Shown here: piece after piece, positions 1 through 64,000 of the stretch
How the letters are laid out: every line of letters starts with the position of its first letter
Position numbering within the stretch: the first letter of the stretch is position 1
Virus record (IMG/VR): IMGVR_UViG_3300049979_000188
DNA length: 64,000 nt
DNA from: a virus
Reading direction: 5' to 3' (one strand)
Translations under genes and position numbers: made by a program
Notes under the pieces: model-generated
Told to the model about the DNA's origin: nothing
Databases searched by the model: none
What the model saw: only the letters and a program-made list of their open reading frames with translations

Positions 1-243
1 ATGCCCAGGGAACAACGAGTGCTGGTGGCCATCAAGCTGCAGCAAGTCGTGCAGTGACACCCAGAACAAGTCACTCAGCATGGTAAGCTCACTCAGACTC
101 GGCCGCTGCGTACCCGCCAGGTACGCTTCCGCCTTAGCCAAGTCAACTTGCAAATAAGTGGCTAATTGCTCGTTCGTGACGAGAAAGCGTTGCTGCAAGG
201 CCCGTAAATTAACGCTGATATGCTCGTTAAGCTGCGTATCCAT
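1..243 (-). CDS. XRE/Cro-C1-type helix-turn-helix protein (runs off window edge)
   Basis: Manual translation from ATG at 243: MDTQLNEHISVNLRALQQRFLVTNEQLATYLQVDLAKAEAYLAGTQRPSLSELTMLSDLFWVSLHDLL; XRE pattern (LA..L.V......Y..G...P.L..L..L...F.VSL.DL). Not in ORF track. Confidence 0.7.
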   Translation of the reverse strand, partial: MDTQLNEHISVNLRALQQRFLVTNEQLATYLQVDLAKAEAYLAGTQRPSLSELTMLSDLFWVSLHDLLQLDGHQHSLFPGH

Positions 244-263
244 AGTAAATACTATCGTTGAGC

Positions 264-401
264 TGACAAGATAGGGCTCGAACCTATGACCTGCGTACTT
301 GGCAGAAAAACTGACTGTATTTTGACACCCTAACGGGCGCTTACTCACGTAAGTACAGTTCTGCTGCGGTTCTGCTGCTCTACCACCTGAGCTACTTGTC
401 A
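264..401 (-). tRNA. tRNA-like gene with a long structured insertion in the anticodon arm (identity unclear; a CT-GCC-AA Gly-like loop lies near the 3' side)
   Basis: Perfect acceptor TGACAAG/CTTGTCA, D-arm GCTC-AGGTGGTA-GAGC, T-arm ATAGG-TTCGAGC-CCTAT; 138 nt total; no encoded CCA. Confidence 0.6.
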
Positions 402-407
402 AAAGAT

Positions 408-660
408 GACCGCGGGTAAGACCTACTAGAACCCCACGGTCGACGCATCCTATTGTCCAAAGTGCCCCCTCTTGTGGGTAAACACTTAGGGATGCTTTGC
501 CCTACACCCTATGGTGGCCGGTACCCTATCTGAAGGGGTCCACCCTAAAAGTGCATGGCACATCCTCCTTGTCGACTGACGGTTCCCGCTACCCAAGGAG
601 GTCGGCGCGGGAACTACACCAGCAGCTCACCTGCTGGAACCCGGTAGATAAGCGCGGGTC
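408..660 (-). ncRNA. Candidate structured ncRNA, about 250 nt
   Basis: Terminal pairing GACC(C)GCG/CGCGGTC; internal helices CCAGCAG/CTGCTGG (619-637), GTTCCCGC/GCGGGAAC (582-614), GTCGAC/GTCGAC (439-444 with 571-576), GTGCC/GGCAC; lies between two tRNA-like genes; no convincing ORF. Confidence 0.45.
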
Positions 661-723
661 GTAATTATCACTTTCCAGTATTTCAAAGAGCACGTTTACC
701 CGCGTCAAGGGGTACGTAAGAGT

Positions 724-906
724 GAATACGAAATCCACGGTAGGAGTTGAACCTACAAAGCTAGTCGCGCTACTGCCAGCGACTAGCGGCCAGGCCATTG
801 CCTGGGGCTCTCGCCCCTTGAGCAGTAGAGTCGGTGTTCACCCGAACCCCATCCTTTGGCTAGCTACCCCGCGCGTTTACCCATTTCGCCACGTGGCTTC
901 GTATTC
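724..906 (-). ncRNA. tRNA-like (Leu/Ser-class D-arm) RNA with multi-hairpin insert and extended acceptor helix
   Basis: D-arm GGCGAAATGGGTAAACGC, T-arm GTAGG-TTCAACT-CCTAC, acceptor CCACG/CGTGG extended by GAATACGAA/TTCGTATTC; internal hairpins GGGGC-GAGA-GCCCC, CCAGGC-AATG-GCCTGG, GCTAGTCGC/GCGACTAGC. Confidence 0.55.
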
Positions 907-976
907 AGTAACAAGCCCTTCGTTTAAGGACCTTTAACTAAGAACTGCCGAGTATACGTATAAACTACGTTACGCG

Positions 977-1462
977 TTACACCGTAGTTCGCTTTTTTTG
1001 CGTATCCTCGTAAAGTTCAAGGCTTTTGCTTAGCAAGGCATCCAGGCCTTCCACGACGTGGAGTTGGGGAAGCTTCACTCGGTCGGCGTGGGCGAGCACA
1101 ATCGCACGGGCGTTGTTGGAATCCTTCCCACCGCCGGGGTTTGCCGCCAGTAGCTCCGCACTCACACGCTTCTCGATGAAGACAACCACCGTCCGACGCT
1201 CATACGATTTGATGGCCCCAATAACGGCAAAGCCAATTTCGGCCAGCGAGGCCGTGCCCGTCGTTTCGCCCGTAATGGCAAAGACCACAATGCCGTCACT
1301 GGCCAGGTGCTCGGCTTCGAGCAGGGCGTCGTCAGGCGACCAGTCAGCCTTATTAGGGTTAAAAAAGTCAATACCCAGCTCCTGATAGCGCTGCGTAAAA
1401 GCATCCCGCCACTGAGAGTTACCGCAAGTCCCGAATAAACCAATTGAAGCTTGAGCCGCCAT
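977..1462 (-). CDS. Nucleoside 2-deoxyribosyltransferase-like protein
   Basis: GLFGTCGNSQWR...FFNP..ADW......EAEHLASDGIVVFAITGET.G..SLAEIG matches the NDT-like fold pattern; start moved to ATG at 1462. Confidence 0.65.
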   Translation of the reverse strand: MAAQASIGLFGTCGNSQWRDAFTQRYQELGIDFFNPNKADWSPDDALLEAEHLASDGIVVFAITGETTGTASLAEIGFAVIGAIKSYERRTVVVFIEKRVSAELLAANPGGGKDSNNARAIVLAHADRVKLPQLHVVEGLDALLSKSLELYEDTQKKRTTV

Positions 1463-1604
1463 GTAAAAAGAAAGGTAGAATGAAAAAAGGATGCGGAAAA
1501 GAGTTGAATTTTCAGCAAATAAGTGGCTACTACTGGATTCCAACCAGTAACCTACACCTTCGGAGGGTGTCGCTCTATGCAGTTGAGCTAAGTAACCAAA
1601 TAAG

Positions 1605-1802
1605 TCAACCGGCCAGTAACCGGTTGACTTCTGTTAAGGTAACCTCTTCGCTAAGTCGGCCAGCTTCGTACTGAAGCAGAAGCTCCTTGATACGGGGCTT
1701 GTGCTCGACTTCGAGCAGAAACGGATACTTGCGCCGTAGCTGGCGCCCACGTAGAATGGAAACCAAGAGTGCATCACGGAAATAAACGGACGTTTCAGCC
1801 AT
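1605..1802 (-). CDS. Hypothetical protein
   Basis: 65-aa ORF tiling between codirectional genes. Confidence 0.5.
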   Translation of the reverse strand: MAETSVYFRDALLVSILRGRQLRRKYPFLLEVEHKPRIKELLLQYEAGRLSEEVTLTEVNRLLAG

Positions 1803-1827
1803 CTTGACTAACTGCGTAGCGCGTACA

Positions 1828-2502
1828 CTAAGAACGTACTTCGAAACCTTCCTGCAAGACCTGGGCCCCGGTCAGCACCCATATCTCGTGGCGGTTAGCC
1901 GGGTTTTTAATGGCCTTCCCACTCAGGCGGCCCATGTTCTCGGCCGATTCTTTGAGTAGCGAACCCGTCTTGGCATTCACCACTCGCTTACCCTTGTCCT
2001 GGCTCACGTAATAGAAAAGCTCGGGCTTGAGCTGCTCGGTGAGCGTAGCCGCAGCTGTTTGCGGCGCTGGCTCAGCGGCGTTAACCGTCGGCTCGCTCAT
2101 CAACCGCATGCGCTCCTGCACAGTCAGCAGGAACTCACGAACGGCTTTGGGGGCGGCCGGCGACATGAGGCGCACGATGGAGAGTAGGAACGGCTGGTAC
2201 TCGGGCTCGTCAAGCAGGGCGGCCAGCTGCTCGATAGTTTTGAAGCGTACGGAGGGCACCGGCGCGCGGCCTTTGTCGTGGATGTGAATCACGTACCCGT
2301 CGTTACGCGGGTCTACCATAAGGCTAAAACGAGCCGTGCCCCAGGCAAAAGAAGATTGGTCTTCCAGCGACATTGGGCCCGTGGGTTCCATAAGCTGCCC
2401 ATTACCCGTACGAGCGGCTTCGAGTTCAGCACGGGTCTGCAGCGCCTCCTCCAGACGAGCTGGCAGCGACTGCTTGGTTTCTTCTTTCTTATCGGGTTGC
2501 AT
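1828..2502 (-). CDS. Hypothetical protein
   Basis: 224-aa ORF, codirectional. Confidence 0.7.
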   Translation of the reverse strand: MQPDKKEETKQSLPARLEEALQTRAELEAARTGNGQLMEPTGPMSLEDQSSFAWGTARFSLMVDPRNDGYVIHIHDKGRAPVPSVRFKTIEQLAALLDEPEYQPFLLSIVRLMSPAAPKAVREFLLTVQERMRLMSEPTVNAAEPAPQTAAATLTEQLKPELFYYVSQDKGKRVVNAKTGSLLKESAENMGRLSGKAIKNPANRHEIWVLTGAQVLQEGFEVRS

Positions 2503-2515
2503 AGAGAAGAGGTGT

Positions 2516-2540
2516 AAAAAAACCTGGTACCCAGGTTTTT
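2516..2540. terminator. Bidirectional intrinsic terminator downstream of the tRNA-Glu unit
   Basis: AAAAACCTGG-TAC-CCAGGTTTTT. Confidence 0.65.
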
Positions 2541-2565
2541 GGCCATTGGTACCAGGTATGGTAAT

Positions 2566-2596
2566 GTAGCCCGTAGGGGAATCGAACCCCTACGTT
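2566..2596 (-). other. Isolated tRNA 3'-half (T-arm plus acceptor 3' strand)
   Basis: AACGTAGGGG-TTCGATT-CCCCT-ACGGGCTAC with no matching 5' half; directly downstream of the intact tRNA-Glu. Confidence 0.65.
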
Positions 2597-2601
2597 AGCT
2601 G

Positions 2602-2675
2602 TACTGCGCACGGGGCTCGAACCCGTACTCCCCGCCGTGAAAGGGCGATGTGTTAGCCAGTTACACCAGCGCAGC
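2602..2675 (-). tRNA. trnE: tRNA-Glu(TTC)
   Basis: Acceptor GCTGCGC/GCGCAGT, anticodon arm TCGCC-CTTTCAC-GGCGG, T-arm ACGGG-TTCGAGC-CCCGT; CCA not encoded. Confidence 0.92.
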
Positions 2676-2697
2676 ATTTTTCAAAAAAAAAACCTAT

Positions 2698-2937
2698 TAC
2701 AGTAACAACGACACGAAGGGCGATTCCTTTTCGTCAAACGAATCCAAATGCTGCGTAAAACCGGGGAACCACCCCCAGTAATAACCTCAAAACCATGCTG
2801 CAAGCAGCACAGAGACGGAAATCTTGAGGCGCTTGAAACCAACCGCATGCCAGAAACAGCCACTAGTAGTGAACTGAAACCCCCTTTGAAGAGTCATTGG
2901 AAAAGGAATCGTTTATTCCTTCGTGTCTGATACTGTA
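2698..2937 (-). ncRNA. Candidate structured ncRNA, about 240 nt
   Basis: Three-segment closing helix TACAGTA/TACTGTA, GACACGAAGG/CCTTCGTGTC, CGATTCCTTTTC/GAAAAGGAATCG; internal hairpins; directly downstream of promoter 2967-2994; no plausible ORF. Confidence 0.55.
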
Positions 2938-3208
2938 AAAACCACCTTAGTGGCTTTGTGAACTAGTATACGCAGTTTGCGCTGGCTGCGTTACGTGTGG
3001 CGTATCTTTTTTTGGTGCAAGCTTTAAAAAAGGGTTAACCACTCTACCAGAAGCCGGTTGTACTTGGTGCCAATCGGCTAAACCTAAGGGGATTGGTTCT
3101 TCCCGGTCTGCCCGGGTATGTAAGACAAGCAGCAGTAGCCACTTCATAAGCAGAAAAACAGGTTGGCGAAGTAAATTATGCAAAAACCAGCCAGGTCCTC
3201 TTACCGGG

Positions 3209-3667
3209 TTAGCTCAGTGAATAGGCATGGCCTGGTACACTGCGACTGCGTCCTTGTAAACCCAGCGCCTCGTCGAGCAAGTGAATAAGCTGTAGACGAC
3301 TATCGTTTTCACTTACTGGGGCTGCCAAAAATCTGGCTTCCTGCGTATTGAGCCAATAAAGCGAGAACCCCAGCATTCGCAACTGCTCGACAGCCGAACT
3401 GTAGCGAATGGCGTAGTAAAGGTGGTGCTCACATTGGCGGGGGAAATAGAGCTGCTCATCGGGCGGCCCGTTGAAGTGATGCAATTCGATGGCCGCTAAC
3501 ACCAGAACCCCTAACAGGCACCCGCTAACGCGCCGCTTGTCAGCTGCCCCCTGGTAGGCAAGGGGCAGCTGCAAGTAGTCGTTTTTATCCACCACAAAGG
3601 TAGGGCGCTGAGCAATAGTACGCGCGTGCGCGAGTACCTCCAGGCGCAGGTACGCAATATCGTTCAT
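3209..3667 (-). CDS. Hypothetical protein
   Basis: 152-aa ORF in tiled operon. Confidence 0.65.
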   Translation of the reverse strand: MNDIAYLRLEVLAHARTIAQRPTFVVDKNDYLQLPLAYQGAADKRRVSGCLLGVLVLAAIELHHFNGPPDEQLYFPRQCEHHLYYAIRYSSAVEQLRMLGFSLYWLNTQEARFLAAPVSENDSRLQLIHLLDEALGLQGRSRSVPGHAYSLS

Positions 3668-3673
3668 GCAGTA

Positions 3674-4219
3674 CTAGGCGACTTCAGCCTCCGTTTCTTC
3701 ATACTCAGGGTAGGCCGCTAGTATGGTCCGGTACTCACTGGCTAGCATCTCCACGAGCCCGGCTACTGGTTGAAAGTCGTCAACCAGGTCACTGAGGCTG
3801 ATAAGGATATGCGGACCCCGGTAGTGGAAGCTAGCCGTACGTATAAAACGGTCCTGGTAAACATCGGCCTTAAAGCCGATGAGCGCATTTACCTCAGCCA
3901 GCGTGACAAGCGGAAGGTTAGTCATGCGCGCTACCACTTCAGGGGCCACTTTTACGCCGGGCCGGTAGAAGCCCCCACCAGCCGATACCCAGTGTTTAGG
4001 TACTTTGCCTTTCTCGAAGGCAAGGGAGACAAGGCCACCGGCTGCGTTATCGTACGAATTATGACGGTACTGCGTAGCACCTAGCTCTTCGGCAAAGGCA
4101 TCGGCTTTGACGCGAGCTTCGTTCATGCGGGTCTGCACGGCGAGCAGCTCCGTATACAAGGAGCTGTTGGGGTCAACTTGGTAAAACATGGAGGTAAAAT
4201 TAAGTGGTTTCCCAGACAA
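3674..4219 (-). CDS. Hypothetical protein
   Basis: 181-aa ORF in tiled operon. Confidence 0.7.
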   Translation of the reverse strand: MSGKPLNFTSMFYQVDPNSSLYTELLAVQTRMNEARVKADAFAEELGATQYRHNSYDNAAGGLVSLAFEKGKVPKHWVSAGGGFYRPGVKVAPEVVARMTNLPLVTLAEVNALIGFKADVYQDRFIRTASFHYRGPHILISLSDLVDDFQPVAGLVEMLASEYRTILAAYPEYEETEAEVA

Positions 4220-4604
4220 CCACTGGGCTGGTTAAAGAAGCAACAACAGGAACTAGCAACTTATCGGGGGGCCAGCAGCGCCCCATAATCCCGTTCTCCA
4301 GGTAAACCTTCCAGCATGGATACACTGAATCCAGTGCCGCGTCGTGGGCATCGTACATGGCCACGCCTAGAAATTCCAGCGTATACCAGTGATGCACCCG
4401 GTCCCCTTGCTTAATCTCAAAGCCCTTTCGCCAGGTGAAGTACTCCCCGTATTGCTTACGCTCCGCCGCACGCTGGCGACTAACCCGTAGCCGGCGCAGC
4501 TTCTCACCCCGGTAGAGGCGCAGCTGGTAATCAGCATCGAGCAGGCGCTCTAAACTTAGGTCAGGTAGCATGATGGGAATGATGGAGGTTGATGAAATCG
4601 GCAA
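4200..4604 (-). CDS. Hypothetical protein
   Basis: 134-aa ORF overlapping neighbours. Confidence 0.6.
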   Translation of the reverse strand: MPISSTSIIPIMLPDLSLERLLDADYQLRLYRGEKLRRLRVSRQRAAERKQYGEYFTWRKGFEIKQGDRVHHWYTLEFLGVAMYDAHDAALDSVYPCWKVYLENGIMGRCWPPDKLLVPVVASLTSPVVVWETT

Positions 4605-5001
4605 TCTGCGTCGGGGTAAGCGCGGGGATGCCGTAGACCGAAATAAGCAACGGGTCGGTGGTTGCCAAAATTTTACGGCCTTCGTAGACCCAATTTACGC
4701 CTTCGCCTTCGTACCAACACGGATTTTGCGGTTCTTGCCGGCCAATGCCTACCACATAGTAGTCATTCACCTCAGCCCCCATGTCGTAGCAAACTGCCCA
4801 ACCACCGGGACCAGGGTCCACTTCTTCTTCAGCCACTTCGTGCAAATGAAAGAAGTGAAAGCCCCAGCCGGGAGCTGGGCGTTGCGTACTCGGCAAGGGA
4901 CCCTTACGAGGATTTGCGGTAAGCAGCAACAGAGCCCCCTCCGGGGTAGACCTTCGATGGGGGGCGGCTACAAGCGTCTTATGGATGGGGATGGGCGGCA
5001 C
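4561..5001 (-). CDS. Hypothetical protein
   Basis: 146-aa ORF; true start may be downstream. Confidence 0.55.
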   Translation of the reverse strand: MPPIPIHKTLVAAPHRRSTPEGALLLLTANPRKGPLPSTQRPAPGWGFHFFHLHEVAEEEVDPGPGGWAVCYDMGAEVNDYYVVGIGRQEPQNPCWYEGEGVNWVYEGRKILATTDPLLISVYGIPALTPTQIADFINLHHSHHAT

Positions 5002-5446
5002 GTATAGACAAGGGTTGAATGTAAGCTAAACCAAATCCGCCGGCCTGACCTTCTACACTCACGAGTACGTCCTCCAGGTTAGGGACCCAGGCTGGTGAGC
5101 GTGTGCGGGTAGGTTGACTAGTGAATACGGTAGTTGCTTCGTCGCAATTGACCACCAGCACGGAAGTGCCAACTGGGTAGGCTGCGTTAAAGGCATCAGC
5201 CTGGGCCTGCAGGCGGGCGAACTTATGCGTATCACGCCAGTAGCGACGTGCATCTTCAGCCGCTTCTACCACGGGGATGTCAGCCTCCGGTGCCCGTTTA
5301 ACTTGCAGCTCAATGTAGGCCAGCGTGTGACCGCAGTCACGGGCCTCACGGTGCGCCGTTGCCCGAGCTTTGCTAGCCGAGACAGCGGCTAGTAGGATAG
5401 GCCCAAAACCCGGCGCCTGGCACCGAAAAGCCTTAAGCTTGCTCAT
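4979..5446 (-). CDS. Hypothetical protein
   Basis: 155-aa ORF in tiled operon. Confidence 0.65.
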   Translation of the reverse strand: MSKLKAFRCQAPGFGPILLAAVSASKARATAHREARDCGHTLAYIELQVKRAPEADIPVVEAAEDARRYWRDTHKFARLQAQADAFNAAYPVGTSVLVVNCDEATTVFTSQPTRTRSPAWVPNLEDVLVSVEGQAGGFGLAYIQPLSIRAAHPHP

Positions 5447-5873
5447 CGGCGGTACGGATAGGCAGAAGCGTGCGACCCCGGTTATAGTGGGGGATAGGGT
5501 CAGGCACGGGAATGAGTACCCGGTAATCGTAATCTACCTGCTGGCCCTTGTAGTAGTAGGCACTATCGGAATAGCTGCTTTCGGTCTCTTCATTCTCGTC
5601 AGGCTCTACTACAACCACATCTAGCAAGGCAATTTCTTCGGGCGAGAGTTCACTAATTTCGCATTCACGAGCCGCCGTAACCTCGTACACACTTGCCTGC
5701 GGGTGATGACCCAGGGCCGCATCAAGCTCGTGGAGCTGAGCCACAAAACGGTGTTGCCACTCCAGGGGCATGGACTGCAGCAAGGTGCGCGGCAAGACCA
5801 GGTAGTTGGAGTAGGTAAGCGAGAACCACGTGTGGATGTCCATCGGTTCTTCCGGCAAAGATTGGGGGTCCAT
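5433..5873 (-). CDS. Conserved phage hypothetical protein
   Basis: IHTWFSLTYSNYLVLPRTLLQSMPLEWQHRFVAQL resembles a recurrent phage hypothetical family; downstream of promoter 5905-5932. Confidence 0.7.
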   Translation of the reverse strand: MDPQSLPEEPMDIHTWFSLTYSNYLVLPRTLLQSMPLEWQHRFVAQLHELDAALGHHPQASVYEVTAARECEISELSPEEIALLDVVVVEPDENEETESSYSDSAYYYKGQQVDYDYRVLIPVPDPIPHYNRGRTLLPIRTADEQA

Positions 5874-5945
5874 GAGTAACCTAACTGAAGTGAGAATCTC
5901 CCTGGTTACGTAAAAAAAGGTGTCTTCGTTACCGGCCCTAAAGCC

Positions 5946-5974
5946 AAAAGCCCTGCTTAGATAGCAGGGCTTTC
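5946..5974. terminator. Intrinsic terminator
   Basis: AAAAGCCCTGCT-TAGAT-AGCAGGGCTTT. Confidence 0.65.
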
Positions 5975-6009
5975 AACTAGATACTGACCACGATGTTCGT
6001 ACGAGAAGG

Positions 6010-6648
6010 TTACCGCCGCGGGTTACGAGCTTTGCGACGAGCGTTCTTTTCGTTAAGTGCCCAGTTTTGCTGACCCTCAATTTCAAAAAGACGCATGCCC
6101 GGGCGACTGGCTAACGGCCGCGGCGCAGGCGGGACTGGCGCAGACAAGCTGGTGCTCACTTGTGCCCCCGTGGAGAGGGCCGCGCCTGGCCCGAGCAGCA
6201 AGCGTTGTAAATTACGTAGTTGATTCATGGTTTCGTTTCCTATGGATTCACTGTAGCTAGTAAGCATGTGCTGCGTATGCGTAAGCTGAGCTTGGGCTAA
6301 GACCACCTGCTGCTGGTACTCAGTCTGAGGAGTAGCTTGCATAGCGCTTCTTTTTAAACTCGGCGTAAGGGGTCTAAGCAACTCGGTTAAGGATACGAAA
6401 GGTCGCAGGGCCGTAAAGTCGTACTGCGTAAAACGTTTTGACCTTACCCGCCCATAGTCAAGTTGAGCGGCCGGGACCTGAGCCAGGTTCTTACGGGCGA
6501 CGTGGTCAGCTTGATATGTCCAGCCAGCAAGCATAACCGCGGGTGCTAAGCCCATGTAGCCGTACTTACGTGACTCGGGCTCCGGATTAAGCGGCGGTAG
6601 TAGCAAACCCAAGGGCATTTTTTGCTCGAAGCTGGCGTGATTTAGCAT
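6010..6648 (-). CDS. Hypothetical protein
   Basis: 212-aa ORF. Confidence 0.65.
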   Translation of the reverse strand: MLNHASFEQKMPLGLLLPPLNPEPESRKYGYMGLAPAVMLAGWTYQADHVARKNLAQVPAAQLDYGRVRSKRFTQYDFTALRPFVSLTELLRPLTPSLKRSAMQATPQTEYQQQVVLAQAQLTHTQHMLTSYSESIGNETMNQLRNLQRLLLGPGAALSTGAQVSTSLSAPVPPAPRPLASRPGMRLFEIEGQQNWALNEKNARRKARNPRR

Positions 6649-7145
6649 GGACGAAGCGCTTGTAACTGTTGACGTATAAGATGGCCATCGGTGCCAGGCA
6701 GGCGGGAGAGAAGCGCATTAGCATGCAGGTAGATAGCGACCAGGGCACAGGGCCACATCCCGTCGAAGAGGGGGTGGTAAAAAAGCGCCGTGCACCAGAG
6801 TAAACTGGCCGTTAACCCACTTAGCGGACCGGCAGCGTAAACAACTAGCAAATGAGCCGGTCCAACGCCTTCGTGGGAACCACTCACCTCACCGCACATC
6901 TCACGCAATGAAAAGTAACAAGCTATACCCAGTAAGTGACAGGTCGGGGGAGTATGCGCACTGGCTCGACTGTCGGTACCCACGCAAAACTTATTAGGCT
7001 GCATGCCCAGGTGCAGCGCGGCCAGTAGATGGGCGAGCTCATGCAGAAAACAAGTGCCCCACATTAACAGCCACCCAAGTAGGGAATTCACTATCACTAG
7101 GCCCACGAACGCGGCCACCGTACGATACTCCTCAAAGACGTGCAT
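6642..7145 (-). CDS. M50-family (site-2) intramembrane zinc metalloprotease, short form
   Basis: TM helix then FLHELAH (HExxH), YAAGP, and NALLSRLPGTDG (NxxPxxxxDG-like); start set at ATG 7145, 7 nt below its own promoter 7153-7180. Confidence 0.75.
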   Translation of the reverse strand: MHVFEEYRTVAAFVGLVIVNSLLGWLLMWGTCFLHELAHLLAALHLGMQPNKFCVGTDSRASAHTPPTCHLLGIACYFSLREMCGEVSGSHEGVGPAHLLVVYAAGPLSGLTASLLWCTALFYHPLFDGMWPCALVAIYLHANALLSRLPGTDGHLIRQQLQALRPC

Positions 7146-7197
7146 GAGTAAGTATACGAAAAACAAAGCCAGCATGTTACTGCTGGCTCGGAGGGAA

Positions 7198-7476
7198 TTA
7201 GTGACCTGCGCTGCTGAGCACGAGTTTCGCACCGACGTCCTGCAGCTGGACCTTGTGGTAGCGATAACCAGGGGTGGGTGGCGTTTGCTGATAAGCGGCC
7301 AGAATACGGGTCGCCGTATCAGGCCAGGGTTTACCGAAGGTACCTTGCTCGTAGCGCATGGCCTCTACGCCGGCCTGGCCGTTGGGGGCGGTATAATGGG
7401 CTTCCACTACGAGGCGACGGGGACGGTCAACGCTACGGTCTGCACGAGCGGAGGAAACGGAAGGGCGAGGAAACAT
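7198..7476 (-). CDS. Hypothetical protein
   Basis: 92-aa ORF between the two proteases. Confidence 0.5.
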   Translation of the reverse strand: MFPRPSVSSARADRSVDRPRRLVVEAHYTAPNGQAGVEAMRYEQGTFGKPWPDTATRILAAYQQTPPTPGYRYHKVQLQDVGAKLVLSSAGH

Positions 7477-7547
7477 GGGAGAATGATGTTGGAATTAAGT
7501 AAAGTACGAAAAAACCCTGTCGTTGTTACGACAGGGTTTTGATAAAC

Positions 7548-8252
7548 TTACGATTTAGGACCAAAGACGTCATTGTAAAAGCCTGCCACCAGTAGGCTCA
7601 AGACAATGAGTATGCCTATAATAGTAAAGCAGGTAATCAGCTTGCTATTTGCTCGACGCCCAGTGGCTAATTGGTAACCAGCAATTACAACACGCCCGCC
7701 ATCAAAGGGTAGAACGGGGAGCATGTTGAAGATGGCCACCGAAATAGAGAGCAAGGAGACTTGCACGCAAAACTTGATGAGTGTGGCGTTTTCCATAAAG
7801 GTATAATTACCTTTAATCGTATTGTGGCGGTAGATGTCACCTGGCTGGTGCGCAAATAGCTGGTAAATACGCTCCAGCAAGAGCGTGAAGATATGCCACC
7901 CGCCGCGGACAGCATCCAGGGGGCCGGCGCCGTGAAGTAACCCGGCGGCAAACAAGGCGAGTAAAGTTAACCCTACACTCGCCGCTGGCCCAGCCAGGGC
8001 CACCAGCAATTGCTGCCAGGCTGGCACGTCAACGTATTTACGGTGCGTGTCATCGTAGCGCACATAGCCGCCGAATAAGATGGGTGCAATGCGAAACGCG
8101 GTACCACCCTGATTGAAAAGGGTGTAAGTTGGGCCGATGCCGATGGTGAGGTCTCGCACCGGGAGCTTGAAGAGCCGCATGGTAAAGAAATGCCCGAGTT
8201 CGTGAAAGAGGATGGCCAGACTGATGATGAGCTGCGAGAGGATTAAATTCAT
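7548..8252 (-). CDS. RseP-like site-2 protease (M50), no PDZ domain
   Basis: ILFHELGHFF, LTIGIGP, FRIAPILFGGYVR, VALAGPAAS, IFNMLPVLPFDGGRVV: full set of RseP/S2P motifs. Confidence 0.9.
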   Translation of the reverse strand: MNLILSQLIISLAILFHELGHFFTMRLFKLPVRDLTIGIGPTYTLFNQGGTAFRIAPILFGGYVRYDDTHRKYVDVPAWQQLLVALAGPAASVGLTLLALFAAGLLHGAGPLDAVRGGWHIFTLLLERIYQLFAHQPGDIYRHNTIKGNYTFMENATLIKFCVQVSLLSISVAIFNMLPVLPFDGGRVVIAGYQLATGRRANSKLITCFTIIGILIVLSLLVAGFYNDVFGPKS

Positions 8253-8260
8253 AGCTATGC

Positions 8261-8527
8261 TTAATCCTTGGCTTCGAGTGCTTGATTAAGCGTGGCAACG
8301 AGCTTACGTGCTTTCTCGTAAGCAGGGCCCGGGTCCTTGCTCTGACCTTTCACCTTTTGAATGATTTTACTACGCTTCAGGCCCTTACCGCCAGACTTGG
8401 CCACCCACTGGAAAATACCCAGCGTGAAGCTTTCCCAGTTAGCTGTTAACCCCGTATGCGGGGCACAGGCGCCGTCAAAATCATACTGGTTTAGTTGCGG
8501 ATTAACCGCGTGTTCAGTGGCGTTCAT
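8261..8527 (-). CDS. Hypothetical protein
   Basis: 88-aa ORF. Confidence 0.65.
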   Translation of the reverse strand: MNATEHAVNPQLNQYDFDGACAPHTGLTANWESFTLGIFQWVAKSGGKGLKRSKIIQKVKGQSKDPGPAYEKARKLVATLNQALEAKD

Positions 8528-8546
8528 GCGAAAAATTAAAAGAAGA

Positions 8547-8918
8547 TTACTGGTTAGTAGACTCAGCGGGAGCCGGGGGTTTCAGGTCCAGGTTAGGTCG
8601 GATGCGATGGGCCCATTTCTGGTAGAAGCCATGGACCTCGGCCACCTTGCTTTCAACTAGTTGGCGGATTCCTTTGCTGCGTTTGTTAGCTGTCTGCAAG
8701 AAGGTCTGCATGGTGAGCTGCATGTTCATGTCCAGCACCAACTCCCGGTTCTCAGCGCGCTCAGCGGCCAAGAGGCCCAAAAGATTGGGGACAATTTGCG
8801 CATCTTCGGAGAGCCATTGAAATGCCGCTTCTTTAAGCGTAGACTCGTCGATAACTCCTGCGCGAAAGAGCAAGGCTGCTTCCACAAAGGTATCTAGTTT
8901 ACCGGAGGTGTTTGCCAT
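8547..8918 (-). CDS. Hypothetical protein
   Basis: 123-aa ORF. Confidence 0.65.
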   Translation of the reverse strand: MANTSGKLDTFVEAALLFRAGVIDESTLKEAAFQWLSEDAQIVPNLLGLLAAERAENRELVLDMNMQLTMQTFLQTANKRSKGIRQLVESKVAEVHGFYQKWAHRIRPNLDLKPPAPAESTNQ

Positions 8919-8929
8919 TGTGGTAGGAT

Positions 8930-9667
8930 TTATTTCTCGGGTAATGGCTCGCTAGCCGGCAGCAACTTGCGCGAGACGTAGAACCAGTAGCGCTGGTAAG
9001 TGGTCTGAATAGCCTTGAACTGCTTTTCCAATGCTTTGTGAAACTTAGACTCCGGCCCTTTGCTTTCGAGTAGATGACCCAGTAAACTGTGCTGCTTCAT
9101 GACGCCGGCAAACATGTGGATAAGCTCGTGCTCGCGCTGCTCTTCCAGAATTTCACGACCTGCTTGACAAAGTTGGCCTAAATCATAAACTAGTTGTTTA
9201 CGGGCCGCTTTGGGGAGTTTATTATCAGGTGTTTCTACGGTGTATATCTTAATCTTCTTGGTATGCAGCTCATGGGCAAAGGTTTCAATCCGGTTGAAAC
9301 TTTCGCGCAAAGTAGGGTACTGCTGCAGGTAGCTCGGGCGCTCACGCTCCTTATTGGCCTGTAGGGCATTAACCAGCATCGTTACATGCATAAGGGGAAG
9401 CTCCCCGTAACCAATGTTTTTAAGTACGGGTTCCTCGCTCAGGGGCCCTTCGCAACGGACAACCAATTTGGGCTCCCACAAAGGGTCCCCTTCCAAGGTG
9501 GGACTTACGCTGAAGAGGCGCACGGCGTATACTTGCACCAGTTCACCACGGTTAGTTACTAGCTGGTGGTAGAAGGGAAGTGCGTAGTCCTGGTCAGTGG
9601 TGGCCGAGAGCACAAAGCGTTCGAGCTGGAGCCAAGGTTCATGCTGGGGGTCTGTGGTGTGTGGCAT
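8930..9667 (-). CDS. Hypothetical protein
   Basis: 245-aa ORF, first gene after promoter 9696-9723. Confidence 0.7.
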   Translation of the reverse strand: MPHTTDPQHEPWLQLERFVLSATTDQDYALPFYHQLVTNRGELVQVYAVRLFSVSPTLEGDPLWEPKLVVRCEGPLSEEPVLKNIGYGELPLMHVTMLVNALQANKERERPSYLQQYPTLRESFNRIETFAHELHTKKIKIYTVETPDNKLPKAARKQLVYDLGQLCQAGREILEEQREHELIHMFAGVMKQHSLLGHLLESKGPESKFHKALEKQFKAIQTTYQRYWFYVSRKLLPASEPLPEK

Positions 9668-9788
9668 GGTACAAGAATGGTTGGTTTCTGATTAGTTTAC
9701 GCTTTCCCGGAGCCCGGCGTTACGCCCCTAACCAAAAACAGCCCCGGACGCTGGCCCGGGGCTGTTTGCTAGCTTAGCGGTGCGCTTA

Positions 9789-10796
9789 CTACCGGCCCAT
9801 GGCCAGGGCCATGTTGAAGGACTTTTCCATCAGGCGCGCGTCATCACCGAGCAGCAGCTGGCTCATGGTGCCCTCCGTGCTCCGGTACTCCTTCACGTTT
9901 TGGAAGAAGCCGGTGATGCCCTGGTACGCCTGGTAGGCTGTGCCGGGGAACATTTGCTGGCCACCGCTCTCGCCGTAGAGGTAATTTTTCACCTCGTTGC
10001 GAATATTGGTCGCGCGGGTGGAGGTATCCTTGCCCTTTTCCTCAGACTCCGAAGAGAACAAGGCTTTGATGTAGGCATCTACCTGGGTTTCACTAACTCG
10101 GGTGTGAGCCATTTGGGTAAGGGCGGCACCCATTTCCTCTTTGAACATGTCGTAGAGACCCATGAGCTGGCCAGCCTGCTTAAGGCGCATCTCGGCCGTT
10201 TTGGTGTGGGAAATACGGACCCGGTTGCTGTTGTTTTTCATGGCCATCATCAGCGTGTTTCGGCATACTGTGCGTACTGGTGACAAAAGTGCCTGAATGC
10301 TACCGCTACCATCGTGAGAATTGATAAGTATTACGTAGGGTTCAATCTCATCGCCGGGTACAAAAATGTGCGGAGGCATCTTGGCGGTAATGAACGTCTG
10401 ACGCCCGCCACCCAGCACCCCGGCGGTTTCGATAACGGCCTCGCCAGCACCCACGATGGAATCAAAGAACGAGAAGGCTGCCTCATTCTGGCAGATAGCA
10501 TACTTCTTACCTACGACACCCAGGGGCTCATTTGTGTCGGTGCGGTAGTTTACGAACTGGTCTGGGACCATGCGCATGATAGATTGCTTTTCGTCGCCGA
10601 AGTCCACCATGACCGGGCGACGGTCCACCTTAAAGTCCATGCCAGCCAGGTGCAATGCCTCGGCAACCGTAGCCGGGCGGTCCAGGCGCTGACCAAGCCC
10701 GTGCCAGGGTAGCTCGCGGATTGCTTGGTTGGCGGAGAGCATAGCGGTTTTACCGGCGAGGTCTCCCTTCTGGATAGTGGCTAAATCGTGGGCCAT
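9789..10796 (-). CDS. DUF932-family phage/plasmid protein (TIGR03299-like)
   Basis: PWHGLG, LGVVGKKYAICQN, ETAGVLGGGRQTFI, NSHDGSGS, PVRTVCRNTL. Confidence 0.88.
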   Translation of the reverse strand: MAHDLATIQKGDLAGKTAMLSANQAIRELPWHGLGQRLDRPATVAEALHLAGMDFKVDRRPVMVDFGDEKQSIMRMVPDQFVNYRTDTNEPLGVVGKKYAICQNEAAFSFFDSIVGAGEAVIETAGVLGGGRQTFITAKMPPHIFVPGDEIEPYVILINSHDGSGSIQALLSPVRTVCRNTLMMAMKNNSNRVRISHTKTAEMRLKQAGQLMGLYDMFKEEMGAALTQMAHTRVSETQVDAYIKALFSSESEEKGKDTSTRATNIRNEVKNYLYGESGGQQMFPGTAYQAYQGITGFFQNVKEYRSTEGTMSQLLLGDDARLMEKSFNMALAMGR

Positions 10797-10840
10797 GTGA
10801 TGTGGTAGGTTTTTTATAAACGCTGTGTTGCGATTATAGG

Positions 10841-11791
10841 TCAGTTTACGGAGAGCCCGCGGGTTATGTTACGCGAGCCCTGCGTTTTTTTTTCTACTCG
10901 CTTCACAGCCCAATCCCACTTGTAACCATAATCACGCACAATAGCTTGGGGACACTCCCCTATAAAAGCAAAGAACTTGGCTGTATTTTCTGCGGGGCGA
11001 GGTAAATGAAGCTGTGGATTGTAGGAAGCGACCCCCTTGAACGTTTGCCGGTGCTTCTGCACACGAAATGGTAGACCTAGTGTATTGAGCTTCGCAGCGA
11101 GCGCCTCACATTCATTCCACGTGAATCCATTTGTGCATAGTACAACTCGACTGTACTGATACTCCCCTTTTCCTCGGGAACGACTACTGGTAATCTTAAG
11201 CAATGTCCCATCACCAATAAACCAGTGTAGCAAAACAGTTGCTGTAATAAGTAAATCAGTGGGTGGATGCTTTACCCCGTTCACGTACCATCGTTGTCGA
11301 TAGTCGAGTAACTCACGGTAGAACCTAGTCTTAGCTCGAAAGGAGTATGTATCACGCAAGTTATACAATCCATTTGCATGGGTGGTAGGTGGTGTTACAC
11401 GCGAGGTGATATTACCGGCACGAGCAAGTCCAAGCTCACCCAGGCGCGAGAAGAGCCATTGCAAATAGCCCTCTTTCGCAGTGCAGTAAGAAAACACACC
11501 AGAGCGACTTGCTTCTTTACGCAGACTATCCCCCCACGTAATAGAACCATCCCCCAGTAGTTCACCTGTCAGAATTTCATCCAACTCTGGTGTGATGGTG
11601 ACATAATTAGCTGGGGCATAAGTTAGGTTCACCCCAGATGGATTAGCGAGTATCCCGTAGTGGTTAAGCCACTTCTTTACCAAGGGTACACTACCTTGGT
11701 AATATGCAGCTACGCCTCGCAAACTCAAACCTTGCGTCTGGTAGAGGTCAACTAATTCTTCTTTTAGGGGTACTTCACGTAGTTTTGGCAT
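10841..11791 (-). mobile_element. Free-standing LAGLIDADG homing endonuclease gene
   Basis: Two LAGLIDADG-like helices (LTGELLGDGSI; LLHWFIGDGT), N-terminal HTH-like segment, visibly lower GC than flanks. Confidence 0.8.
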
Positions 11792-11844
11792 AACACAAAG
11801 TTATGTATTAGTTGTCACTCTCACTAATAGGTGTTAATAAAAAA

Positions 11845-11871
11845 AGTCTTCCTGGTAACCAGGAAGACTTC
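11845..11871. terminator. Palindromic terminator-like hairpin
   Basis: AAGTCTTCCTGGT-A-ACCAGGAAGACTT. Confidence 0.55.
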
Positions 11872-11889
11872 CACTATAATAAGAAAGTA

Positions 11890-12039
11890 CTATTGAACAC
11901 TGTCAGTATATTGAATACCGTCAGTATCGAGACGCAGGTAACAGGGGGGACTATTCTTTGTCAGCTTACGCAGAATAGCTTTAGCACGAGTAGTTATACG
12001 GCGTGCCGTCTTTGGGTCATAAAGAATTACCTTTGACAT
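11890..12039 (-). CDS. Small basic hypothetical protein (49 aa)
   Basis: Manual: MSKVILYDPKTARRITTRAKAILRKLTKNSPPCYLRLDTDGIQYTDSVQ; lies between promoter 12085-12112 and terminator; below ORF-track cutoff. Confidence 0.5.
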   Translation of the reverse strand: MSKVILYDPKTARRITTRAKAILRKLTKNSPPCYLRLDTDGIQYTDSVQ

Positions 12040-12189
12040 AATAAAACGGTTTATCATAAACGCTGCGTTGCGCTGACAAAGAAGTTTACGCAGAGCCCGG
12101 CGATAGTGTTACGCGAGCTCGGTCTTTTTTCGGGTCAGCACATAAAAAAAACCATCCACCTTACTTGGATGGTTTTTTTGACTCGTAAA

Positions 12190-12531
12190 TTACCGGTATT
12201 TGGTAACCAGGTGAAATTCTGGCTCGACGTGTAGGCCGTAGTGCTTGGCTATCCCACGCTTGACGGCTAGCATTTGCTCGTAGCTGGGTTGCTTCAAGCA
12301 AAGGGGGCCGCTATCGGCCAGGTACTGGTCAGCCGCACTTTTAGCGATAACCATGCCCACTACATGAAATTCACCCGACATGTAATCCACTACGGGGAAG
12401 ATACCATCCAAGTGCTCGGGTAAGAGGGCCTGGTAGGGATTATCGCGCAGCTCCTCCAACGCTTCCGGGGTGGACGTATCAGCCGGCAGACTCACCCCGT
12501 AGACGAGGTATTGATTGACACTCGTGCTCAT
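12190..12531 (-). CDS. Hypothetical protein
   Basis: 113-aa ORF. Confidence 0.65.
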   Translation of the reverse strand: MSTSVNQYLVYGVSLPADTSTPEALEELRDNPYQALLPEHLDGIFPVVDYMSGEFHVVGMVIAKSAADQYLADSGPLCLKQPSYEQMLAVKRGIAKHYGLHVEPEFHLVTKYR

Positions 12532-12537
12532 GAGAAG

Positions 12538-13128
12538 TTAAGCTAAAACGGCTAATTCATTGCGAAGCGTAGCAGCCAGTTCGTAATCTTCACTGGCTAC
12601 GGCCTGCAGCAAGCGCTCGTGGGTACGCGCGCGGCTCTGGGCCCGGTAAGCTGGGGTATCGTTAGGTTCCGCTTCCAGGATTTTAATCCAACCCGTCAGG
12701 TAACGGTAAACGTCCAAGGGACTTTTATAATTGGGTTGTTGAGACACCGTAATCGTACGCCCGTACCAGGTTTTCTTTTCGTAAGTGAAGCCCGCAGTGC
12801 GTAGAATAGCCGGGTTTTCCAGAAATTCCAAGTGCACCATGTCCATGGGGGTAAGACCCGCTTCCTGAAGCTCCCGCAGGATGGCAGCCTCACTGAGTCC
12901 GGTGAGCGGGCAGTAAGTTTGTACAACAGTTTTCCAGGTATGCTTTTTGGTGGGCACCTCCTGGTTGATACGTTTCTGGAGTTCATGCTCGTTAATCCCG
13001 AGCAGGGCCTGGGCTATCAAGCCGCAGTTGCAAGCGTTTGCTTTCGTCCAATCGTAATGAGCCGTATCATTTTTGAGCGCGTTGGCCACAACCTTGATGG
13101 CCTCCAGCAAGCGGTGTTTCTTCGACAT
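12538..13128 (-). CDS. Hypothetical protein with C-terminal UVR (UvrB/C) motif
   Basis: C-terminus LLQAVASEDYELAATLRNEL; downstream of promoter 13156-13183. Confidence 0.65.
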   Translation of the reverse strand: MSKKHRLLEAIKVVANALKNDTAHYDWTKANACNCGLIAQALLGINEHELQKRINQEVPTKKHTWKTVVQTYCPLTGLSEAAILRELQEAGLTPMDMVHLEFLENPAILRTAGFTYEKKTWYGRTITVSQQPNYKSPLDVYRYLTGWIKILEAEPNDTPAYRAQSRARTHERLLQAVASEDYELAATLRNELAVLA

Positions 13129-13209
13129 GTGTTTAAGCTAGTTAGGTAGAACCAGTATACGCCGAACTCACCTGGTACGTTACCAGTGAGCTCGACGTAT
13201 GAGCTTGGA

Positions 13210-13725
13210 TTAAGCGGCAGCCCGGCGCATCTGCTCGATGTAGGCATCGAGGCGGTCATCCACTTCAATGGCCTCGACCAACTGGCGCTCGGGGCACACC
13301 AGGTAAGCGGGTAGGTTAAGCAACTTGACTTCCGACTTGATGTGGGCCGAGTCCCGGTAAGGCATGGGAATGACCCCGGCATCGAGCTGCTGCTCGTACC
13401 CTCCACCACTGACTTTGGTACGGCTGAAAGGAATAAACAAGACCTTATCGCCCTCAAGCTCACTGAAATGGCGGTAAACCAGTCCGTAAACCCAGGTAGC
13501 TTGGTACCAGAAGCCGCCGGGCTCGGGTTGGGTGAAGCGCATTTCCAGCCGCGGCAGGGGTAAGTGGCGTAACCAAACCGGCTCGGTGGTCAGCTCATGG
13601 GCCATCCACCTTAGCTCACTCACATCGGCTTCGTCTTCGTACTTGGCAAGCTTGGCGGAGAGCTCCTGCAGCTCTTGCTCTCGCAAATCCAAAAGCTCGG
13701 TTAATCGTTGTTCCGTATTGGCCAT
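13210..13725 (-). CDS. Hypothetical protein
   Basis: 171-aa ORF. Confidence 0.65.
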   Translation of the reverse strand: MANTEQRLTELLDLREQELQELSAKLAKYEDEADVSELRWMAHELTTEPVWLRHLPLPRLEMRFTQPEPGGFWYQATWVYGLVYRHFSELEGDKVLFIPFSRTKVSGGGYEQQLDAGVIPMPYRDSAHIKSEVKLLNLPAYLVCPERQLVEAIEVDDRLDAYIEQMRRAAA

Positions 13726-13743
13726 GGGGCTAAAAATAAAGGA

Positions 13744-14430
13744 TTAGGCGCCAAGCGCGTCGCTTTGGGTGTCAGTAGCGGGGAAACCACCAGCTTCCTG
13801 CGCCCTAAGGTGAGCCCGTAAATTGGTAATGAGTTGATTGACATCTTCGGCGCTACCTTCTTCGAGTAGCAGCTGAGCCCGCACGCGCGCACCCCTGCTT
13901 AGCAAGGGATGCGCCAGCAGCTCCTCCACGAGTACCCGCTGCTCGGGCAAACAGCCCTCGGCAATTGCCGGAATAAGTGGCAGGCGGCTGAAATCAGGCT
14001 CCGGGCCACGCGGGATGTCAATACGCCGGTACACCTGCTGAGGAGTACGCCCTTCGAGCCACTTAGCTAGGTAATTGGAGACGAATATGCCCGGGAACCC
14101 CTCCTGCTCCTCGTCGTAACCGGCGGCGGCCAGGGCTTTAGCCAAGTACTCCATGTCTTTGAGGCGCCCAACGAGTTGGTCGTCAAAGAGACGGTAAATA
14201 ACCAAATCAGCCTCCAACTGCTTGCTGTATTCTTTGTAGGCCGCCGGACTCAGGTTGTTTAGCTGCTCATCCGTAAGGTCCGAGCTACTGTCGAGGTGCG
14301 GCGGCTGTTTGAAGAGCAGAAACGGGTCGTTGGCGATAGTAAGCCCAAAGCACCCGTCGGTCAGACTCACCCCGTTAGGAGTCGTAAAGGGTTCGCTGTG
14401 GTGGCCGGTAATCACTTCCCGGTACTGCAT
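13744..14430 (-). CDS. Hypothetical protein
   Basis: Start moved to MQYREV to avoid overlap; start uncertain. Confidence 0.6.
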   Translation of the reverse strand: MQYREVITGHHSEPFTTPNGVSLTDGCFGLTIANDPFLLFKQPPHLDSSSDLTDEQLNNLSPAAYKEYSKQLEADLVIYRLFDDQLVGRLKDMEYLAKALAAAGYDEEQEGFPGIFVSNYLAKWLEGRTPQQVYRRIDIPRGPEPDFSRLPLIPAIAEGCLPEQRVLVEELLAHPLLSRGARVRAQLLLEEGSAEDVNQLITNLRAHLRAQEAGGFPATDTQSDALGA

Positions 14431-14497
14431 GAGGTGAATACCCGGAAAAGGGCTCCCCCAGCAAATTTCGGTGGCGAAGCAGTTAATAACGGACATG

Positions 14498-14971
14498 CTA
14501 GAAACGTGAATAAGTGGGTCGGTAAAAAGTAGCGACCAGTTTGAAAACGAAAATACCGTAGGGAATACAACCCATCCAGCCAATACCCGTCCAGGCACCA
14601 ACAGGGTACCAGAGCGCGTAGACACTGCACACAATAAAGAGCAGCACGAGCGGGACCAGGCAAAAAGCTTGGCCGTAACCAAGCAAACTACTTAACACAA
14701 TGAAGGGCAGCAGGACTACTACCAACCCTTGGCCAACTTCACCACTATACCAGGCTAGCAGAGAGCCCACTAACACCAGTAAGGGAAAGAGTCCGGGTAT
14801 GCGCAGGGCCACGCGGCCGACGCGGTCTACGACGGGCGCTAGCAGGCGGTAGAAACCCAGCAGGACCCACCCACTAAGCAAGGCATAAACCAGCGTAATG
14901 AGCAGGATAGTAACGTAGTTGGCAACCGTAAAATCGGTAGCCGTACCGTGAAACAGTGGCTGGGTAAGCAT
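14498..14971 (-). CDS. Multi-pass membrane protein
   Basis: About 4 hydrophobic segments; ATG 6 nt below promoter 14978-15005. Confidence 0.7.
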   Translation of the reverse strand: MLTQPLFHGTATDFTVANYVTILLITLVYALLSGWVLLGFYRLLAPVVDRVGRVALRIPGLFPLLVLVGSLLAWYSGEVGQGLVVVLLPFIVLSSLLGYGQAFCLVPLVLLFIVCSVYALWYPVGAWTGIGWMGCIPYGIFVFKLVATFYRPTYSRF

Positions 14972-15001
14972 ACCTGGTCTACGGGACGACTACCGACTCC
15001 G

Positions 15002-15238
15002 TTACTTAGCGGGGGTCACATCTTTGAGCAAGGCCTGCAGCCAGGTACGCGCGTCCCGAACACGGGTACGCGTAGGCTCAGCTGCTTTCTCAAAGGCCTC
15101 TACCGCAACGCTGATAGTGTTTTCGTCGACGCCAGCATTGCGCAGCAGCTCACGCATGGTGATGTTTATCTGGTAGAACTCAATCTTACCCAGTTCATCG
15201 TCGACGTGGCTAAGGGCTTTTTGCTGAATGGCCATCAT
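15002..15238 (-). CDS. Hypothetical protein
   Basis: 78-aa ORF; stop lies within -35 element. Confidence 0.6.
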   Translation of the reverse strand: MMAIQQKALSHVDDELGKIEFYQINITMRELLRNAGVDENTISVAVEAFEKAAEPTRTRVRDARTWLQALLKDVTPAK

Positions 15239-16032
15239 ACTTCGTGGAGGGGAAGGTTAAGTTCTGTACGGATAGCCGCAACCAGGGGCAGGAGCTGGGG
15301 GTAGCGATTGGCCACGTCGAGCTTGTACTCGAAGTCGTCTTCTTCCTGCCGGTATTGGGCCCGCATGGACTTGCTCTTGGCGCTGCCATCGTTGTTACTG
15401 ACATTGGCCAGGCGGTCGCAGAGCTTGTCGTAAGTCGTAACGAGCTCCGAGGCTACCCGGTCGTAGTAGGCCTGGTCGTGACGCTCTTTGCGCGTGGCTC
15501 CCGTAGAGGAAACCATGAGCTGCGTGAAGCGGGCAATGAGCATTCCGGCGAACTTAGCCACGTCGTTCATCGTACCGTAGCCATCCTCGATGTAGTCGTG
15601 CAGCCACTCCACCGCCACGGCAATATCACGCAACTCCTCGGGCAAGAGGTAATCATACTGGCGGGCAACGGTAGCAGCCGCAAGCAAGTGCGTGGAATAA
15701 GGCTGATTGCCGTAAACCTGGCCGGCTCCGTCGTGGGCTCTTACGGCAATTTGCATCACGCGGCCCAAGAGACCCTCGGGGCCATCGCCATAGTCTACTT
15801 GCATGAGCAGGTCCAGCTCGGTTGGGTTATAAGCCCGCTCGATAACTGAGGCCCACTCGGCTGAGGCCCCATCGGCCGCTTTAGCGGCAATGGCCGTAGT
15901 AGTGGCAAGCGGCAGCAGATGCCAGTAGCGCAGCAGCCAACTAACGAAGCTCTTGGCGCCGGCGGGTTTAGCCAGGTAGGCATCTGCCAGCTCCGCGGCA
16001 AAGGCAATGGGTAAGGGCAGGTTATGGGACAT
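15235..16032 (-). CDS. HD-domain (p)ppGpp-hydrolase-like protein (SpoT/Mesh1 small alarmone hydrolase type)
   Basis: AVRAHDG.GQVYG.QPYSTHL, WLHDYIED, KLCDRLAN. Confidence 0.8.
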   Translation of the reverse strand: MSHNLPLPIAFAAELADAYLAKPAGAKSFVSWLLRYWHLLPLATTTAIAAKAADGASAEWASVIERAYNPTELDLLMQVDYGDGPEGLLGRVMQIAVRAHDGAGQVYGNQPYSTHLLAAATVARQYDYLLPEELRDIAVAVEWLHDYIEDGYGTMNDVAKFAGMLIARFTQLMVSSTGATRKERHDQAYYDRVASELVTTYDKLCDRLANVSNNDGSAKSKSMRAQYRQEEDDFEYKLDVANRYPQLLPLVAAIRTELNLPLHEV

Positions 16033-16037
16033 AGTAG

Positions 16038-16442
16038 TTAGATGACGGGCAAGCCCAGGGTGATAAGAATGCTGCGCAGCTGTGCGGCCGCCTCGCCGCG
16101 GCCCTGGGCCAGGCCACGGGCTCGGGTACTTTCCAGCCGCGAGAGACTACCCGGCTCAACGGGGCTCTCCTTCTGCTCGCTCTGCAGCAAGGCGCGCCGT
16201 AGAAGCTGCTCAACCAGTTGCTGGTAAGCGAGCTGATGGCTGAGTAAGGCGCCCACGTCACGCAGGTAATACTCGTAGTTGGTTCGCGGGGGCTGCTGCG
16301 TCCAGTCGCGGTCAGCCGGGATTTTCATTTGCGTGCGAATAGCATCCACCTTGTAGTGGATGGCCAGTAGCTCCGGGGCCGAGAGGAGCGGGCTTTGTTC
16401 AATAAGGGCTTGCATCGGCTGGAGTATGGCGTAGAACGGCAT
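16038..16442 (-). CDS. Hypothetical protein
   Basis: 134-aa ORF. Confidence 0.6.
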   Translation of the reverse strand: MPFYAILQPMQALIEQSPLLSAPELLAIHYKVDAIRTQMKIPADRDWTQQPPRTNYEYYLRDVGALLSHQLAYQQLVEQLLRRALLQSEQKESPVEPGSLSRLESTRARGLAQGRGEAAAQLRSILITLGLPVI

Positions 16443-16890
16443 CGGTGAATCGAATCAGCCAGTCGCCAGGGGTAAGGCGCGAGAAAGGCTCGTCTCGGGT
16501 GATGGCGTAGGCCTTAGCCGGCAACTCCTCCACCTGGATAATACCCGCCTGAAGCAGAAAAATGAGCATACCAGCCCGGGCCTGGGCCTCACTAGCTCCA
16601 TACTCTTTAAGCTGACCGGGAAATTCACAGTACCAAGCCATCGGCCCCAGGTGGCCAACTGACTTGCCGCTTACCCAGTAAGGTGGCAGCATTTCTCCGA
16701 GCTCAGCCGCCGTAAAACCCACGCAATCGTTGCCGTGGGCATCAACTGGGGCATTGAAGCTGCTGCGGGTGTAAGCACCGGACGAACCTTCTTCAACCCA
16801 GAGGTTAACCCCATGCTGGGGGACACCGAGTGACTTTAACTGCAGTGCCTGCTCGCTGGTGCAGCACTGCTCAACGTGGTAGAGTACCAT
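16399..16890 (-). CDS. Hypothetical protein
   Basis: 163-aa ORF. Confidence 0.65.
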   Translation of the reverse strand: MVLYHVEQCCTSEQALQLKSLGVPQHGVNLWVEEGSSGAYTRSSFNAPVDAHGNDCVGFTAAELGEMLPPYWVSGKSVGHLGPMAWYCEFPGQLKEYGASEAQARAGMLIFLLQAGIIQVEELPAKAYAITRDEPFSRLTPGDWLIRFTDAVLRHTPADASPY

Positions 16891-16904
16891 GAGAGAAAAA
16901 GTAA

Positions 16905-17192
16905 TTAAGCGGTGGCAGCTGACGTCAAATACGTGGCCTGAAAGTCCTCCCAGTCCATTTCTTCGTCGTCGTTGTAGTAGTCAACCCAGCCCTCGCCTTC
17001 GACCCACATAGTCACGAAAATAGCGTTGCAGTAATCAGGGATAATGTGGTTTTCGTAGAGAAACAAGTGCTGCATGGCCAGCACGTTCATAATGCGCAGC
17101 GCATCGTGCTCGTCAGTTACCTCCACCACGAACGTCGGACAGGGCACTTGCGGCATGTGCTCCACACGGAGCTTATGGGGGACTTTTTTCAT
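16905..17192 (-). CDS. P22 gp17-like (superinfection-exclusion gene product 17 family) protein
   Basis: KLRVEHMPQVPCPTFVVEV...IPDYCNAIFVTMW resembles the gp17 family pattern KLRVWHIPQVP..PF.VEV...KPDYCNA. Confidence 0.65.
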   Translation of the reverse strand: MKKVPHKLRVEHMPQVPCPTFVVEVTDEHDALRIMNVLAMQHLFLYENHIIPDYCNAIFVTMWVEGEGWVDYYNDDEEMDWEDFQATYLTSAATA

Positions 17193-17199
17193 GACAAGT

Positions 17200-17646
17200 T
17201 TACGTAGTGAATGAGATGCCCGTTACGAAGGGCCAGAAGTAGCGATGTCCCGTCGAGGGCAGCCCCTGGGTAAAACGTAAGTTATTGAGCAGGTGAAGAA
17301 TATTCTCACCGCCGCCGGGATTAGCCGAGTGGACCGTAAAGTCAGGGGCCAGCACGTCGTGGTCGAGGCAATAGTTGACCAGCCACTTGGCGCTGTCCAT
17401 GCCCGTTGGCAAGGGCAAGTAAGCCGGGTCCTGACTTAGGGGTGGATTACCTTGATGAATGCGAATGGCTCCCAAGTCGTGGTCAAACGAGAGGAAGCGC
17501 GGCAAACCGTGCTGCTCGATGTACTCGACAAAGGCATGATGAGAGCGCACCACGACCCACGTGAAGTACGGCGTGGGCTCGGGCGTGCGCTCGTCATCAA
17601 GGTAGAGCGCCGGCTCGCTCGGGTCAAAGTGGGCGAAATCTAACAT
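17200..17646 (-). CDS. Cyclic-phosphate-processing receiver-domain protein
   Basis: LYLDDERTP, VVRS, LSFDHDLG, TGMDSAKWL, VHSANP.G. Confidence 0.7.
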   Translation of the reverse strand: MLDFAHFDPSEPALYLDDERTPEPTPYFTWVVVRSHHAFVEYIEQHGLPRFLSFDHDLGAIRIHQGNPPLSQDPAYLPLPTGMDSAKWLVNYCLDHDVLAPDFTVHSANPGGGENILHLLNNLRFTQGLPSTGHRYFWPFVTGISFTT

Positions 17647-18092
17647 ACCAACGTGCGTTTAGGTGGGACGCCGCGGCGTCGGGCCCGGCGCTTGGGGCTA
17701 TTTTTACGAAATAAACCAGTCTCTACCGCGTGGCGCACATTAGCAAGGGGAGTAACCCATTCCAGGTTAGTACGCCGGTTGTCCTGCTTGTAGCCGTTCT
17801 TGTGGTTAACCTGGGTGCGAGTTACCGGGTCAGGGTTCGGGACGAAAACCAGGGCCACCAAGCGGTGAATCAAATGCGTCACACTCACGCCATCCTCCGA
17901 TAAAGCGACGGTCAGGTAACCCTCCCGGTCAGTTTGGTGGTGACGGGCACTAAGCAAACGCTGGCGGTGCGTGGTGTAGACCTGGCCCTGCGCATTGAGA
18001 AAGTAATGTGCATAGCCCGGAATGGGCCGAAAGTGAGAGTGCGCGTAGTAAAACCCCTTCTGAGAGCCGGCGTAAGGCACCTTGAGTTTCAT
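17640..18092 (-). mobile_element. NUMOD4-HNH homing endonuclease gene
   Basis: RPIPGYAHY..NAQGQV, GYLTVAL, IHRLVALVFVPNP, VNHKNG.KQDNR..NLEWVT...N..HA. Confidence 0.85.
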
Positions 18093-18658
18093 GTTTTCTT
18101 GTTTTTATGCGCCTTAACTAAGGCGCGATGCTTCTTGCCCAGCTCCTGCAGGTAAGCCTTTACCTGCACGGGTTCACCCAGCTCGGGTACCCACCACTTG
18201 AACATAGCTGCCGGGTAAGTATGGCCGCCACCGGCTACCCAATGAGGACCTCTACCCAGGTAATTCTGCTCGTATCCCGCATTAAACCAGCCGGCGCTCT
18301 GAAAGGGCGTGTAGACAAAGCAGCGCTGCCCATCCATGGGTGGCTCCGTGGCTGTCTCACGAGGCCGTATCAATTCCCAAGCCGGCTCCACGGCCTGCAC
18401 GCGTAGCCAAAGGGCAAGCTCTGCGCTACGAATGGGGGAGATGTGGCTCAAATAACCGGCCAGGGTCTTGCTTGTCACGCAGAAAGGCTCGTGCAAGCCT
18501 TTGCAGTGCTGGGTGTAGGTGTGCGCTTCCTTGCGAGTGTAGAAAGCAGCTTCGGTAATCGAGTCGGTATAGGTCTTACCACCGGGTAGCCAGTAGGGGG
18601 CCACCGTGGTCTCCCGATACCCCACGGCCAGGATGACATAATCTTTGCGCGCGCCCAT
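18089..18658 (-). CDS. Hypothetical protein
   Basis: Start moved to MGARKD. Confidence 0.6.
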   Translation of the reverse strand: MGARKDYVILAVGYRETTVAPYWLPGGKTYTDSITEAAFYTRKEAHTYTQHCKGLHEPFCVTSKTLAGYLSHISPIRSAELALWLRVQAVEPAWELIRPRETATEPPMDGQRCFVYTPFQSAGWFNAGYEQNYLGRGPHWVAGGGHTYPAAMFKWWVPELGEPVQVKAYLQELGKKHRALVKAHKNKKT

Positions 18659-18662
18659 CTGT

Positions 18663-19334
18663 TTACGCAATGGGATTGGCCAGCAACCAGGCATCCGCCT
18701 CGTGGCGCTTGCAACGGTGCGCAATCGTCACGCCGTGGGCAAAACCATTATCGGCCTCGATGCGGTCAGCGTCCTGCTTAGGCAGAATGTAGTAGGTAAA
18801 GGTTTGGTTACGCCCAAACGGACCCTTGAGAATAACCACCGGGGCCTGGGTATCCTGATACGCTTCAGAAAGGTAATTCAGAACTTCCTGGGACGTTGGC
18901 TGCTGGCCGGGCCCGTACTCTGTGTCAACAAGGATGAGTTTACCCAGGAGCTTAAAGTAGTCCAGCTCACCCTCGCGCACCATACCGCCGAAGGCTTCAT
19001 CCAGGAAAGAGGCGGCATAGCCTGCCGTCCCATCGAGGTCAACCACCAGTACTTGGGCGGGGGTAGCCGGGTCCAGGCAGTCACGCAGCAACGGTACTAG
19101 TCGGGCCCGCAGTTCTTCGCCACTGAAGCCGGGCTCAGCATGCATCTGCCGGGTACGCCCACCAGGCGTATCCGTGAAATCCCGAGCCACGGAGAAGTAG
19201 TGCACGCGGGGCTCGTCTACCACGAGCTCAGCTAAACTCAGGCCAGCTACGGTATGCTGGGGCTCAGGGGAGTTATCGGCTAGCACGGACAGGTGCTCCA
19301 GCAGAGTAACCGTATCAAAACGAGAAGTGGACAT
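18663..19334 (-). CDS. STAS-like (DUF4325-type) domain protein
   Basis: VARDFTDTPGGR...SGEELR...LVVDLDGTAGYAASFLDEAFGGMVR. Confidence 0.7.
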   Translation of the reverse strand: MSTSRFDTVTLLEHLSVLADNSPEPQHTVAGLSLAELVVDEPRVHYFSVARDFTDTPGGRTRQMHAEPGFSGEELRARLVPLLRDCLDPATPAQVLVVDLDGTAGYAASFLDEAFGGMVREGELDYFKLLGKLILVDTEYGPGQQPTSQEVLNYLSEAYQDTQAPVVILKGPFGRNQTFTYYILPKQDADRIEADNGFAHGVTIAHRCKRHEADAWLLANPIA

Positions 19335-19386
19335 TAACGTAAACAGGTTGGTTTCCCCTTAGTTTACGTTAATGTCCACTTCCGCG

Positions 19387-19893
19387 TTACCAGGGTAAGA
19401 ACCTAGCGGTGAAGTAGCGGGCCAGCTCATGCACGTAGTGCAGCTCGTGGCGGATACCAGCTTGGTCGAGCTCGTCGATGACCCAGCGCTCGTTATTGGT
19501 TTGCCAGATGTCCACCCCTTGACGAGACCAGGTATAGGGCTCATCACCACCAGGGTCCCGGTAATCAAATCCCAAGCGAGCCAGGACTTGCTCGGTGAGC
19601 AGCTCGGGGGCGGGCGCAAACCCGGTGGCATAAAGTAACTCGTCAAAAAAAGCCTCGCCGGGTAGTACAAACTCAAAGGCGGATTCATCGACATCCACCA
19701 AGGTAACGTTCCCATCCGTTGGCGTTACGTAGATGTGACGCCGACCCTTGGTGAGCAGCGTGAGGAAGGGCTCGTGGGCTACCGACTCGTGGCTTTGAAA
19801 GTAGATGTTGTTCTGCCCCGGCTCGTGGGACCAAACTGGCCAAAAGCCACACGCCCGCATTTTAGCCTCATCAGGAAGATAGGTTACGCGCAT
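19387..19893 (-). CDS. Hypothetical protein
   Basis: 168-aa ORF; stop lies within -35 element. Confidence 0.65.
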   Translation of the reverse strand: MRVTYLPDEAKMRACGFWPVWSHEPGQNNIYFQSHESVAHEPFLTLLTKGRRHIYVTPTDGNVTLVDVDESAFEFVLPGEAFFDELLYATGFAPAPELLTEQVLARLGFDYRDPGGDEPYTWSRQGVDIWQTNNERWVIDELDQAGIRHELHYVHELARYFTARFLPW

Positions 19894-20177
19894 TCACCCA
19901 GCTCCTTTAACTTGGCGTTGACTTCTGCCACAATAGCCTTGAGCTTGGGGGTCTCATCTTCGGCGTAGTACGTTACCTGGTTCCGCTCGACCCAGTACTT
20001 GCCCCCAAAGCCCAGGGCCCCGCCAAAGCGAAACTCGTGGCAATCGTTACGCACGTGGTGGTAGATAAAGCTTTCCCGGCAGGACTCGGGGGCGCTGACC
20101 AGTACGGCCAGTACGTCGTAGATTTTATTGGCTTGCTCCGGACTCATGGGCTTCTTTACTAAGGGTGATGCTAACAC
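19884..20177 (-). CDS. Conserved phage hypothetical protein
   Basis: EFRFGGALGFGGKYW...TYYAEDETP motif recurrent in phage hypotheticals. Confidence 0.6.
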   Translation of the reverse strand: MLASPLVKKPMSPEQANKIYDVLAVLVSAPESCRESFIYHHVRNDCHEFRFGGALGFGGKYWVERNQVTYYAEDETPKLKAIVAEVNAKLKELGECA

Positions 20178-20376
20178 TGTAACCCAGTACCCCGAATACC
20201 TTGTAGAGGGTACTCAGGGTCACATTCAAGCTATTACACTCAATCTTGGATATTTGATTTTTCTGGACCCCAAGCCGTTCACCGAGCTGGGTTTGGGTGA
20301 GGCGCTGGGCCTTGCGGTATTCCCGTACTTTGGCACCAATAAGCTCGCGCTGGAGGGTAACTTGCTGGTCTTCCAT
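20125..20376 (-). CDS. XRE-family HTH regulator (HipB/HigA-like)
   Basis: IGAKVREYRKAQRLTQTQLGERLGVQKNQISKIE....VTLSTLYKVF. Confidence 0.85.
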   Translation of the reverse strand: MEDQQVTLQRELIGAKVREYRKAQRLTQTQLGERLGVQKNQISKIECNSLNVTLSTLYKVFGVLGYSVSITLSKEAHESGASQ

Positions 20377-20381
20377 TGGTT

Positions 20382-20762
20382 TTAGCGCCGCTTGATGTCA
20401 CCCGAGACCGTCTTAACACTACCAGCCACGGTTCCGCAGTGCACATCACCCGAGGTAGTCGTAACAGAGCCGGTTACGTTGCCTTTCACCCGCACGTCAC
20501 CCGACGTATTCTCCACCGAGCCGCTGACCAGACCGCCCACCTCGACGTTGCCCGACGTAGTGCGCAGGGTGCCCACGTCACCCGTGACAATACACTGCAC
20601 GCAGGTATCGACGCTGAGCGTAGCTACCGGACCGGTGATGTAGAGGTTAACCTGCTTTTTATCCGCACCGGGCGGGAAAATTTCCCGCCCGTCGATAAAA
20701 TACTGACCGTCTTTGATGCTGAGGTTATTGCCCTCAAAACTCATGTTATTGATGGTCACCAT
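20382..20762 (-). CDS. Beta-solenoid repeat protein (TSGDV repeats)
   Basis: Repeats TTSGNV, NTSGDV, TTSGDV, TVSGDI. Confidence 0.65.
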   Translation of the reverse strand: MVTINNMSFEGNNLSIKDGQYFIDGREIFPPGADKKQVNLYITGPVATLSVDTCVQCIVTGDVGTLRTTSGNVEVGGLVSGSVENTSGDVRVKGNVTGSVTTTSGDVHCGTVAGSVKTVSGDIKRR

Positions 20763-20765
20763 ACC

Positions 20766-21224
20766 TTAGTGAAGCGAGAGGTGGGGAATGAGCTGGACAA
20801 ATTCGCTGCCCTCGACTTGGTTAGGCCCGAAGCGGTCGATGGCGTACGAATTAAAGTAGGGCGCATTAGCTGAGAAGCCCATGATGCGAATACCGGGAAT
20901 CCCATCAGCGCGCGAGTTAACGGGACGCGTGGCATACCACTGGCCCTGCTCGGGCCAATCCCCGACGTGATTGAAGGGACGGTTGTCGTCGCGCTCGCAG
21001 CGTACGTACGTCAGGTGCGCGTCGTAGACGCCAATGTCGCGGCACACGAAAGGCTGGCCACAGGCCAGGAGCCGGCGCGCGTAGGCGGAGAGAAAGTATT
21101 CGTCGCGCACTACCTCGCGCGGTACGTGCATGGCGTCGGCCATGGTAAAGTCACCGGAAATTTCCCGACCTGAAGAATGCATGGGGTTCATGTGGTTAGT
21201 CATTGCTCTATACGTAATAGCCAC
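20766..21224 (-). CDS. Hypothetical protein
   Basis: 152-aa ORF, coupled to neighbour. Confidence 0.65.
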   Translation of the reverse strand: MAITYRAMTNHMNPMHSSGREISGDFTMADAMHVPREVVRDEYFLSAYARRLLACGQPFVCRDIGVYDAHLTYVRCERDDNRPFNHVGDWPEQGQWYATRPVNSRADGIPGIRIMGFSANAPYFNSYAIDRFGPNQVEGSEFVQLIPHLSLH

Positions 21225-21535
21225 TAGGCGGCCACCCGGGCTGGGTCAATCTGCAGGGCCTGGGCCTCGCGCACGGTTTCCACAAACACCCACTCCACGC
21301 CGGCCAAGCCATTGGTGCCGTTGAGTCGCGGATGAATCTCGCCGACCCACCAGGCCGTAAAGTCGGCCACGGCCGCGGCGATAATGGCGGGCTGAAACCC
21401 GAGGTAGCGCTCTGAGCGCGGGGTGACAAGCAATGGCTTGCTCAAATCCAGGTGGGGGCTGGTGAACTCGTAGCTACTGGCTTGGTAACGCAGGGGCTTG
21501 AGGCGTTCGGCGTCGGTGAAGAAGGGAAGTTGCAT
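21224..21535 (-). CDS. Hypothetical protein
   Basis: 103-aa ORF. Confidence 0.6.
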   Translation of the reverse strand: MQLPFFTDAERLKPLRYQASSYEFTSPHLDLSKPLLVTPRSERYLGFQPAIIAAAVADFTAWWVGEIHPRLNGTNGLAGVEWVFVETVREAQALQIDPARVAA

Positions 21536-21539
21536 CGCA

Positions 21540-22070
21540 TCAGGCGGCTTGACGTAGCAGCAAACGTAAGGGTTCGAAAAGGGGTACTAAACTAGCCAGG
21601 CCCTGGGTCACGACTTGCTCCATCACCCGGGCCTGGGAAAAGGGGAAGCTGCCTTCAAAAATATCCTCGTATCCGTCGTAGCCTTGGGCGTGGGTAATGA
21701 GCTCGGGGTGAGCCCCTAAAAAGCGGTACCAAAGGGAAATATAATACTGGATAACCAAGTCATCCATGCTTCGGTTGCTCGTCCCCAGGGTAACCCCGTT
21801 CGGGAGCTCAAAGTAGAGCAGCTCCAGCCCAGCCCGCTGACGTTCTTTGGCCTGGCGCCAGTCCTGGGCTTTGAGTAACTGCTGGTCCGCGCTCAGAAAG
21901 ACCTTGGTCGATTGGTAATGGTCTTCGATGGAACGCAGCTGCCCAAAGGAGACGACAGGGCAAAAGAAAGGGGAGTATTCCTTGGCGCCCCTGGAATGAC
22001 ACTGCAACAAGCGGCGCCCCTCGGAGTCGATACGCACCCGGCCGTTATCGACGTACTGGCTGTAGCGCAC
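21540..22070 (-). CDS. Hypothetical protein, possibly NADAR-like
   Basis: LQCHSRGAKEYSPF...SIEDHYQSTK; weak resemblance only. Confidence 0.5.
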   Translation of the reverse strand: MRYSQYVDNGRVRIDSEGRRLLQCHSRGAKEYSPFFCPVVSFGQLRSIEDHYQSTKVFLSADQQLLKAQDWRQAKERQRAGLELLYFELPNGVTLGTSNRSMDDLVIQYYISLWYRFLGAHPELITHAQGYDGYEDIFEGSFPFSQARVMEQVVTQGLASLVPLFEPLRLLLRQAA

Positions 22071-22467
22071 GGTGACGAGGCGTTAGGGGAAAAAAGAACT
22101 GGGTGAACACTTCCCAAAAGGCCTTCGCCTGGGGTAACTCCAGCAGGGTATGCAGCAGGCTGTCGGCCAGGCCTTCCCCCAGGGAAAAGGCATCTACTTG
22201 GCGCAGGGCTTTGTGAAACTCGTGGGTACTGGTCTCACCCGTTTTGTAGTAGAGGCCTACGCGCAGCATTTTGCCAAAGTCAGCGTGCCCCACTAGCTTG
22301 ATGAAAATGCTGACGCTGACCAGAAACGTGGTCTCGTCCTCCGTGTAGGGGCTATAGCGGACGGGCTCCTCGGCCCGCAGGCGTAGCTCCTGGTAAAATT
22401 GCTTGCTCAAGTCCTTATCAGAGAGCAAGCGCAATTGTTCGCGTACCTGGGTGGTATAGTCGTTCAT
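22045..22467 (-). CDS. Hypothetical protein
   Basis: 140-aa ORF after promoter 22496-22523. Confidence 0.65.
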   Translation of the reverse strand: MNDYTTQVREQLRLLSDKDLSKQFYQELRLRAEEPVRYSPYTEDETTFLVSVSIFIKLVGHADFGKMLRVGLYYKTGETSTHEFHKALRQVDAFSLGEGLADSLLHTLLELPQAKAFWEVFTQFFFPLTPRHRALQPVRR

Positions 22468-22558
22468 ACACTAAAAAAGAAATCGGCCACTTCTTTTTAC
22501 GGAAAATGGCCGATTCACGTTACCTCTACTTGATGAGCGGTGCGGGTAGAAACCCTTG

Positions 22559-22834
22559 CTACATTTCAATAACTTTACCGGTTTGCTTATCCCGGTAGTA
22601 ATTCGTGCCATCGAGGGCGTTGTAGCCGAGGTAATCGTAGTTTTGCTTGATACGCACTTCCTCGCGCAAGTCACCAAAGGTGAGCGGGTTGTACTTGGCT
22701 TCAAACAGAACAACCCCGGTGATAAAAAAGGGGATAAGCACAATTAACCACCAGCTATACTCGTGGGCCAGAAACACGAGGCCGATGAAGCCAACGGGTA
22801 TAGCCAGCGGGGACCACTTAGCGAGCGTCTTCAT
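22559..22834 (-). CDS. Small membrane protein
   Basis: Two N-terminal hydrophobic helices. Confidence 0.65.
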   Translation of the reverse strand: MKTLAKWSPLAIPVGFIGLVFLAHEYSWWLIVLIPFFITGVVLFEAKYNPLTFGDLREEVRIKQNYDYLGYNALDGTNYYRDKQTGKVIEM

Positions 22835-22838
22835 CGGC

Positions 22839-23177
22839 TTAGAGTGTTTTTACCCGTACGCTGGCTCCGAGCTGTACTTCCTCAAAACGCGAAGCCGGAA
22901 TTTGGATGGGGTAGCGGGCAATAAGACTGGCCACCGTGGGCGACACCTTCGGGTAGGACTTGAGGCTAGTTTGCTTGATGCGCAAGGCATCGCGCTTGGT
23001 GCTGATTTCTGCAACCATTACTTTCTCCAAGCGGTCAGGCAAGTGGGTGTACATGACTGGGACCAGACTTACCACGGCTCCGGTCTTGGGCTCCTGGCCG
23101 TAATAAGGGAGTTCGAATTCGTGGGTCGTAACCTCGGTTACTTCACGGACAGCTTCTACGTTTACCGTAACTTTCAT
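22839..23177 (-). CDS. Hypothetical protein
   Basis: 112-aa ORF after promoter 23205-23232. Confidence 0.65.
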   Translation of the reverse strand: MKVTVNVEAVREVTEVTTHEFELPYYGQEPKTGAVVSLVPVMYTHLPDRLEKVMVAEISTKRDALRIKQTSLKSYPKVSPTVASLIARYPIQIPASRFEEVQLGASVRVKTL

Positions 23178-23228
23178 ACTGGTTGGGGATTGGTTTCAGC
23201 TTAGTTTACGCTTTCCCCGAGCCCGGCG

Positions 23229-23846
23229 TTACCGTCGGTCTAGCAAAAGTCCCAGGCTTTGCGTGTCTGCCTTGGCCAGACGCAGGTTACTGTAGGCTTT
23301 ATTACCGGTGACTTCCACGCTGCCTACCCCGTGAAACAGGGCCGGGAATACAAGCTGCTCGTCCTGCGTGGCCAGTTCACGCTCAGCCACCACCAAGCCC
23401 TCGTGACGTCCGTGGTAGACGTCGATGGCCCAGTCCTCGATAACAAAGCGGCTTTTGAGTAGCTTGTGCGGGCTATTTTGGTAGAGGAGCACCCCAGCGG
23501 CAATGGTGGTGACTTCCTCCTGCTCTTCGCGCACGAGGCCACTGCCTTTTTTGTGCGTTACCACGGCTCCCGAGTAGTTAACCCCATTGATATTGACGTA
23601 GCTACTGGGCTCGGCTCCCTGGTAGCGATAGAGGCGCACGCGCAGCTCGCTGTCCCCGTCGTCAAGCAAGTAACCCTGCCAGATGCGAATGGGCTCCACG
23701 TAAGGCTCCAGCAGCAGCAGGCGGCTCAGGATAGTTTCGTCGAGCACGTACTTACGCTCAATCTCCAGCTTGGGGGCGATAGTTACCGGGTGCACGAGCG
23801 TGCCCAGCGTCTCAAGGGTCTGGTGGGGGTGTCGTTTGGCTACCAT
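23229..23846 (-). CDS. CYTH / triphosphate tunnel metalloenzyme
   Basis: EIERKY, IWQGYL, ELRVRL, KGSGLVREE.E, DVYHG..EGLVVAE.EL, EVTG..AYSN..LA. Confidence 0.88.
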   Translation of the reverse strand: MVAKRHPHQTLETLGTLVHPVTIAPKLEIERKYVLDETILSRLLLLEPYVEPIRIWQGYLLDDGDSELRVRLYRYQGAEPSSYVNINGVNYSGAVVTHKKGSGLVREEQEEVTTIAAGVLLYQNSPHKLLKSRFVIEDWAIDVYHGRHEGLVVAERELATQDEQLVFPALFHGVGSVEVTGNKAYSNLRLAKADTQSLGLLLDRR

Positions 23847-23858
23847 AGTACTAGCTGC

Positions 23859-24299
23859 TTAATAAGGGCGGTGACGCTTAAGAGTAAGTGCCAGCTTAAA
23901 CGTGCGCAACAGCCGCAGTAGCCGCGAGGGTTGGTAAGCTGGTACGCTGACGGGGTCCGTGAACTGAATGACGGGCATACCGGTACCACGGTAATAGAGC
24001 CCATCCCAGAAAAGCGCCAGGTGACGCCCACTCACCCAGTGCACTTCGGCCTGGGGGTCAAAGCGGATACCCTGGCGGAGCAAAAAAGTAAGCAACTCCT
24101 TCTGCAGGCAGATGGGCACTTCACTCAGGGCCGTATAGCGCTGCAAGCCTCGGACCACCAGGTCTTGCATATAGCGGACCAAGTCCGTGAGGCTTCCCTC
24201 GTAGGTTTTATACCCCCCCACTAGCTCGACAGGCGGGGTAGCGGCGCCCCAGATGTGGACCAGGTCTTGCTGGAAGCTATGGACAACTGTATCAGTCAT
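23859..24299 (-). CDS. Hypothetical protein
   Basis: 146-aa ORF. Confidence 0.6.
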   Translation of the reverse strand: MTDTVVHSFQQDLVHIWGAATPPVELVGGYKTYEGSLTDLVRYMQDLVVRGLQRYTALSEVPICLQKELLTFLLRQGIRFDPQAEVHWVSGRHLALFWDGLYYRGTGMPVIQFTDPVSVPAYQPSRLLRLLRTFKLALTLKRHRPY

Positions 24300-24311
24300 A
24301 CTAGGTAGTAG

Positions 24312-24950
24312 TTAATCGAGTTGAGGTGTTTTGGGTGGGGCTTCTCCCCGCTTGATGGCCTGGTGGGCATCGCCAAGCGCAGCCTGGTACGTCTGCTGGC
24401 TACTGAAGTAAGCCGTTGGGAAATTGAGCGGTGCGGGGTGGCTTTGACGCCGGCGTAGCAACCGGTCGATTGCCGCGGCAAGTAGCGAGCCGGCCTTCAT
24501 CAGCGCGCGTACCGGGTCGGCGGTGGGCTTAAAGCCTTCCACCTCCCAGGGCCAGTAACGTAGTCCTTTACGACGACTACGCTCGTAGTCAACGGGAACC
24601 TCACACTCCTCTCCGAAGACGTGGTAATCGGCAACTTCCAGGTAAGCCTGGGAAGCAACCATTAAGTCAACGTGGTTATGCTGGTCGTCGTGGGCCGCAT
24701 CGTACTGGATTTGGTCACGCAAGCGCTGCGCCAGGATGAGACCGGCACCTGAGTTCTGCGCGTTAAGCAGCAGTTGCAGCTGCTTGGCCAAGGTCCGGGT
24801 GGCTTGCTGGGTCTCCCCGAAACAGCTGACATCTACGAGGAATCCCTTTACATATTGCCCATCGTCGGTATTGCTGAGCACATCCTGGGGCACCAAGGTG
24901 TAGAGGCGGGTACCATCAAGGTACCAGTGGTTTTGGGTCGGGTCTACCAT
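24312..24950 (-). CDS. Conserved phage hypothetical protein
   Basis: HDDQH...YWPWE..GFKP...RALMKAGSLLAAAIDRL motif common in phage hypotheticals. Confidence 0.7.
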   Translation of the reverse strand: MVDPTQNHWYLDGTRLYTLVPQDVLSNTDDGQYVKGFLVDVSCFGETQQATRTLAKQLQLLLNAQNSGAGLILAQRLRDQIQYDAAHDDQHNHVDLMVASQAYLEVADYHVFGEECEVPVDYERSRRKGLRYWPWEVEGFKPTADPVRALMKAGSLLAAAIDRLLRRRQSHPAPLNFPTAYFSSQQTYQAALGDAHQAIKRGEAPPKTPQLD

Positions 24951-25510
24951 TTGACGACAATGCTGTGACGGCCAACCTTGACTTTGTAGCCGTGGTAATT
25001 GAAATAAGCCAGGTCGGCGAAAAGGTCACCCTCGCAGCGTTCGATGAGAATACGCAGGCGAAATTGCTTTTCAGCCAGTGCCCGTTGAAACAGTTTCTCC
25101 GTACTCGGGGAGAGTGCCTCGGGAATAGGCTTGCCATAACTGGCCTCGATGACGTGCTTACGGGCTTCTTGGGCATTCATAGTAAAAAAGGTATGTTGAT
25201 GACGTATACGTTGCCAGACATCGTTGTACTGCTCGGGCGTAAAGTGCAGCACCGGGCGTAAGAGTTCAATGGGCACCGCCTCCGGTTCGGCCCGCAAACT
25301 GGCGTAGTCTTCCTGCATGCGACGGATAATGCCTTCCACTTGCTCGTGAATGGTCCAGAGCTGGTTGTTGTCGCGCCGGCTGATAAACGAAGCCCGGGGC
25401 ACATTACGGCCCCGGGCAATGCGTACCACGAGCTGAAGCAGGGCAATCTCCCACTGCTTGCGCGAATGACGTAGCCAGTGCCTGGGCTTAAGCCACAGAG
25501 GGCACTTCAT
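24944..25510 (-). CDS. Hypothetical protein
   Basis: Start moved to MKCPLW. Confidence 0.6.
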   Translation of the reverse strand: MKCPLWLKPRHWLRHSRKQWEIALLQLVVRIARGRNVPRASFISRRDNNQLWTIHEQVEGIIRRMQEDYASLRAEPEAVPIELLRPVLHFTPEQYNDVWQRIRHQHTFFTMNAQEARKHVIEASYGKPIPEALSPSTEKLFQRALAEKQFRLRILIERCEGDLFADLAYFNYHGYKVKVGRHSIVVKW

Positions 25511-25913
25511 GGAGCGGTGGCTGAGGTGAAGTAGCCCAGCCCACAAGTGGGGCCAGGCGGGTAAGGCCGTCGGCTTCGAAGCCATTGAGCAGGTGCTGGA
25601 TGGCCTGCAGCGTGGGCATGGGTTCTTGCCCCAGGCTTAAGCTTCCCGATTGGAAGTGCTGCTCGTTACCAGACCCAAAGATAATGTCGCGACGGACCTG
25701 GTTGAGGTACTGCTGAATGCCTTGAAAGCGGGTAGTCATCACCCGCAGCGTATCGAGCGTGGAGGTATGGGCTGCTTGTACCAGCGCCAGTTGCTTGGCT
25801 GCCTCAATGACGAGTCCTACCTGGGGATTGGCGGCAATGAAATCGGGTGAGCTGAAGTTGAGAATACCCAGTTCCAGCTCCACGATGGCTTGCTCAAGAG
25901 GTGTTCTATCCAT
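25488..25913 (-). CDS. Hypothetical protein
   Basis: 141-aa ORF. Confidence 0.6.
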   Translation of the reverse strand: MDRTPLEQAIVELELGILNFSSPDFIAANPQVGLVIEAAKQLALVQAAHTSTLDTLRVMTTRFQGIQQYLNQVRRDIIFGSGNEQHFQSGSLSLGQEPMPTLQAIQHLLNGFEADGLTRLAPLVGWATSPQPPLHEVPSVA

Positions 25914-26520
25914 GGGTAGCGGTGGCTTCGGCCAGGACCGTAGGTTGAAGAATATAGTTTTCGGGGCTCAGGCCAGCTGGAAACCGGCGCCGGCGCAAAA
26001 AGTCGAGGTAGAAGGGACTCATATCCCAGTCACTGCGACTCGTGTTAGTCACCCACCCACGATTCAACCAGAACATGGACCGACGCTCGCCCATTCGCGG
26101 GTTATAACCCGTGACGTAGATTGCCGTTTGCTCGCCATCGAAAGGACGAAATTCCCCTTCCAACTCCGTCCAAGTCTCGGGGTTGTTGCCCTGAGTAATG
26201 CGCAGTTGCAAGTAGGATGCCAACCCAGTGAGTACGCTGGGGGTGGCTACTTCTTCAAAGGGCCGCAGGACCAGGATAACCGATTCGGGGGCTGCCCATT
26301 CCACCCCTACTTCCTCGCCCGTTTCCTTGTCGTAAAAGGTGATACGCACCGGGAAAGGTGCTTCGTCCTTGCTAATGCCCGTCAGGCGGCAGCTAAGCTT
26401 CCGGCTAGAATATTTTTGCGGGTTCGTCTTGAGGCGAACTTCGGGTCGAGCCGTGACAAAGTGGGCGAGCTGGTCGAGGCTGGCGCCGAGTTTACCGTCG
26501 AGTTGTTTTTTTGTTGCCAT
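25906..26520 (-). CDS. Hypothetical protein
   Basis: 204-aa ORF. Confidence 0.65.
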   Translation of the reverse strand: MATKKQLDGKLGASLDQLAHFVTARPEVRLKTNPQKYSSRKLSCRLTGISKDEAPFPVRITFYDKETGEEVGVEWAAPESVILVLRPFEEVATPSVLTGLASYLQLRITQGNNPETWTELEGEFRPFDGEQTAIYVTGYNPRMGERRSMFWLNRGWVTNTSRSDWDMSPFYLDFLRRRRFPAGLSPENYILQPTVLAEATATHG

Positions 26521-26526
26521 TACTTC

Positions 26527-26751
26527 TTACTGAATGGGGTGGTCTTCCTTGAGGCGCTGCATATTCACCCCGTTGTACTTACGCCGAATATCGGCTACAT
26601 TCTCACCAGGCTTCACAAAGACCGGGTACTGCTCGTAGCTAAACGTGTCGCTTACGTAGCTAAACGTGTCGCTTACCACGAACAAGTGAATAGCGCCTTC
26701 GGCCTTGCCGCGCGCCAACCACTGCTTGACTTCCTCCCGAGTAATGCACAT
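26527..26751 (-). CDS. Small phage protein with in-frame 7-aa tandem duplication
   Basis: VSDTFSY-VSDTFSY; exact 21-bp tandem repeat 26635-26676. Confidence 0.7.
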   Translation of the reverse strand: MCITREEVKQWLARGKAEGAIHLFVVSDTFSYVSDTFSYEQYPVFVKPGENVADIRRKYNGVNMQRLKEDHPIQ

Positions 26752-26760
26752 AGTAAAAAA

Positions 26761-27102
26761 TTAATAATCCCAAAAATAAGCAGCGTAGAGCTGCCCGTAG
26801 TAGGCGTGTTTACGGTCAAGTTCAACTTGGCGGCCACTACTTTTGGTCCCTTCCTCTCGACGCCGCGCCTCCCGCTGAAAGGCAATACCAGCCGCCTCGG
26901 CCATGGGCTCGGTGGAGTAAAAATACGTATTGCCCATGTAGCCGTAGTGGTAGCAAACCGCCAACTCCTTGGCCTGGTTGAAGGTGAGCTCCGCAGTACC
27001 AATAGGGCCTAGCTTCTTAGGCGTCGTGGTGAGTTTGGGCGCCATGTCCCGGTACGTGATGAGCGGCGGGGGCGTAGTAGCCGGTAGGTTTGAGTGGGGC
27101 AT
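26761..27102 (-). CDS. Hypothetical protein
   Basis: 113-aa ORF. Confidence 0.6.
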   Translation of the reverse strand: MPHSNLPATTPPPLITYRDMAPKLTTTPKKLGPIGTAELTFNQAKELAVCYHYGYMGNTYFYSTEPMAEAAGIAFQREARRREEGTKSSGRQVELDRKHAYYGQLYAAYFWDY

Positions 27103-27107
27103 AGCAC

Positions 27108-27425
27108 TTACTGTAAATGAGCCGGGAAGGGTAAGCCGGCGAGCTCAGGCTCCAGGCGGCGTAGCTCCCGCTCGGCCTCCCCAATCTTGCGCCAGGCAAT
27201 TGCCTGCAGGGCCTGCCAGATTTCGGGCTCCTCGCCCAGGGGCATGAGGGTTTTATCGGGCAAGTGCAGCTGCAGGTGGTGAATATGTGAGTAGGGCGGG
27301 TACTGGCTCGACCCAGCGGCGAGCATGGCCAGCAGCGTCTCGTTGGTACGGATAACGAGGTACTGCCCCCACTCTTCCGTCGAGCGCATCTGGTTAAACG
27401 GTTTACGCAGGGGCAGCAGCTCCAT
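27108..27425 (-). CDS. Hypothetical protein
   Basis: 105-aa ORF. Confidence 0.6.
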   Translation of the reverse strand: MELLPLRKPFNQMRSTEEWGQYLVIRTNETLLAMLAAGSSQYPPYSHIHHLQLHLPDKTLMPLGEEPEIWQALQAIAWRKIGEAERELRRLEPELAGLPFPAHLQ

Positions 27426-28033
27426 TAGGCCTGAGTGGGGAAAAGGGTGGTCAAATCAGCCGCGATGTAATGGGCATTTTTAAGCACTTTCTTATCGAGC
27501 TTACGCAAAATAGCGGCCGGATACATCTCGGGAAAGAAAGGGGTACTCACCCACACTTCCACCCCTTCAGCGGCGTACTTGGCCAGCGTGTCACGCACTT
27601 CCTGCTCAGTGTGGCAAAATTTGCTCATATTGCTGGCCTGCACAATGGCAAAGCCGGGGTAAAAGGCGTCCTGCAGACCGCAAGCGAGTACCGTTCCGTC
27701 CTGGACGTAGCGCTGGTCAATACAGGCATCGAGCAACGCAATGGGGTCGTAGGCGTCCGTGTCTTTACTGGTAATAATACCACCTTCGTAGAACTTACCG
27801 TACTTGTAGTCGGCGACGTGCTTCAAGCCGGCTTTCTCGGCCAGCATACCGGAAAAGGTCCCCTCCAGGCCCATTGCCTGGGCTTTTTCAAAAAGCTCTT
27901 CGAGCTCCAGCGAAAGACGCAGCAGTAAGGTTTCCCGCGCGGGCTGCGTGGGTTCGGTCGGGACGTGCTGACCAGCAGTGGTCATAAACAGGCGCACCTG
28001 CTCAAGGGTATCGGGGACAGTTTGTATCGTCAT
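27425..28033 (-). CDS. MazG-like all-alpha NTP pyrophosphohydrolase
   Basis: V..FM...GQ, LRLSLELEELFE, LLDACID.RYV.DG, IVQASNMSK. Confidence 0.82.
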   Translation of the reverse strand: MTIQTVPDTLEQVRLFMTTAGQHVPTEPTQPARETLLLRLSLELEELFEKAQAMGLEGTFSGMLAEKAGLKHVADYKYGKFYEGGIITSKDTDAYDPIALLDACIDQRYVQDGTVLACGLQDAFYPGFAIVQASNMSKFCHTEQEVRDTLAKYAAEGVEVWVSTPFFPEMYPAAILRKLDKKVLKNAHYIAADLTTLFPTQA

Positions 28034-28106
28034 AGGTAGGTTTACGAAGTAAAAAATACGCGCGTTACCTGGGCCTGGTAAAACTTACCAGGCCCAGGTA
28101 ACGCGG

Positions 28107-28625
28107 CTACTGCGTGTCAGCCGCAATCAGGCAAAGGGCAACGGTGCCGGCCGCGGCCGAAAGCGCCAGCTGCAGGTCCAGGCCAGCCTGGCGGAGCTTA
28201 GCCTGCTGAAAGTGCTCAGGTTTGAGGGCATTGGCTTGGTCGAGGACCTGACTAACCAAGGTATGGAGCTCCCGTAGATGAGCGCCCGCCGCCAGGGGTT
28301 GCTGAGCTTGAGTTTCTCGTTGAGGTAACAAGCCAAGTTGTTGTTCCAACCGGGCGTTGTCCTGGGGTAGGTGATAAACGTTCTCAGGTGCCCAGCCGCC
28401 AAAACCGCTTTCACCGCGAACAAGGATTTCATATATTTTCGTGCCTGGTATCACAACCAGGGCCATATCTGTCCAGGACGTGAGTTGCATCATACGACCG
28501 GGGGTACCGCGGGTATAGCCATTAGCGTGAAGGCGGTTCTGTAAAGTTGCCGTCTGAGCCACCTGTTTTGACTGTACTATTAAGAGCATGGGGGCTACAT
28601 GCTTGAGTAGGGTTGCAGTGTCCAT
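28107..28625 (-). CDS. Hypothetical protein
   Basis: 172-aa ORF. Confidence 0.6.
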   Translation of the reverse strand: MDTATLLKHVAPMLLIVQSKQVAQTATLQNRLHANGYTRGTPGRMMQLTSWTDMALVVIPGTKIYEILVRGESGFGGWAPENVYHLPQDNARLEQQLGLLPQRETQAQQPLAAGAHLRELHTLVSQVLDQANALKPEHFQQAKLRQAGLDLQLALSAAAGTVALCLIAADTQ

Positions 28626-28651
28626 TGATAAAAGGTTAAGTTGATACGTAC

Positions 28652-29836
28652 CTAAACAAGCGGCTCATCAACGGAGCCGGGTAGGGGGGTAGCCAGCATG
28701 AGGGCGCGCTTAGCGGCCTGCTTGGCCTGAATGCGGGCGCGCACCTCGGGTTGCTCGCAGCGGCGCTGCTCCGTATCACCGGCCTGGGCCATGTCAAGGC
28801 CACGCGCGTGGCAGAGCGCAGCCAGGGTAACGAGCGTGCCGCCCACCTCCTGGTGAAACTCCCCGATGGGCCGGCCAAAGACGTAGTCGACGAGCTTGAG
28901 TACGTCTTGCTTGCTCGTGCCGTTGGCCTGCAGCAACTCAATAGCTTCTTCCCCAAAGCGGAAGCCTCGCTCCTGGTAGTCCTCTGACACATCGGGCCCA
29001 AACGTTTCCTGCATCCAGGCCCCAACTCGGGCTTGGAAACCTGGCTCAGATGCTGTCTGCTCGCTGACTAGCTCCGGTATAGTGGCTGCCCTGGCCAGGG
29101 TGGCGTGCAGCGAGAGGGCCTTGTCACGAACGTAGTCGCAGCAGTGGGCTTCGAGCAAATCCTGGTCAGTCCAGGTCTTAATTTCTTCTTCCATCAAAGC
29201 GTCCATCACCGGCCAGAGCCAGCGCATGGTAGCCGCAAGCGTGTGGGCCGTGATGGTACCCAGCGGCAGTTGCGCAGGAGATACTTGGTCTGAAGGCGAG
29301 CGCTCGCGCTTGGTATAAATGGGCTGCCAGTTCTCGGCCGGTGTATTGTCCATTCCACCCGGCACGATGCCGTAAGGCCCCAGCCAGCCAATCTGCACCA
29401 ACTCACTCGGGCGGGCCGTGGTCTGGCGACTTTCCTTACGCAGCCTGACCGCGGTGAGCGCTTGCTGCAGCAGCGAAATCTCGGTAAGGGCCGTGGTGAG
29501 CGCTTGCCGCAGCAGCGAAATCTCGGTAAGGGCCGTGGAAGCTTTCTCACGGGAGATACTACCGGGCTCGGCGTTATGCAAGTAACGCTGATTAGTTGCC
29601 CAGCGCGAGTCAAGCCGGTGCTGCATGGCCATGAAAAGGGTGTCCTCGACGAGCGGGCCGCTCAGGCTGGCCGAGAGTTCGTAGCCCGCCTTAAAGCAAG
29701 CCCAGGCCAGCGAGCCCTCGCTGGTGTACTGCAAGTCGTCGGTGGCCCAGCGTTCGGCTGTACAGGCGGCACTATATGCCGCGCGCATTTCCTCGTCCGT
29801 ATGACGCAGACGGGCAGGGGGAGTCAGGTGTTCCAT
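28652..29836 (-). CDS. Multidomain protein with C-terminal MazG-like domain
   Basis: C-terminal FQARVGAWM..TFG...ERGFRFGEEAIELLQA...GE.HQEVGGTLVTLAALC; internal 42-bp tandem duplication 29453-29536. Confidence 0.65.
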   Translation of the reverse strand: MEHLTPPARLRHTDEEMRAAYSAACTAERWATDDLQYTSEGSLAWACFKAGYELSASLSGPLVEDTLFMAMQHRLDSRWATNQRYLHNAEPGSISREKASTALTEISLLRQALTTALTEISLLQQALTAVRLRKESRQTTARPSELVQIGWLGPYGIVPGGMDNTPAENWQPIYTKRERSPSDQVSPAQLPLGTITAHTLAATMRWLWPVMDALMEEEIKTWTDQDLLEAHCCDYVRDKALSLHATLARAATIPELVSEQTASEPGFQARVGAWMQETFGPDVSEDYQERGFRFGEEAIELLQANGTSKQDVLKLVDYVFGRPIGEFHQEVGGTLVTLAALCHARGLDMAQAGDTEQRRCEQPEVRARIQAKQAAKRALMLATPLPGSVDEPLV

Positions 29837-29847
29837 AAGGAGGGTAG

Positions 29848-30327
29848 TTAGTGATTGCTTTCCGGGTCGGATTCTTCTTCGGGTCGGAACCAGTAACCGG
29901 GGCGCTCGGTAAGACCCAGGCGGGAGGCAATGGCGTAATACCCGTCCTGGAAGAAGTGGTTGTTCTCGCGCTTGGCATGAAGGTCGAGCGTTTCAAGCGG
30001 GGCGGTCGCAAACTCAATCTGCGACCAGCTCAGCACCGGCTTATCAGGGCTCGTGGTCAACTCCACGACGGGTTTTCCGCCCTCCGGACTCAGGGTAGAG
30101 TTGACCACCGAGGCGTGGTCGTCAATCCAGACCATGGACTTTACCAGCAGGGGCGGCGTGTCGATGCCCCGGTTCGAGGCGGCTTGCTGAAGCAAAGCTT
30201 TTTGCATGACCAGGTGGCCCAGGAAGAGTTTGAGGTCACGGGCCAGGCGTACGAAGTTTTCTTCAGTGGCCAGATTAGCCAGGTCCTGCATGGTGGCCAC
30301 TTCGTGGCGAGGGGCAGCTGTTGCCAT
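29848..30327 (-). CDS. Hypothetical protein
   Basis: 159-aa ORF. Confidence 0.6.
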   Translation of the reverse strand: MATAAPRHEVATMQDLANLATEENFVRLARDLKLFLGHLVMQKALLQQAASNRGIDTPPLLVKSMVWIDDHASVVNSTLSPEGGKPVVELTTSPDKPVLSWSQIEFATAPLETLDLHAKRENNHFFQDGYYAIASRLGLTERPGYWFRPEEESDPESNH

Positions 30328-30333
30328 CGTAAG

Positions 30334-30543
30334 CTAAGGGGTTAAGTCCGTGCCGGGTGCACAGGGGGAGGGGGGAGTAGTAAAGCGGTAGCTTCGGCAG
30401 AAGCGAAGCACTTCCAGGCATTCCGGGCAAGTGACCTTGGCGCTGGTCAAGGGCCCCGTCATATCATCGAGGAAGCCGCAGAGCGTGGCCAGGCCGCGGG
30501 CTGGGGTAACGATGTGTACTTGGCGAGCGATACGCATATTCAT
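30334..30543 (-). CDS. Small putative zinc-binding protein
   Basis: H....LCG....VTCPEC. Confidence 0.55.
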   Translation of the reverse strand: MNMRIARQVHIVTPARGLATLCGFLDDMTGPLTSAKVTCPECLEVLRFCRSYRFTTPPSPCAPGTDLTP

Positions 30544-30548
30544 CGGCC

Positions 30549-31097
30549 TTACTCCTTACGCTCGTAGTCGATTCCTTCTAGCAGCGTTCGCCCGTGGGAG
30601 GGCAGGGCAAATTCATTGGCTCGCAAGTAATCGAAGATGGCCACCTGGTTGCGAATGGGCGCGGGTTGCATGCGGCGCTCACCTTCCGTGGCCGTTAAGT
30701 CGAACGTGTGGGGGTTCACACTCAGGCGCAGGCGAAATCCGCGGCTACGCATCGAGCAGCTATAGCCATCAGCTTCCACTTCGAAGCCTTTGGTCATGAA
30801 CGTGAGCTCGGCGATGTGGCAAAGCGGAATGACGCCGTTCTCCAAGGGCTGGGCCAGCTGGTCGGCGGAACGCAGACGGGGTAAGAGCGCCATCAAGGCC
30901 AGCGAGCCATTGAAGACGGACTGCGCGCTGTAGTAAACGTAGTCGCGGCTCACATCCAGGTGCAGGGCCGTCAGGGGGAAACGTTTTCCTTCCTCATTTT
31001 GCAGCTCCACGCCAGTCAGCAGGTACGGGGCCAGGACACTGGCCAGAATGGAGCCCGTATTGTTTGAACCGGTCAGACGTTTTCCGTTTACTAGCAT
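30549..31097 (-). CDS. Hypothetical protein
   Basis: 182-aa ORF. Confidence 0.6.
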   Translation of the reverse strand: MLVNGKRLTGSNNTGSILASVLAPYLLTGVELQNEEGKRFPLTALHLDVSRDYVYYSAQSVFNGSLALMALLPRLRSADQLAQPLENGVIPLCHIAELTFMTKGFEVEADGYSCSMRSRGFRLRLSVNPHTFDLTATEGERRMQPAPIRNQVAIFDYLRANEFALPSHGRTLLEGIDYERKE

Positions 31098-31112
31098 AAG
31101 GGGGAGGGCGTA

Positions 31113-31604
31113 CTAAAAAGGTAAATCGTTGGCGCCGCTGCGGGCATTGTAGTCGGCTTCCAGGCTGCGGATACCCTGCATGAGCTGGTTCCACCAGTAG
31201 GTGAGGTCCGCATGACCCAGGTAAGCCGCCGGAATACCGCTTACCTGCTGGGCCAGCTGCTTGAAGTGCTTGTTGACTTCCATGAGCTGGTCCAGGCTCT
31301 GCTCCAGCTGCAAGTCGATAGTGGGCGCGTTTACCCACGGGTCGTCGCCAAACTCAAAATCTGTCAACAGCGCCGGGTATTGCTCGGGTAGGTTAAAAAC
31401 GCGCAAATCCACAGAGGGGCGCAGCTCATAGCGACCAGCCGGCAGCACGGCGTAGGTGCCCTCGTCGTAGTTGAGGAGCAGTACATTGTGCTCAGTCCAC
31501 GGCTCACGCAGGGGAATGGAAGGCAGGCAGCCGGCTCGACGCAGGTTGTAGAGTACCGCCTGGCGGTCGATTTCCGAGGGTGCCTTGAGAATGATAATGG
31601 CCAT
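31113..31604 (-). CDS. Hypothetical protein
   Basis: 163-aa ORF. Confidence 0.6.
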   Translation of the reverse strand: MAIIILKAPSEIDRQAVLYNLRRAGCLPSIPLREPWTEHNVLLLNYDEGTYAVLPAGRYELRPSVDLRVFNLPEQYPALLTDFEFGDDPWVNAPTIDLQLEQSLDQLMEVNKHFKQLAQQVSGIPAAYLGHADLTYWWNQLMQGIRSLEADYNARSGANDLPF

Positions 31605-31677
31605 ACTGTTCTTTATTCAGCTAAGGTGAAAGCTTCGTGGAAGTCAAAGATGTCGGTTGCCATACGAGGACAGTAGG

Positions 31678-32142
31678 CTACGCCGCGGGCCAGATAAGAG
31701 CCCCAATCTTTTGCGCTTTCTCGGTATGGCCGAGCTCTTTGGCAGAAGTGGCCTCGTAGACCAACACCGCCGTTAGCTCGTAGAGGGCCGCGTGAACCTC
31801 TACGTTAAAGGGATGCGTACCCTGAAAAAGAAAGAGGGCGTTATGCGCCAGCAGTAACGGCTCCCAGAGCGGATACTCGGGATGGAAACCTTGGCGGAAC
31901 ACTAACTCCAACTCCTGGAGTACTGCCGCCAGCTCACTTTCCAACGCCGTCCCACAATTAGTATAGGCTACACCCAATGCCTTTACGACAAGCGGCAGAC
32001 ACTCCTTCAGGCCGGGGGCCGCGTAGAGCATAGCCCGCGCATCCTGGATGAGTAGATTGGCCACGTAATAGTCACCGAGCCGATTAGCCCGCGTAGCCTC
32101 TTCGAGCTTTTCGAGGAGGGCTTGTTTTTTATCTTCCGTCAT
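31678..32142 (-). CDS. Hypothetical helical protein
   Basis: Start moved to MTEDKK. Confidence 0.6.
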   Translation of the reverse strand: MTEDKKQALLEKLEEATRANRLGDYYVANLLIQDARAMLYAAPGLKECLPLVVKALGVAYTNCGTALESELAAVLQELELVFRQGFHPEYPLWEPLLLAHNALFLFQGTHPFNVEVHAALYELTAVLVYEATSAKELGHTEKAQKIGALIWPAA

Positions 32143-32152
32143 GGTAAGAAGG

Positions 32153-32782
32153 TTAGTAAGGTACGTATTGCGTTTCTTGCAGGCCCAGGGCCACATGCGC
32201 AGCCAGCAGCTGCTTACCCACATAAGCAAGCACGCCTGGCCGGTTACCCGGTCCCATGTGCAAAATCCCCGTCTCGGTCAAGTTAAACCAATAGGCTTGC
32301 TGCTGGTAGGCGTAAACCCCATCAATACCTTCTTCCTGCTCGGAGGTGGTGAGATACTCCGTATCAGCGGCCGGCGCATACGCACTACCCTTGGCCATTG
32401 TACCCAGAATAGCCCGCAGCGTAGACTCGCCTTCCATAGTACACAACCACCCAAACGGATGCAGCACCGGGGTGCACTGATGAAAAGCGTAGGAGAGATG
32501 TACCCCCGAGTCAAACAAAAATTCCCCGTCCTGCCAGCCAATCACCGCCACCTGCAAGTTATCAGGCGTCTGAACCAGTAAGCCATACGGCAGGTAGGGG
32601 GCAGCTACTTCAAAGACGGAAGTAGCTGAAACGTTAGCAGGAGGACTCATAAGGGGAGTAGGCGTGGGAGTAACGTAGAGCCAGCGAATGTAGACAATGA
32701 CGTACGCCACCACTAAGGGAATGCCCAGTGCTAGTATAGTAGCTGGGTAGTGGTGATGCAGAAAAGACCAGAGTGAATCCAC
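32153..32782 (-). CDS. Hypothetical protein with N-terminal TM anchor
   Basis: ILALGIPLVVAYVIVYIRWLYV. Confidence 0.6.
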   Translation of the reverse strand: MDSLWSFLHHHYPATILALGIPLVVAYVIVYIRWLYVTPTPTPLMSPPANVSATSVFEVAAPYLPYGLLVQTPDNLQVAVIGWQDGEFLFDSGVHLSYAFHQCTPVLHPFGWLCTMEGESTLRAILGTMAKGSAYAPAADTEYLTTSEQEEGIDGVYAYQQQAYWFNLTETGILHMGPGNRPGVLAYVGKQLLAAHVALGLQETQYVPY

Positions 32783-33278
32783 GGAGAAGAAGTACCCCTA
32801 AAAGTCCAAAAAATAACAGTACTATTTTCCCTAAGGAAACAGGGTTGTACCCAAGGGCTTCCTAACGGGGAACCGCATGTACCTTTATACCCTTTTAGAC
32901 AGTAGCTAAAATGCGCCCTGCCGCTAGCAAGAGACGGTAAATGAGTGCGGGGGCGTAAAAAGCAAGTACACCCTACCCCCCTATGTTGGGAAACATTGTT
33001 AGCCACCTGGTAGGGAATGGCTGCGTAGGGTAAACCGGGAGAGGAGAGAGTAGTACAGGGGGTGTGTAGTCCCCACATCCCCCCAATTTGTACGCAAATT
33101 TTTTTCTGGCGAATTACGCGGCCAGTATACTGGCTTACGGCGGGACAGGACCAAGCATGAGAAAAAGAGAAAAGTATGCACTACCTAAAAAAAAGCCTGC
33201 GTCTTCCACGCGGGAAATAAAAGGACACCGGGTCACAGGATGCCAGAAGACGCAAGAGCAGGGTAGGGCTGGAGAGAA

Positions 33279-33461
33279 TCAACGAAGGCTACGAAGGCCC
33301 GTATAAGCCATGACGATATTGAGCAGCATCGAGCCGAGCACGACTAAAAAGACGCTCTTCTCTTCGGGCTTCTGATAAAGCATTACCAGGGCCCAAACAG
33401 CCACTAGAGGGGAGGCCACCAGGTAGAAACGAAAGAAGAGACGGAAGTTGAAAGTCGGCAT
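33279..33461 (-). CDS. Small two-TM membrane protein
   Basis: 60 aa, first gene after promoter 33490-33517. Confidence 0.6.
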   Translation of the reverse strand: MPTFNFRLFFRFYLVASPLVAVWALVMLYQKPEEKSVFLVVLGSMLLNIVMAYTGLRSLR

Positions 33462-33729
33462 GGGGAAGGCCTGGTAAGGATACCCCTAGTTTACGGAGAA
33501 CCCAGGCCCGGTGTTACCTGGACAGGGACATTCTTTTGGCAGGGCGTACTACCGGGATAGTAGGTTCTCTTTTTTGCAACATTCTCACTAACAATGTTTT
33601 CGACATTGTTGACTACTTTCTTCTATCGGGCTTTTTCCCGACATTGTTGGGGCTGGGTGGTAACGCCGGGCTGGGCGTACGCGTATACTGGGTGTGCCTG
33701 CCACGGGGGCGGCCGCTTGTTTACCTGTA

Positions 33730-34119
33730 ATGAAGAAACTACTGCTACTGGCGGCGCTGGCCGCTCTGGCCCTGGGCTCGTGTGACCAGCACGAGGGGCA
33801 GCGGCTCTACCAATTGGTCACACGTGAGGAGGTACTGAGTACTGATACGCTGACGCAGGCCAAGATTGCCCGCTTTATTACGGAGACGACGCGGGCGGCC
33901 TCGCAGCAGATGACGGGCGGCGACTACGAGGACCCGGAGGACGTCATTGCCCAGGCGCAGGCCACGGCCTATAAGCTCTACGCCCGGCCGGTCGTTATGC
34001 TGCAGGTGGGTGAGGGTAACTTCCAGCAGGACCTGGAGCCGGCAGGCCTCAACGCCTTTGACCGGGCGGCGTATGATTCGCTGCAGCACCGGCCCTTCGG
34101 CACGAGCATTTACCGGTAG
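33730..34119 (+). CDS. Lipoprotein
   Basis: MKKLLLLAALAALALGSC-DQHE: signal peptide II with lipobox; start moved to ATG 33730. Confidence 0.8.
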   Translation: MKKLLLLAALAALALGSCDQHEGQRLYQLVTREEVLSTDTLTQAKIARFITETTRAASQQMTGGDYEDPEDVIAQAQATAYKLYARPVVMLQVGEGNFQQDLEPAGLNAFDRAAYDSLQHRPFGTSIYR

Positions 34120-34133
34120 GGCCGGGTCTGGTT

Positions 34134-34391
34134 ATGAAGCGAACATTCTTTCACCCCACCCAGGCCCAGCTGGAGGTATTGGGCTTTAAGCGACAACCCA
34201 AGGCGGATACGGCTGACTGGGAGCAGGACTGGGTCTGGCCTCACGAGTACCGGCGCAACTACGACCAACGCATCTACCTCTACGAGGACGGGCGCGTTAA
34301 CATCGAAGACGACGAGGTATGCGTGTTCTCGGGTACGCTGCCCGATGAGACATTCTTTACCCAGCTACTGGAGGCCGTTGATTTCGCGTAA
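34134..34391 (+). CDS. Hypothetical protein
   Basis: 85-aa ORF; stop within -35 element. Confidence 0.65.
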   Translation: MKRTFFHPTQAQLEVLGFKRQPKADTADWEQDWVWPHEYRRNYDQRIYLYEDGRVNIEDDEVCVFSGTLPDETFFTQLLEAVDFA

Positions 34392-34514
34392 CGGCCGACA
34401 TTGTTTTCACGTAGACTACATTGTCTGCTAGAATGTTAGCTTACAACATTCTTTTACTGCTTCAACATTGTTGCGCCCCGACAATGTTTTCCCCACATTC
34501 TTTACCCCCTGACA

Positions 34515-35024
34515 ATGTCTCCGACGTCCCATTTCAGCGTGCTGGGTGCGCTGCTTACGCCCCAAACTAATGCGACTATCGAGCAAACCCTGGCCGAGAC
34601 GCGCGCGGCCTTGAGTGAACCGGCCGGACTCTACTTCGAGGGCCTGAGTCCCACGGGGCAGTACTACCTGGGTGTGCGCATCCAGGGGCGTACCATCAGT
34701 CAGCTCCTGGCCAGTCGCGGGGCACTGACGCATTTTCTACCGGTGCTCAGGCGCCAGTACCACGGTAACTACAGCCTGCTGGTTGACGTAGACTTGCTGG
34801 AGCAAGGCAGCCTTTCGGTGGAGTTTTTCCCCGACAGCGTGGCCAGTATCGTGTTGCACCAAGGGGAGAGCCATTTCCCGCAGGACACGTATGCCACGCT
34901 CGACGAGGCGCTCTATGCCTTACATCTTCAGTATGGGCAAGTAGGGGTTGTGCCAACCCCTATCGCGGTTCCGCAGCCTTCTTATCAAGGAAGCGGGCAA
35001 GCAGTGACCTCTCACACTCGTTAG
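34515..35024 (+). CDS. Hypothetical protein
   Basis: 169-aa ORF after promoter 34388. Confidence 0.65.
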   Translation: MSPTSHFSVLGALLTPQTNATIEQTLAETRAALSEPAGLYFEGLSPTGQYYLGVRIQGRTISQLLASRGALTHFLPVLRRQYHGNYSLLVDVDLLEQGSLSVEFFPDSVASIVLHQGESHFPQDTYATLDEALYALHLQYGQVGVVPTPIAVPQPSYQGSGQAVTSHTR

Positions 35025-35171
35025 CCTTTTACGTCAAGCACCCACGATAGGTTGCATTGCATTGGCTGCCATCGTCCTTTTTTATTTAGTAGGACCAAAT
35101 ACCTACCGGACGTAACGCCGGGCTCGGGGGAAACGTATACTGGGGGTCTTCACCATCCAGTATACGTTTTT

Positions 35172-35837
35172 ATGCGTACCAACACGTTGCTTGCCGGTGC
35201 CCTGGGCTTTATCTTAGGGCGGGCCACGGCCCCAGAAGTACCCGCCCCTTTGGGCTACTGGGACTATGACCCAGCCCTGGGCACCTCTCGCGGGGCGCTG
35301 GAAGGTCGCCAGGCGCACGCAAAGCCGGTGGTTTCGGAGCTTAGCTACAGTGCGCAGCGTTGCCACGACTGGGCACCCTTTGCCCCGAGCAGCGTGCATA
35401 ACTGGGCGCGGCGGGCGGATGGCACACCGTGGTTTCCGCGACTGGGTCGTCGCTGGCCCGATGGCCACCGGGCGGACTATCTCTACTACATTCCGGCCGG
35501 GGAGCTTATCTACTTCCGGCAGCCGGGTGAAGACCCGGTATGCCGGGAGGGCACTGGCTGGGTACTCGTGCAGGACATTCCCGGCTGGGGCTGGGAGGTA
35601 AGCGAGCCGCTGCTGGGAGACGACTTGCTGAGCGCCGTTAAGACCGTGCCCGAACCTTGGGGCCTGGACAAGGCCACGCGGGAACTGTGGGTGTGGGGTA
35701 GTAAGCATCCCATTGCCGTAACGGGCGAGGAGCTGGCCCCAGCGGGCTGGTGGGAGTCGATGCCGGAAGATGACCCGATTTACCTCTTGCAAACGCCCTG
35801 GGTGAATAGTCTGGGTTTTACACCTAGTGCCGCTTAA
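35172..35837 (+). CDS. Hypothetical protein with N-terminal hydrophobic segment
   Basis: Start moved to MRTNT after promoter 35112. Confidence 0.65.
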   Translation: MRTNTLLAGALGFILGRATAPEVPAPLGYWDYDPALGTSRGALEGRQAHAKPVVSELSYSAQRCHDWAPFAPSSVHNWARRADGTPWFPRLGRRWPDGHRADYLYYIPAGELIYFRQPGEDPVCREGTGWVLVQDIPGWGWEVSEPLLGDDLLSAVKTVPEPWGLDKATRELWVWGSKHPIAVTGEELAPAGWWESMPEDDPIYLLQTPWVNSLGFTPSAA

Positions 35838-35840
35838 TCC

Positions 35841-36038
35841 ATGAAAGACTACCAAAACCGACTACGCCTGTTCGTCACGTATGCGCTGCTACTGGCCATT
35901 GTACTCCTGTGCGGGCTACTGTGCTGGATGATTTATTGGCAGATGGCGGGTGAACCGATTAGCTATTTTGAGCTGGCTTTTATCAGCATCCTACTTGCTT
36001 TTGCTATGTGGCAGCAAACAGACCAAGTCTACAAGTAA
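35841..36038 (+). CDS. Small two-TM membrane protein
   Basis: 65 aa, two hydrophobic helices; stop within -35 element. Confidence 0.65.
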   Translation: MKDYQNRLRLFVTYALLLAIVLLCGLLCWMIYWQMAGEPISYFELAFISILLAFAMWQQTDQVYK

Positions 36039-36320
36039 CGCGGAGCCCTCGGTTTACGTATACTTCCTTCCTGATACCCCTTTCCCTTGGCCCACATTGT
36101 TCGGCCACCCAGAACAAGAATTTAACCCCCACATTGTATGTAAACGTCCCCGCTCGTAGGCGAAAGACTCTTTTCGAAGACACTCTTTGGCTGCACGTTT
36201 CTATATCCGCTAAAAGCCTGGTCCACACTATTCCGTAAAGAGGGGAATGTGGGCCAGGCTTTTTTGCGTATGAACCCCTACGATGAGTAACGCCGGGCTC
36301 GGAGAACGCGTAGACTAGGT

Positions 36321-36674
36321 ATGGATACTAACCTCTTCGATAACACGCACGTAGCCTTGGCTGAAGTCGGCACGAGGCGTGATGCGTTGCGCCGTAAAGC
36401 GCTTTTTCAGGTAACCATGCTCGTGAGTGAGCTGGCCCCTGCTACGCTTCAGTGCCAGCTCACGACCCCCGTAAAGGAGCTTGACCACGCGTTTACGGGT
36501 CTCTCCGTAACAGTTGGCCGTGATGGCCTCTACCTAACGGCCAATCTGGAATACGACGACCGCCCAAACTTTGCGTATCAGATTCCGGGCACTGAAATAG
36601 AAGATGCTGACCTGGCTCAGCTAACATTAGCCGTAAAACGGCAGCGGGCGGCTGAACTCGGTTTCTCTTTTTAA
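36321..36674 (+). CDS. Hypothetical protein (probably leaderless)
   Basis: ATG 6 nt below -10 of promoter 36287. Confidence 0.7.
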   Translation: MDTNLFDNTHVALAEVGTRRDALRRKALFQVTMLVSELAPATLQCQLTTPVKELDHAFTGLSVTVGRDGLYLTANLEYDDRPNFAYQIPGTEIEDADLAQLTLAVKRQRAAELGFSF

Positions 36675-36697
36675 GGTAACTTTTTTTACGCTGGCTC

Positions 36698-36728
36698 TTG
36701 GTATTGTCGGGAAGGTTGCCTAGCTTTG
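36698..36728 (+). promoter_or_regulatory. Bacteroidota housekeeping-type promoter upstream of sigma gene
   Basis: TTG (36698-36700)-N20-TAGCTTTG (36721-36728) matches the TTG/-33, TAnnTTTG/-7 consensus. Confidence 0.55.
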
Positions 36729-36857
36729 TGTTCAGGTAACAGCGCTACTGTCAAGGAGGTACTAAGGAAAAGTAAATTTATTTTCGCTTTTTCCGTAACC
36801 TTTGTAACGCTGGGCCGTTAAAGACCTCAGAAACCAACCAACCCCCCACTACCACGT

Positions 36858-37943
36858 ATGAACCAGTCTCCCCTGCACCAGGTAAAGGCCAGCATTTTTA
36901 CGCCCAAGGGCGTACTTGCCACCGACAACTTCCCCTACGACGAGGCTACCTACGGGGCCGTTGGCACGGACTCGGCCGAGTTGATTCAACTCTTCCACGC
37001 CCCGGCCGCTAACCCCATGCGCCAGTACCTGCACGTGGCCGTGCTCGACGGGGCCACGAAGGAAATACTGTCCGAGATTGGCGAGCTGCCGGCCGTAAAG
37101 CGTGACCGTGCCGGTAACATTAAGCCCGGCTACGGGCGTATTTCCCCCCACTTGGTGGGCATGACCGATACGCCCGGCTTTAAGCGGAACCTCAGTGCCG
37201 AGGTACGCCGTCACACCCGTGACTTGACGGGCAAGGAGCTCAAGTACTTCCTGCAAGGGGTACTGATTAAGGGTACCTTCGACCGCGACCTTATGCAGCA
37301 GGTGATTGTGGACGCTATTCTCTACTATGCCCAGCCCGGCAAGGAAGTACTGGCCATTGAGGAAGGGGGCAAGCAAATGAGCTACTACCTGGGCATCAAG
37401 GCCAATAACATCTACGTGGACTACAAGCGTCACCAGAACGCCTACAAGCGCGGCAGTGGCAACGTGGTGAGCATCGACGCGCTGGCCGAGCGCGTAGAGG
37501 GGGCCACCGACGTGCTCGGTTTTCTGGCCGGGTCGGATTCAGCCGACATGCTCGACCTGGATGCACAGGTACTACGCCAGGCTATCTTCGGCGTGCTGGC
37601 TGATAAGCCCGACAAGCTGCGGCTTTTTGAGCTGCACCTGGAAGGGCTGAGCCCGGCGCAGATTACCGTGGCCCTGGGCTGGGGTGAGGCGGACGAGAAC
37701 GGCAAGGTAGACAGCGGCCGCGCCCGCAAGTCGCTGCTGGATACACTCACCCTGCTTAAAAAGCGTCTACCGGCCCTGGCTGGGCAGCGTCCCCGGGCCA
37801 GCGCGCAGTGGGGCGAAGGTAGCGGCGAGAGTCGGGCCACGCGTCACCTGAGCAGCGCCGACTGCGAGATGGCCGCCCTGGCCCTGGAAGGGCCGGTGAG
37901 CTTCCGCGAGCGCAAACGCCTCAAAGTAGGGGCCGCCGTTTAA
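36858..37943 (+). CDS. ECF-like sigma-70 family sigma factor with N- and C-terminal extensions
   Basis: Region-2-like DLMQQVIVDAILYY...SYYLGIKANNIYVDYKR; region-4-like LRQAIFGVLADKPDKLRLFELHLEGLSPAQITVALGW...GRARKSLLDTLTLLKKRL. Confidence 0.75.
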   Translation: MNQSPLHQVKASIFTPKGVLATDNFPYDEATYGAVGTDSAELIQLFHAPAANPMRQYLHVAVLDGATKEILSEIGELPAVKRDRAGNIKPGYGRISPHLVGMTDTPGFKRNLSAEVRRHTRDLTGKELKYFLQGVLIKGTFDRDLMQQVIVDAILYYAQPGKEVLAIEEGGKQMSYYLGIKANNIYVDYKRHQNAYKRGSGNVVSIDALAERVEGATDVLGFLAGSDSADMLDLDAQVLRQAIFGVLADKPDKLRLFELHLEGLSPAQITVALGWGEADENGKVDSGRARKSLLDTLTLLKKRLPALAGQRPRASAQWGEGSGESRATRHLSSADCEMAALALEGPVSFRERKRLKVGAAV

Positions 37944-38067
37944 CTTACGAAAAACCCTGGCTCAAAAAAAGTCAGGGTTTTTTACGCCTCAGCGTAACCT
38001 TTCCTCCGGGCTGGGCGTAAAAGGACATGTAAGCGGCAACGGAGCGGCTTACCTTACTCCTGCTGCA

Positions 38068-38406
38068 ATGGCTAAAGCTGCACAACCTAAATTTTTCACG
38101 CGTAGGGCGGCTGTCAACCCGGGCTTGCCTACTGCTAAACGCCACGTAGACTACCTGGTTAAAGCCGCCACTCAGGCACGGGCACTGGCCTTACTGGAGC
38201 TGGTTAAAGTCCCTGGGCGCGGGCATAGTCTATATTATACCAACGCCCGTGAGTTTCGACTCTACTGGGTTACGCGCTCGACTGCGGAGGCCGATGCATC
38301 CATGCTTGAGTTGAGCTGTGATGCGCTCGAAGGTATCTGGTGGAAGCCGGATATGGACCCGGACAGTGAGTATGTGTGCCTGTGGTATACTCCCATTACG
38401 GAATAA
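38068..38406 (+). CDS. Cassette hypothetical protein
   Basis: ORF directly after promoter plus hairpin. Confidence 0.75.
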   Translation: MAKAAQPKFFTRRAAVNPGLPTAKRHVDYLVKAATQARALALLELVKVPGRGHSLYYTNAREFRLYWVTRSTAEADASMLELSCDALEGIWWKPDMDPDSEYVCLWYTPITE

Positions 38407-38425
38407 ACATCCTTCGCTTACTCTT

Positions 38426-38944
38426 ATGCAAGACCCGAATTTTCAAACCCACACACTGGCTGATAATAATCAAACCCTGGGCGCGCTGCGTAAGCTGCTC
38501 AATGAGCTAGCTGAGAAAGACCCATCCCTGGATGAGCTTAAGCTATGGCAAGGGACGGACTCGGGTGAGGGCTACCTGCGCCTGTGTACGGTTACGGTGG
38601 CCAACGCCCGCCACGTAGACTACGACGGCGACGATGCCGATGATGAAATGTTCTGCGTAGAGCCCGACGAGGAAGGACACCGGGAGGCTGATATGGGGCC
38701 TGGCTACGTACACCGAGAGCTTGACCGCCAGGGGAACCTTAACGGTTATAAGAACGTGCTGGTGCTCGGCGACCACCGCACCCCGCTTGACATTGCGCAG
38801 GCAATCACCAGCGAGCAGGAACGCCTGGCGAAACAAGCAGCTGAAAAAGAAGCGAAGGCCAAACGTGAGGCGCTTAAAAACGACCCCGAGTACCAACGCC
38901 TGCAAAAAGAGGCCAAGGAAGCACGTAAAAAATATGGTCTGTAA
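38426..38944 (+). CDS. Hypothetical protein with C-terminal coiled coil
   Basis: Start moved to MQDPNF. Confidence 0.7.
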   Translation: MQDPNFQTHTLADNNQTLGALRKLLNELAEKDPSLDELKLWQGTDSGEGYLRLCTVTVANARHVDYDGDDADDEMFCVEPDEEGHREADMGPGYVHRELDRQGNLNGYKNVLVLGDHRTPLDIAQAITSEQERLAKQAAEKEAKAKREALKNDPEYQRLQKEAKEARKKYGL

Positions 38945-39003
38945 GTGTAACCTTTTCCCAGGGACCTGCGTAAAAGAACTCAGAAACCAACCTCCCCTTT
39001 CTC

Positions 39004-39396
39004 ATGGCCAAGCACCTGGAACCCGTCCCCTACGAATCGTTAATCGGCAAACGCGTGCGCGTCTACCGCAACCTGCACAACTACGGCGGGGAGCACAAGG
39101 TCTTGTACTCGGTGCAGCACAAAGGGCTCGTGATTGCCCACGTACCGCAAATTACCCTGGATGAGGTGAGCTTCTCAGTGCAGCCCGCTGGCCAGGCCAA
39201 GGTACGCCAAACCAAACGCAAGCAGGTCCACGCCTTTGTCAACGGAGTCGTGGCGGCACCCGGTCACGCCCTGGTGCGCAAGGTGAGCTACAACCCGTAT
39301 CAGACCGATACCTTCGTGCTGGCCGGGCCGCTGGGCCAGGTGCCCGTGCTCGCGGCCGGGCGCATCAACATTACCCAGGTCGGGCTTTTTATTTAA
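39004..39396 (+). CDS. Conserved phage hypothetical protein
   Basis: RVRVYRNLH...F.VQPAGQAKVRQTKRKQVHAFV motif recurrent in phages. Confidence 0.75.
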   Translation: MAKHLEPVPYESLIGKRVRVYRNLHNYGGEHKVLYSVQHKGLVIAHVPQITLDEVSFSVQPAGQAKVRQTKRKQVHAFVNGVVAAPGHALVRKVSYNPYQTDTFVLAGPLGQVPVLAAGRINITQVGLFI

Positions 39397-39487
39397 AAAA
39401 AGATTGCCCCGGCGTGTAACCTTACCGCCGGGGCCTGCGTAAAAGAACCATCAACGGCAACGGAGCCGGGTCTCAGCTACTTTCTTC

Positions 39488-40387
39488 ATGTCTACTACCA
39501 CGCAGCTTAAGCAGCTACAAGCTGAAATTGCGCTCTTACAAAATGTGCGTAACTCGACTGAATACGTAGCATTAGAAGCAGAAATCCAGCAGCTACAAGG
39601 CCGCCTAAGGCAGGCAAAGCAGAATTACCAGGCAAGCGTAGCCGATGAAATTGCGGCCAAGGAATCGGACATTAAGGCCCTTAAGATGCAGCAGCTTCGG
39701 GAAACCAATCCGGCTTTCCAATACTCCATACCGCTATTAAGTTGGTTTAACCGGTGGGGACGTGGCATAGATTGGGGTCAGGGTGGGGTTCGCCTGCGCT
39801 GGGTATCCCCGAATCAAAACTGGGTGATTATCACCGCAGGTGGCGGTACGGCTGGACAAGGCACCCCAATGGGTACGGGTGCCTACTACTATGCGGCGGC
39901 GACGCACTATCTTTACCGGGTAGTAGATGGAGCTACGCACATGAACTCCACGTCCAAATATCAGTTTTCCTTTGAGGGGCGGTTACTCAAGGCTACGAAA
40001 GAGGAATGGATAGCCTTTGCCCTCATCCAGGACGAGGGTTGCCCCTTCACGGAGAACCTGGACCGTTCAACACATGGCGGCTACCGGGTTGGAGACTACG
40101 TCTTTAACGAGATGCGTAGAACCTACGGTTTCATTTGGGAGCTGAATAACTACCAACATAAGCCCACGGTTAGCTTCCGCGATGACCCATATTATAACCG
40201 TCCTATCGGCTACCCACTGGAACGAGTTGAAACGGTCCTACGCCTGGCTAAGCGCGTAGAGGAAATGGACTATCAAGGGATGTTTGACCTCGTCTCACCC
40301 GATGACAACCCGGCTAACCAGGCGCTGCGAGAAGTCCCCCCGACCTCTCCCCTACCCGACAAGAGCCTGGAAGGGTTTTTACTATAA
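39488..40387 (+). CDS. Cassette hypothetical protein
   Basis: 299 aa, N-terminal coiled coil. Confidence 0.75.
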   Translation: MSTTTQLKQLQAEIALLQNVRNSTEYVALEAEIQQLQGRLRQAKQNYQASVADEIAAKESDIKALKMQQLRETNPAFQYSIPLLSWFNRWGRGIDWGQGGVRLRWVSPNQNWVIITAGGGTAGQGTPMGTGAYYYAAATHYLYRVVDGATHMNSTSKYQFSFEGRLLKATKEEWIAFALIQDEGCPFTENLDRSTHGGYRVGDYVFNEMRRTYGFIWELNNYQHKPTVSFRDDPYYNRPIGYPLERVETVLRLAKRVEEMDYQGMFDLVSPDDNPANQALREVPPTSPLPDKSLEGFLL

Positions 40388-40485
40388 GGAGCAAAAGAAT
40401 TTTTATTTTTACGTAACCTTTCCCGCCAGCCCGGCGTAAAAGGACCAGCAACGGCAACGGAGCCGGGGCTTAACCAACCAGTATC

Positions 40486-41274
40486 ATGCGTACGATTGAA
40501 GAGGCAATTGCCAACCTGCTAAAAGAGAATACGGGTAGCCCAATGGGTGACCATGCTGGCTACGCGGGCGGGCGACACTGGGAGAAAAACCAGGGTCGTA
40601 ACTTTGCCTCGCAGCCCAGCTTTGTGGTGGAGGGCTACACCCGTGGGGAAACGGACGAGGCAGGCTGGGCACCCATTCAAAACAGTGACCTGGGCTTTAC
40701 CATCAATGTCTATCACTACTTGGTTAGCCGGCTGCGGGTGACTTCGGAAAGTGAAAACGAAAATGCCCTGCTGCAAACCCTGCTGCAAGCGGACCCCGAC
40801 GACTTGTACGAAATCGGCTACATGCAGCAGTTTGCCACCAGCCGCAACACGGATACGGATAACTACTGCATCTGGCTGAGCCCGCTCAACACCTACAACG
40901 GCGAGTGCCTGCTGAGCCAGACGCTGCAATTCAGCATCTACGACCACGAGGGCACCAGCTTTATCGTGCTACAAATCCACGGCGGGGCCGACGTGCGCGG
41001 TGGCTATACCACGCCCCAGGTATTCGAGATTGCCAATGACGAGCGCGATGGGTTCGTGACGGGCTATATCGGCGTAGACGCTACGGCTCAGGTAGACGGC
41101 GAAACCGTACGCTGGAACTCGGAGAGCGGCTACGGCGGCTCGTTTAGGGCCGTAGACGACTCGGACGACGTGGAGGTACCCGAACTGGAACTTGAATGGC
41201 ACGCCGAAACCAACACCTTCCGCCTGGCCCAAACCCACGAGGCCGTAAGCTTCTACCCCGAGTATAGCCTCTAA
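40486..41274 (+). CDS. Cassette hypothetical protein
   Basis: 262 aa; IHGGADVRGGYT motif. Confidence 0.75.
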   Translation: MRTIEEAIANLLKENTGSPMGDHAGYAGGRHWEKNQGRNFASQPSFVVEGYTRGETDEAGWAPIQNSDLGFTINVYHYLVSRLRVTSESENENALLQTLLQADPDDLYEIGYMQQFATSRNTDTDNYCIWLSPLNTYNGECLLSQTLQFSIYDHEGTSFIVLQIHGGADVRGGYTTPQVFEIANDERDGFVTGYIGVDATAQVDGETVRWNSESGYGGSFRAVDDSDDVEVPELELEWHAETNTFRLAQTHEAVSFYPEYSL

Positions 41275-41400
41275 GCTACTAAAAAACCCTGACCCTAAAA
41301 AAGTCAGGGTTTTTTTCTATGAAGATGTAACCTTTCCCAGGGCTCTGCGTAAAAGGACATGTAAGCAGCAACGGAGCTGCTCACGCTAAAGACCCTTACC

Positions 41401-41928
41401 ATGTCTCACATCATTCGCTACCGCATTAGCCCGGCCCACTTGCTAGCTGAACAAGCTTATAGCGCCACCTACCAAGGCAGACAACATGAACTGGCTACTG
41501 AAGTAAACCCGGCTTACCCACTGCTGGCTATTGGCTCGGGGGATACACCCGAGGATGCATACCAGTCGGCAGTTGGCCAAATCGACGGCATGGAGGATGC
41601 CCAAGGCGAGCATTTTGCTTATTCAAAACTACCCAAAGCTGGGCCTAAACGTATCGTAGGTAAAAACGAACTGCTGTCTCCCGAAGAAGCCGTAGCAACG
41701 CAATATTTTGTCTTGATTCGTTTCGCCTTGAGTGGGGGTGACGAAACGGAAAAGTCATATACGGTTAAGGTGCGCTTGACTGGGGGTCGTTGGAGCCGGT
41801 TTGCCTGGCGCATTGCTAAAGAAAAGGTAGAGGATGCGCTGGCGCATTTACGTAAGACGCTCGGACCCCACGAGACGAAGGTGCTCGAAATAAAAGGCCC
41901 CGTGCTTGAACGTCCTACGTGGTACTAA
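41401..41928 (+). CDS. Cassette hypothetical protein
   Basis: 175 aa after cassette. Confidence 0.75.
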   Translation: MSHIIRYRISPAHLLAEQAYSATYQGRQHELATEVNPAYPLLAIGSGDTPEDAYQSAVGQIDGMEDAQGEHFAYSKLPKAGPKRIVGKNELLSPEEAVATQYFVLIRFALSGGDETEKSYTVKVRLTGGRWSRFAWRIAKEKVEDALAHLRKTLGPHETKVLEIKGPVLERPTWY

Positions 41929-42019
41929 TTTTTTTCACTTGAAACGTAACCTTTCTCCCAGCTCCGCGTAAAAGGACATGTAAAGCGCAACGGAGCACTT
42001 TACGCTAACGACCCCTACC

Positions 42020-42784
42020 ATGAAAAGCATTGAGAAGTACAAGTTCAGTGGCCTGACCATCAAAATCAAACAGGACACGGACCCCAGCAACCCGCGCAAA
42101 GAGTTTGACAACGTGGGCACACTGGTATGCTGGCACCGCAATTATGAGCTGGGCGACGAGCCCGAGTTTGGTGGGGGCCGCCGGGGTTTGCCGAGCCTGG
42201 ACGCGGGTGAGTACCGCCTGGCGATGGCCGAAGTATACGACCCCGGCATTAGCGACTGGACGGATACGGCCATGAGCCGGTTGTGGGATAAAGCCCAGGC
42301 CGCTTCGAGCAGCAGCATTGGCGTGCTCACCGATGCCGAAATGCGGGCATACGAGCTAGCGGAGTTGGAACTGCGCCAGCGGGTAGGGGAGCGGGTGCAG
42401 CGCGTACTGGATACGCACTACATCGTGCTGCCGGTCTACCTCTACGACCATTCCGGCCTGGCCATGCGGGTAGCTGACTTTGGGGACCGTTGGGACTCGG
42501 GCCAGGTGGGCTTTATCTACTGCACCCGTGAGAAGGCCCTGCGCGAATGGGGCAACGGCGGGCTGGTGCTGAGTAAGAAACGCCGCCAGCAAGCCGTTAC
42601 CTACCTGACGGGGGAAATCGAGACGTACCACGAGTACCTCAGCGGGCAGGTATACGGCTACGAAATCAAGCGCAAGGGCGAAGGCGTGATTGACTCGTGC
42701 TGGGGCTTCTACGGCGGGGTAGACTACGTGAAAACCGAAGCCGAAGCAGCGGCTGCCTGCCTGGTAGAAACCGTTGAAGCATAA
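42020..42784 (+). CDS. Conserved phage/mobile-element hypothetical protein
   Basis: LPVYLYDHSG...WDSGQVGFIY...YLSGQVYGY...DSCWGFYG. Confidence 0.8.
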   Translation: MKSIEKYKFSGLTIKIKQDTDPSNPRKEFDNVGTLVCWHRNYELGDEPEFGGGRRGLPSLDAGEYRLAMAEVYDPGISDWTDTAMSRLWDKAQAASSSSIGVLTDAEMRAYELAELELRQRVGERVQRVLDTHYIVLPVYLYDHSGLAMRVADFGDRWDSGQVGFIYCTREKALREWGNGGLVLSKKRRQQAVTYLTGEIETYHEYLSGQVYGYEIKRKGEGVIDSCWGFYGGVDYVKTEAEAAAACLVETVEA

Positions 42785-42890
42785 GGGCAATGGACCCCGC
42801 CCTAACCAGCGGGGTCTTTTTTTTGTTATTTTGTAACCTTTTCCCAGGGCTCGCCGTAAAAGGACTATCAACCAACTACTCACCCCTACC

Positions 42891-43349
42891 ATGCAAGTAA
42901 CTACCACCGCCACACTGTGTGTCTTTCGTGATGCCCGAGGTAACGTGCAGACCCGTGTACTAGCTGACTTCTACGACAACATCTGCCTAGATGGCTACGA
43001 TGCCCAAGGTGTCCGCCAGTCGTATGACGACGAGGCCCGCCACATTGGGGAATGGCTTGAAAAGCACCCCAGCCTGAACTACAAGAGCCAGGAGATAGCC
43101 GTTGTGGCCGACGTGAAGCTGCCCCGTCGGTTTGCCGATGGGGCCCTGGTGCAGCACCACGGGCTGGACGTGACGGTGATAAACTACCAAGAGGAAGCGG
43201 AGCAGTACGTGGTGGAAGTACCCGCTTATGAGGTATTCGATTTTACGGTAAAACTCAAGAACGGTCAGCCGCGCCCGGTACTGCGCGTGGAGCCAGCCAG
43301 TCAATACAAAGCACCCGAGGCCGAGCTTAACTACCCTGAAAAATACTAG
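42891..43349 (+). CDS. Cassette hypothetical protein
   Basis: 152 aa. Confidence 0.75.
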   Translation: MQVTTTATLCVFRDARGNVQTRVLADFYDNICLDGYDAQGVRQSYDDEARHIGEWLEKHPSLNYKSQEIAVVADVKLPRRFADGALVQHHGLDVTVINYQEEAEQYVVEVPAYEVFDFTVKLKNGQPRPVLRVEPASQYKAPEAELNYPEKY

Positions 43350-43441
43350 TAAAATTACGGCGAGCCTTGTAACCTTTCCCCAGGGCTCGCCGTAAAAGGA
43401 CTATCAACGGCAACGGAGCCGCTTAACTAACCCCCGCTAGT

Positions 43442-44266
43442 ATGTACACCATCCAGCAACTCACCCTCGACCAGCAAAGCCAGGCCGGTGGGCGTCAAGT
43501 ACGCGTCACCTTTGCCAACGGCCAGACCTATACCGTAGCCGATGCGGGCGGGGACTACTGCTTCCAGAACCTAGCGTACTCGCTCACGGCCGAGACGCTC
43601 AACGAGAACACGGCCTTGCGCGAGGCCCTTACGGCCGTGGGTGAGTTTTACCGCTTCTGGCTCAGCGGCAACGAGGACCCGATGGTGCTCATGCTGCGCA
43701 AGGATACCCCGGTGCTGCACGAGCTCTACGAAAGCGAGGAAACGAATAACACGCCGGAGCAAGCGGCGGACCCTGCGCCTGGCAAAGACTATCCGTACGC
43801 CCTGGCTTGTTCTATCTTCACCACGCATAAAGACCCTGATTTGGTGGAGCGGGCACTCATTTACGAAGATGATGCGGTAGCCTTATTACGCGCAATCCGC
43901 CAGGCCGGGCTCTCGGATGCGCTTCCCGTCATCCTTGGCACGGGGGCTGAGTCGATTGAGCTAAGCATGAATGAGAAAGGGTTCTACTTCCTGACCCAAG
44001 TAGATACTACGCCTGATTCGGAGGACAAGCTTTACGCCGATGTACGGCGCTTTTGGCTGCGCCGCAAGACCGAGCCCGTGCAAGACGTGATAACGCTGGA
44101 AATTGGCGAATTTGCCGCCCTGGTGAACCGCATTAGCAAACTACGTGGCACACGCTCGTATCACCCCGGTGAAGATATTGAGCTTCCCATTGCGGGCGTC
44201 TTCCTAGTCAAGCGCGAGCACGCGGTAAACACCAAGCCCAAGCTCTACCGCACCGGCTTGATTTAA
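43442..44266 (+). CDS. Cassette hypothetical protein
   Basis: 274 aa. Confidence 0.75.
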   Translation: MYTIQQLTLDQQSQAGGRQVRVTFANGQTYTVADAGGDYCFQNLAYSLTAETLNENTALREALTAVGEFYRFWLSGNEDPMVLMLRKDTPVLHELYESEETNNTPEQAADPAPGKDYPYALACSIFTTHKDPDLVERALIYEDDAVALLRAIRQAGLSDALPVILGTGAESIELSMNEKGFYFLTQVDTTPDSEDKLYADVRRFWLRRKTEPVQDVITLEIGEFAALVNRISKLRGTRSYHPGEDIELPIAGVFLVKREHAVNTKPKLYRTGLI

Positions 44267-44390
44267 GTAGTGAAACCCTGACTCCTAAAAAAAGTCAGGG
44301 TTTTTTTCTGTAAAGTTGTAACCTTCTCCCCGAGCCTGTCGTAAAAGGACATGTAAAGCGCAACGGAGCACTTTACTAACCCTAAGCGGT

Positions 44391-44900
44391 ATGTTTAACG
44401 TTAGAACCACCACCCTGGCCAAGCGCACCCGTAATGTACTGGCCCACCTGCCGGGCTACCAGCGCCGCCAGCGCTTCGACATTACGCTGGACCTGCACCA
44501 AATCGGTGAGCAGTCCCCCTACTTCTCGGCCACGGTGAGCGGCCGCTCCTTCGGGGGCTGCAACCACGAGCTCATCCTCCGGCACTGGCCCCAGGCTAAA
44601 TGCATCGTGGACCTGCACTTGTGCGACATGGACGGGGCACCCATGCACACGGAGGCCAACGCCCTCTACCACGCCCAGGCCTACCTCCACCAGCAAAAGG
44701 CCCATTACCCAGCCGCCAAGGGGCTCGACTACCTGGCTTCGCACCTACGCATCAGCCAGGACCAGGCCCTGGACCTACTGGCTGACCTGGTAGACAAAAC
44801 CCCCGACGTGCAGGCCCTGCTCATGAAGGCCTTTTGCGACCAGCAGCGCCCCCGCTGGCAGCAGGAGGCTGACCAGGCCCTGGCCTTCCTCAACGCCTAA
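44391..44900 (+). CDS. Conserved phage hypothetical protein
   Basis: PYFSAT...GGCNHE.I..HWP....VDLHLCD.DGAPMH..ANALYH. Confidence 0.75.
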   Translation: MFNVRTTTLAKRTRNVLAHLPGYQRRQRFDITLDLHQIGEQSPYFSATVSGRSFGGCNHELILRHWPQAKCIVDLHLCDMDGAPMHTEANALYHAQAYLHQQKAHYPAAKGLDYLASHLRISQDQALDLLADLVDKTPDVQALLMKAFCDQQRPRWQQEADQALAFLNA

Positions 44901-45001
44901 ATCAAGTGCCCAGGCGTAAAAAACCTGGGCTTTTTTTCCCAAAAACCCTAACCTTTTCGCCGAGACGGGCGTAAAAGGACTCAGAAACCAACCACACCCC
45001 C

Positions 45002-45415
45002 ATGTCAACGCTCACTTCCCTGGCCCCGGCGGCGGCCCTGCCGCAACCGCCGCTTACCGACCACGCCTTTGCCACGCCCCACGGGCAGCTGCTGCGCGCG
45101 CTGCGTCCCTTTCTGCGCCGCACGAGTCTGCCCTTGCTCGGGGCGGCCCAGCACCTGGCCCGGCCCTTAACTGCCCAGGTGCTCATGCCCGGCCAGGTGG
45201 GCATTTCGCTCGACGGTCGGCGCGTAAGCTTGCCCATTGGCACCCAGCTGCTGGCCACCAGCATCGCCCCCACGACGGGCTACACCCGCGTCGTAGCCAC
45301 GGAGCCAGCTAGCACCCGGCCCCTGTTTGTGAGCGCCGACGTGTTGCAAGCCTCGTACGACGAGGAAGGGGCCAGCCTGCTGGAACAAGTACTCACCCGT
45401 TTACCCATCTGCTAG
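45002..45415 (+). CDS. Cassette hypothetical protein
   Basis: 137 aa. Confidence 0.7.
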   Translation: MSTLTSLAPAAALPQPPLTDHAFATPHGQLLRALRPFLRRTSLPLLGAAQHLARPLTAQVLMPGQVGISLDGRRVSLPIGTQLLATSIAPTTGYTRVVATEPASTRPLFVSADVLQASYDEEGASLLEQVLTRLPIC

Positions 45416-45418
45416 GTT

Positions 45419-45796
45419 ATGGCTACTACTGCAAGCACGCTCGTCCGCCTGCGTACGCTGGCTGAGCTCGTCGAGGACCAGCTCGCCTTCACCCCCAACA
45501 CCCGGCTCGACTACTACCACCAGGCCCCGCAGCTACGGGTCTACTACGGGGTTACCCCCGTGGTCACGCTGCGCGCCGATGGCCAGCTAACCGTGACCAA
45601 CGGCGGCGACTTTAGTACTGACTGCCGCGACTTCATCAACGAGCTGCTCACCCTGCTGGGGCGGCCCGAGCGTTTCCAGGACGGACGCGAACGCGGCTGG
45701 CCTATCCTCCACGGCCCGCACCAGGGTCCGTGCGCGCTGAGCATCAGCCGCCAGGGGCAGCTGCAAATCAAGCACACCTGGCCGGCCTTAAGTTAA
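45419..45796 (+). CDS. Hypothetical protein
   Basis: 125 aa, second gene of cassette. Confidence 0.7.
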   Translation: MATTASTLVRLRTLAELVEDQLAFTPNTRLDYYHQAPQLRVYYGVTPVVTLRADGQLTVTNGGDFSTDCRDFINELLTLLGRPERFQDGRERGWPILHGPHQGPCALSISRQGQLQIKHTWPALS

Positions 45797-45891
45797 CCCA
45801 AAAAAGTTTGCCTACTACCGTAACCCTTTCTAAGGGCTCGGCGTAAAAGGACCAGTAACGGCAACGGAGCCGCTACTAAAAACCAACCAGT

Positions 45892-46482
45892 ATGAACCAC
45901 GAAGTAAATGAAGCCGCCAAGCGTATCATCGGCAACGAGGTATTTTTGAACCTGACCGGCATGGTCTCGGCCCTGCTCGGGGATGGCCAGGAGCAAATCG
46001 ACGTCTATGAGTTCGCCAACTACCGCCTGGACCCCGACAAGCTCACGCTGAGCAAAATGAAGGAACTGCTCGACGAGCAGGCGGAGAGCGGCTACGCCCG
46101 GGGCTTCGACTTCAACCCCTGGGTCATGAACCAGGACGAGCTGCGCGCCTGGGTCGAGGCGGAGGTGGGTGAAGTAGCGCTTGACGAAACCAAGGAGGCC
46201 CTGCTGGCAGCGGTAGTGGCCGAAATGGACCAGTTTGGTGATAACTACGAAAACGAGCTCCAAGGCTGGAAAAACGCCGTGAGTGAGTTGCCCGATGCCG
46301 AGGTCTATGAGTGGTGGGCCGTCTCGTCGTTCCTGGCCCGTGAGCTCGAAGAGGCAGGCGAAGTAGTCGGCGAGGCCTTCGGGGTCTTCCTCTTCGGCCG
46401 CCAGGGCACAGGCCAGGCCCTGTACCTGGATTCGACCTTCCAGGAGCTCGGCAAGGCCCGCGTAGGTGCCCAAAACGCATAA
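45892..46482 (+). CDS. Conserved phage hypothetical protein
   Basis: EVYEWWAVS.FLARELE..GE....FGRQGTGQALYLD. Confidence 0.75.
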   Translation: MNHEVNEAAKRIIGNEVFLNLTGMVSALLGDGQEQIDVYEFANYRLDPDKLTLSKMKELLDEQAESGYARGFDFNPWVMNQDELRAWVEAEVGEVALDETKEALLAAVVAEMDQFGDNYENELQGWKNAVSELPDAEVYEWWAVSSFLARELEEAGEVVGEAFGVFLFGRQGTGQALYLDSTFQELGKARVGAQNA

Positions 46483-46681
46483 TTCACCCGCTTTTCCCTT
46501 TACTACATGAAGTTCGCCCGAATCCGCGCTACCCGCACTACCAAGATTAAACGCTAAGCATTCCAGACCCTGACTCGTAAAAAAGTCAGGGTTTTTTTTG
46601 TGTTTGAACGTAACCTTTTTACGATACCTGCGTAAAAGGACGTGTGCTGCGCAACGGAGCCCAGCCAGTAACTTACGCGCC

Positions 46682-47158
46682 GTGGATATTTTTCAGACCA
46701 TTACCCCCGAGCGGGGCATCGTCAACCACACCCGGTTTGGTGGGCAGTTGCAAGCCTACTGCCAACTCGATAAAATGGTAGAAGTTTTACCTGAGTACGG
46801 CTTTATGGACGGGGGCTGCCTTTCCTTGGCCCTGGCCTTACAAGCGCTCATCCCCGGGAGCCAGATTTGCTTTGTCTGCACCCTGGCCATGCCGCAGCAC
46901 GCAGTTTTGCGTTTACCGGCTCCCTTGCATCGGGAGGCCCTTTACCTGGATGCTGACGGCCTGGCCAACGGTCCGGAGCTCTGCGAGAAAATGCGCACCG
47001 TGGAAAACCTGCGCGGCCGCGTATTCGTGGCCGAGCTCGACTGGCGCGAGGTTATTCCCAGCGGCATCTGCGACGGGGATAACGCCTCGGTAAAGCTACG
47101 GGAGGTGCTGCGCCCGCTGCTTACCCGCAACCCCTGTTCCCCGGCCTGGCTCGCCTAA
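46682..47158 (+). CDS. Cassette hypothetical protein (GGC...H...D motif)
   Basis: DGGCLSLALAL...QHAVL...YLDADG; GTG start after hairpin. Confidence 0.65.
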   Translation: MDIFQTITPERGIVNHTRFGGQLQAYCQLDKMVEVLPEYGFMDGGCLSLALALQALIPGSQICFVCTLAMPQHAVLRLPAPLHREALYLDADGLANGPELCEKMRTVENLRGRVFVAELDWREVIPSGICDGDNASVKLREVLRPLLTRNPCSPAWLA

Positions 47159-47249
47159 TTTTTTTTCGTAAGAACGTAACCTTTTCCCCAAGTCCGGCGT
47201 AAAAAGACGCATACCAGGCAACGGAGCCTGATTACTAACTTCACCTAAC

Positions 47250-47648
47250 ATGGGAACTACCTATCTGAACCAAGTAAAGGGGCTGCGCGCCGGGGCGCTG
47301 CTCAGTATTGAGCTTGAAGAGAGTCGCCTGGGTTGCGGACACCTGAGTCTGTTTGGGCAGCCCTCGCGCCTCATTATTGACTTGCCCACGGGGGAAAAAG
47401 GCGTGGTACGCTTTATTAGCACGGGCGGTGATACGGGTGAAGACGGAGAGCTCGACGTTATCGTGGACGTGGAGCGGCGCTCTTACTTCTACCGTGAGCT
47501 TAGCACCGAGGCCCTGGCGGCTTGCGCCGATTACGCTTCGCGGATGGAAGACATCTACCACGACGACGAGACCATCCCCGACCAGTACTACCGCCGTGAT
47601 GCCCTCTTTACCGCCGCTGATAGGTACCCGGTAAAAAAGGCAGAATAA
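47250..47648 (+). CDS. Cassette hypothetical protein
   Basis: 132 aa. Confidence 0.75.
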   Translation: MGTTYLNQVKGLRAGALLSIELEESRLGCGHLSLFGQPSRLIIDLPTGEKGVVRFISTGGDTGEDGELDVIVDVERRSYFYRELSTEALAACADYASRMEDIYHDDETIPDQYYRRDALFTAADRYPVKKAE

Positions 47649-47730
47649 GTTAGTCAAAACGTAACCTTTCCTCCGAGCCCTGCGTAAAAGGACTCAGAAA
47701 CCAACCCCTCACCCCTTTTTCTTCTTCTCC

Positions 47731-48174
47731 ATGTCTACTGCCGTTTCAACCCGCACCATCGCTGAACTCAACCTGGGTGACTACCCGCTGAGCCTTTCGC
47801 CCGAGCAACTGCTTTTTCTCTTTGGCGAGCAGGTGGCTATCAACGAAACCGACCACTTCTGCCGGGTAAGCCCCACCCAGCCCCAGCTGCTGGAAGTATG
47901 GGTGAAGACGCGCGGCGATAAGAACTACGAGTTGCTCCCAGCCCACCTACCCACTGACTGGCTGCCCTTCACGGTAGACGCACGCTACGAAGACAACGAC
48001 CAGCCCTACACGCAAACGGTACTGGCCACCGACGAGGCCCAGGCCAAGCGCATCGTGCAAACGCTGGTCTACTACAGCAACCACGGTTCGGACGCAGACC
48101 CGGAGGAATTTTACGAGATGCTCGACGAGGACAGCCTGGAAGTAGCCGCTGGCTATCACAGCTACACGAACTAA
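47731..48174 (+). CDS. Cassette hypothetical protein
   Basis: 147 aa. Confidence 0.75.
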   Translation: MSTAVSTRTIAELNLGDYPLSLSPEQLLFLFGEQVAINETDHFCRVSPTQPQLLEVWVKTRGDKNYELLPAHLPTDWLPFTVDARYEDNDQPYTQTVLATDEAQAKRIVQTLVYYSNHGSDADPEEFYEMLDEDSLEVAAGYHSYTN

Positions 48175-48271
48175 GTTTTTTTAGTATAAAGCGTAACCTT
48201 TCTCCCATCCCTGCGTAAAAGGACATGTACCCGGCAACGGAGCCGGGTACACAACCCCCCTTCTCTTCCCA

Positions 48272-48634
48272 ATGGACATTACGGCCACCCCCGCCCTCAC
48301 CCTGAACGTACCTGAGTTCTTTGCCCGCCTTGATTTTCAAGTGTGGCTCAACTCCACCATCAGCTCGCTCAACGGCAGCCAGCGTGCTACCTGGCACAAC
48401 CTGGGCACGGCCCCGAGCGAGTTCTCGGACACGTTCATCTACTACGAAGCCTCGGCTACCAAGGGACAGCCCGTAGCCCAGGTAGTAGCTGACATCCTGG
48501 CTGGGGAAACCCAGGTGGACGGCTCGGACTTCGATGAGCTCTTTCCCCGTGAGCTCAAGGTGGAAGTCTACAAGGCCTGCGAGTCGGTTGGCTTTTACGA
48601 GGGCATCATCCGCTTCACGAACCTCCCCGAATAA
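48272..48634 (+). CDS. Cassette hypothetical protein
   Basis: 120 aa. Confidence 0.75.
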   Translation: MDITATPALTLNVPEFFARLDFQVWLNSTISSLNGSQRATWHNLGTAPSEFSDTFIYYEASATKGQPVAQVVADILAGETQVDGSDFDELFPRELKVEVYKACESVGFYEGIIRFTNLPE

Positions 48635-48700
48635 ATTATTCGGGTAAAGGTAACCCCAGCTTTTTTTTCTTCGTATACTACCTCACCAACCTTCTTTCAC

Positions 48701-48748
48701 ATGGCTAAGATTAAAGCAACCAAAACCACCAAGACGCGCAAGCGCTAA
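48701..48748 (+). CDS. 15-aa basic peptide MAKIKATKTTKTRKR
   Basis: Only ORF between promoter 48650-48677 and terminator near 48760. Confidence 0.55.
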   Translation: MAKIKATKTTKTRKR

Positions 48749-48875
48749 CTGGCCACCTGAAAAAACCTGACCCTAAAAAAGTCAGGTTTTTTTATTGCTG
48801 GGATGTAACCTTTCTCCTGGCCCTGCGTAAAAGGACATATACCAGGCAACGGAGCCTGGGTTAACCCCTACCACC

Positions 48876-49502
48876 ATGAAACTGACCCCCCACACCGTCC
48901 CGAATCTATTGGCCCTGGGTGACGAAACTGCTGCCCTGTACGCGCGCCTGCGCACAATGGTGGGTGATTTGGCCGCCTTCGGCTTCCCCGACGAAGTAAT
49001 CATGCCCCTCTACACGGCAGCCGACCAGCTAAAGCACGCCACGGCAAACCTGGCGAAGAGCGGCAAAAAGCTCGTGGTTATCGAGAAAACCTTCCAGCAC
49101 CGCCTGCACCTCTCAGCCCCCAATATTAAGCTGCCCACCCACTCGTTTCGTCTCGACATAGATGGCGAGGTTGAGCTCGAAGATGTACTCGAAGAAAAGG
49201 CCCGCGAGGCGTACGTGCGCTTCGATATGGCCGGACGTCGGGTGCGCCTGTATCAGCGTCCGGTCACCACTACGGACCCCCAAGCTTGGGAAACTATCGA
49301 CTACAATTACAACCTGGATACGGATGATTTCAGCGACCAGGACGACGAGCCCACGCTGATTCCCTTTGACGAGAGCCCCGTGCAAGATGAATGGATTGCC
49401 AACATTCGGTCGCAATATGGCGAAGAGATGGGGCCGAAGGAATGCTGGCGCTTAGCCGCTGACTACTACTACCAACTCAACGGCGTGCTACCAACCGAGT
49501 AA
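48876..49502 (+). CDS. Cassette hypothetical protein
   Basis: 208 aa. Confidence 0.75.
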   Translation: MKLTPHTVPNLLALGDETAALYARLRTMVGDLAAFGFPDEVIMPLYTAADQLKHATANLAKSGKKLVVIEKTFQHRLHLSAPNIKLPTHSFRLDIDGEVELEDVLEEKAREAYVRFDMAGRRVRLYQRPVTTTDPQAWETIDYNYNLDTDDFSDQDDEPTLIPFDESPVQDEWIANIRSQYGEEMGPKECWRLAADYYYQLNGVLPTE

Positions 49503-49623
49503 GTAAAAACCCTGACCCTAAAAAAGTCAGGGTTTTTTTCTGTGAACCTGTAACCTTTCCTCAGGGCTCTACGTAAAAGGAGGTGTAAAGCGCAACGGAG
49601 CACTTTACTCAAATTCCAACCAG

Positions 49624-49899
49624 ATGCAATCCATCACCAACATCAACCTGGACGACCAACTGCGTCAAGCCGGCACGGGCCACGTCGCCGTGGTAGAGAC
49701 CAAGCCGGACCCTGAGGACCGCCACGATAAGCCCAACTACGAAGTGATGGGTGCCATCCAGGCCCTACTGCAACGAGCGAACCTCGAAAGCGAGAACGGC
49801 TTCACGGTCGTCATTGATGTGCAGGGCAGCACGGAAGCAGGGCGTATCCTTCAGTGCGTCGTACTTGACAATTGCCTCGGGCCACTAGCCATTCACTAA
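49624..49899 (+). CDS. Cassette hypothetical protein
   Basis: 91 aa. Confidence 0.7.
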   Translation: MQSITNINLDDQLRQAGTGHVAVVETKPDPEDRHDKPNYEVMGAIQALLQRANLESENGFTVVIDVQGSTEAGRILQCVVLDNCLGPLAIH

Positions 49900-49941
49900 C
49901 AACTTGCCCGGGGCAACGGAGCCCCGGGCTACTATTTTTCC

Positions 49942-50277
49942 ATGAAAGATACCCCCCGCATCCTGGCCACCTACGTGGCCCAGCGCATCGCCGAAAACGG
50001 TGACGTAGAAAACACGGGCAAGACCCAGGACTTCAACGTTACCAAAACCATCCTCAATATGCCCGTGGCCGAGATTAAGGCCCTGGAAGACGACCAGTAC
50101 GAAACCGATGCCTTGGTAGCCGAAGCCTCGCGCTGGGCGCGGGCACGCTCGCTTAAGCACCCCTTTGCCATCCGCGTGGAAGACGACCTGGCCCTGTTCT
50201 TCGAAGGGTTCGGCTGTAACCTGCTCACCCTCACCCAGGAGCAAGTGGACCGCATCCGCACGGAGCTCGGCTACTAA
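49942..50277 (+). CDS. Hypothetical protein preceded by a promoter-less AACGGA hairpin
   Basis: 111 aa. Confidence 0.75.
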   Translation: MKDTPRILATYVAQRIAENGDVENTGKTQDFNVTKTILNMPVAEIKALEDDQYETDALVAEASRWARARSLKHPFAIRVEDDLALFFEGFGCNLLTLTQEQVDRIRTELGY

Positions 50278-50369
50278 ACTTTTTTTCTTTTCTGCGTAAC
50301 CTTTGCGCCGAGCCCTGCGTAAAAGGACCATGAAGCGCAACGGAGCGCTTCACTACAACCCTCTTTTTT

Positions 50370-50825
50370 ATGAAAGTATCAACCACCACCCTGCGGCTCT
50401 TTACGCTAATCCATAACCTTGGCGGGAGTACTGCTTATCGCATGGAGCATAGTTTCACGGTAACTGATGTTGCTGGCAATGAGTTCACTGTGAGTGACAT
50501 TGCCTGCATTGACGGTAAACTCTATGTTAACGGCCACAGCTTGCACAGGCTTGGTGAAGACGAGCTTAAGCGCCTGGCTACTTTCTTGGAAAAGAAATAC
50601 GGTAAATTCCAGCGGGTAAGCCCCTACACTGTGGTAGGCGTAGACCCTGAAACGGGCAAAGGCTACCAGCAGGTTATGTATGATTATGATGTAAACAGTG
50701 CGGCTTCTAAGCTGCTCGACATGCAGGACCTGCTTATTGCGGCCGTATACGAAGGGTATCTACCAGTGCCGTTTTTGGGTAACGATAACATGCAGCCTTA
50801 CTTGACTGGCATAAATAAAGTATAG
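50370..50825 (+). CDS. Cassette hypothetical protein
   Basis: 151 aa. Confidence 0.75.
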   Translation: MKVSTTTLRLFTLIHNLGGSTAYRMEHSFTVTDVAGNEFTVSDIACIDGKLYVNGHSLHRLGEDELKRLATFLEKKYGKFQRVSPYTVVGVDPETGKGYQQVMYDYDVNSAASKLLDMQDLLIAAVYEGYLPVPFLGNDNMQPYLTGINKV

Positions 50826-50920
50826 TTAAAAAAAAGTCCCTGGGGATGTAACCTTTCCCCAGGGACCTGCGTAAAAGAACACATACCAGGCAACGGAGCC
50901 TGGACTAACTCCATCCCCAC

Positions 50921-51163
50921 ATGGCTTCTATCAAAAAACGCGCCCAGCTTGCCAAAGCTGCACTCAAGGCCTACACCGACCTCAAAGGAAAGGACGAAGG
51001 AACGGAGCCGCTACAAGACCGTACAGTTGACTTGATTGCGGACTTGCTACACCTGGCCGCCAGCCAAGGGCTTGAGGCGGCGAGCATCTTACGCATTGCC
51101 CAGAGCCACTTTACGCATGAGCAGGAGGTTGCACTCAAGCAAGCAACAGCCAAAAATATTTAA
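50921..51163 (+). CDS. Conserved hypothetical protein
   Basis: DLIADLLHLA...G......LR.A..HF..E motif. Confidence 0.7.
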   Translation: MASIKKRAQLAKAALKAYTDLKGKDEGTEPLQDRTVDLIADLLHLAASQGLEAASILRIAQSHFTHEQEVALKQATAKNI

Positions 51164-51255
51164 TATTTTTTCAGTTGAAAACGTAACCTTATCTCAGGGC
51201 TCTGCGTAAAAGGACATGTAAGCAGCAACGGAGCTGCTTATTAATTGCCGCCAAG

Positions 51256-51558
51256 ATGGCCGAAAAGAAAGAGTACCTCAACACCCCTACGGACCTGGGT
51301 TATACCAGCCGCACGATTGCCGCTGACGCGGTAATCCGCCACCAGGAAGACATTATCGAGAGCTTAAGCAAACAGTTAAGCGACGATGAACACGGGCATT
51401 ATTACACCTACCGGGGACTCTTTGGCTTTAAGCTTAAAAAGCCGCAACTCACCCTGGTTGGCCAGCATGTGAAGCTGATTATCACCCAATTTGAGCGCGG
51501 GCTCGTTTCCTTGCGTAAAGAGCTGGCGGAGTACGTGCGCGAAGATATTGGCACGTAA
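51256..51558 (+). CDS. Cassette hypothetical protein
   Basis: 100 aa. Confidence 0.7.
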   Translation: MAEKKEYLNTPTDLGYTSRTIAADAVIRHQEDIIESLSKQLSDDEHGHYYTYRGLFGFKLKKPQLTLVGQHVKLIITQFERGLVSLRKELAEYVREDIGT

Positions 51559-51800
51559 AAGCCCGGCAGGCGGGCGCAAGCGCCAAGTGGTTTACGTATA
51601 AAGGCCTGGCGGGGTAACTCGCTGGGCTTCTTTGCTGGGTTCTGAGCTGGTCAGCAACCCCGAACAACTGGCAGCGACGTGATTCCACGGCTCGTTCGGG
51701 TCGAGTGCTCTTAAATGCTGGGACATGGGTTTCCCCGGACTTTTTCCCGCCAGCAGCCTACTCCATACGGATTCCCCCGCTTACACGCACCCAGGTGAGA

Positions 51801-51853
51801 AGTCCCCCCTTACCTACCAGGCTACGCCTGTGGGGGTAAGGGGGGACTTTTTT
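51801..51853 (+). terminator. Strong terminator-like hairpin
   Basis: AGTCCCCCCTTACC...GGTAAGGGGGGACT (14 bp) followed by T-run. Confidence 0.65.
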
Positions 51854-52006
51854 CGCTCACCTTCCAGCCGTTTGCCCTGCTTGCCGCATCCAGCTTGTGG
51901 TAATGGGTACAAAAGTTTTTCTGTAAAATTGGTAACCTTTTCACTGGCTACCCCGTAAAAGGACTATCCTGGGCAACGGAGCCCGCGACCAACCAACCCC
52001 CCTACC

Positions 52007-52537
52007 ATGAAAACGTTGCTCACCCACCTGGTGCTGAATGTTAGCGCCCTCAACTCGAATACTCCCGCCCTGGTCCTTACGGCCACCAACGAGCCGGGTA
52101 GCTTCCAAGCCCTCGAAACCCTGCTCTACGGCGCAGATGGCCTCGACGAGCCCGACTACGAGACCTATCAAATCGACGTGCCCGCGCACGTTGCCAAGCT
52201 GCTCACCAGCCACCAGGCAGTGGTGGGCTACCTGGCCGCCAAGCTGGGCGAAGTAATCGGCGAGGACATTGCCTACGGCGTAGAAATCGTGCTCAAGCCC
52301 GGCGAGCAGACCAGCTACTGCTACGGCATCACCCCACCCAACGTGGCCACCTACTCCATCGACCAGGAGCAGGCCGAGGGCGAAGAGCGTCGCCCCTACT
52401 TCACCTTTCAGCAGGCACTGCACGGGGCGGAGATGCTCAAACGCCGCGAAACCCACAACCTCATCACCATCACGCCCTACAACGCCCAGGGCGAGGTAAT
52501 CGGCGATGATTACGTTTACTACGACGAAGTAAAGTAG
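52007..52537 (+). CDS. Cassette hypothetical protein
   Basis: 176 aa. Confidence 0.75.
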   Translation: MKTLLTHLVLNVSALNSNTPALVLTATNEPGSFQALETLLYGADGLDEPDYETYQIDVPAHVAKLLTSHQAVVGYLAAKLGEVIGEDIAYGVEIVLKPGEQTSYCYGITPPNVATYSIDQEQAEGEERRPYFTFQQALHGAEMLKRRETHNLITITPYNAQGEVIGDDYVYYDEVK

Positions 52538-52593
52538 GCCGCACGGCAAGGAGCCAGGGGCCTATTTAGGGTCTCTGGCTAACCTGCTGTACT

Positions 52594-53160
52594 ATGACCC
52601 CTGAAACCCCCGACTTCGCCACCCAGGCGCGTGCCCTGGCCCAGGCTCTTAAGGACGTTTACCCCGACCTTTCCTTCGAGAAGGACCCCGACGCCAATAC
52701 CGTCACCATCCACGCAGGTGGCCTCACGCTCGTCGTAGCCCCCATCCCGACCGCAACCCCGCTGCAAGAGGGCACGGGCTCGTTTAAAGGCCGCGCCGGA
52801 GCCTACAAAGGAGAGGCCGCCTACGTCAATTCCGTGGGTGCCCAGCACCGCCAGGCTTACCGCGACGATAAAGCCTTCGATGCTACGGTGGACAGCCTCA
52901 AAGGGATGGATTTTGATGCGGTAGCCCCGGGCGAGATGAGCGGGGCGCAGTACAAGGCCCTTTGTAATGCCCGCATTCAGGCCCAGAACCGCATCCGCTA
53001 CGGCCAGCCCACCGACGAGCAGCGTGCCCTCTACGACCACCTGCACGAGCGCTGGGTAGCCGAGTACAAGGCCCAGCAAGCCAAGCAGGCCCAGCAGCCT
53101 GGACCCACCCTGGGCGGCAGCCAAGCCCCGGTTAACCCCAAAGGCTACGAAGGCGACTAA
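52594..53160 (+). CDS. Hypothetical protein
   Basis: 188 aa. Confidence 0.7.
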   Translation: MTPETPDFATQARALAQALKDVYPDLSFEKDPDANTVTIHAGGLTLVVAPIPTATPLQEGTGSFKGRAGAYKGEAAYVNSVGAQHRQAYRDDKAFDATVDSLKGMDFDAVAPGEMSGAQYKALCNARIQAQNRIRYGQPTDEQRALYDHLHERWVAEYKAQQAKQAQQPGPTLGGSQAPVNPKGYEGD

Positions 53161-53278
53161 GGAAGAGAACCCCGAAGAAATTCGGGGTTTTTTTACGGTT
53201 TAGTGTAACCTTCTCCCAGGGCTCGTCGTAAAAGGATACATAACCGGCAACGGAGCTGGTTACCCAACCCCTACTACC

Positions 53279-53653
53279 ATGAAAATCCAAACCATCCTTG
53301 GCGGTCAGCTCGTTACCATAGCCGCCAAAGAGAGCCTAAACGGTTACTATCTTTACACAATAACCTCCGTAGCTACCGGGGGAACGTACACGTTTGAAGG
53401 GTCAGCCCCTAGCAACAACCATGATAACCTACGGCTAATAGGGTGGGCTGTTGCCAGTGATGCCGAACTCGGCATGGCCTCTACTTTAGAAGTATATGCG
53501 GATAGCACGGGGCGCAGCCTGGATACTACCGAGAATCAGCAAGAGGCCCAAGAGTCGTGGGAATCTTGCCAAGATTCCCTAGCGGCTTTTAAGCGCCTCG
53601 GTATGGACCCGGTTAAGGGTGAGTGCGCTAATCAGTTCACTATTCTAGCGTAA
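53279..53653 (+). CDS. Cassette hypothetical protein
   Basis: 124 aa. Confidence 0.7.
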   Translation: MKIQTILGGQLVTIAAKESLNGYYLYTITSVATGGTYTFEGSAPSNNHDNLRLIGWAVASDAELGMASTLEVYADSTGRSLDTTENQQEAQESWESCQDSLAAFKRLGMDPVKGECANQFTILA

Positions 53654-53776
53654 AGGAAAAAACCTGGCCCTAAAAAAGTCAGGTTTTTTTCTTCCGTAAA
53701 AGTGTAACCTTTGACCCCAGCTGGGCGTAAAAGGACCATCAACGGCAACGGAGCCTGCGACTTCTCCCCTACCACC

Positions 53777-54196
53777 ATGTCAGCCTCTACCCATATCGAC
53801 CCGCTAACGATTCCCTACGCTGAGCGCACGCCCACTACGGTTATGTTTCGCCGCTTCCCCAAAAAGGAGGGCGGCGAGGTAATCGCCCTGTTCCCTTACG
53901 AGCTCGACGATTACCAGGGCTACAAGTGCAGCTCGTACATGCACGTTGGCCAGCACGCCAGCGCCGGCTATTCAGCCATAGTTAGCTGCACGAAGCCCGC
54001 CAAGCTCACGGATGTGGATGTGGTGGCCCTGACCGCTGAATTGGAGCACCAAATCGGCTATCGGCTCGTGCCAGCCCAGATGGTAAACGCACGCCTGCTC
54101 GACAAGGCCCGCCTGGACTACCGTACGCACCTCAAACGCAGCGGGGCCGTGCCCAGCACCTGGTGGCCCGAAATTGCCCTTACGGCGGCTGAATAA
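53777..54196 (+). CDS. Conserved phage hypothetical protein
   Basis: VMFR.F....GEVIALFP...SYMHVGQH motif; start moved to MSASTH. Confidence 0.75.
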   Translation: MSASTHIDPLTIPYAERTPTTVMFRRFPKKEGGEVIALFPYELDDYQGYKCSSYMHVGQHASAGYSAIVSCTKPAKLTDVDVVALTAELEHQIGYRLVPAQMVNARLLDKARLDYRTHLKRSGAVPSTWWPEIALTAAE

Positions 54197-54314
54197 GCAA
54201 ATCCCCGGCCCTAAAAAAGCCGGGGATTTTTTCATGACTACCGTAACCTTTGCCCCGGGCTCTGCGTAAAAGGAGTATTCCTGGTAACGGAGCCAGGGGT
54301 TTACCGTAGCTGAG

Positions 54315-54869
54315 ATGTCCTGGACTAAGAAAAATACCACCAACCTGGGCGACCTGCGCCGGATGCTGCATGAGCTCACCAGCGTGCGCGTACGCAACTG
54401 GGACGGGGTGATGGAGCTCCACGAGGCCCTGGCCCGTAAAAAAGCCCGCGTAGTCCATAAAGCCTGGGATGACGAAGTATACAACAACAACCCCAGGGTG
54501 TGGCCCCTGGACCTTACCGAGCTAGCTACCTGGTCCACCTACGACGCGCGGGAGTGCATCGACCTCGAATACAAGCTTCACCGCACTGGCATCCAAGTGC
54601 AGGTACAAATCTACGAGGGGCGCAACGATAGATACTTTGACCGTCCGCGCCGCAAATTTAACGCCGTGATTAACCTGCCGCTGGCTTTCCTGCGCACGGA
54701 GGCCCTGGCCAACCGCATCGACTGGGATTTTGATGCCTTGGTGGAGCACCGCCGCCACGACCAGCGCAAGGATAAGAAAGAAGCCTGGCTGGCCAAGGAG
54801 CGCAAGAAACTGCTCGAAGATAAGAGAATTTTTCGTAAATCTGTAACCTTTGCCCCGAGTTGGGCGTAA
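54315..54869 (+). CDS. Cassette hypothetical protein
   Basis: 184 aa; C-terminus reads through the next promoter. Confidence 0.7.
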   Translation: MSWTKKNTTNLGDLRRMLHELTSVRVRNWDGVMELHEALARKKARVVHKAWDDEVYNNNPRVWPLDLTELATWSTYDARECIDLEYKLHRTGIQVQVQIYEGRNDRYFDRPRRKFNAVINLPLAFLRTEALANRIDWDFDALVEHRRHDQRKDKKEAWLAKERKKLLEDKRIFRKSVTFAPSWA

Positions 54870-54917
54870 AAGGACCTGTAAGCCGCAACGGAGCCGCTTA
54901 CCTTACTAATTCTTACC

Positions 54918-55487
54918 ATGAAAAAATTCACCGTGATGGGCCTCATGCTCAATGAGAACGGTCCCTGGACGGGGCACATTGAAGCCCCCGATGAGGAAGC
55001 AGCCATCAACCAGGCCCAGCGTACCGTGTACGCCAATCACTACCTGCTGGAGCAGCCCGAGCTCTATCCGGTCCTGCCCGCGCACATCGTTCCCAAAGTG
55101 CTCGAAGTACTGATGGTATTCGACGGGTTCGTATACGGCATAATGGCTGATGAGCTGGGTATCGAACGGGTCGAGCCTACCGAGCCGGCTGACTACCTGC
55201 TAACCTATCCCCATGCCACGGCCGGGGAGCTCGCCGAGTTTATCAAGCAGTGGTTCAACCAGCTGAAGAGCCCTGAGCAAGTGGTATTGGCGGAACCCAT
55301 CGAGCTAAACCTGGGCGTATTCGGTGGGAGCCAGCCCGTGCGCATTATTGCCCTCACGCCCACCGGGGCCGAGGTGAGCGGGGCCGTGGAGCAGCTGGAT
55401 TTGCAGCGCCTGGCCAATGTGCCGACCACCTACTATTTTAACCTCAATACGGCTGCGCTGCGTCGTATTGTACAGGCCCTGGCCTAA
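54918..55487 (+). CDS. Cassette hypothetical protein
   Basis: 189 aa. Confidence 0.75.
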   Translation: MKKFTVMGLMLNENGPWTGHIEAPDEEAAINQAQRTVYANHYLLEQPELYPVLPAHIVPKVLEVLMVFDGFVYGIMADELGIERVEPTEPADYLLTYPHATAGELAEFIKQWFNQLKSPEQVVLAEPIELNLGVFGGSQPVRIIALTPTGAEVSGAVEQLDLQRLANVPTTYYFNLNTAALRRIVQALA

Positions 55488-55608
55488 ACCCAAAAAACCC
55501 CAGCTAAAAAAGTTGGGGTTTTTTTGCGTCTCAGCGTAACCTTTGCTCAGGGCTCCCCGTATAAACCTCAGAACGCAGGCAACGGAGCCTGGGTTAACCC
55601 CTACTACC

Positions 55609-55938
55609 ATGAACCTCACTTCGTCACCTGCGCCGCACGAGACTTTTCCTTACCTGCGTGCCTTCATGGAAGGTCGCCAGCTTGACTCCTACTCGCTGCC
55701 CTTCTTTCTGCAAGTAGTAACTGACACGGGCCGCGTGGTACCCGTCTGCGCTATTAGCTACAAGGCGTTGCCGGGTACCAGCACCAAGTACTTGCGCCTG
55801 GTCGTACCGGGGGAGGATGGGAGCCAGGTGGAGCTTAGTGCGGCTGAAATCAGCACCAAACAGTTCAAGATAGTAGCCGATGCCTTGGCCACGATGCTGG
55901 CTACTTCGCCCAGGATAACCAGTACCTCGGCAAAGTAA
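55609..55938 (+). CDS. Cassette hypothetical protein
   Basis: Start moved to MNLTSS. Confidence 0.7.
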   Translation: MNLTSSPAPHETFPYLRAFMEGRQLDSYSLPFFLQVVTDTGRVVPVCAISYKALPGTSTKYLRLVVPGEDGSQVELSAAEISTKQFKIVADALATMLATSPRITSTSAK

Positions 55939-56057
55939 CCAGCCTAATCTACTAAAAACCCCAACTTTTTTAGTTGGGGTTTTTTTCACCCTTAACGTAA
56001 CCTTTTCCCAGGGACCTGCGTAAAAGGACTCAGAAACCAACCCCCCCCTTTCTTTTT

Positions 56058-56807
56058 ATGAGCTACATTGCTTGCACCCCCCAGCTACTGCCAGCCCTGG
56101 CCCCCACCTCGATTGGCCTGCTCGTCGGCGACAGCGCCGTACATAGCATTGAGGCCGAGGCCCTCGGTACGACGGGCTGCATTTACCAGCACGTATACCT
56201 GCTGAGTGAGCGCCCCATCAACTCGGGCAATGTGTACTTCGACAAGGCCAAGCAGCAGGTGCTCGTGGCCCCTGAGATGGGCGCGGGCTACTTCAACCGC
56301 TACCCCGGTGACTACATCCGCGTGGAGGCCAGCACCGACCCCTCCCTGGGCCTGCCCGTGGTAAATGATACGGTCCTGGCCGCCTACGTAAAGGGCGCAA
56401 AATCAAGTCAAACGCAATTTCGCGTTTACCCTGGCACCCTGCCGGGTAGCGTGCCCGTGGTGGGCGTACGGATGCGCGAGTACACGGGCACGCTCTACAA
56501 CACGGACCAGGAGCCCCGCGCCCTTACCCTGGCCGAGCTCATCGAGGTAGGCGTGGGCCAGGTTGGGTCCACTATGGCGGCTTCTGCGTTCGGCTCGGGC
56601 TACCTGCTCAACGACGGCAAGAAAAGCGCGCACCACTTCTACTCCGCGCCCGACTGGGCCATCTACGGCACCAATGAATGGGTACCCAATGAGGCGGGCC
56701 GCCTGGCGGTAAACGCTGTAATGGGTAAAGAGCACTACAAAGGGGGCGAAGATTACCTGCCCGGCTCGATTATTATTTACAAACGAGAAGATTTTGTGGT
56801 CTTCTAA
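56058..56807 (+). CDS. Cassette hypothetical protein
   Basis: 249 aa. Confidence 0.75.
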   Translation: MSYIACTPQLLPALAPTSIGLLVGDSAVHSIEAEALGTTGCIYQHVYLLSERPINSGNVYFDKAKQQVLVAPEMGAGYFNRYPGDYIRVEASTDPSLGLPVVNDTVLAAYVKGAKSSQTQFRVYPGTLPGSVPVVGVRMREYTGTLYNTDQEPRALTLAELIEVGVGQVGSTMAASAFGSGYLLNDGKKSAHHFYSAPDWAIYGTNEWVPNEAGRLAVNAVMGKEHYKGGEDYLPGSIIIYKREDFVVF

Positions 56808-56878
56808 CGTAACCTTTCTCCCTGCCCTGCGTAAAAGGATTTACAAACGGTAACGGAGCCGTTTGTAAATCCTTTTTT

Positions 56879-57211
56879 ATGAAGACCTACCCTATCGAAG
56901 AAGAAGCACGAGTTGATTTTGAAGTGGCTAATGCACTTGAGTCAGTGGGCTACCCCTACCGCTATGCCAGTGAAGTTCCACTTAATATCCCAACCCTGAA
57001 TGCGGCACAGCGTTGGCTACGTATTGCGCGTGACCAGCACATGGAAGTAGAATACACTGGGGATGGTTTTACCGTATCGGTACTTGGCAGCCAGTTTGGC
57101 CGCCTCTATGAGAATACGCAAAAGCCTAACAATCCAACCCGGTTTGCTACGTACGAGGACGGCCAGCGGGCTGGGGTATTGGAAATGATTAAATTAATTT
57201 CCCCCAAATAA
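56879..57211 (+). CDS. Cassette hypothetical protein
   Basis: 110 aa. Confidence 0.7.
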   Translation: MKTYPIEEEARVDFEVANALESVGYPYRYASEVPLNIPTLNAAQRWLRIARDQHMEVEYTGDGFTVSVLGSQFGRLYENTQKPNNPTRFATYEDGQRAGVLEMIKLISPK

Positions 57212-57287
57212 CGCAACCTTTCTCCCAGGCCCGCGTAAAAGGACATGTAGCCGGTAACGGAGCCGGCTACACAACTTCTCCCCTACC

Positions 57288-57620
57288 ATGCATACGCAAG
57301 ACCAAAAGACGCAAGCCTTAAACGCGGCGGTCAATTCTTTCTCGGCCAAACCGGAGAGCACTGCAACCGAAGCAATGGGCGAGCTTGCCCAGCATACGTT
57401 CGAGGCTGGCTACGCCCTGGGTCGCACGCCCGAGCGCGAGTTCACCGCCGACGAGCTCTATAAGATTCAACAGGTTCTTTTCGACCTGCGGTGGAACTGG
57501 GGCAGCTTCGCCCAAACAATGGGGCAACTGCTGCGAGCCGGTGACAGCAGCACTCGCCAGAAGCTGGCCAAGGGGTTCCCCCACGAGTTCAGCGCCTGGC
57601 TCGAAATGGCCAGACGGTAA
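57288..57620 (+). CDS. Cassette hypothetical protein
   Basis: 110 aa; GSFAQTMG.L...GD....KL.KGFP motif. Confidence 0.7.
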   Translation: MHTQDQKTQALNAAVNSFSAKPESTATEAMGELAQHTFEAGYALGRTPEREFTADELYKIQQVLFDLRWNWGSFAQTMGQLLRAGDSSTRQKLAKGFPHEFSAWLEMARR

Positions 57621-57726
57621 GCAAAAGACCCCGTCGCCTAACGGGGTCTTTTTTTTTTAGCTACTAGTGTAACCTTTCTCCGGGCTCTGCGTAAAAGGAC
57701 TCAGAAACCACCTAACCACTTTCGCC

Positions 57727-58014
57727 ATGAACGAGCACGCAACCCCCGACCTGACTAGTACGCGCATTGGCCAGGAACTACCCCTGCGGCACTTGCAAGG
57801 GGACGAGTACACCTACATCCAGAACGAGCAGGAGCTCGCCGCTACCGTAGCTGACGTGAGCGAAGACGTGCTGGCTAAGCACATCAAGGCCTACGAGAAT
57901 GATACCATCACTGGGGCAATGGTGAAGGTGGGTGAGGGCTGGTACGACCAAATCTGGCTCACCACGGATAGCGCGCCCTATCATTTAGCCTCACTTTATA
58001 CCCGCGCCCTGTAA
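57727..58014 (+). CDS. Cassette hypothetical protein
   Basis: 95 aa; stop within -35 element. Confidence 0.7.
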   Translation: MNEHATPDLTSTRIGQELPLRHLQGDEYTYIQNEQELAATVADVSEDVLAKHIKAYENDTITGAMVKVGEGWYDQIWLTTDSAPYHLASLYTRAL

Positions 58015-58118
58015 CCCACCCGGTTCTTTTTACGTATACAGACCATAACCAACCCGCCCGTGTTTCTTTCGAGAGGCACGGGCCGGCTTGTCAGTACCCA
58101 CTTCATTTTCTTACTGAC

Positions 58119-58415
58119 ATGACCGACCAACTCCAACTCCTGACCCTTGTACCGCGCCAGTTTTACCTGCGCGAAGACACCCGCTACGCCTACGGCAAAG
58201 ACGGGAGCGACCGCGAGCCCCTCACGCCCCAGCAGGCCCAGGAGCGCGTGCAAGAGGCCCTGCTGGCCCAGGACGTGAGCCTGCAAGACGTGGCCCCGTT
58301 CCTGGGTGCGCTGCTGGTGGGCACGCCCGCCGAGCTCCTGCTGGAAGAGTCCTACCCCCGCGCCAGCTGCGACTGCTGCAACGACCATGTAAAAGTTTTT
58401 TTGGTTGTGGTGTAA
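58119..58415 (+). CDS. Hypothetical protein with CDCC motif
   Basis: 98 aa; SCDCCNDH. Confidence 0.65.
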   Translation: MTDQLQLLTLVPRQFYLREDTRYAYGKDGSDREPLTPQQAQERVQEALLAQDVSLQDVAPFLGALLVGTPAELLLEESYPRASCDCCNDHVKVFLVVV

Positions 58416-58485
58416 CCTTCTGCTAAGGTTAACCGTAAAAGACCGTATACCGAGCAACGGAGCTCGGTATACGAGCCTTACTACT

Positions 58486-58776
58486 ATGCAAGCTGAGACT
58501 ATTTTAGTAACCCCCGCACACTGGACGCTGAGTAATCTAAATGGGGTGACAACAATGGCGGATTTTAACCGTCGCCAGAAAAACGATAAATCCCCCCGTA
58601 TTCTTCGGCAAGGGACTAAGCAAGCCCGCACTAGCGGTTACGTTAGCTGGTTACGCAAAGCAACTGAGTCTGGTAAGATTGAGCTCTTACTATGGGTGGG
58701 TGCCACTAAAATGCAAGCAGTCCATAACGCGCGTCTCAGCGGCGAACCCGCCAAACAGGGTTATTCTGTAAAATAA
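58486..58776 (+). CDS. Cassette hypothetical protein
   Basis: Start moved to MQAET. Confidence 0.65.
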   Translation: MQAETILVTPAHWTLSNLNGVTTMADFNRRQKNDKSPRILRQGTKQARTSGYVSWLRKATESGKIELLLWVGATKMQAVHNARLSGEPAKQGYSVK

Positions 58777-58867
58777 AAAGTTTTTTCACTAAACGCAACT
58801 TTCTCCGAGGGCTCTGCGTAAAAGGACACATAAAGGGCAACGGAGCCCCTCGCAAACCTTCCCTACC

Positions 58868-59443
58868 ATGCAAGCTGTTATCACGAACGCGCTGCTTCAG
58901 AACGCCCGTCAACTCAACGGGATGCAGGACGAGCGCACAACTAGCGCCATCATCCCCACCCTCGACGGCACCTACCTCATCGAGGTAGTAGGCTGGGTGA
59001 TGCTGCAAAAAGTTACGGCCGGCCGCTACCGCCTCGTTATTCAGCGCGGCACGGCTTACTTCTACAAGCCGAAAGGAAGCAAGCTCATCGTGGCCCACCA
59101 CGAGAGCGTCGTGCGGATGGCCAACGGCCGGGCTGGCGACCTTAACGGCATCAATTACCTGGGCGTAGGTAACGAGACTACCCAGGCCGCCCTGGATGCC
59201 AGCCAGCCCGAGCTGAGCCTGGGTGCGTGCTACGATATTGCGGTAACTTTTGAGCCCGGTAGCCAGCACCAAAACTACGTTATTCGCCAGCAGATAAGCA
59301 ACGTAGATAACGAGGCGAAGGAATATGAGGTTACGGTTCTTTCGCCCGTTCCTGAACCAGGCAAGGTAGTGACCGTGCGCCGCAGCTTTTACAAGCTCCA
59401 CCGCCAGGTGCGCGAAGATACCCGCCTGACCCTGGTCGGCTAA
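58868..59443 (+). CDS. Cassette hypothetical protein
   Basis: 191 aa. Confidence 0.75.
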   Translation: MQAVITNALLQNARQLNGMQDERTTSAIIPTLDGTYLIEVVGWVMLQKVTAGRYRLVIQRGTAYFYKPKGSKLIVAHHESVVRMANGRAGDLNGINYLGVGNETTQAALDASQPELSLGACYDIAVTFEPGSQHQNYVIRQQISNVDNEAKEYEVTVLSPVPEPGKVVTVRRSFYKLHRQVREDTRLTLVG

Positions 59444-59559
59444 TTAGATGGACCCTGACAGGAGATTGTCAGGGTCCATTTATTTTTTCGTAAACTTGTA
59501 ACCTTTGACTCCTCACCCTCGTAAAAGGAGGCAGAAACCAACTAACCCCTTTTCTTCTC

Positions 59560-60015
59560 ATGGATACCTTACTCGCTGCTGCCCCCACCGCCACTAGTTC
59601 TAACGCCGAGGCTACCTTGCAAGAGGGCCTACGCTGGCTGCGTCACCACAATATTCCTTACTACAACGCCCAGCCAGGGAAGGTAGCGCTGCTGGGGGAT
59701 AACGAGGTAAATGCGCAGCCGCTGGTGGGGCGGTTCGGTCCGTTGCGCTGCCACCAACTCACGGTAGTCGAGGCGGCTACCGGCCTGCCCCTGACTGTTA
59801 CCAGCGGCACCCAGCTGTTGGCGCTGGCCGTGGACCTGACCCGGCCCCAGCCGCGTATCCTGGTGGATGCCTTGACCCCGCAGGGCCGTAAACGCGAGCT
59901 GCTGCTCACGGCTCGCCAGGCCGACCTGGCCCGGGGCGAGGACACCAACCATTCGCTGCTGGCCGACGTGCTGGCCCGGCTGCGTGCCCTGCAAAAAGTT
60001 CGCGTTAGTCGCTAA
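59560..60015 (+). CDS. Cassette hypothetical protein
   Basis: 151 aa. Confidence 0.7.
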   Translation: MDTLLAAAPTATSSNAEATLQEGLRWLRHHNIPYYNAQPGKVALLGDNEVNAQPLVGRFGPLRCHQLTVVEAATGLPLTVTSGTQLLALAVDLTRPQPRILVDALTPQGRKRELLLTARQADLARGEDTNHSLLADVLARLRALQKVRVSR

Positions 60016-60124
60016 CCACGAAAAACCCTAACTAAAAAAAGTTAGGGTTTTTTTGGCTACCTTTGTAACCTTTCTGCGAGCCCTGCGTAAAAGGAGGCAG
60101 AAACCAACCAACCCCGCTAACTTT

Positions 60125-60412
60125 ATGTGCACCGAAACCCTGAACACCCCCAAGTGGATTACCACCGATAGTGACACCCGGCAAAAAGGCCGCCAGCTCG
60201 GGCCTGGGGTGTATGAGTTTAAGGAGCGGCGCAACGGCCAGAAGTTTCGCCGCACGGTGGTGCTGGCCGACTACTCTACCGAGCGCCAGGAATACTATAT
60301 CAGCGCCTACTACGGCTCCCTGGCGAAGTTGCGCGCTGAGTTCCCCGAGCCGGAAGATGCCGACTGGTTGCTGGCTGAATGTATTTTTGAGCAATTGAGC
60401 TATTATTCGTAA
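60125..60412 (+). CDS. Conserved phage hypothetical protein
   Basis: WITTDSDTRQ.GRQL....YEF...YISAYYGSL...LAECIFE; stop within -35 element. Confidence 0.7.
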   Translation: MCTETLNTPKWITTDSDTRQKGRQLGPGVYEFKERRNGQKFRRTVVLADYSTERQEYYISAYYGSLAKLRAEFPEPEDADWLLAECIFEQLSYYS

Positions 60413-60465
60413 CCTTTTCCCAGGGCTCGGCGTAAAAGGAGGCAGAAACCAACCCCTTACTTCCA

Positions 60466-60774
60466 ATGGAAAAGAAACTTGTATCCTGGGCCACATTCAG
60501 TAAGCAGGATGGGAAACACCTCCCGCGCAAACGGCGTGGCGACTGTGCGGGCTTTGGCGGAGTAGACGTGGTAGACCCTACTTTACGGGCGGCTGGTTAT
60601 AGTCGTCGTTCGGAAGATGGTATACTGGGCTTTGATAAACCTAAAACACTCGCAAATCAACTCTTTAAAGAGTTTAGTGATGAGATAAATGGTATAGCTG
60701 TTTATCACGTAGCTCGCCACCGGGCCGATATGGATGGTTTTACGCTCAATCTTTATTTTCTTAAAAATGCTTGA
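60466..60774 (+). CDS. Cassette hypothetical protein
   Basis: 102 aa. Confidence 0.65.
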   Translation: MEKKLVSWATFSKQDGKHLPRKRRGDCAGFGGVDVVDPTLRAAGYSRRSEDGILGFDKPKTLANQLFKEFSDEINGIAVYHVARHRADMDGFTLNLYFLKNA

Positions 60775-61069
60775 CTTCACCCCCAGCACCCTGGCCCGCT
60801 TGCACAAGCAGCGCCCCAGCACCGGCAACACCCTTACTCACTCGGTGCCCCTGGGCCTGGGTAAGGCGCTCGTAAAAGGCGAGAAAAACGGCCTCTGTAA
60901 TCGCAGCGCCTGCTTGAAGCCGGGCGCTACCTTTCGCCACATCGGCAATGGCCTCTACTACTGCCCCGAGTGTGCGGGGCTCATCAATTACCCCGGTGGC
61001 CAGGCCGACGCGCAGCGCCTCTTCGGCCGGCCCCTACTGTGCATGGTAGACCCTGAAGACGCAAAATAA
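60767..61069 (+). CDS. Putative zinc-finger protein
   Basis: CNRSAC...YYCPECAGLIN. Confidence 0.65.
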   Translation: MLDFTPSTLARLHKQRPSTGNTLTHSVPLGLGKALVKGEKNGLCNRSACLKPGATFRHIGNGLYYCPECAGLINYPGGQADAQRLFGRPLLCMVDPEDAK

Positions 61070-61157
61070 TTTTACGTAAAGCTGTAACCTTATCTGAGCG
61101 AGCTGCGTAAAAGGACACATACCGGGCAACGGAGCCCAGTACTACTACTCTCCCCAC

Positions 61158-61583
61158 ATGGTTAAGTTAACTGACACTGTACTTAAAAACCAGGCGGCTT
61201 TCCTGCTCAATACCAGCAGCAAAAACATCTACCTGGCCGCCGTACCCGCCGATGGTGACCCGGGTGCTCTGCACTACCAGGGGCAGGTCTACGAGTTCCA
61301 ACTCGACTACAAGGGCATCGTGCCCGACAGCTTGGTAAACACCGGCCGGGCCACGGTTACGATTGTGGTGAAGCGTGACTGGCTCGACGGTCGGGCCACG
61401 GCACAGGAGCTGTGCATCTTTTACGGCACGGGCACCCCGGCTGACAGCACGCTCTGGCCCGAGCAGTGGAAGCAGGTACGCACCAGCCTCAATTATTGGG
61501 AGTGGGTAGCCAAGGAGTTGCGCCTGCGCCGCGAGTACCGCGAGCGCGTCCTGCTCGACTACCCCGACATGTTTACCAAATAA
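61158..61583 (+). CDS. Cassette hypothetical protein
   Basis: 141 aa. Confidence 0.7.
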   Translation: MVKLTDTVLKNQAAFLLNTSSKNIYLAAVPADGDPGALHYQGQVYEFQLDYKGIVPDSLVNTGRATVTIVVKRDWLDGRATAQELCIFYGTGTPADSTLWPEQWKQVRTSLNYWEWVAKELRLRREYRERVLLDYPDMFTK

Positions 61584-61682
61584 ACGTAAAATAATCGGCA
61601 GCAAGTGTAACCTTGCTGCCGAGTCCTGCGTAAAAGGACCATGAAGCGCAACGGAGCGCTTCACTTTACCCCTCCTACTCTT

Positions 61683-62069
61683 ATGGAATACAATGGCACC
61701 CACTACGGCGCAATGTTCAGCGTCTTTCAGGGCTACGTCGCGCAGCAAGCTGACCAACGCAAAAACATGGAGGATGCCTTGGTCTCCTACTTGAAAAGTG
61801 CTGAGGTGACCCGGTTCCTGGTCAGCGATGGCAACGAGCCCTGCCTGGTGGAAGTTATCCAGAATGCCCACCTCAACCCGCCCGTACTGGAAAAAGACGG
61901 CCAGCTGCACTTTATCAGCACCCAGGGGCTGCACACGGCTCAGGGCCTCAAGCCGTTGCGTTGTTTCACGGATGCCGAACTACTAGCCGTCGGTGCGTAC
62001 GTGCAGCAGTGGTATCGTTACCACTACTTTGGCTACCACCAGCCCAACCCCTTTCCCAGCGCCGAATAA
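61683..62069 (+). CDS. Cassette hypothetical protein
   Basis: Start moved to MEYNG (track start lies inside the leader hairpin). Confidence 0.7.
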   Translation: MEYNGTHYGAMFSVFQGYVAQQADQRKNMEDALVSYLKSAEVTRFLVSDGNEPCLVEVIQNAHLNPPVLEKDGQLHFISTQGLHTAQGLKPLRCFTDAELLAVGAYVQQWYRYHYFGYHQPNPFPSAE

Positions 62070-62166
62070 AAAAACCTCGGGGGAACGTAACACTTCCCCC
62101 GAGCCCTGCGTATACTACCTTACCAACCGGGCACCAATGCCCACTTAACCCCCCACACCCCCTTTT

Positions 62167-62586
62167 ATGGCTGTATCAGATGTAGCCTCCGTTCTCGCCA
62201 CCCTGCAAAGCTTCGGCTTTAGCGGTAAATTCCAGGCCGATGGCACCCTGGGGTTCAACCTGGCCAGCCTGGCCACCGATGAGCTCAGCAAACTGCTGGC
62301 CTTTCGCCGTAGCTACGGCCACCCCATCGCCCTCAAGCGTAGCGGCACCGGCCTGCGGGTGAGCTTCACGCCCGGCGTGGAGCCGGTAAATCAACAGGCG
62401 GTAAACTTGGAGTTCACCAAGATTATCGAGCAGGAAAAACGCCTCAGCCCTACTGGCCAGGGCTACAATGTACACACTCTCAACGACCCCGAGTTTGTGG
62501 CCCTGGTAGACTACCAGAACTACAAGGATAAGCCCGTTACGCTCAAGCGTAGCGGCACCGGCCTGCGGGTTACGGTGGGCAACTAA
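62167..62586 (+). CDS. Protein built of two tandem ~70-aa domains
   Basis: LKRSGTGLRV twice; identical 29-bp DNA at 62332-62360 and 62542-62570. Confidence 0.75.
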   Translation: MAVSDVASVLATLQSFGFSGKFQADGTLGFNLASLATDELSKLLAFRRSYGHPIALKRSGTGLRVSFTPGVEPVNQQAVNLEFTKIIEQEKRLSPTGQGYNVHTLNDPEFVALVDYQNYKDKPVTLKRSGTGLRVTVGN

Positions 62587-62708
62587 GCAAGAAAACCCTG
62601 ACCCTAAAAAGTCAGGGTTTTTTTATAACTCTACGTAACCTTTCCCCCGGGCTCTGCGTAAAAGGACTATAATCGGCAACGGAGCCGACTACTATTTCCC
62701 TCCGCCTC

Positions 62709-63101
62709 ATGGATTTTTCGTATCAGCACCTGGCCAACGCTTACGCCCTGTTCAACAACTACACCCAGCAAGAATACGAGCAGCGCCGCAGCATTGTTGA
62801 TGCCATTGCCGGGGGCGTGCGCACCGAGCGGCTGGCCCCCTACCTGGAAAACGGGTTGCTCTCGGTGAGCCTGCTGCACGAAAAGGCCCGGTTCTTTTTG
62901 ACGGATAAGAAGCTGCTCGATTTTGGCAAGCCAGCCGAGGTGCTGGCCATTGGCGAGGACCGGGTGTATACGCCCATTGGCTACCTGAGTATGGAAAACC
63001 TCAGCAACCAAGATTTGGTGGCCGTGGCCGGGTGGGTACAGAAGATTTACGTGGATATTGAAATTGGCGAACAGGTTGGCCAGCGCACTCGTCCCAGCTA
63101 A
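62709..63101 (+). CDS. Cassette hypothetical protein
   Basis: 130 aa. Confidence 0.7.
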   Translation: MDFSYQHLANAYALFNNYTQQEYEQRRSIVDAIAGGVRTERLAPYLENGLLSVSLLHEKARFFLTDKKLLDFGKPAEVLAIGEDRVYTPIGYLSMENLSNQDLVAVAGWVQKIYVDIEIGEQVGQRTRPS

Positions 63102-63191
63102 TTTATTTTTCGTAAACTTGTAACCTTTACCCGACACCCACGTAAAAGGATACATAACCGGCAACGGAGTCGGTTAGTCAACTTCCCTCCC

Positions 63192-63515
63192 ATGTTAGAG
63201 TTAACCAAGCAAGCCCTGCTGAGTCGCATTTTGGGCAGTCCCCTGCGTCTTCGTAAAGCCACCCGCTTTCGCCGTAACCAGCTCAAGAACCTGGCCCGCC
63301 GCAAGGGCTACCGCCTGCTGCGCGTCTACACCCGGCACATCGGCTGGATTTACCGCATCGAAATCCTGCCCTATCCCGGTAACGGGGAAAAGTTAATCCG
63401 CACCTACGACTACTGCAAAACCCAGGCCGCTACGGCCGCTGAGCGCCTGGCCCTGCACCTGCTGGGAAAACCCGACATTAGCTGGAAACGTAAAAAAAAG
63501 CTAGTTTCGTTGTAA
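63192..63515 (+). CDS. Basic cassette hypothetical protein
   Basis: 107 aa, R/K-rich; stop within -35 element. Confidence 0.7.
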   Translation: MLELTKQALLSRILGSPLRLRKATRFRRNQLKNLARRKGYRLLRVYTRHIGWIYRIEILPYPGNGEKLIRTYDYCKTQAATAAERLALHLLGKPDISWKRKKKLVSL

Positions 63516-63587
63516 CCTTTCACAAACTACTCCCGTATAAAGTATCAGAAAGCCAGGCAACGGAGCCTGGCTTAACTTTCTAGTCCC

Positions 63588-63728
63588 ATGCTAACTGTAA
63601 GCAAAAAAACACGTAAGCGCCTTAACGCACAAGATAAACGCACCCTGGCTATGCTCGAAGCGGTGATAAACCCCAGCCAGGAAGTACTAGAGCACATTGC
63701 GACGCTCAAAAAAGAACAGAAAGACTAA
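63588..63728 (+). CDS. Small hypothetical protein (46 aa)
   Basis: MLTVSKKTRKRLNAQDKRTLAMLEAVINPSQEVLEHIATLKKEQKD directly after cassette; below track cutoff. Confidence 0.6.
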   Translation: MLTVSKKTRKRLNAQDKRTLAMLEAVINPSQEVLEHIATLKKEQKD

Positions 63729-63813
63729 AAGTTGCGTAACCTTTTCCCTACCCCTCACGTACAATAGACATCTCCCCGGCAACGGAGCCGGGGAGCTTTC
63801 CTCCCCATTGGTT

Positions 63814-64000
63814 ATGCAAGATACTACCCGCGCCGATGCTTACCTGGCGAAACTTAATGCCCTGACTCCGGCTGAGCAAGAGGCGTACTACGCCGCGTGT
63901 GACCGGGCCAGGCAGCCCAATAACACGCTCGAAGAGTACGCCACGGCCACCAACGGTACGCGGATGAACCTGGGCTGCGCCGTGCGCATCCTGGAGCGCC
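63814..64000 (+). CDS. Cassette hypothetical protein (runs off window edge)
   Basis: MQDTTRADAYLAKLNALTPAEQEAYYAACD... open to end of window. Confidence 0.65.
   Translation, partial: MQDTTRADAYLAKLNALTPAEQEAYYAACDRARQPNNTLEEYATATNGTRMNLGCAVRILER

Follow-up and report, generated by a model that had tools for sequence, protein, structure and literature searches.

A putative, very divergent ECF-like sigma factor and two classes of GTAAC/CGTA promoter in part of a jumbo phage most likely infecting Bacteroidota

The 64,000-nt stretch of DNA analyzed here (the window) is part of an uncultured jumbo phage of ~203 kb and encodes a divergent ECF-like sigma factor, P0001, along with at least 64 bipartite promoter-like sites. 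From the sequence, we consider it somewhat probable (roughly 0.58) that this sigma factor is first made by the host transcription machinery, then reinforces its own expression and fires an array of promoters termed class B, while a second set, class A, may follow a second specificity. Host RNA polymerase with its primary sigma factor would start at a host-type promoter (P1) to yield the first sigma mRNA; P1 and its conservation are observed, and its use is proposed. The product would bind the host core polymerase and, judging from its fold and the motif shape, read a GTAAC −35 and a CGTA −10 element. From P2, which resembles the array promoter in weakened form, it would strengthen its own expression, and it would fire about 41 class B promoters, each heading a cassette in the observed layout. 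The 22 class A promoters would be read by a second phage sigma factor, or by P0001 with another factor or with different kinetics; we lean toward a second specificity.

The host of the phage is most likely a member of the Bacteroidota. A Shine-Dalgarno core precedes only 5 of the 104 genes in the window, and such scarcity is the Bacteroidetes pattern (PMC6847099). E. coli-type sigma70 promoters were not in excess in the window (7 found, 8.1 expected), and an Rfam search of it returned two tRNAs and nothing else. The predicted genes change direction at ~33.55 kb, from leftward before this point to rightward beyond it. Two phage M50 site-2 proteases are encoded in the same window as the sigma gene.

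The motif GTAAC-N16/17-CGTA[A/T/G]A has 60 strict matches in the window, compared with 0.15 expected from 100 dinucleotide shuffles (largest shuffle count, 2). All 14 minus-strand matches lie within 953-33517, below 33.6 kb, and all 46 plus-strand matches within 33660-63539. As gene direction switches at ~33.55 kb together with site strand, every site points with its genes, as a preliminary description of this DNA had stated. A relaxed search, which admitted the one-base variants CTAAC or GCAAC and permitted CGTT, gave 51 rightward sites (42 class B and 9 class A) and 13 to 16 leftward sites, in agreement with the at least 50 rightward and 15 leftward sites counted in that description. The ECF promoter shape ascribed to the motif was likewise borne out: a spacer of 16-17 nt separates an AAC −35 from a CGT −10. 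Sites are mostly intergenic, with 12-58 nt between the CGT and the start codon. Overlooked previously, however, was that they fall into two discrete classes: class A (GTAAC-N17-CGTAnACT; 22 sites in the window) and class B (GTAACCTTT-N12/13-CGTAAAAGGAC; 42 sites, P2 included). The sites are as follows.

953 to 33517, minus strand: thirteen leftward class A sites, GTAAC-N17-CGTA[A/T/G]AC(T), with −35 starts at 980, 2994, 7180, 9723, 10872, 12112, 13183, 15005, 17226, 19390, 23232, 28068 and 33517
5932, 7529 and 22523, minus strand: three looser leftward sites
33660 to 36314, plus strand: six rightward class A sites, GTAAC-N17-CGTA[T/G]ACT, at 33660, 34388, 34765, 35112, 36035 and 36287
37994 to 63763, plus strand: class B array, 41 sites from a sequence pattern search (42 with P2)
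Class B −35 starts, first part, plus strand: 37994, 38947, 39416, 40413, 41327, 41946, 42833, 43369, 44318, 44948, 45820, 46610, 47176, 47661
Class B −35 starts, second part, plus strand: 48193, 48805, 49550, 50296, 50848, 51183, 51932, 53205, 53704, 54243, 54843, 55536, 55997, 56809
Class B −35 starts, third part, plus strand: 57213, 57669, 58412, 58795, 59498, 60065, 60409, 61084, 61607, 62635, 63120, 63512, 63736
48650, 58011 and 62087, plus strand: three class A sites inside the class B array

Compared with class B, class A is without the −35-proximal T-tract and has other bases after CGTA. The classes also differ in spacer length: all 22 class A spacers are 17 nt, whereas class B has 17 nt in 31 sites and 16 nt in 11 (16-nt spacers, 0/22 versus 11/42; Fisher p = 0.011), a trend repeated in the related contigs L005, L007 and L011. 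The A/B split itself was found again in related phages, and in L007 it extends to the −35 element, which is CTAACA in 5/5 class A sites and GTAACC in class B. Hybrid promoters joining a B-type −35 to an A-type −10 are present at 62087 in the window and at 5088 in L005. Most class B sites lie 10-15 nt beyond a T-run and most lie 35-58 nt ahead of a start codon; the sequence logo places an A-run/stem/T-run module, like the one that closes the sigma gene, ahead of most of them. They head terminator-insulated cassettes, mostly of a single gene, that encode small proteins of no assigned function. In the window, L007 and L011, the first array site is at the sigma gene or immediately behind it. As a general rule this was rejected, as L005 and L002 have class B-like promoters on both sides of the gene, and the link between the sigma factor and class B is circumstantial. 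A CCTTT/AAAGG inverted repeat was also considered as a conserved element and dropped, as L002 and L007 do not retain it. A class B pattern search of IMG/VR gave one isolated match, taken as chance.

The 361-aa open reading frame singled out in the preliminary description was located with its control elements and domains as follows.

36698 to 36728, plus strand: P1, host-type (Bacteroidota sigma-A) promoter TTG-N20-TAGCTTTG upstream of the sigma gene
36795 to 36825, plus strand: P2, class B-type promoter GTAAC-N16-CGTTAAAGAC with a weakened −10, read from the sequence
36826 to 36857, plus strand: P2 leader CAGAAACCAACC, directly after P2
36858 to 37943, plus strand: sigma gene for the 361-aa ECF-like P0001, from sequence, homolog alignment and fold
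36858 to 37178, plus strand: N-extension, residues 1 to ~107
37176 to 37457, plus strand: sigma2, residues ~107-200
Residues 201-231, plus strand: linker
37536 to 37790, plus strand: sigma4, residues ~227-311
37791 to 37940, plus strand: conserved C-tail, residues 312-361
37950 to 37984, plus strand: intrinsic terminator-like hairpin and T-run closing the sigma gene, read from the sequence

P0001 reads as a real but very divergent sigma factor of the ECF/group 4 type, with two predicted domains (sigma2 and sigma4). Alone, it had no match in Pfam, PHROG, NCBIfam or PDB sequence searches and hit no sigma model (Pfam Sigma70_r2, Sigma70_r4_2 and Sigma70_ECF; TIGR02937) at an E value of ≤1. An exhaustive HMMER search found eight metagenomic homologs (P0002 to P0009), and in these the HMM check suggested in the preliminary description, negative for P0001 itself, did give weak ECF matches: Pfam Sigma70_ECF and Sigma70_r4_2 recur at E values of 0.003-0.14 in 5/8 homologs, and TIGR02937 (sigma70-ECF) matches P0009 (3.9e-5) and P0006 (0.0023), all below the curated cutoffs (Sigma70_ECF, 18.1 versus 21.1 bits; TIGR02937, 23.3 versus 42.9). 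The family profile had a single PDB match, sigma-E region 4 (E value of 0.25). Every family member in the alignment has the same residues at the sigma region 2.2-2.4-like positions (DA and YYL-K-D-R), and the protein language-model neighbors of P0001 include sigma clusters (score, 0.96). The most divergent recognition helix in the family belongs to P0006, encoded on L007. Word-indexed searches with P0001, the family alignment or P0009 returned essentially the queries only; no relatives of the gene were found by DNA in the GenBank phage collection or by protein pattern in IMG/VR. No P0001 paralog was found in the window or the related loci, and within the 64 kb no sigma-like gene besides that of P0001 could be detected.

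A single-sequence AF2 model was uninformative (mean pLDDT, 33.5). The alignment-based model reached pLDDT values of 85-92 over residues 110-200 and ~83 over 240-310, and its fold matches are sigma factors almost throughout. Residues 107-191 match SigC (2o7g; Z 5.8, rmsd 3.1, 78 aligned) and sigma-E region 2 (2mao; Z 5.3, 91 aligned), while residues 227-311 match SigL (6dv9_F; Z 8.7, rmsd 3.3, 74 aligned) and also SigD, CnrH, SigW, SigK and sigma-E region 4; alignments to SigB and SigH span both domains. LuxR-type HTH domains match the sigma4 part too (Z 5.5-6.9), and Z scores of 6-9 on small helical domains are moderate. Together with the weak homolog matches, these folds uphold the region 2-like and region 4 segments proposed earlier. 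Residues 200-234 form a low-confidence linker with no sigma3-like helices in the model, and the N-terminal ~105 aa have pLDDT values of <50.

The extensions noted previously were partly resized: the C-terminal one is ~50 aa, as described, but the N-terminal one is ~105-110 aa rather than 130. The N-extension is missing from 7/8 homologs, shows no significant similarity to the P0009 N terminus (E value of 0.09) and has no language-model or structural neighbor. The C-tail is kept in 8/9 family members, P0001 among them, and is therefore the better candidate for a regulatory part; in 5/9 members it ends in [L/I/V]AA, which resembles a ClpXP tag in sequence. As reported, no recognizable anti-sigma gene adjoins it: the flanking ORFs have no Pfam match and a terminator follows the gene, although a novel anti-sigma factor could have escaped such a search.

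Apart from P1, the plus strand of the window has no complete TTG-N18-21-TAnnTTTG, and no other TAnnTTTG of the window that is intergenic and gene-oriented has a TTG 18-21 nt ahead of it. In flavobacteria, sigma-A has TAnnTTTG as its −7 box (PMC9723704). Each of the 7 related contigs has an equivalent box ahead of its sigma homolog (8/8 with the window); over 125.8 kb the pattern has 12 matches, compared with 1.7 in shuffles, and 8/12 are at the sigma gene. A class B-type P2 likewise precedes the gene in 8/8 contigs. Its −10 departs from the array consensus in 7/8 (full CGTAAAAGGAC in L002 only), with CGTT in place of CGTA in 4/8. Read this way, P2 has an autoregulation-type arrangement, apparently placing the sigma gene behind its own promoter type. 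The related contigs share ancestry, so that the co-occurrence of sigma gene and motif in them is not independent evidence.

The preliminary description attributed, by inference, essentially all transcription in the window to this sigma factor. In that form the claim is not supported: the two dialects differ in T-tract, post-CGTA bases and spacer tolerance, and P0001 alone therefore probably does not drive all sites. The split, recurring in related phages, would be no less compatible with two specificities than with one. That P0001 nevertheless reads both classes, with the flanks tuning strength or timing or recruiting a cofactor, is unlikely but deserves weight: the GTAAC and CGTA cores are identical in A and B at the same spacing, hybrids combine the B-type −35 with the A-type −10, no other sigma-like gene was detectable in the window, and the P0001 gene alone there has a complete host-type promoter. 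Against it, the classes are discrete, physically segregated and unlike in spacer tolerance, the first −35 base in L007 is C in class A and G in class B, and paralogous ECF sigma factors separate near-identical promoters (PMC5758882). It is improbable that the assignment is reversed, with P0001 expressed from P1 (and from P2 through a class B reader) reading class A and another phage factor reading class B. The sigma gene does lie among class A promoters (33660-36287), and in L007 the divergent P0006 recognition helix coincides with the CTAACA of class A while class B is unchanged, a single case. However, P2 is class B-type in 8/8 contigs, as expected of an autoregulated ECF sigma factor, and the class B −35 GTAACCTT is conserved as much as the sigma family.

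We give very little credence to P0001 being another HTH regulator or an inactive sigma relic, with a host ECF sigma factor, or other phage sigma factors encoded elsewhere on the 203-kb genome, reading the promoters. Such a role would accommodate the lack of an above-threshold sigma HMM match, the LuxR-type matches of the C-terminal domain and the many Bacteroidota ECF sigma factors with CGT −10 boxes (PMC9723704). Yet the N-terminal core domain matches sigma region 2 only (SigC, sigma-E), whole two-domain alignments go to sigma factors, the DA and YYL-K-D-R positions are invariant, and a lytic jumbo phage leaning on a stress-gated host ECF factor for >60 promoters would seem unusual. Scarcely credible is that the repeats, instead of promoters, are a spreading repeat element or sites of recombination at cassette junctions. 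The terminator, motif and leader modules are very uniform and the spacers semiconserved (CCCAGGGCTC, GCCGGGCTCGGGG), but there are two conserved blocks around a spacer variable in sequence and 16/17 nt long, the sites without exception point with the genes and lie just past terminators and 12-58 nt before start codons, and no other promoter type was found in the window. A bolder reading, which we regard as doubtful, has a few very divergent phage sigma factors transcribing nearly the whole ~203-kb genome from ECF-shaped dialects, with P0001 founding a new family and its N-extension open to control by proteolysis, in a window that also encodes the two M50 site-2 proteases. These factors would tell the dialects apart by T-tract, spacer tolerance and the bases that follow CGTA alone, the −35/−10 cores being the same.

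Among Bacillus and enterobacterial phages, the capture of host transcription through private sigma factors is textbook knowledge. To our knowledge it has hardly been studied in phages that infect Bacteroidota, a group in which the polymerase, the primary promoters and the signals for translation are unlike those of model systems. The locus offers a readable wiring diagram, from host-type promoter to phage sigma factor to about 40 near-identical insulated promoters, and, in P0001 and its eight metagenomic relatives, a new and highly divergent sigma family. By their promoters, the ~40 single-gene cassettes of small, function-unassigned proteins are flagged as one putative coregulated set. For expression in Bacteroidota, the two dialects could supply compact, mutually orthogonal parts; they could also offer a test case for how ECF-type sigma factors discriminate between promoters with identical cores.

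Large phages are known for sigma cascades, such as SPO1 gp28 and gp33/34 and T4 gp55. As in these, no phage RNA polymerase was seen in the stretch, and the host core would be redirected by the phage's own sigma factor(s) in temporal classes; sigma families and promoter shapes differ. At the fold level only, the P0001 model also matches chain F of 9m7y, a gp79-dependent RNA polymerase promoter open complex (Z 6.2, 161 residues). We take this chain to be the gp36 sigma factor of coliphage phiEco32. With its helper gp79, gp36 is a divergent sigma factor that redirects host core polymerase to middle and late genes (PMC12276001); it shows no homology to region 4, and AATGTA is the one element that it recognizes (PMC8948821, PMC12276001). 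P0001, in contrast, has a predicted sigma4 domain and a putative bipartite promoter, with no gp79-like partner identified, and neither it nor its profile had a PDB sequence match to the sigma chain of 9m7y. Homology to the phiEco32/7-11 sigma factors was not detected as a PHROG match or as a phage-database DNA match at the sigma gene.

The class B layout (GTAAC-CTTT...CGTA) is that of the promoters of Bacillus subtilis sigma factors W, X, M and V, with AAC at −35, CGT(A) at −10 and a 16-17-nt spacer, where a −35-proximal T-tract tunes selectivity among ECF sigma factors with overlapping cores (PMC5758882). Those factors are cellular, stress-gated by membrane anti-sigma factors and about 165-190 aa long, whereas P0001 is phage borne, has no recognizable anti-sigma factor, has a host-type promoter upstream and carries extra N- and C-terminal parts. 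Sigma genes are also carried by group 2 jumbo phages (PMC7824862). The closest known system, likened by description, is SaPh711_gp47 of Salmonella phage 7-11, a sigma24-like factor that contains regions 2 and 4 and associates with the host core polymerase; it uses bipartite GTAAtg-N16-aCTA promoters with starts 6-9 bp downstream, while early genes use the host primary sigma factor (PMC8948821). Regions 2 and 4 and bipartite GTAA-type promoters are shared, here on the strength of sequence analysis. Unlike phage 7-11, the present phage has a CGTA −10, two dialects and a sigma family without sequence match to catalogued families but with a conserved 50-aa C-tail. Phage 7-11 is a 7-11/phiEco32-type enterobacterial podovirus with 8 promoters, whereas the 64 kb analyzed of the ~203-kb Bacteroidota-type phage contain at least 64 sites. 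Encoding a private sigma factor beside dozens of bipartite promoters of the phage's own follows a strategy already known from phages, here at large scale.

A pattern search of the 64-kb window recovered 60 copies of GTAAC-N16/17-CGTA[A/T/G]A, whereas 100 dinucleotide-preserving shuffles averaged 0.15 and never exceeded 2. The 14 minus-strand copies all lay within 953-33517 and the 46 plus-strand copies within 33660-63539. As the long ORFs run leftward below approximately 33.55 kb and rightward above it, every copy on either strand is oriented with its genes, in agreement with the preliminary description. Its count of at least 50 rightward plus 15 leftward sites was likewise matched when one-base variants were admitted (51 rightward and 13 to 16 leftward). 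The majority of sites were intergenic, with the CGT located 12 to 58 nt ahead of a start codon, and it is hardly conceivable that they are not promoters.

Anchored logos split these sites cleanly into two classes that share the GTAAC (-35) and CGTA (-10) cores:

Class A, 22 sites: 13 leftward; 6 rightward within 33660-36287; 3 scattered over the right arm at 48650, 58011, and 62087
Class B, 42 sites, all rightward: 36795-63736

The class A consensus is GTAAC[g/a]-N17-CGTA[A/T/G]AC(T), with a 17-nt spacer in 22/22 sites. The class B consensus is GTAACCTTT-N12/13-CGTAAAAGGAc, with a spacer of 17 nt in 31 sites and 16 nt in 11, a significant difference in spacer use between the classes (Fisher p = 0.011). 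Class B sites are preceded, at 10 to 15 nt, by an A-run/stem/T-run terminator and are followed by one of two kinds of leader, either a hairpin whose stem covaries beneath an unchanging GC-AACGGA-GC top or a leader carrying CAGAAACCAACC. Hairpin leaders occur in many class B units (38029-63795), with the CGT approximately 50 to 53 nt before the ATG; the hairpin had no match in Rfam, and in the related contigs L002 and L007 its loop reads AACGAT, AACGAC, or AACGAA. The right arm carries approximately one promoter per gene, and the ten largest proteins of its class B array matched no Pfam family. The left arm, with approximately one promoter per four genes, contains tRNAs, homing endonucleases, DUF932, and M50 peptidases, including the following:

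1523-1597 (-) and 2601-2675 (-): tRNA-Arg(CCG) and tRNA-Glu(TTC), downstream of class A promoters 2994 and 980
9792-10796 (-): DUF932 protein (E 9e-55), adjoining the next gene
10844-11791 (-): LAGLIDADG endonuclease (E 8e-19)

Two ORF calls (977-1543 and 2489-2677) overlap the tRNAs and are probably spurious. The window also encodes several HNH endonucleases, a cREC_REC domain protein, a P22 gp17-like superinfection-exclusion protein, and a Phage_L5_gp82 homolog; contigs L005 and L007 likewise have DUF932 and L5_gp82 genes. There are 13 copies of the heptamer ACATTGT in the window (4.35 expected), 12 of them grouped around the divergent control region (31483-36137), including two inside class A promoter 34388. 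L007 also has the heptamer at its divergence point (5222-5250 and near 6286). These copies could be operators for some regulator or iterons.

The gene for the 361-aa sigma-like protein P0001 is preceded by two promoters of different types:

P1, 36698-36728: host-type, TTG-N20-TAGCTTTG, upstream of the sigma ATG
P2, 36795-36825: class B type, GTAAC-N16-CGTTAAAGAC, upstream of the sigma ATG

This arrangement was compared with contigs L001, L002, L003, L005/6, L007/8, L009/10, and L011, which carry seven of the eight P0001 homologs and come from independent samples (GC 55-70%; one contig of 291.6 kb). The window and each of the seven contigs have a TAnnTTTG box, with a TTG 18 to 21 nt upstream, 36 to 75 bp before a class B-type promoter, the CGT of which is 32 to 53 nt ahead of the sigma ATG. 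The box reads TAGCTTTG in six of the eight sequences, including the window. TTG-N18-21-TAnnTTTG was found 12 times in 125.8 kb (1.7 in shuffles), and 8 of the 12 are the site before the sigma gene; within the window, no TAnnTTTG other than that of P1 is intergenic, points with a gene, and has a TTG at the proper distance. The primary sigma factor of flavobacteria has TAnnTTTG as its -7 box (PMC9723704). A Shine-Dalgarno core was found for just 5 of 104 genes, and G is underrepresented ahead of start codons, as in Bacteroidetes (PMC6847099), while E. coli-type promoters were not enriched (7 versus 8.1). Because of the TAnnTTTG box, the scarcity of Shine-Dalgarno sequences, and the lack of an E. 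coli-type promoter excess, the host is most likely a member of the Bacteroidota. Judged from its promoters, the sigma gene appears to be the sole gene in the window built for reading by the host polymerase in its unmodified form. Most contigs have a weakened P2, with CGTT in 4/8 sequences and the full CGTAAAAGGAC kept by L002 alone, which would suit restrained positive feedback.

The preliminary description had identified P0001 as an ECF-like sigma factor and had pointed to Sigma70_r2 and r4_2 HMM searches as a check. Searched by itself, P0001 matched nothing in Pfam, PHROG, NCBIfam, or the PDB sequences. When 1.84 billion representatives were searched exhaustively with HMMER, eight homologs of 233 to 312 aa were recovered (E-values of 6e-58 to 2e-18), covering P0001 residues ~113-356. 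Five of these matched Pfam Sigma70_ECF or Sigma70_r4_2 at E-values of 0.003 to 0.14, and TIGR02937 (sigma70-ECF) matched P0009 (E 3.9e-5, profile positions 49-165) and P0006 (E 0.0023), all below curated cutoffs. P0009 is named a sigma24-family protein by JGI. A profile of the homolog alignment yielded a single PDB match, region 4 of E. coli sigma-E (E 0.25). AlphaFold modeling on this alignment predicted two confident helical domains, residues 110-200 (pLDDT 85-92) and 240-310 (~83), joined by a floppy linker. Foldseek matches of the model were sigma factors nearly throughout, many of the ECF type, none at an E-value of ≤0.001. An exhaustive structural aligner matched residues 227-311 to SigL sigma4 (Z 8.7, rmsd 3.3, 74 aligned) and residues 107-191 to SigC sigma2 (Z 5.8, rmsd 3.1, 78 aligned). 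Both domains were matched by SigB, SigH, WhiG, and 9m7y chain F, which we take to be phiEco32 gp36 (Z 6.2-8.8); LuxR-type helix-turn-helix domains matched the C-terminal domain only, with lower scores. Language-model neighbors of P0001 at 0.96 include sigma clusters, and by inspection the positions invariant in the family (D152-A153, Y176-Y177, K181, D188, and R191) would fit sigma regions 2.2 to 2.4. The sub-cutoff HMM matches of the homologs and the predicted two-domain fold thus support the sigma call, and P0001 is very probably a two-domain, ECF-type member of the sigma-70 family. As it does not reach the curated HMM thresholds, it represents a new and divergent family instead of one of the catalogued ECF groups. 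Two large proteins, P0010 (1,744 aa) and P0011 (4,429 aa), match the interdomain linker (residues ~200-246) in 8 to 11 repeated stretches.

The C-terminal extension of approximately 50 aa described previously was confirmed, while the N-terminal one spans ~105-110 aa instead of 130, because homologs first align at residues ~109-113. The latter is absent from 7/8 homologs; P0009 has a longer N terminus without significant similarity to it (E 0.09). Neither the AlphaFold model nor a neighbor search gave a confident fold or a neighbor for this extension. It is probably translated, as the leader-to-ATG distance of the sigma gene is the same as in relatives. The C-terminal tail is conserved in eight of nine family members, P0001 included and P0006 excepted, with the pattern R-x3-4-[HYF]-[LVM]-[ST]-[ST]-x-[ED]-C ... 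LEG-x-P-x-S. Of the nine sequences, five (P0002, P0003, P0004, P0005, and P0007) end in LAA, IAA, or VAA, similar to the end by which ClpXP recognizes ssrA-tagged proteins and cleaved RseA; P0001 ends in GAAV. Two site-2 protease genes lie in the left arm:

6645-7232 (-): Peptidase_M50, E 5e-5
7551-8252 (-): Peptidase_M50, E 1.1e-35

In bacteria, such proteases process anti-sigma factors and pro-sigma-K, and a link between the M50 proteases and the N-terminal extension of P0001 is a matter of speculation.

The proposal that one sigma factor drives essentially all transcription in the window could not be established, as the two dialects are discrete and differ in T-tract and spacer use. We favor the reading, with a probability of roughly 0.58, that P0001 reads class B, with class A assigned to another reader or left undecided. 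Promoters are shared among the related contigs (14 sites in 11.6 kb of L002, 4 in 2.7 kb of L001, and ~20 in L007). In the window, L007, and L011, those from the divergence point to the sigma gene are class A-like, and the GTAACCTT class begins at the sigma gene. That class A is the only target of P0001 we regard as improbable. Class A of L007 reads CTAACA in 5/5 sites, with GTAACC kept in class B, and in every phage compared, the class without a T-tract has 17-nt spacers only, while the T-tract class has 16 or 17. Such discrete and conserved differences resemble those between paralogous Bacillus ECF sigma factors with overlapping cores, in which a -35-proximal T-tract tunes selectivity (PMC5758882).

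Several observations count against so clean a division. Class B-like promoters flank the sigma gene on both sides in L005 and L002, and hybrid promoters occur at 62087 in the window and at 5088 in L005. A third dialect in L002 (383-9163), GTAACATT[A/T]-N-CGTATAAGG with the CAGAAACCAACC leader, is found 11 times ahead of the sigma homolog, with the GTAACCTT type at the sigma gene and beyond. Given the shared cores, P0001 might read both classes, which we consider unlikely in light of the discrete dialects. As all phages compared are related, co-occurrence of gene and motif is not independent evidence that P0001 reads these sites. That it is not the reader seems very improbable.

The locus is a real, well-organized phage transcription module. 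Sigma factor genes are common in jumbo phages that lack a polymerase of their own (PMC7824862). Among described systems, the closest is that of Salmonella phage 7-11, the sigma factor of which, gp47, has a region 4 and is nearest by similarity to sigma24 proteins (PMC8948821). With host core polymerase, gp47 reads eight late promoters (GTAAtg-N16-aCTA), and early genes depend on host sigma70 (PMC8948821). The phiEco32 gp36 protein, which reads a single element, is a more distant analogue (PMC12276001). Compared with these systems, the new features are the P0001 sequence family, its Bacteroidota setting, the conserved arrangement of a host-type and a self-type promoter in tandem, the two promoter dialects, and the scale, with no fewer than 64 sites in 64 kb and ~41 insulated cassettes.

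Follow-up and report, generated by a model that had tools for sequence, protein, structure and literature searches.

Thirty-three 5'-leader hairpins with an invariant AACGGA loop in an uncultured leaf phage: a candidate RNA operator

Introduction

Why does a phage carry the same loop, on stems that differ from copy to copy, ahead of one small gene after another? The question is raised by an uncultured leaf phage of 203 kb, in which a hairpin is predicted to head the messages of 33 small genes. We analysed a 64-kb stretch of its DNA (the window), for which a first-pass annotation had described 33 covarying 5'-leader hairpins with an invariant AACGGA loop and had compared them with CsrA sites and lambda boxB.

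In CsrA/RsmE sites, A(N)GGA is presented by the loop of a hairpin, and CsrA in its canonical mode of repression also uses a GGA close to the start codon as a second site. Lambda N is loaded at the boxB hairpin, which lies early in the transcript; boxB combines a stem of 5 bp with a GNRA-like pentaloop, is partnered by boxA and occurs at two sites per genome. Iron-responsive elements are hexaloop hairpins on free stems, shared by the 5' leaders of a set of mRNAs, through which one protein blocks initiation; these elements are eukaryotic and cap-dependent, and their likeness to the phage hairpin is one of logic only. Structure at the 5' end, moreover, protects mRNA from 5'-end-dependent decay.

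Results

A discrete family of covarying hairpins

A covariance model recovered exactly 33 hairpins, all on the plus strand between positions 38029 and 63795, and the window holds no comparable others. All copies scored 24-40 bits; the best non-member, on the reverse strand of a hairpin copy, reached 18 bits, and the rest scored 18 bits or less. The window contains 51 AACGGA sites, compared with 27.5 ± 5.9 in shuffled sequences (none of 100 shuffles reached 51). On the plus strand of the 38-64 kb region, inverted repeats flank 33 of the 37 AACGGA sites, and the four stemless ones (39241, 40650, 41745 and 51001) lie inside coding sequence. An Rfam search gave no match for the family, in agreement with the first-pass view that it is not a described one.

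In a loop-anchored alignment, the stem is about 9 bp long and variable in sequence with its pairing kept, and pairing beyond 9 bp is at chance level. At each of stem positions 3-9, 21-32 of the 33 copies form a pair (12-21 expected), with about four standard pair types per position and up to five; position 4 is paired in 32 copies, as CG, GC, AU or UA. Paired cells make up 85.2% of the hairpin alignment versus 60.2 ± 1.9% after shuffling. The covariation score is 0.596, compared with 0.178 in shuffled alignments (0 of 500 shuffles) and 0.08-0.18 with slid partners, although the covariation counts do not represent 33 independent events because the copies are paralogous modules with about 24 distinct stems among them. 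RNAalifold independently predicted an 8-bp stem with a hexaloop. Individual stems range from only 3 bp in copy 20 (53738-53761; 27.4 bits; ATG 24 nt past the loop) and a short GC stem of 4 bp in copy 2 (39450-39473; 27.3 bits; 23 nt) to a perfect 10-bp stem in copy 11 (48227-48250; 39.8 bits; 30 nt) and 12 bp in copy 26 (58447-58470; 35.8 bits; 24 nt). With all 33 copies recovered and covariation far above both controls, the first-pass description of the family is confirmed.

The apex, 5'-GC[AACGGA]GC-3', is invariant apart from wobble pairs. The loop has no substitution across 33 × 6 = 198 positions. Closing pair 1 is C-G in 30 copies and U.G in three, namely copies 21 (54277-54300; 29.0 bits; ATG at 23 nt), 24 (56843-56866; 33.2 bits; 21 nt) and 25 (57247-57270; 35.0 bits; 26 nt), while closing pair 2 is G-C in 32 copies and G.U in copy 31 (63154-63177; 31.7 bits; 23 nt). 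In copy 24, the DNA repeat extends 19 bp into the -10 box, with a T-run downstream. All four closing-pair departures are thus wobble pairs on the sense strand. Further out, where copy 19 has a G.U at pair 3 (53240-53263; 33.8 bits; ATG at 24 nt), the G.U:A.C ratio is 6:20 in stem pairs 3-9 and no different in the unpaired flanks (8:30), and wobble pairs are therefore weak evidence for RNA. The G.U tolerance from which the first pass argued for RNA or single-stranded DNA is accordingly shown for the two closing pairs only. These data support a discrete, covarying, sense-strand hairpin family whose loop is under strong purifying selection.

An element acting in DNA, whether a cruciform, a single-strand hairpin or a stoperator-like asymmetric operator for a DNA-binding protein just past the promoter, would fit the asymmetric 10-nt core with its one orientation and fixed distance from the -10 box, and mycobacteriophage stoperators, as cited in PMC3203893, show that a phage can carry many oriented sites. 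However, covarying flanks go beyond what recognition of duplex DNA would need, one copy is promoterless, and the closing-pair departures are wobble pairs on the sense strand only. We regard such an element as highly improbable.

One promoter, two classes of leader

The ECF-type promoter occurs 46 times on the plus strand from 36 kb on, 32 times with a hairpin and about 14 times without. Thirty-two of the 33 hairpins begin about 2 nt past its predicted start site; the start site is placed by ECF promoter geometry only, and transcription of the hairpin is predicted. A whole module at 41327-41403 (plus strand) comprises the -35 element GTAACC, a 16-nt spacer, the -10 element CGTAAAAGGAC, the hairpin, a G-poor linker and ATG. 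In the hairpin-less leader at 47661-47733 (plus strand), the common promoter is followed by TCAGAAACCAACC..., and the promoter sequence of both classes is identical up to GGAC. Copies 23 (55572-55595; 29.9 bits; ATG at 22 nt) and 32 (63550-63573; 31.8 bits; 23 nt) lie in hybrid leaders, with TCAGAA followed by the hairpin. The 14 promoters of similar type on the left arm's minus strand are all without a hairpin. Each cassette in the array is closed by an intrinsic terminator.

The first gene of the array (36858-37943, plus strand) has no homolog in Pfam, NCBIfam, PDB sequences or a sequence search, and among its language-model neighbours at 0.94-0.95 are sigma-70/ECF clusters. As a lead only, it is a possible divergent sigma factor for the common promoter.

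A fixed distance to the start codon

The first-pass placement of the hairpin between the -10 box and the ATG was right, and the spacing is tight on both sides. Measured from the C of the CGTA -10 box, the loop begins 21-23 nt downstream (25 nt in one copy); it lies 21-30 nt before the start codon in all 33 copies (mean 24.0, sd 1.8). In the hairpin-less leaders, start-codon spacing is more variable (sd 4.2). The distance to the ATG is 22 nt in copy 12 (48839-48862; 32.4 bits) and 23 nt in copies 7 (44353-44376; 36.2 bits), 8 (45854-45877; 32.6 bits), 16 (50883-50906; 32.3 bits), 17 (51218-51241; 34.4 bits) and 27 (58830-58853; 30.7 bits). It is 24 nt in copy 1 (38029-38052; loop 38038-38043; 33.5 bits with covariance model R1), copy 6 (43403-43426; 30.7 bits), copy 10 (47211-47234; 27.6 bits), copy 13 (49585-49608; 34.3 bits) and copy 28 (61119-61142; 34.7 bits), and 25 nt in copies 15 (50330-50353; 32.7 bits), 22 (54878-54901; 34.0 bits) and 30 (62669-62692; 34.6 bits). 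Copy 18 (51966-51989; 30.4 bits) has 26 nt, and copies 29 (61641-61664; 32.1 bits) and 33 (63772-63795; 36.3 bits) have 27 nt. The one GTG start, in frame at 46682, lies 23 nt past the loop of copy 9 (46644-46667; 24.3 bits).

Copy 14 (49906-49929; 34.5 bits; 9-bp stem) is independent of the promoter. It has no GTAAC-N16/17-CGTA upstream and lies between genes 49624-49899 and 49942-50277, with its loop 21 nt before the second ATG. Therefore, the hairpin goes with the gene start rather than with the promoter.

In most copies, only 0-3 unpaired nt are predicted to precede the hairpin at the 5' terminus, and two leaders of the hairpin-less class bear other hairpins, at 58011 (12 bp, UUCG loop) and 62087. 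Both observations could suit a passive stabiliser or insulator, for which any stable hairpin at +3 would suffice, the loop would be read by no particular factor, and its sequence would be kept by folding or by homogenisation of copies. But this reading has no need for 10 apex positions that stay invariant in 33 copies and a relative while the stems turn over, it leaves the tight start-codon spacing unexplained, and copy 14 is internal, away from a 5' end. Passive stabilisation is quite unlikely on this evidence.

Outside the hairpin, the leaders are unstructured and contain 6% G compared with 26% in the region, and none of 43 starts is preceded by a Shine-Dalgarno-like motif. The loop, as the sole accessible G-rich motif, might therein dock on the ribosome, with ACGGAG or the helix touching the 30S platform or a phage-modified ribosome in a non-Shine-Dalgarno host and raising initiation. 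A loop 24 ± 2 nt before the start codon leaves about 15 nt between that codon and the foot of the stem, which then lies at the edge of the mRNA exit site, and the tight spacing would fit. GGAG, however, is 24 nt off the AUG, beyond the reach of Shine-Dalgarno pairing, and the hairpin-less cassettes of the same promoter are presumably translated without the loop. We give ribosome docking little weight and consider it improbable.

Conservation in a relative

One relative carrying the hairpin was found, contig L008 from another sequencing run. It encodes an ortholog (64% protein identity) of gene 40486-41274, which in the window follows copy 3 (40447-40470; 30.7 bits; ATG at 24 nt). The ortholog's leader keeps the promoter and the AACGGA loop on a different stem, CCCCGC/GCGGGG versus CGGC/GCCG in the window, and its hairpin, from outside the training set, scores 26.6 bits. 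At the cut end of L008, the next cassette starts another copy, whose 5' arm is that of copy 4 (41361-41384; 31.8 bits; ATG at 25 nt). Copy 5 (41980-42003; 33.7 bits; 25 nt) precedes gene 42020-42784, whose distant homologs in contigs L001 and L007 have leaders without a hairpin. The tag is thus dispensable for this gene, since its orthologs in more distant relatives lack it.

Discussion

A factor that recognises the apex in trans would best account for these features. Among the 120 ORFs of the window, no CsrA, ANTAR, RegB, S1, KH or other recognisable RNA-binding domain and no RegB, RelE or barnase-like match was found; no N-like gene was seen, and no binder gene was recognisable within the 64-kb window. 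The apex follows three known recognition rules in part, those of CsrA, ANTAR and T4 RegB, and none fully.

The comparison with CsrA holds for the GGA-in-loop rule only: CsrA/RsmE sites likewise have ACGGA in the loop and are carried by the leaders of many mRNAs. The phage hairpin, however, has its full 10-nt apex fixed rather than GGA alone, only 8 of the 33 leaders have a second GGA near the start codon, which is missing in the other 25, and no CsrA was found among the window ORFs. The boxB comparison fails on the type of loop. Both are phage RNA hairpins near a transcript start, and N, a small basic protein, reads the boxB loop, but the element described here is a hexaloop with 33 sites whose spacing is fixed relative to the start codon. 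The ANTAR and RegB rules are closer than the two originally named, and the promoterless copy, the hairpin-less promoters and the changed stem in the relative add to the first-pass description three observations relevant to mechanism.

As with N at boxB, a factor bound to the hairpin might be loaded onto polymerase during transcription, as at nut, put or ANTAR targets, and let it read through the intrinsic terminators that close every cassette. ANTAR targets (EutV, NasR and AmiR) resemble the phage element in being short hexaloop hairpins with A1 and G4 on a free but paired stem, with closing pairs whose sequence matters, and one hexaloop is the minimal bound target (PMC3369931, PMC8934654). 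The classical ANTAR target, in contrast, consists of a tandem pair of hairpins in competition with a terminator, whereas the phage hairpin is single, overlaps no terminator and has all six loop bases fixed in 33 copies; neither an ANTAR nor an N-like gene was seen in the window. Moreover, read-through is unnecessary because each cassette has its own promoter, and the fixed start-codon distance and the intercistronic copy implicate the gene start rather than polymerase. We consider loading of polymerase very unlikely.

Programmed cleavage, in which a RegB-like phage endoribonuclease would cut the loop at GGA and the paired G, remove the protective 5' arm, expose an unstructured 5' end and shut off the whole mRNA class at a set time, is unlikely too, yet it is the first alternative that we would consider. 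The hairpin occupies the predicted 5' end, where structure guards against 5'-end-dependent decay, and the Pfam 'cyclic-phosphate processing receiver' domain has a match in one ORF of the window (1e-19). For T4 RegB, the best GGAG substrates have an unpaired GGA followed by a constrained G; unpaired GGA with a paired G is the configuration that RegB alone cuts efficiently in a small RNA, and T4 links RegB cuts to end processing by PNK (PMC3014915). RegB sites in early mRNAs are also a phage-wide mark on one message class near gene starts, with GGAG inside, but they are Shine-Dalgarno sequences, A-rich and single-stranded, unlike a hairpin apex 24 nt upstream (PMC3014915). The phage element departs from the strong RegB consensus GGAGRAYARAA and its A-rich 3' context, since GC and the stem come after GGAG, and RegB, RelE and barnase-like matches are absent from the 120 window ORFs, as noted above. 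Cleavage would, in addition, inactivate by decay alone, since the downstream ORF retains its entire unstructured leader.

Two phage systems are similar in organization. SAS/ESAS of Cluster K mycobacteriophages are short asymmetric motifs in one orientation before many non-structural genes, kept across relatives, present or absent within one gene family, and of undefined function and binder (PMC3203893). SAS, however, includes the Shine-Dalgarno sequence and is 3-7 bp away from the start, and ESAS has conserved arms around a variable spacer whereas the phage hairpin has variable arms and a conserved loop (PMC3203893). PeSL cassettes of T4-type phages likewise form arrays of small novel genes in a standard terminator-promoter bracket, but the PeSL stem-loop is a terminator upstream of the promoter, whereas the phage hairpin lies downstream, in the leader (PMC2839356, PMC4122927).

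We put the probability at about one half that the hairpin serves as an RNA operator for a protein acting in trans. The message would open with this RNA hairpin (about +3 to +26), in which the 9-bp stem of free sequence would give the transcript a structured 5' end, and the invariant apex would be the docking site of a sequence-specific protein, a binder or a nuclease, encoded by phage or host. Hairpin apexes read by proteins on free stems, such as ANTAR targets, offer a precedent (PMC3369931, PMC8934654). From the position of the stem foot, a bound factor would border the 30S binding site on its upstream side, in leaders that lack Shine-Dalgarno sequences, and it would most likely control translation initiation, with an effect on mRNA lifetime coupled to this; we infer both the reading of the apex by a protein and the direction of its effect. 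As one promoter drives 32 tagged and about 14 untagged cassettes, the hairpin would divide a single transcriptional regulon into two post-transcriptional classes.

An over-represented loop in the leaders of the small-gene cassettes

The hexamer AACGGA occurs 51 times in the window against 27.5 ± 5.9 in shuffled sequences and is thus over-represented. On the plus strand between 38 and 64 kb it is found at 37 sites, four of which (39241, 40650, 41745 and 51001) lie stemless in coding sequence, and the other 33 are hairpins. A first-pass annotation, made from the sequence alone, had proposed 33 leader hairpins at 38029-63795 as an mRNA tag for an RNA-binding factor, and these coordinates coincide exactly with the outermost stem bases of the 33 copies. 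A covariance model built from the copies (R1), run on both strands with filters off, scored them at 24-40 bits, and the runner-up matches, at 18 bits or less, were reverse strands of copies and terminators. This gap indicates that the window contains exactly 33 copies, with no decayed or variant-loop ones among them.

The surroundings of the hairpins show a repeated module: an intrinsic terminator, a two-part promoter (GTAACC, 16-17 nt and CGTAAAAGGAC), the AACGGA inverted repeat, a C/A/T-rich linker and the start codon of a small gene. The predicted promoters of the array are of the ECF type in having AAC in the -35 box, CGT in the -10 box and a spacing of 16-17 nt, the CGT box being taken as an ECF mark (PMC9723704). 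The pattern GTAAC-N16/17-CGTA has 46 plus-strand matches from 36 kb onwards and 14 minus-strand matches in the left arm. The hairpin follows 32 of the 46 plus-strand promoters and is missing from 14, and searches of both strands with R1 placed it at none of the 14 similar minus-strand promoters. In both leader classes the promoter is identical up to GGAC, after which most hairpin-less leaders open with a conserved TCAGAAACCAACC. Copies 55572 and 63550 have hybrid leaders, in which TCAGAA precedes the hairpin, suggesting that the hairpin acts like a plug-in. Moreover, the copy at 49906-49929, with a 9-bp stem, lies between the genes at 49624-49899 and 49942-50277 without any promoter, and the ATG of the second of these genes is located 21 nt further on. 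The element therefore goes with the gene start rather than with the promoter.

The hairpin-less cassettes (36816-60466, for example 47683-47731) open with a conserved (T)CAGAAACCAACC, and two more distant relatives have a similar AAACCAACC stretch in their leaders (L001:1425-1447 and L007:98-126); hairpin leaders resume after the stem with TAAC/AACC. This motif may be a second, independent leader signal. Two leaders of the hairpin-less class (58011-58119 and 62087-62167) bear other hairpins behind a AACCAACC motif, one with a 12-bp stem and a UUCG loop in a 75-nt leader, the other reading GGGCA-CCAA-UGCCC. At 56830-56879 the DNA repeat of a hairpin copy is extended to 19 bp, reaching into the -10 box, and TTTTTT and then the ATG follow directly, so that it would resemble an intrinsic terminator on read-through RNA from upstream, whereas on RNA from its own promoter it is the ordinary hairpin.

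The stems covary around an invariant apex

When pairing was counted outward from the loop, nine positions were far above expectation and chance level was reached from the tenth. Stem position 4 illustrates this, with pairs (C-G, G-C, A-U or U-A) in 32 of 33 copies, compared with 14.3 ± 2.8 when partners were shuffled. Over the 33 copies 85.2% of the cells are paired (60.2 ± 1.9 in shuffles), and 74 cells have changed on both sides (26.6 in shuffles). The covariation score was 0.596 against 0.178 in shuffles, none of 500 of which reached the observed value, which bears out the earlier claim that the stems differ between copies and yet stay paired; RNAalifold recovered the same helix unprompted. 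As the copies are paralogs and have about 24 different 5' arms among the 33, the covariation does not represent 33 independent events. However, the score fell to 0.08-0.18 when the 3' partners were slid by 1-3 columns, a control that preserves the relatedness of the copies, and the result holds. A covarying stem excludes plain recognition of duplex DNA, and a site acting at the DNA level is accordingly regarded as highly improbable.

The loop was likewise as constant as had been claimed, with zero substitutions at its six positions in 33 of 33 copies. The loop-closing pairs are G-C and C-G, with departures by wobble only (three U.G and one G.U), whereas stem pairs 3-9 each comprise four or five standard pair types. 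This difference between a fixed apex and a free stem indicates purifying selection on the 10-nt apex 5'-GC[AACGGA]GC-3'. A passive stabiliser, in which the hairpin would simply shield the message, is thus unlikely, as the invariance of the apex rules out a hairpin with a structural role only. The tolerance of G.U pairs, which the first-pass annotation took as a sign of RNA, held only in part: the four closing-pair departures do favour the sense strand, but in pairs 3-9 the ratio of G.U (6) to A.C (20) is like that in the unpaired flanks (8:30).

The hairpin has a tightly spaced position before the start codon

Counted from the C of the CGTA box, the loop begins 21-23 nt, and once 25 nt, downstream. 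With the spacing that is usual for ECF promoters, transcription would begin about 12 nt past this C, and the predicted start leaves 0-3 unpaired bases ahead of most stems. On the other side, the distance from loop to start codon is 21-30 nt (mean 24.0, s.d. 1.8; 23-25 nt in 24 of 33 copies), counting the GTG start at 46682. The linker contains 6% G against 26% regionally and has no stable fold, and folding of whole leaders gave a single hairpin with the rest unstructured. None of the 43 array starts has a Shine-Dalgarno-like motif. Docking of the ribosome by the hairpin is considered very unlikely as its function. Together, the promoter-less copy and the tight start-codon spacing tie the element to the message and its initiation region.

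The element is conserved in a relative and varies gene by gene

The window is part of a 202,851-bp contig, probably from a leaf metagenome. A 1,220-bp contig from a separate run (L008) carries a gene whose protein shares 64% identity with the product of the gene at 40486-41274. Upstream of this ortholog, L008 has the same promoter and the same loop on a different stem (CCCCGC/GCGGGG versus CGGC/GCCG in the window), and this hairpin, which lies outside the training set, scored 26.6 bits with R1. At the cut end of L008 the next cassette starts another copy. These copies indicate that the element is conserved beyond the window contig. In L001 and L007, whose proteins are 44-45% identical to that of gene 42020, the promoter is kept and the leader before that gene has no hairpin, which suggests that the tag is gained and lost gene by gene. 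In L007 (820-860), a terminator hairpin holds the -35 GTAAC of the promoter that follows it in its loop, and terminator and promoter are thus fused.

No close DNA relatives were found in the phage collection, in IMG/VR pattern scans or in GTDB genomes, and the sole JGI metagenome DNA match (L002) proved to be low-complexity junk. Other homologs of gene 42020 (L003-L006) and of gene 40486 (L009 and L010) were set aside, lying in tightly packed, unrelated phage contexts with neither promoter nor hairpin.

Comparison with known RNA elements and candidate readers

In agreement with the view that the motif belongs to no described family, the hairpin had no Rfam match: at gathering thresholds only two tRNAs passed in the window, and with E up to 5 no match in 37900-64000 overlapped any hairpin. 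The tRNAs are tRNA-Arg(CCG) at 1523-1597 and tRNA-Glu(UUC) at 2601-2675, both in the left arm. Pfam and PHROGs searches of 120 window ORFs yielded no CsrA, ANTAR, RegB, S1, KH or other RNA-binding domain. Matches of other kinds included Peptidase_M50 (two ORFs), DUF4325 (STAS-like), a nucleoside 2-deoxyribosyltransferase-like family and superinfection-exclusion GP17.

ANTAR proteins require a hexaloop with A1 and G4 and a particular closing-pair sequence, and their minimal target is a single hexaloop (PMC3369931, PMC8934654). AACGGA has A1 and G4 in 33 of 33 copies. However, the ANTAR target consists of two tandem hairpins, the second of which competes with an intrinsic terminator, whereas here there is one hairpin and no terminator competition; only the copy at 56843-56866 is followed by a T-run. 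No PF03861 match was found among the 120 window ORFs, and a crude ANTAR motif scan gave none either. CsrA reads A(N)GGA in loops, and the first-pass annotation drew this analogy. It is borne out as far as the loop is concerned, all copies carrying GGA at loop positions 4-6, but CsrA/Rsm targets have a second GGA near the ribosome-binding site or start codon, which is present in only 8 of 33 leaders (loop to ATG+12) and absent in 25, and no CsrA-family protein was found among the 120 window ORFs.

T4 RegB cleaves early messages at GGAG and does so best where an unpaired GGA precedes a constrained G (PMC3014915). The hairpin matches this exactly, its loop presenting an unpaired GGA and its invariant closing pair containing the G that comes next. 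A RegB-like cut in the loop would remove a protective 5' arm and switch off the whole class together, and one window ORF with a 'cyclic-phosphate processing receiver' domain (PF20274, E = 1.1e-19) adds a little to this explanation. In contrast, the A-rich 3' context GGAGRAYARAA and the position in the Shine-Dalgarno/initiation region are absent, the GGAG being followed by a C and the 3' arm and lying 24 nt before the start, and Pfam and PHROGs gave no match to a RegB-like nuclease gene in the window. We consider such cleavage unlikely. The analogy with lambda boxB failed: a nut site has a 5-bp stem and a GNRA-like pentaloop preceded by boxA, whereas the stem here is of 9 bp, the loop is a hexaloop and the predicted transcript has only about 2 nt ahead of it. 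An antitermination loading site is improbable.

The nearest phage precedent is the SAS/ESAS of Cluster K mycobacteriophages, which are many oriented, start-linked motifs whose reader is unknown (PMC3203893), and the cassette array resembles the PeSL modules of T4-type phages (PMC2839356). Protein-read hairpin operators are already a known kind of element. This hairpin was not found described in Rfam or in the literature searched, and its unusual features are its copy number, its ten fixed apex bases, its predicted 5'-terminal position and its setting without Shine-Dalgarno signals.

Sites antisense to the apex (GCTCCGTTGC, at most one mismatch) numbered 11 outside the hairpins across the window against 6.7 expected, and none lay in a plausible RNA. 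Two TCCGTT sites near tRNA-Arg, considered as a trans-RNA partner, are located in coding frame. Two micro-ORFs on the plus strand, at 46507-46557 and 48701-48748, encode the basic, paralogous peptides MKFARIRATRTTKIKR and MAKIKATKTTKTRKR; the second micro-ORF is preceded by an array promoter of its own (48650) and by a leader without the hairpin. The peptides have A[RK]I[RK]AT[RK]TTK in common, and the codons differ at 7 of 10 positions of this stretch, which suggests selection on the peptide. Arginine/lysine-rich peptides of this kind bind RNA hairpins in other systems, and by this analogy the two would be speculative candidates for the loop reader.

The first gene of the array and the host

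The first gene of the array, ORF 36858-37943, has a variant promoter (CGTTAAAG) and a hairpin-less leader of its own. Its 361-aa product matched nothing in Pfam, NCBIfam or PDB-sequence searches and had no relative in IMG/VR or homolog among 5.8 billion protein clusters, and its AlphaFold single-sequence model (pLDDT 33.5) was unusable. The language-model neighbours at 0.94-0.95 include sigma-70/ECF clusters, and this sole hint suggests that the protein may be a sigma factor. The features that fit a Bacteroidota host are two, the missing Shine-Dalgarno signal and the ECF-type promoter. TAnnTTTG was not enriched in the window (26 sites versus 28.6 expected), and homologs of the one DUF932 protein tried were from Verrucomicrobiota only, at 34-35% identity. 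At 9789-11791 on the minus strand a DUF932 protein adjoins a LAGLIDADG homing endonuclease, and several HNH endonuclease matches lie elsewhere in the left arm.

Proposed function of the hairpin

The covarying stem, the invariant apex, the promoter-less copy and the tight spacing point to a 5'-terminal RNA operator on the mRNA, with one trans-acting protein as the presumed reader of its apex. Such a reader would divide the messages of a single promoter regulon between two post-transcriptional classes. The foot of the stem, about 15 nt before the AUG, would border the 30S binding site on its upstream side, which makes control of translation initiation coupled to mRNA lifetime the most likely output. 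We give this reading, operator and output together, a probability of roughly 50%. Less probably, the hairpins may form a phage-private post-transcriptional code in a host that does without Shine-Dalgarno pairing. A new phage factor would read AACGGA on more than 30 messages, and their translation would be licensed, timed or ended by it. The reader of this code could be the basic 15-16-residue peptides of the array, or a loop-cutting nuclease acting with phage genes for cyclic-phosphate end processing. If true, either would amount to a novel, compact RNA-protein recognition pair, and to a new phage means of sub-dividing a sigma regulon.

The element is compact and sharply defined, its 10 fixed bases lying on a 9-bp stem of free sequence, and could be used directly as bait for the reader of the proposed operator. 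If that reader is ANTAR-, CsrA- or RegB-like, its family would gain a phage-wide role that was not found described in the literature searched; a new reader would make the pair useful as an orthogonal RNA tag. The timing of phage genes is usually accounted for by promoters and sigma factors. Here, a single promoter type with two leader types implies a second layer that acts on RNA. It would apply to about 70% of an extensive block of small genes without known function, in a phage that lacks a Shine-Dalgarno signal.

What the first reader, a model, noticed from the sequence alone, without database searches (positions are those of the whole stretch)
37944..64000. Modular one-gene cassette array: terminator + promoter + leader + small ORF repeated about 44 times
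Seen: over 26 kb nearly every ORF is insulated by a 70-110 bp unit (bidirectional terminator, GTAACCTTT-N-CGTAAAAGGAC, leader) rather than being operonic. The cargo ORFs are unrelated small hypotheticals, several from families recurrent in phages. Established: T4-type phages carry PeSL promoter-stem-loop cassettes that mediate modular shuffling of accessory genes. Inference: homologous recombination between cassettes could add, delete or reorder genes, making this an integron-like but recombinase-free platform for host-takeover or anti-defence genes.
Basis: partly seen in the sequence, partly recalled or inferred. Interest (0 to 1): 0.85.

Follow-up and report, generated by a model that had tools for sequence, protein, structure and literature searches.

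The report
Phage sigma-factor regulon of single-gene cassettes
An uncultured jumbo phage gives almost every one of about 50 small unknown genes its own copy of one standard promoter, which most likely answers to a sigma factor the phage encodes at the head of the array; this is a new variant of known phage gene-control layouts, and gene shuffling through the repeats is plausible but unproven.

Summary
The repeat is real. 42 plus-strand copies of GTAACCTT-N13/14-CGTAAAAG(GAC) lie between 36795 and 63765, and no convincing copy lies elsewhere in the window. Each sits at a fixed distance from a start codon. Only 17 of the 42 follow a terminator, so "every ORF insulated" is overstated.

The motif is an ECF-sigma-type promoter (GTAAC, 16-17 nt, CGTA). 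The first gene of the array (36858-37943, no Pfam hit) is a divergent ECF-like sigma factor (profile-profile probability 96%; fold matches are all sigma factors), and it carries the same promoter. Its eight relatives, from other metagenomes, all lie in contigs with the same promoter in front of the sigma gene and of downstream small genes.

33 cassettes add a 5' leader hairpin with an invariant AACGGA loop and covarying stem.

The recombination idea is only indirectly supported. A relative's array shares 15 of 34 genes, all plus-strand, with partly kept and partly broken order. Identical patches of 37-44 nt link non-adjacent cassettes. No close genome pair with indels was available.

The scan's first readers noted the same stretch in overlapping windows of this genome. 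No look-alike stretch on other DNA was on record.

The parts
36716..36728 (+). TTGCCTAGCTTTG box upstream of the sigma gene. It is a candidate host primary-sigma -7 element (TAnnTTTG, Bacteroidota type).
   Evidence: Read. The same box lies upstream of the sigma gene in L100, L101/L102 and L103. Assigning it to the host sigma rests on my own knowledge and is an inference.
36795..36823 (+). The sigma gene's own promoter of the array class (GTAACCTTT-N12-CGTTAAAG), followed by the leader CAGAAACCAACCAACC.
   Evidence: The same arrangement stands before the sigma gene in every relative.
36858..37943 (+). Divergent ECF-like sigma factor (P0001, 361 aa). Sigma2-like domain about 110-200, sigma4-like domain about 230-310, and a unique N-terminal extension of about 110 aa.
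   Evidence: No Pfam hit. Eight relatives at 32-50% identity. Profile against PDB: the only hit is region 4 of E. coli sigmaE (E 0.25). AF2 model. The Foldseek and VIA-align lists are almost all sigma factors, with Z 7.7-8.7 for sigma4. hhalign against 11 Bacteroidota ECF sigmas: probability 96%, E 4.6e-9, 141 columns.
37944..64000 (+). Array of about 49 small plus-strand genes (46-299 aa) carrying 41 promoter cassettes. It runs off the window end.
   Evidence: Promoter starts: 37994, 38947, 39416, 40413, 41327, 41946, 42833, 43369, 44318, 44948, 45820, 46610, 47176, 47661, 48193, 48805, 49550, 50296, 50848, 51183, 51932, 53205, 53704, 54243, 54843, 55536, 55997, 56809, 57213, 57669, 58412, 58795, 59498, 60065, 60409, 61084, 61607, 62635, 63120, 63512, 63736. 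L005 shows the array continuing at least 1.5 kb further, with three more cassettes.
41281..41316 (+). Example terminator: A-run, stem CCCTGAC, loop CCTAAAAAA, stem GTCAGGG, T-run (symmetrical, so bidirectional in form).
   Evidence: -17.3 kcal/mol. The 17 junctions with such a terminator precede the promoters at 37994, 41327, 42833, 44318, 44948, 46610, 48805, 49550, 53205, 53704, 54243, 55536, 55997, 57669, 59498, 60065 and 62635. Related stems with compensating changes are listed.
41327..41358 (+). Example promoter: GTAACCTTT, 12-13 nt GC-rich spacer, CGTAAAAGGAC.
   Evidence: Information content per position. A T-tract 10-16 nt upstream of the -35 box is partly conserved (0.9-1.3 bits).
41361..41384 (+). 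Example leader hairpin: stem of about 9 bp closed by G-C and C-G, hexaloop AACGGA.
   Evidence: 33 copies. Covariation: 85% of cells paired against 60% in shuffles, 74 double-sided changes against 27, 0 of 500 shuffles as high, slid controls 29-42%. No Rfam family.
49906..49929 (+). Leader hairpin without a promoter, in the 42-nt gap before gene 49942-50277.
   Evidence: It shows that the hairpin can occur without the promoter.
33660..33685 (+). Second ECF-type promoter class, GTAACGCCGGGCT...CGTA(A/T)ACT, used outside the array.
   Evidence: Five exact matches against 0 expected: 33660, 35112 and 36287 on the plus strand, 9723 and 23232 on the minus strand. Contexts.

Best explanation
The array is the regulon of a phage-encoded ECF-like sigma factor.

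Proposed sequence of events:
1. The sigma gene (36858-37943) is first read from upstream, probably from a host-type promoter.
2. The sigma factor then joins the host core RNA polymerase.
3. It fires its own promoter (positive feedback) and about 40 near-identical promoters in this window, each 24-50 nt upstream of a small accessory gene. The array continues beyond the window end.

About 40% of the units also end the upstream transcript at an intrinsic terminator. Three quarters add a 5'-proximal RNA hairpin with an AACGGA loop, which probably acts after transcription, on mRNA stability, translation or recognition by an unknown factor.

Because each gene brings its own expression signals, genes can be gained, lost or moved one at a time. 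Recombination between the direct repeats is a likely route for this, but it would be a side effect rather than the purpose of the repeat.

Shown here: the motif, its positions, the sigma fold and homology, and co-occurrence of gene and motif across phages.
Inferred: that this sigma reads these promoters, the transcription start, the timing, the hairpin's role and the recombination.
For: - The motif has ECF architecture: GTAAC, 16-17 nt, CGTA. It is plus-strand only and at a fixed distance from start codons.
- P0001 is homologous to ECF sigma factors (hhalign probability 96%; fold lists; PDB profile hit on sigmaE region 4).
- The sigma gene carries the same promoter, as ECF sigma genes usually do.
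- All eight relatives of the sigma lie in contigs where the same motif precedes the sigma gene and downstream small genes. The contigs span 54-70% GC: L098-L108 and L124, where 30 of 34 junctions carry it.
- Strict motif scans of IMG/VR found nothing.
- In relatives some genes start directly at ...CGTAnAAGGACC-ATG, which fits a transcription start 5-7 nt after the -10 box.
- E. coli-type sigma70 promoters are not above chance in the array: 8 against 7.4.
- Hairpin covariation.
Against: - No transcript data exist, and neither phage nor host is cultured.
- The sigma matches no Pfam model, and every single structural hit is weak (E above 0.01, Z up to 8.8).
- The same motif lies 35-41 nt upstream of the host rpoD gene in five Flavobacteriales genomes. 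A host ECF sigma with this specificity therefore exists and could read the array instead.
- No anti-sigma partner was identified.
- A second ECF-type promoter class in the window has no assigned reader.
Confidence: 0.68

Rival explanations
1. A host ECF sigma factor, not the phage protein, reads the cassettes. The phage would copy a host stress-response promoter so that the array fires when infection triggers that response. P0001 would then have another role, for example competing with or modulating the host factor.
For: The exact bipartite motif, with varying spacers, lies 35-41 nt upstream of rpoD in five Flavobacteriales genomes. It also stands before two paralogous small genes in a Bacteroidales genome. 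All three strict-motif hits among the species genomes are Bacteroidota.
Against: - The sigma-like gene always accompanies the cassettes and carries the promoter itself.
- The exact motif is rare in Bacteroidota at large: 1 new hit in 400 sampled genomes, no more than the reversed control.
- The phage is 56% GC, unlike the 31-34% GC Flavobacteriales that carry the rpoD motif.
Confidence: 0.15
2. The repeats are kept mainly as recombination sites: a PeSL-like or integron-like platform whose conserved sequence serves exchange, excision and insertion of gene cassettes.
For: - Identical patches of 37-44 nt join non-adjacent cassettes whose flanks are unrelated.
- Identical 7-nt hairpin arms recur in 12 pairs against 1.9 expected.
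- Each phage has its own version of the -10 extension, leader and terminator stem.
- The array of L124 shares 15 of 34 genes with this array, all in plus orientation, with about 7 order breaks.
- In T4-type phages PeSLs do recombine (PMC2839356, PMC4122927).
Against: - Conservation follows promoter logic: two boxes, a variable spacer, and a fixed distance and orientation to the ATG. It holds across phages whose sigma proteins are only 32-50% identical.
- Most cassette pairs share exact runs of under 20 nt, which is little homology.
- Cassette details are often inherited together with the gene, for example 62167 and 59560 against their L124 orthologs.
- Gene order is still significantly colinear (Kendall tau 0.52, p 0.006).
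- Near-identical genome pairs show no indels.
- Non-array genes have moved as well.
Confidence: 0.12
3. The motif is bound by something other than a sigma-polymerase holoenzyme, for example a phage single-subunit RNA polymerase or a repressor or operator protein.
For: The spacer is partly conserved (CCCAGGGCTCTG-like), so the whole site of about 32 nt could be one contiguous recognition sequence.
Against: - Spacer length varies between 13 and 14 nt and spacer sequence varies freely between phages, while the two boxes stay fixed.
- No RNA polymerase gene was seen among the window's proteins.
- The boxes match the ECF rule, and an ECF-like sigma gene sits beside them.
Confidence: 0.05

Closest known systems
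PeSL (promoter-early stem-loop) cassettes of T4-type phages (Arbiol et al. 2010, PMC2839356; Comeau et al. 2014, PMC4122927)
   Same: Short composite regulatory units (a promoter with an AT/T-rich upstream stretch, plus a stem-loop terminator) repeated between orphan genes in a variable genome region. No dedicated recombinase. A gene with its signals behaves as a module.
   Different: - PeSL promoters are host sigma70-type early promoters. Here the promoter is ECF-type and tied to a phage sigma factor.
- Only 17 of 42 units have a terminator.
- There is an extra RNA leader hairpin.
- The array is denser: about 50 genes in 26 kb in one direction.
- The host is probably a Bacteroidota, not a gamma-proteobacterium.
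- Recombination and mini-circles were shown for PeSLs and are untested here.
Phage-encoded sigma factors with their own promoter class, e.g. phiEco32 gp36 and phage 7-11 (PMC8948821, PMC12276001)
   Same: A phage sigma-family protein redirects host core polymerase to a phage-specific promoter consensus that precedes a temporal class of genes.
   Different: - The phiEco32 and 7-11 papers were found in a literature search but not read here, so no side-by-side comparison of promoter numbers or unit structure was made.
- Here about 40 promoters lie in one window, most before a single gene.
- The promoter follows the classical ECF rule (AAC / CGT), and the sigma gene autoregulates.
- The sequence family is new: no Pfam hit and only eight relatives among 1.84 billion representatives.
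Bacterial ECF sigma regulons (sigmaE, sigmaW, SigL, SigH type)
   Same: Two-domain sigma (sigma2 and sigma4), -35 AAC and -10 CGT boxes 16-17 nt apart, and the sigma gene preceded by its own promoter.
   Different: - No anti-sigma partner was seen.
- The protein has an N-terminal extension of about 110 aa and a C-terminal tail.
- The regulon is a contiguous array of unknown phage genes rather than dispersed stress genes.
Integron gene-cassette arrays
   Same: A one-directional array of small, unrelated, mostly unknown genes separated by a repeated element.
   Different: No integrase, attI or attC was found. Integron cassettes are mostly promoter-less and read from one common promoter, whereas here each gene has its own.

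Membership tests
PeSL cassettes (T4-type phages) | Composite intergenic unit of a promoter plus an adjacent stem-loop terminator | tested here: inconclusive
   42 promoters, but only 17 have a strong hairpin plus T-run. The others have a T-rich stretch only.
PeSL cassettes (T4-type phages) | The promoter is a strong host sigma70-like early promoter | tested here: not met
   The motif is GTAAC-N16/17-CGTA. Sigma70-type sites are at chance level, 8 against 7.4.
PeSL cassettes (T4-type phages) | Associated with orphan genes in a hyperplastic region | tested here: met
   One of 49 cargo genes has a Pfam family and at most 8 have PHROG families, all of unknown function. More than half of the array genes differ between this phage and L124.
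PeSL cassettes (T4-type phages) | Indels or replacements between close relatives with crossovers inside the cassettes; mini-circles | not testable with these tools
   No relative closer than 50% sigma identity was found. The near-identical pairs L101/L102 and L108/L109 have no indels. Circles need reads or PCR.
ECF sigma factor and its promoter | Two-domain sigma2-sigma4 protein homologous to ECF sigmas | tested here: met
   hhalign probability 96%, E 4.6e-9 over 141 columns. Fold matches are sigma factors. Pfam models do not fire, so the protein is very divergent.
ECF sigma factor and its promoter | -35 box with AAC and -10 box with CGT, 16-17 nt apart | tested here: met
   42 sites. Both boxes reach 1.8-2.0 bits per position. 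That this rule defines ECF promoters is from my own knowledge.
ECF sigma factor and its promoter | The sigma gene is preceded by its own promoter (autoregulation) | tested here: met
   Window 36795-36823, and every relative.
ECF sigma factor and its promoter | Co-encoded anti-sigma factor | not tested
   The next gene (38068-38406) lies behind a terminator and has no family hit. No specific test was made.
ECF sigma factor and its promoter | Sigma-dependent transcription starting just downstream of the -10 box | not testable with these tools
   Only indirect support: leaderless-looking starts directly after the -10 box in relatives.
Integron | Tyrosine-recombinase integrase with attI and attC sites | tested here: not met
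   No integrase or recombinase family among 119 window proteins scanned against Pfam. The repeat has promoter architecture, not attC architecture.
Known RNA families (for the leader hairpin) | Match to an Rfam model at gathering score | tested here: not met
   0 matches in 33000-64000.

The most novel reading that the evidence does not exclude
The cassette may be a self-contained, phage-private expression standard made of three parts: an orthogonal promoter read by the phage's own ECF-like sigma, an optional insulator terminator, and an mRNA 5' tag (the AACGGA hairpin) read by an unknown phage or host factor. Under this reading, a whole clade of Bacteroidota jumbo phages shares the standard, and accessory genes move between positions and genomes by homologous exchange within the cassettes. 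That would make it a PeSL-like shuffling system built on a non-host promoter.
Probability: 0.3. Interest if true: 0.8.

Novelty: new variant of a known kind. Interest (0 to 1): 0.62.

Why it matters
- It would give a clear, testable example of how a large phage of a poorly studied host group (probably Bacteroidota, which lack Shine-Dalgarno-led translation) organises dozens of accessory genes: one private sigma factor, one standard promoter per gene.
- The sigma-promoter pair is compact and sharply defined, so it could serve as an orthogonal expression switch for Bacteroidota.
- The array marks about 50 unknown genes as one co-regulated class, a natural shortlist for host-takeover and counter-defence screens in laboratory strains.
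- If cassette-mediated exchange is shown, PeSL-type modular shuffling would extend beyond T4-like phages and beyond host-type promoters.

Tried and rejected
- Megablast of 24 kb of the array against 50,697 phage records: no match.
- Strict promoter pattern and promoter-plus-loop pattern in IMG/VR: none, or only single chance hits.
- Strict pattern in JGI metagenomes: four single hits, none with a second relaxed-motif copy. One of them (L003) later proved identical to the rpoD-upstream site of a Flavobacteriales genome.
- Word-based protein search for the sigma: only itself. The exhaustive HMMER search was needed to find relatives.
- Pfam on the sigma at E up to 10: nothing relevant.
- No whole genome is held for the window, and the record behind L108 is not held. 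The array was extended instead through the look-up of encoding contigs.
- Tandem duplication of cargo genes as the origin of the array: rejected, since only one weak pair exists among 49 proteins.
- Idea that the motif is a widespread Bacteroidota promoter: rejected at exact-match level. There was 1 new hit in 400 genomes and 4 new hits in 151 Flavobacteriales, against 5 for the reversed control. Three of those four do lie before rpoD.
- A start-stop mini-ORF (ATGTAA) at the 5' end of leaders: present in only about 5 of 33, so not pursued.
- Leader hairpin plus the complement of the -10 box scores as a terminator on the antisense strand. I treat this as a side effect of the A-rich -10 box.


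Full report
**1. Observation**

GTAACCTTT occurs 57 times against 16 expected, and CGTAAAAGGAC 58 times against 17. Joined as GTAACCTT-N13/14-CGTAAAAG, they give 42 plus-strand sites between 36795 and 63765. There is no convincing site at 1-36000 or on the minus strand.

- 42 of 50 gene junctions carry a site.
- The ATG follows the -10 box at 40-50 nt when the leader holds a hairpin (most at 42-46 nt), and at 24-34 nt when it reads (T/G)CAGAAACCAACC.
- The median gap between array genes is 95 nt. It is 12 nt in the neighbouring minus-strand block, which is operonic and serves as an internal control.
- The 49 cargo proteins (46-361 aa, sigma included) are unrelated to each other and almost all unknown: one Pfam family (Phage_L5_gp82) and eight PHROGs without function.

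Only 17 junctions have a strong hairpin with a T-run. These have an A-run in front, so they are bidirectional in form. The other junctions keep only a T-rich stretch 10-16 nt upstream of the -35 box.

**2. What the promoter is**

GTAAC, then 16-17 nt, then CGTA is the ECF-sigma rule. That this rule defines ECF promoters is my own knowledge.

E. coli-type sigma70 sites are at chance level in the array.

The first gene of the array, 36858-37943 (P0001), has no Pfam hit even at E 10. It has no close relative either. The evidence that it is a sigma factor is:
- An exhaustive HMMER search found eight relatives at 32-50% identity (alignment A3).
- The A3 profile hits only E. coli sigmaE region 4 in the PDB (E 0.25).
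- An AF2 model has two confident helical domains.
- The Foldseek and VIA-align lists for that model are almost entirely sigma factors. The sigma4 matches reach Z 7.7-8.7 at 2-3.6 A rmsd.
- A profile-profile comparison with 11 ECF sigmas taken from two Bacteroidota genomes gives probability 96%, E 4.6e-9, over 141 columns spanning both domains.
- The language-model atlas placed it next to viral Sigma70_r2 and Sigma70_ECF clusters. I treat that as a lead only.

The gene carries the array promoter itself (36795-36823).

**3. Relatives**

The contigs that encode the eight relatives come from ENA, JGI and Logan assemblies and span 54-70% GC. They are L098-L111 and L124.

- Each contig has the same bipartite motif before the sigma gene, always followed by an AGAAACCAACC-type leader. 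Wherever the contig extends past the sigma gene, the motif also precedes the small genes downstream of it.
- In L124, 30 of 34 junctions after the sigma gene carry the motif.
- Each phage has its own version of the -10 extension: CGTAAAAGGAC here, CGTATAAAGACC in L108, CGTACAAGGA in L101/L102. Leader and terminator stem also differ by phage.
- Some genes in relatives start directly after the -10 box. This fits a transcription start 5-7 nt downstream.

This co-occurrence is the main argument that the sigma reads the cassettes. It remains an inference.

**4. Host and a rival reader**

- Shine-Dalgarno motifs are nearly absent from the whole window: 6 of 64 and 1 of 49 genes.
- A conserved TTGCCTAGCTTTG box upstream of the sigma gene resembles the Bacteroidota primary-sigma -7 element (the assignment is from my own knowledge).
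- A scan of species genomes with the strict motif gave three hits, all Bacteroidota.
- In five Flavobacteriales genomes the motif lies 35-41 nt upstream of rpoD, with differing spacers.

So a host ECF-type sigma with this specificity exists. The phage sigma may derive from it or mimic it, or the host factor may read the array (rival 1). The exact motif is otherwise rare in Bacteroidota.

**5. Leader hairpin**

- 33 leaders carry a stem of about 9 bp with an invariant AACGGA loop.
- Covariation is strong: 85% of cells are paired against 60% in shuffles, with 74 double-sided changes against 27. No shuffle of 500 reaches this, and slid controls give 29-42%.
- No Rfam family matches.
- One copy occurs without a promoter (49906-49929).
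- In L124 most orthologous genes have the non-hairpin leader instead.

The hairpin is therefore a separable, lineage-enriched module. Its role is unknown; mRNA stability, translation and factor binding are all possible.

**6. The recombination hypothesis**

In favour:
- Exact patches of 37-44 nt, including the otherwise variable stem, link non-adjacent cassettes whose flanks are unrelated.
- Identical stem arms occur in 12 pairs against 1.9 expected.
- Terminators form a family with compensating stem changes around a shared CCTAAAAAA loop.
- L124's array shares 15 of 34 genes with this array, and none of the L124 array genes hits the non-array part of the window. All are in plus orientation, with colinear runs broken about seven times and more than half of the genes private to each phage.

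Against, or limiting:
- These phages are distant.
- Non-array genes have also moved.
- Gene order is still significantly colinear (tau 0.52, p 0.006).
- Some cassette details travel with their gene.
- Most cassette pairs share under 20 nt of exact identity.
- The only near-identical genome pairs show no indels.

The pattern is compatible with PeSL-like shuffling (PMC2839356, PMC4122927) but does not demonstrate it.

**7. Verdict**

This is a real and striking architecture. It is best read as a phage ECF-like sigma regulon built from single-gene cassettes. That makes it a new variant of known kinds: phage sigma regulons and PeSL-type cassettes.

First readers in this scan had noted the ECF-like sigma, the leader hairpins and a 37-kb extent for the same stretch, in overlapping windows of this genome. 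I formed the ECF reading before I looked those notes up. I tested the sigma note and the two hairpin notes here, and the 37-kb extent only in part.

Noticed in passing
window 33660-33685, 35112-35137, 36287-36312 (+); 9698-9723, 23207-23232 (-): A second ECF-type promoter class, GTAACGCCGGGCT...CGTA(A/T)ACT, stands at operon heads outside the array on both strands (5 exact matches against 0 expected). Looser copies precede the genes ending at 10796, 12057 and 33461. Its reader is unknown. It may point to a sigma cascade.
   Followed up: partly
L113, L114, L119, L120, L122 (Flavobacteriales genomes G001, G002, G130, G051, G090): The phage promoter motif GTAACCTTT-N12-CGTAAAAG lies 35-41 nt upstream of the host primary sigma gene rpoD, with varying spacers. 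This looks like a conserved ECF-type promoter of rpoD in these bacteria.
   Followed up: partly
L115 and L118 (Bacteroidales genome G003): The same motif precedes two paralogous small genes (149 and 159 aa) of unknown function.
   Followed up: no
window 32992-36137; also L100, L101, L108: (A/C)ACATTGT words cluster in the intergenic regions around the divergent early block. There are 6 in the window, all within 3.2 kb, against 2.4 expected. Relatives have long tandem runs of the same word. They may be operator sites.
   Followed up: partly
window minus-strand genes ending at 9667, 19334, 23177: The GAAACCAA(C/T)C leader word of the non-hairpin cassettes also occurs before some genes outside the array, and before nearly all array genes in the relative L108. 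It may be a translation signal in a host without Shine-Dalgarno pairing.
   Followed up: no
window 52538-52593 and L124 9286-9480: Orthologous genes (52594 here, 9481 in L124) both lack the promoter. Both are preceded by a different hairpin that contains a shared CCTATTTAGG word.
   Followed up: no
window 10841-11791 (-): A LAGLIDADG endonuclease gene lies beside a DUF932 gene. An HNH_3 family hit also occurs somewhere outside the array; its gene was not located.
   Followed up: no
L124 14494-15141 (-): A DUF559 (Vsr-like endonuclease) gene lies on the opposite strand inside the relative's array.
   Followed up: no
L005 (Logan contig), both ends: The short-read contig is identical to window 61636-64000, and both of its ends fall inside cassettes. 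The sigma contigs L098, L100 and L105 also end in a cassette. The repeats break assemblies, so array lengths in public contigs are underestimates.
   Followed up: partly
window 44001-64000, minus strand: The leader hairpin followed by the complement of the -10 box (GTCCTTTTACG) scores as an intrinsic terminator for antisense transcription at more than 15 cassettes.
   Followed up: no
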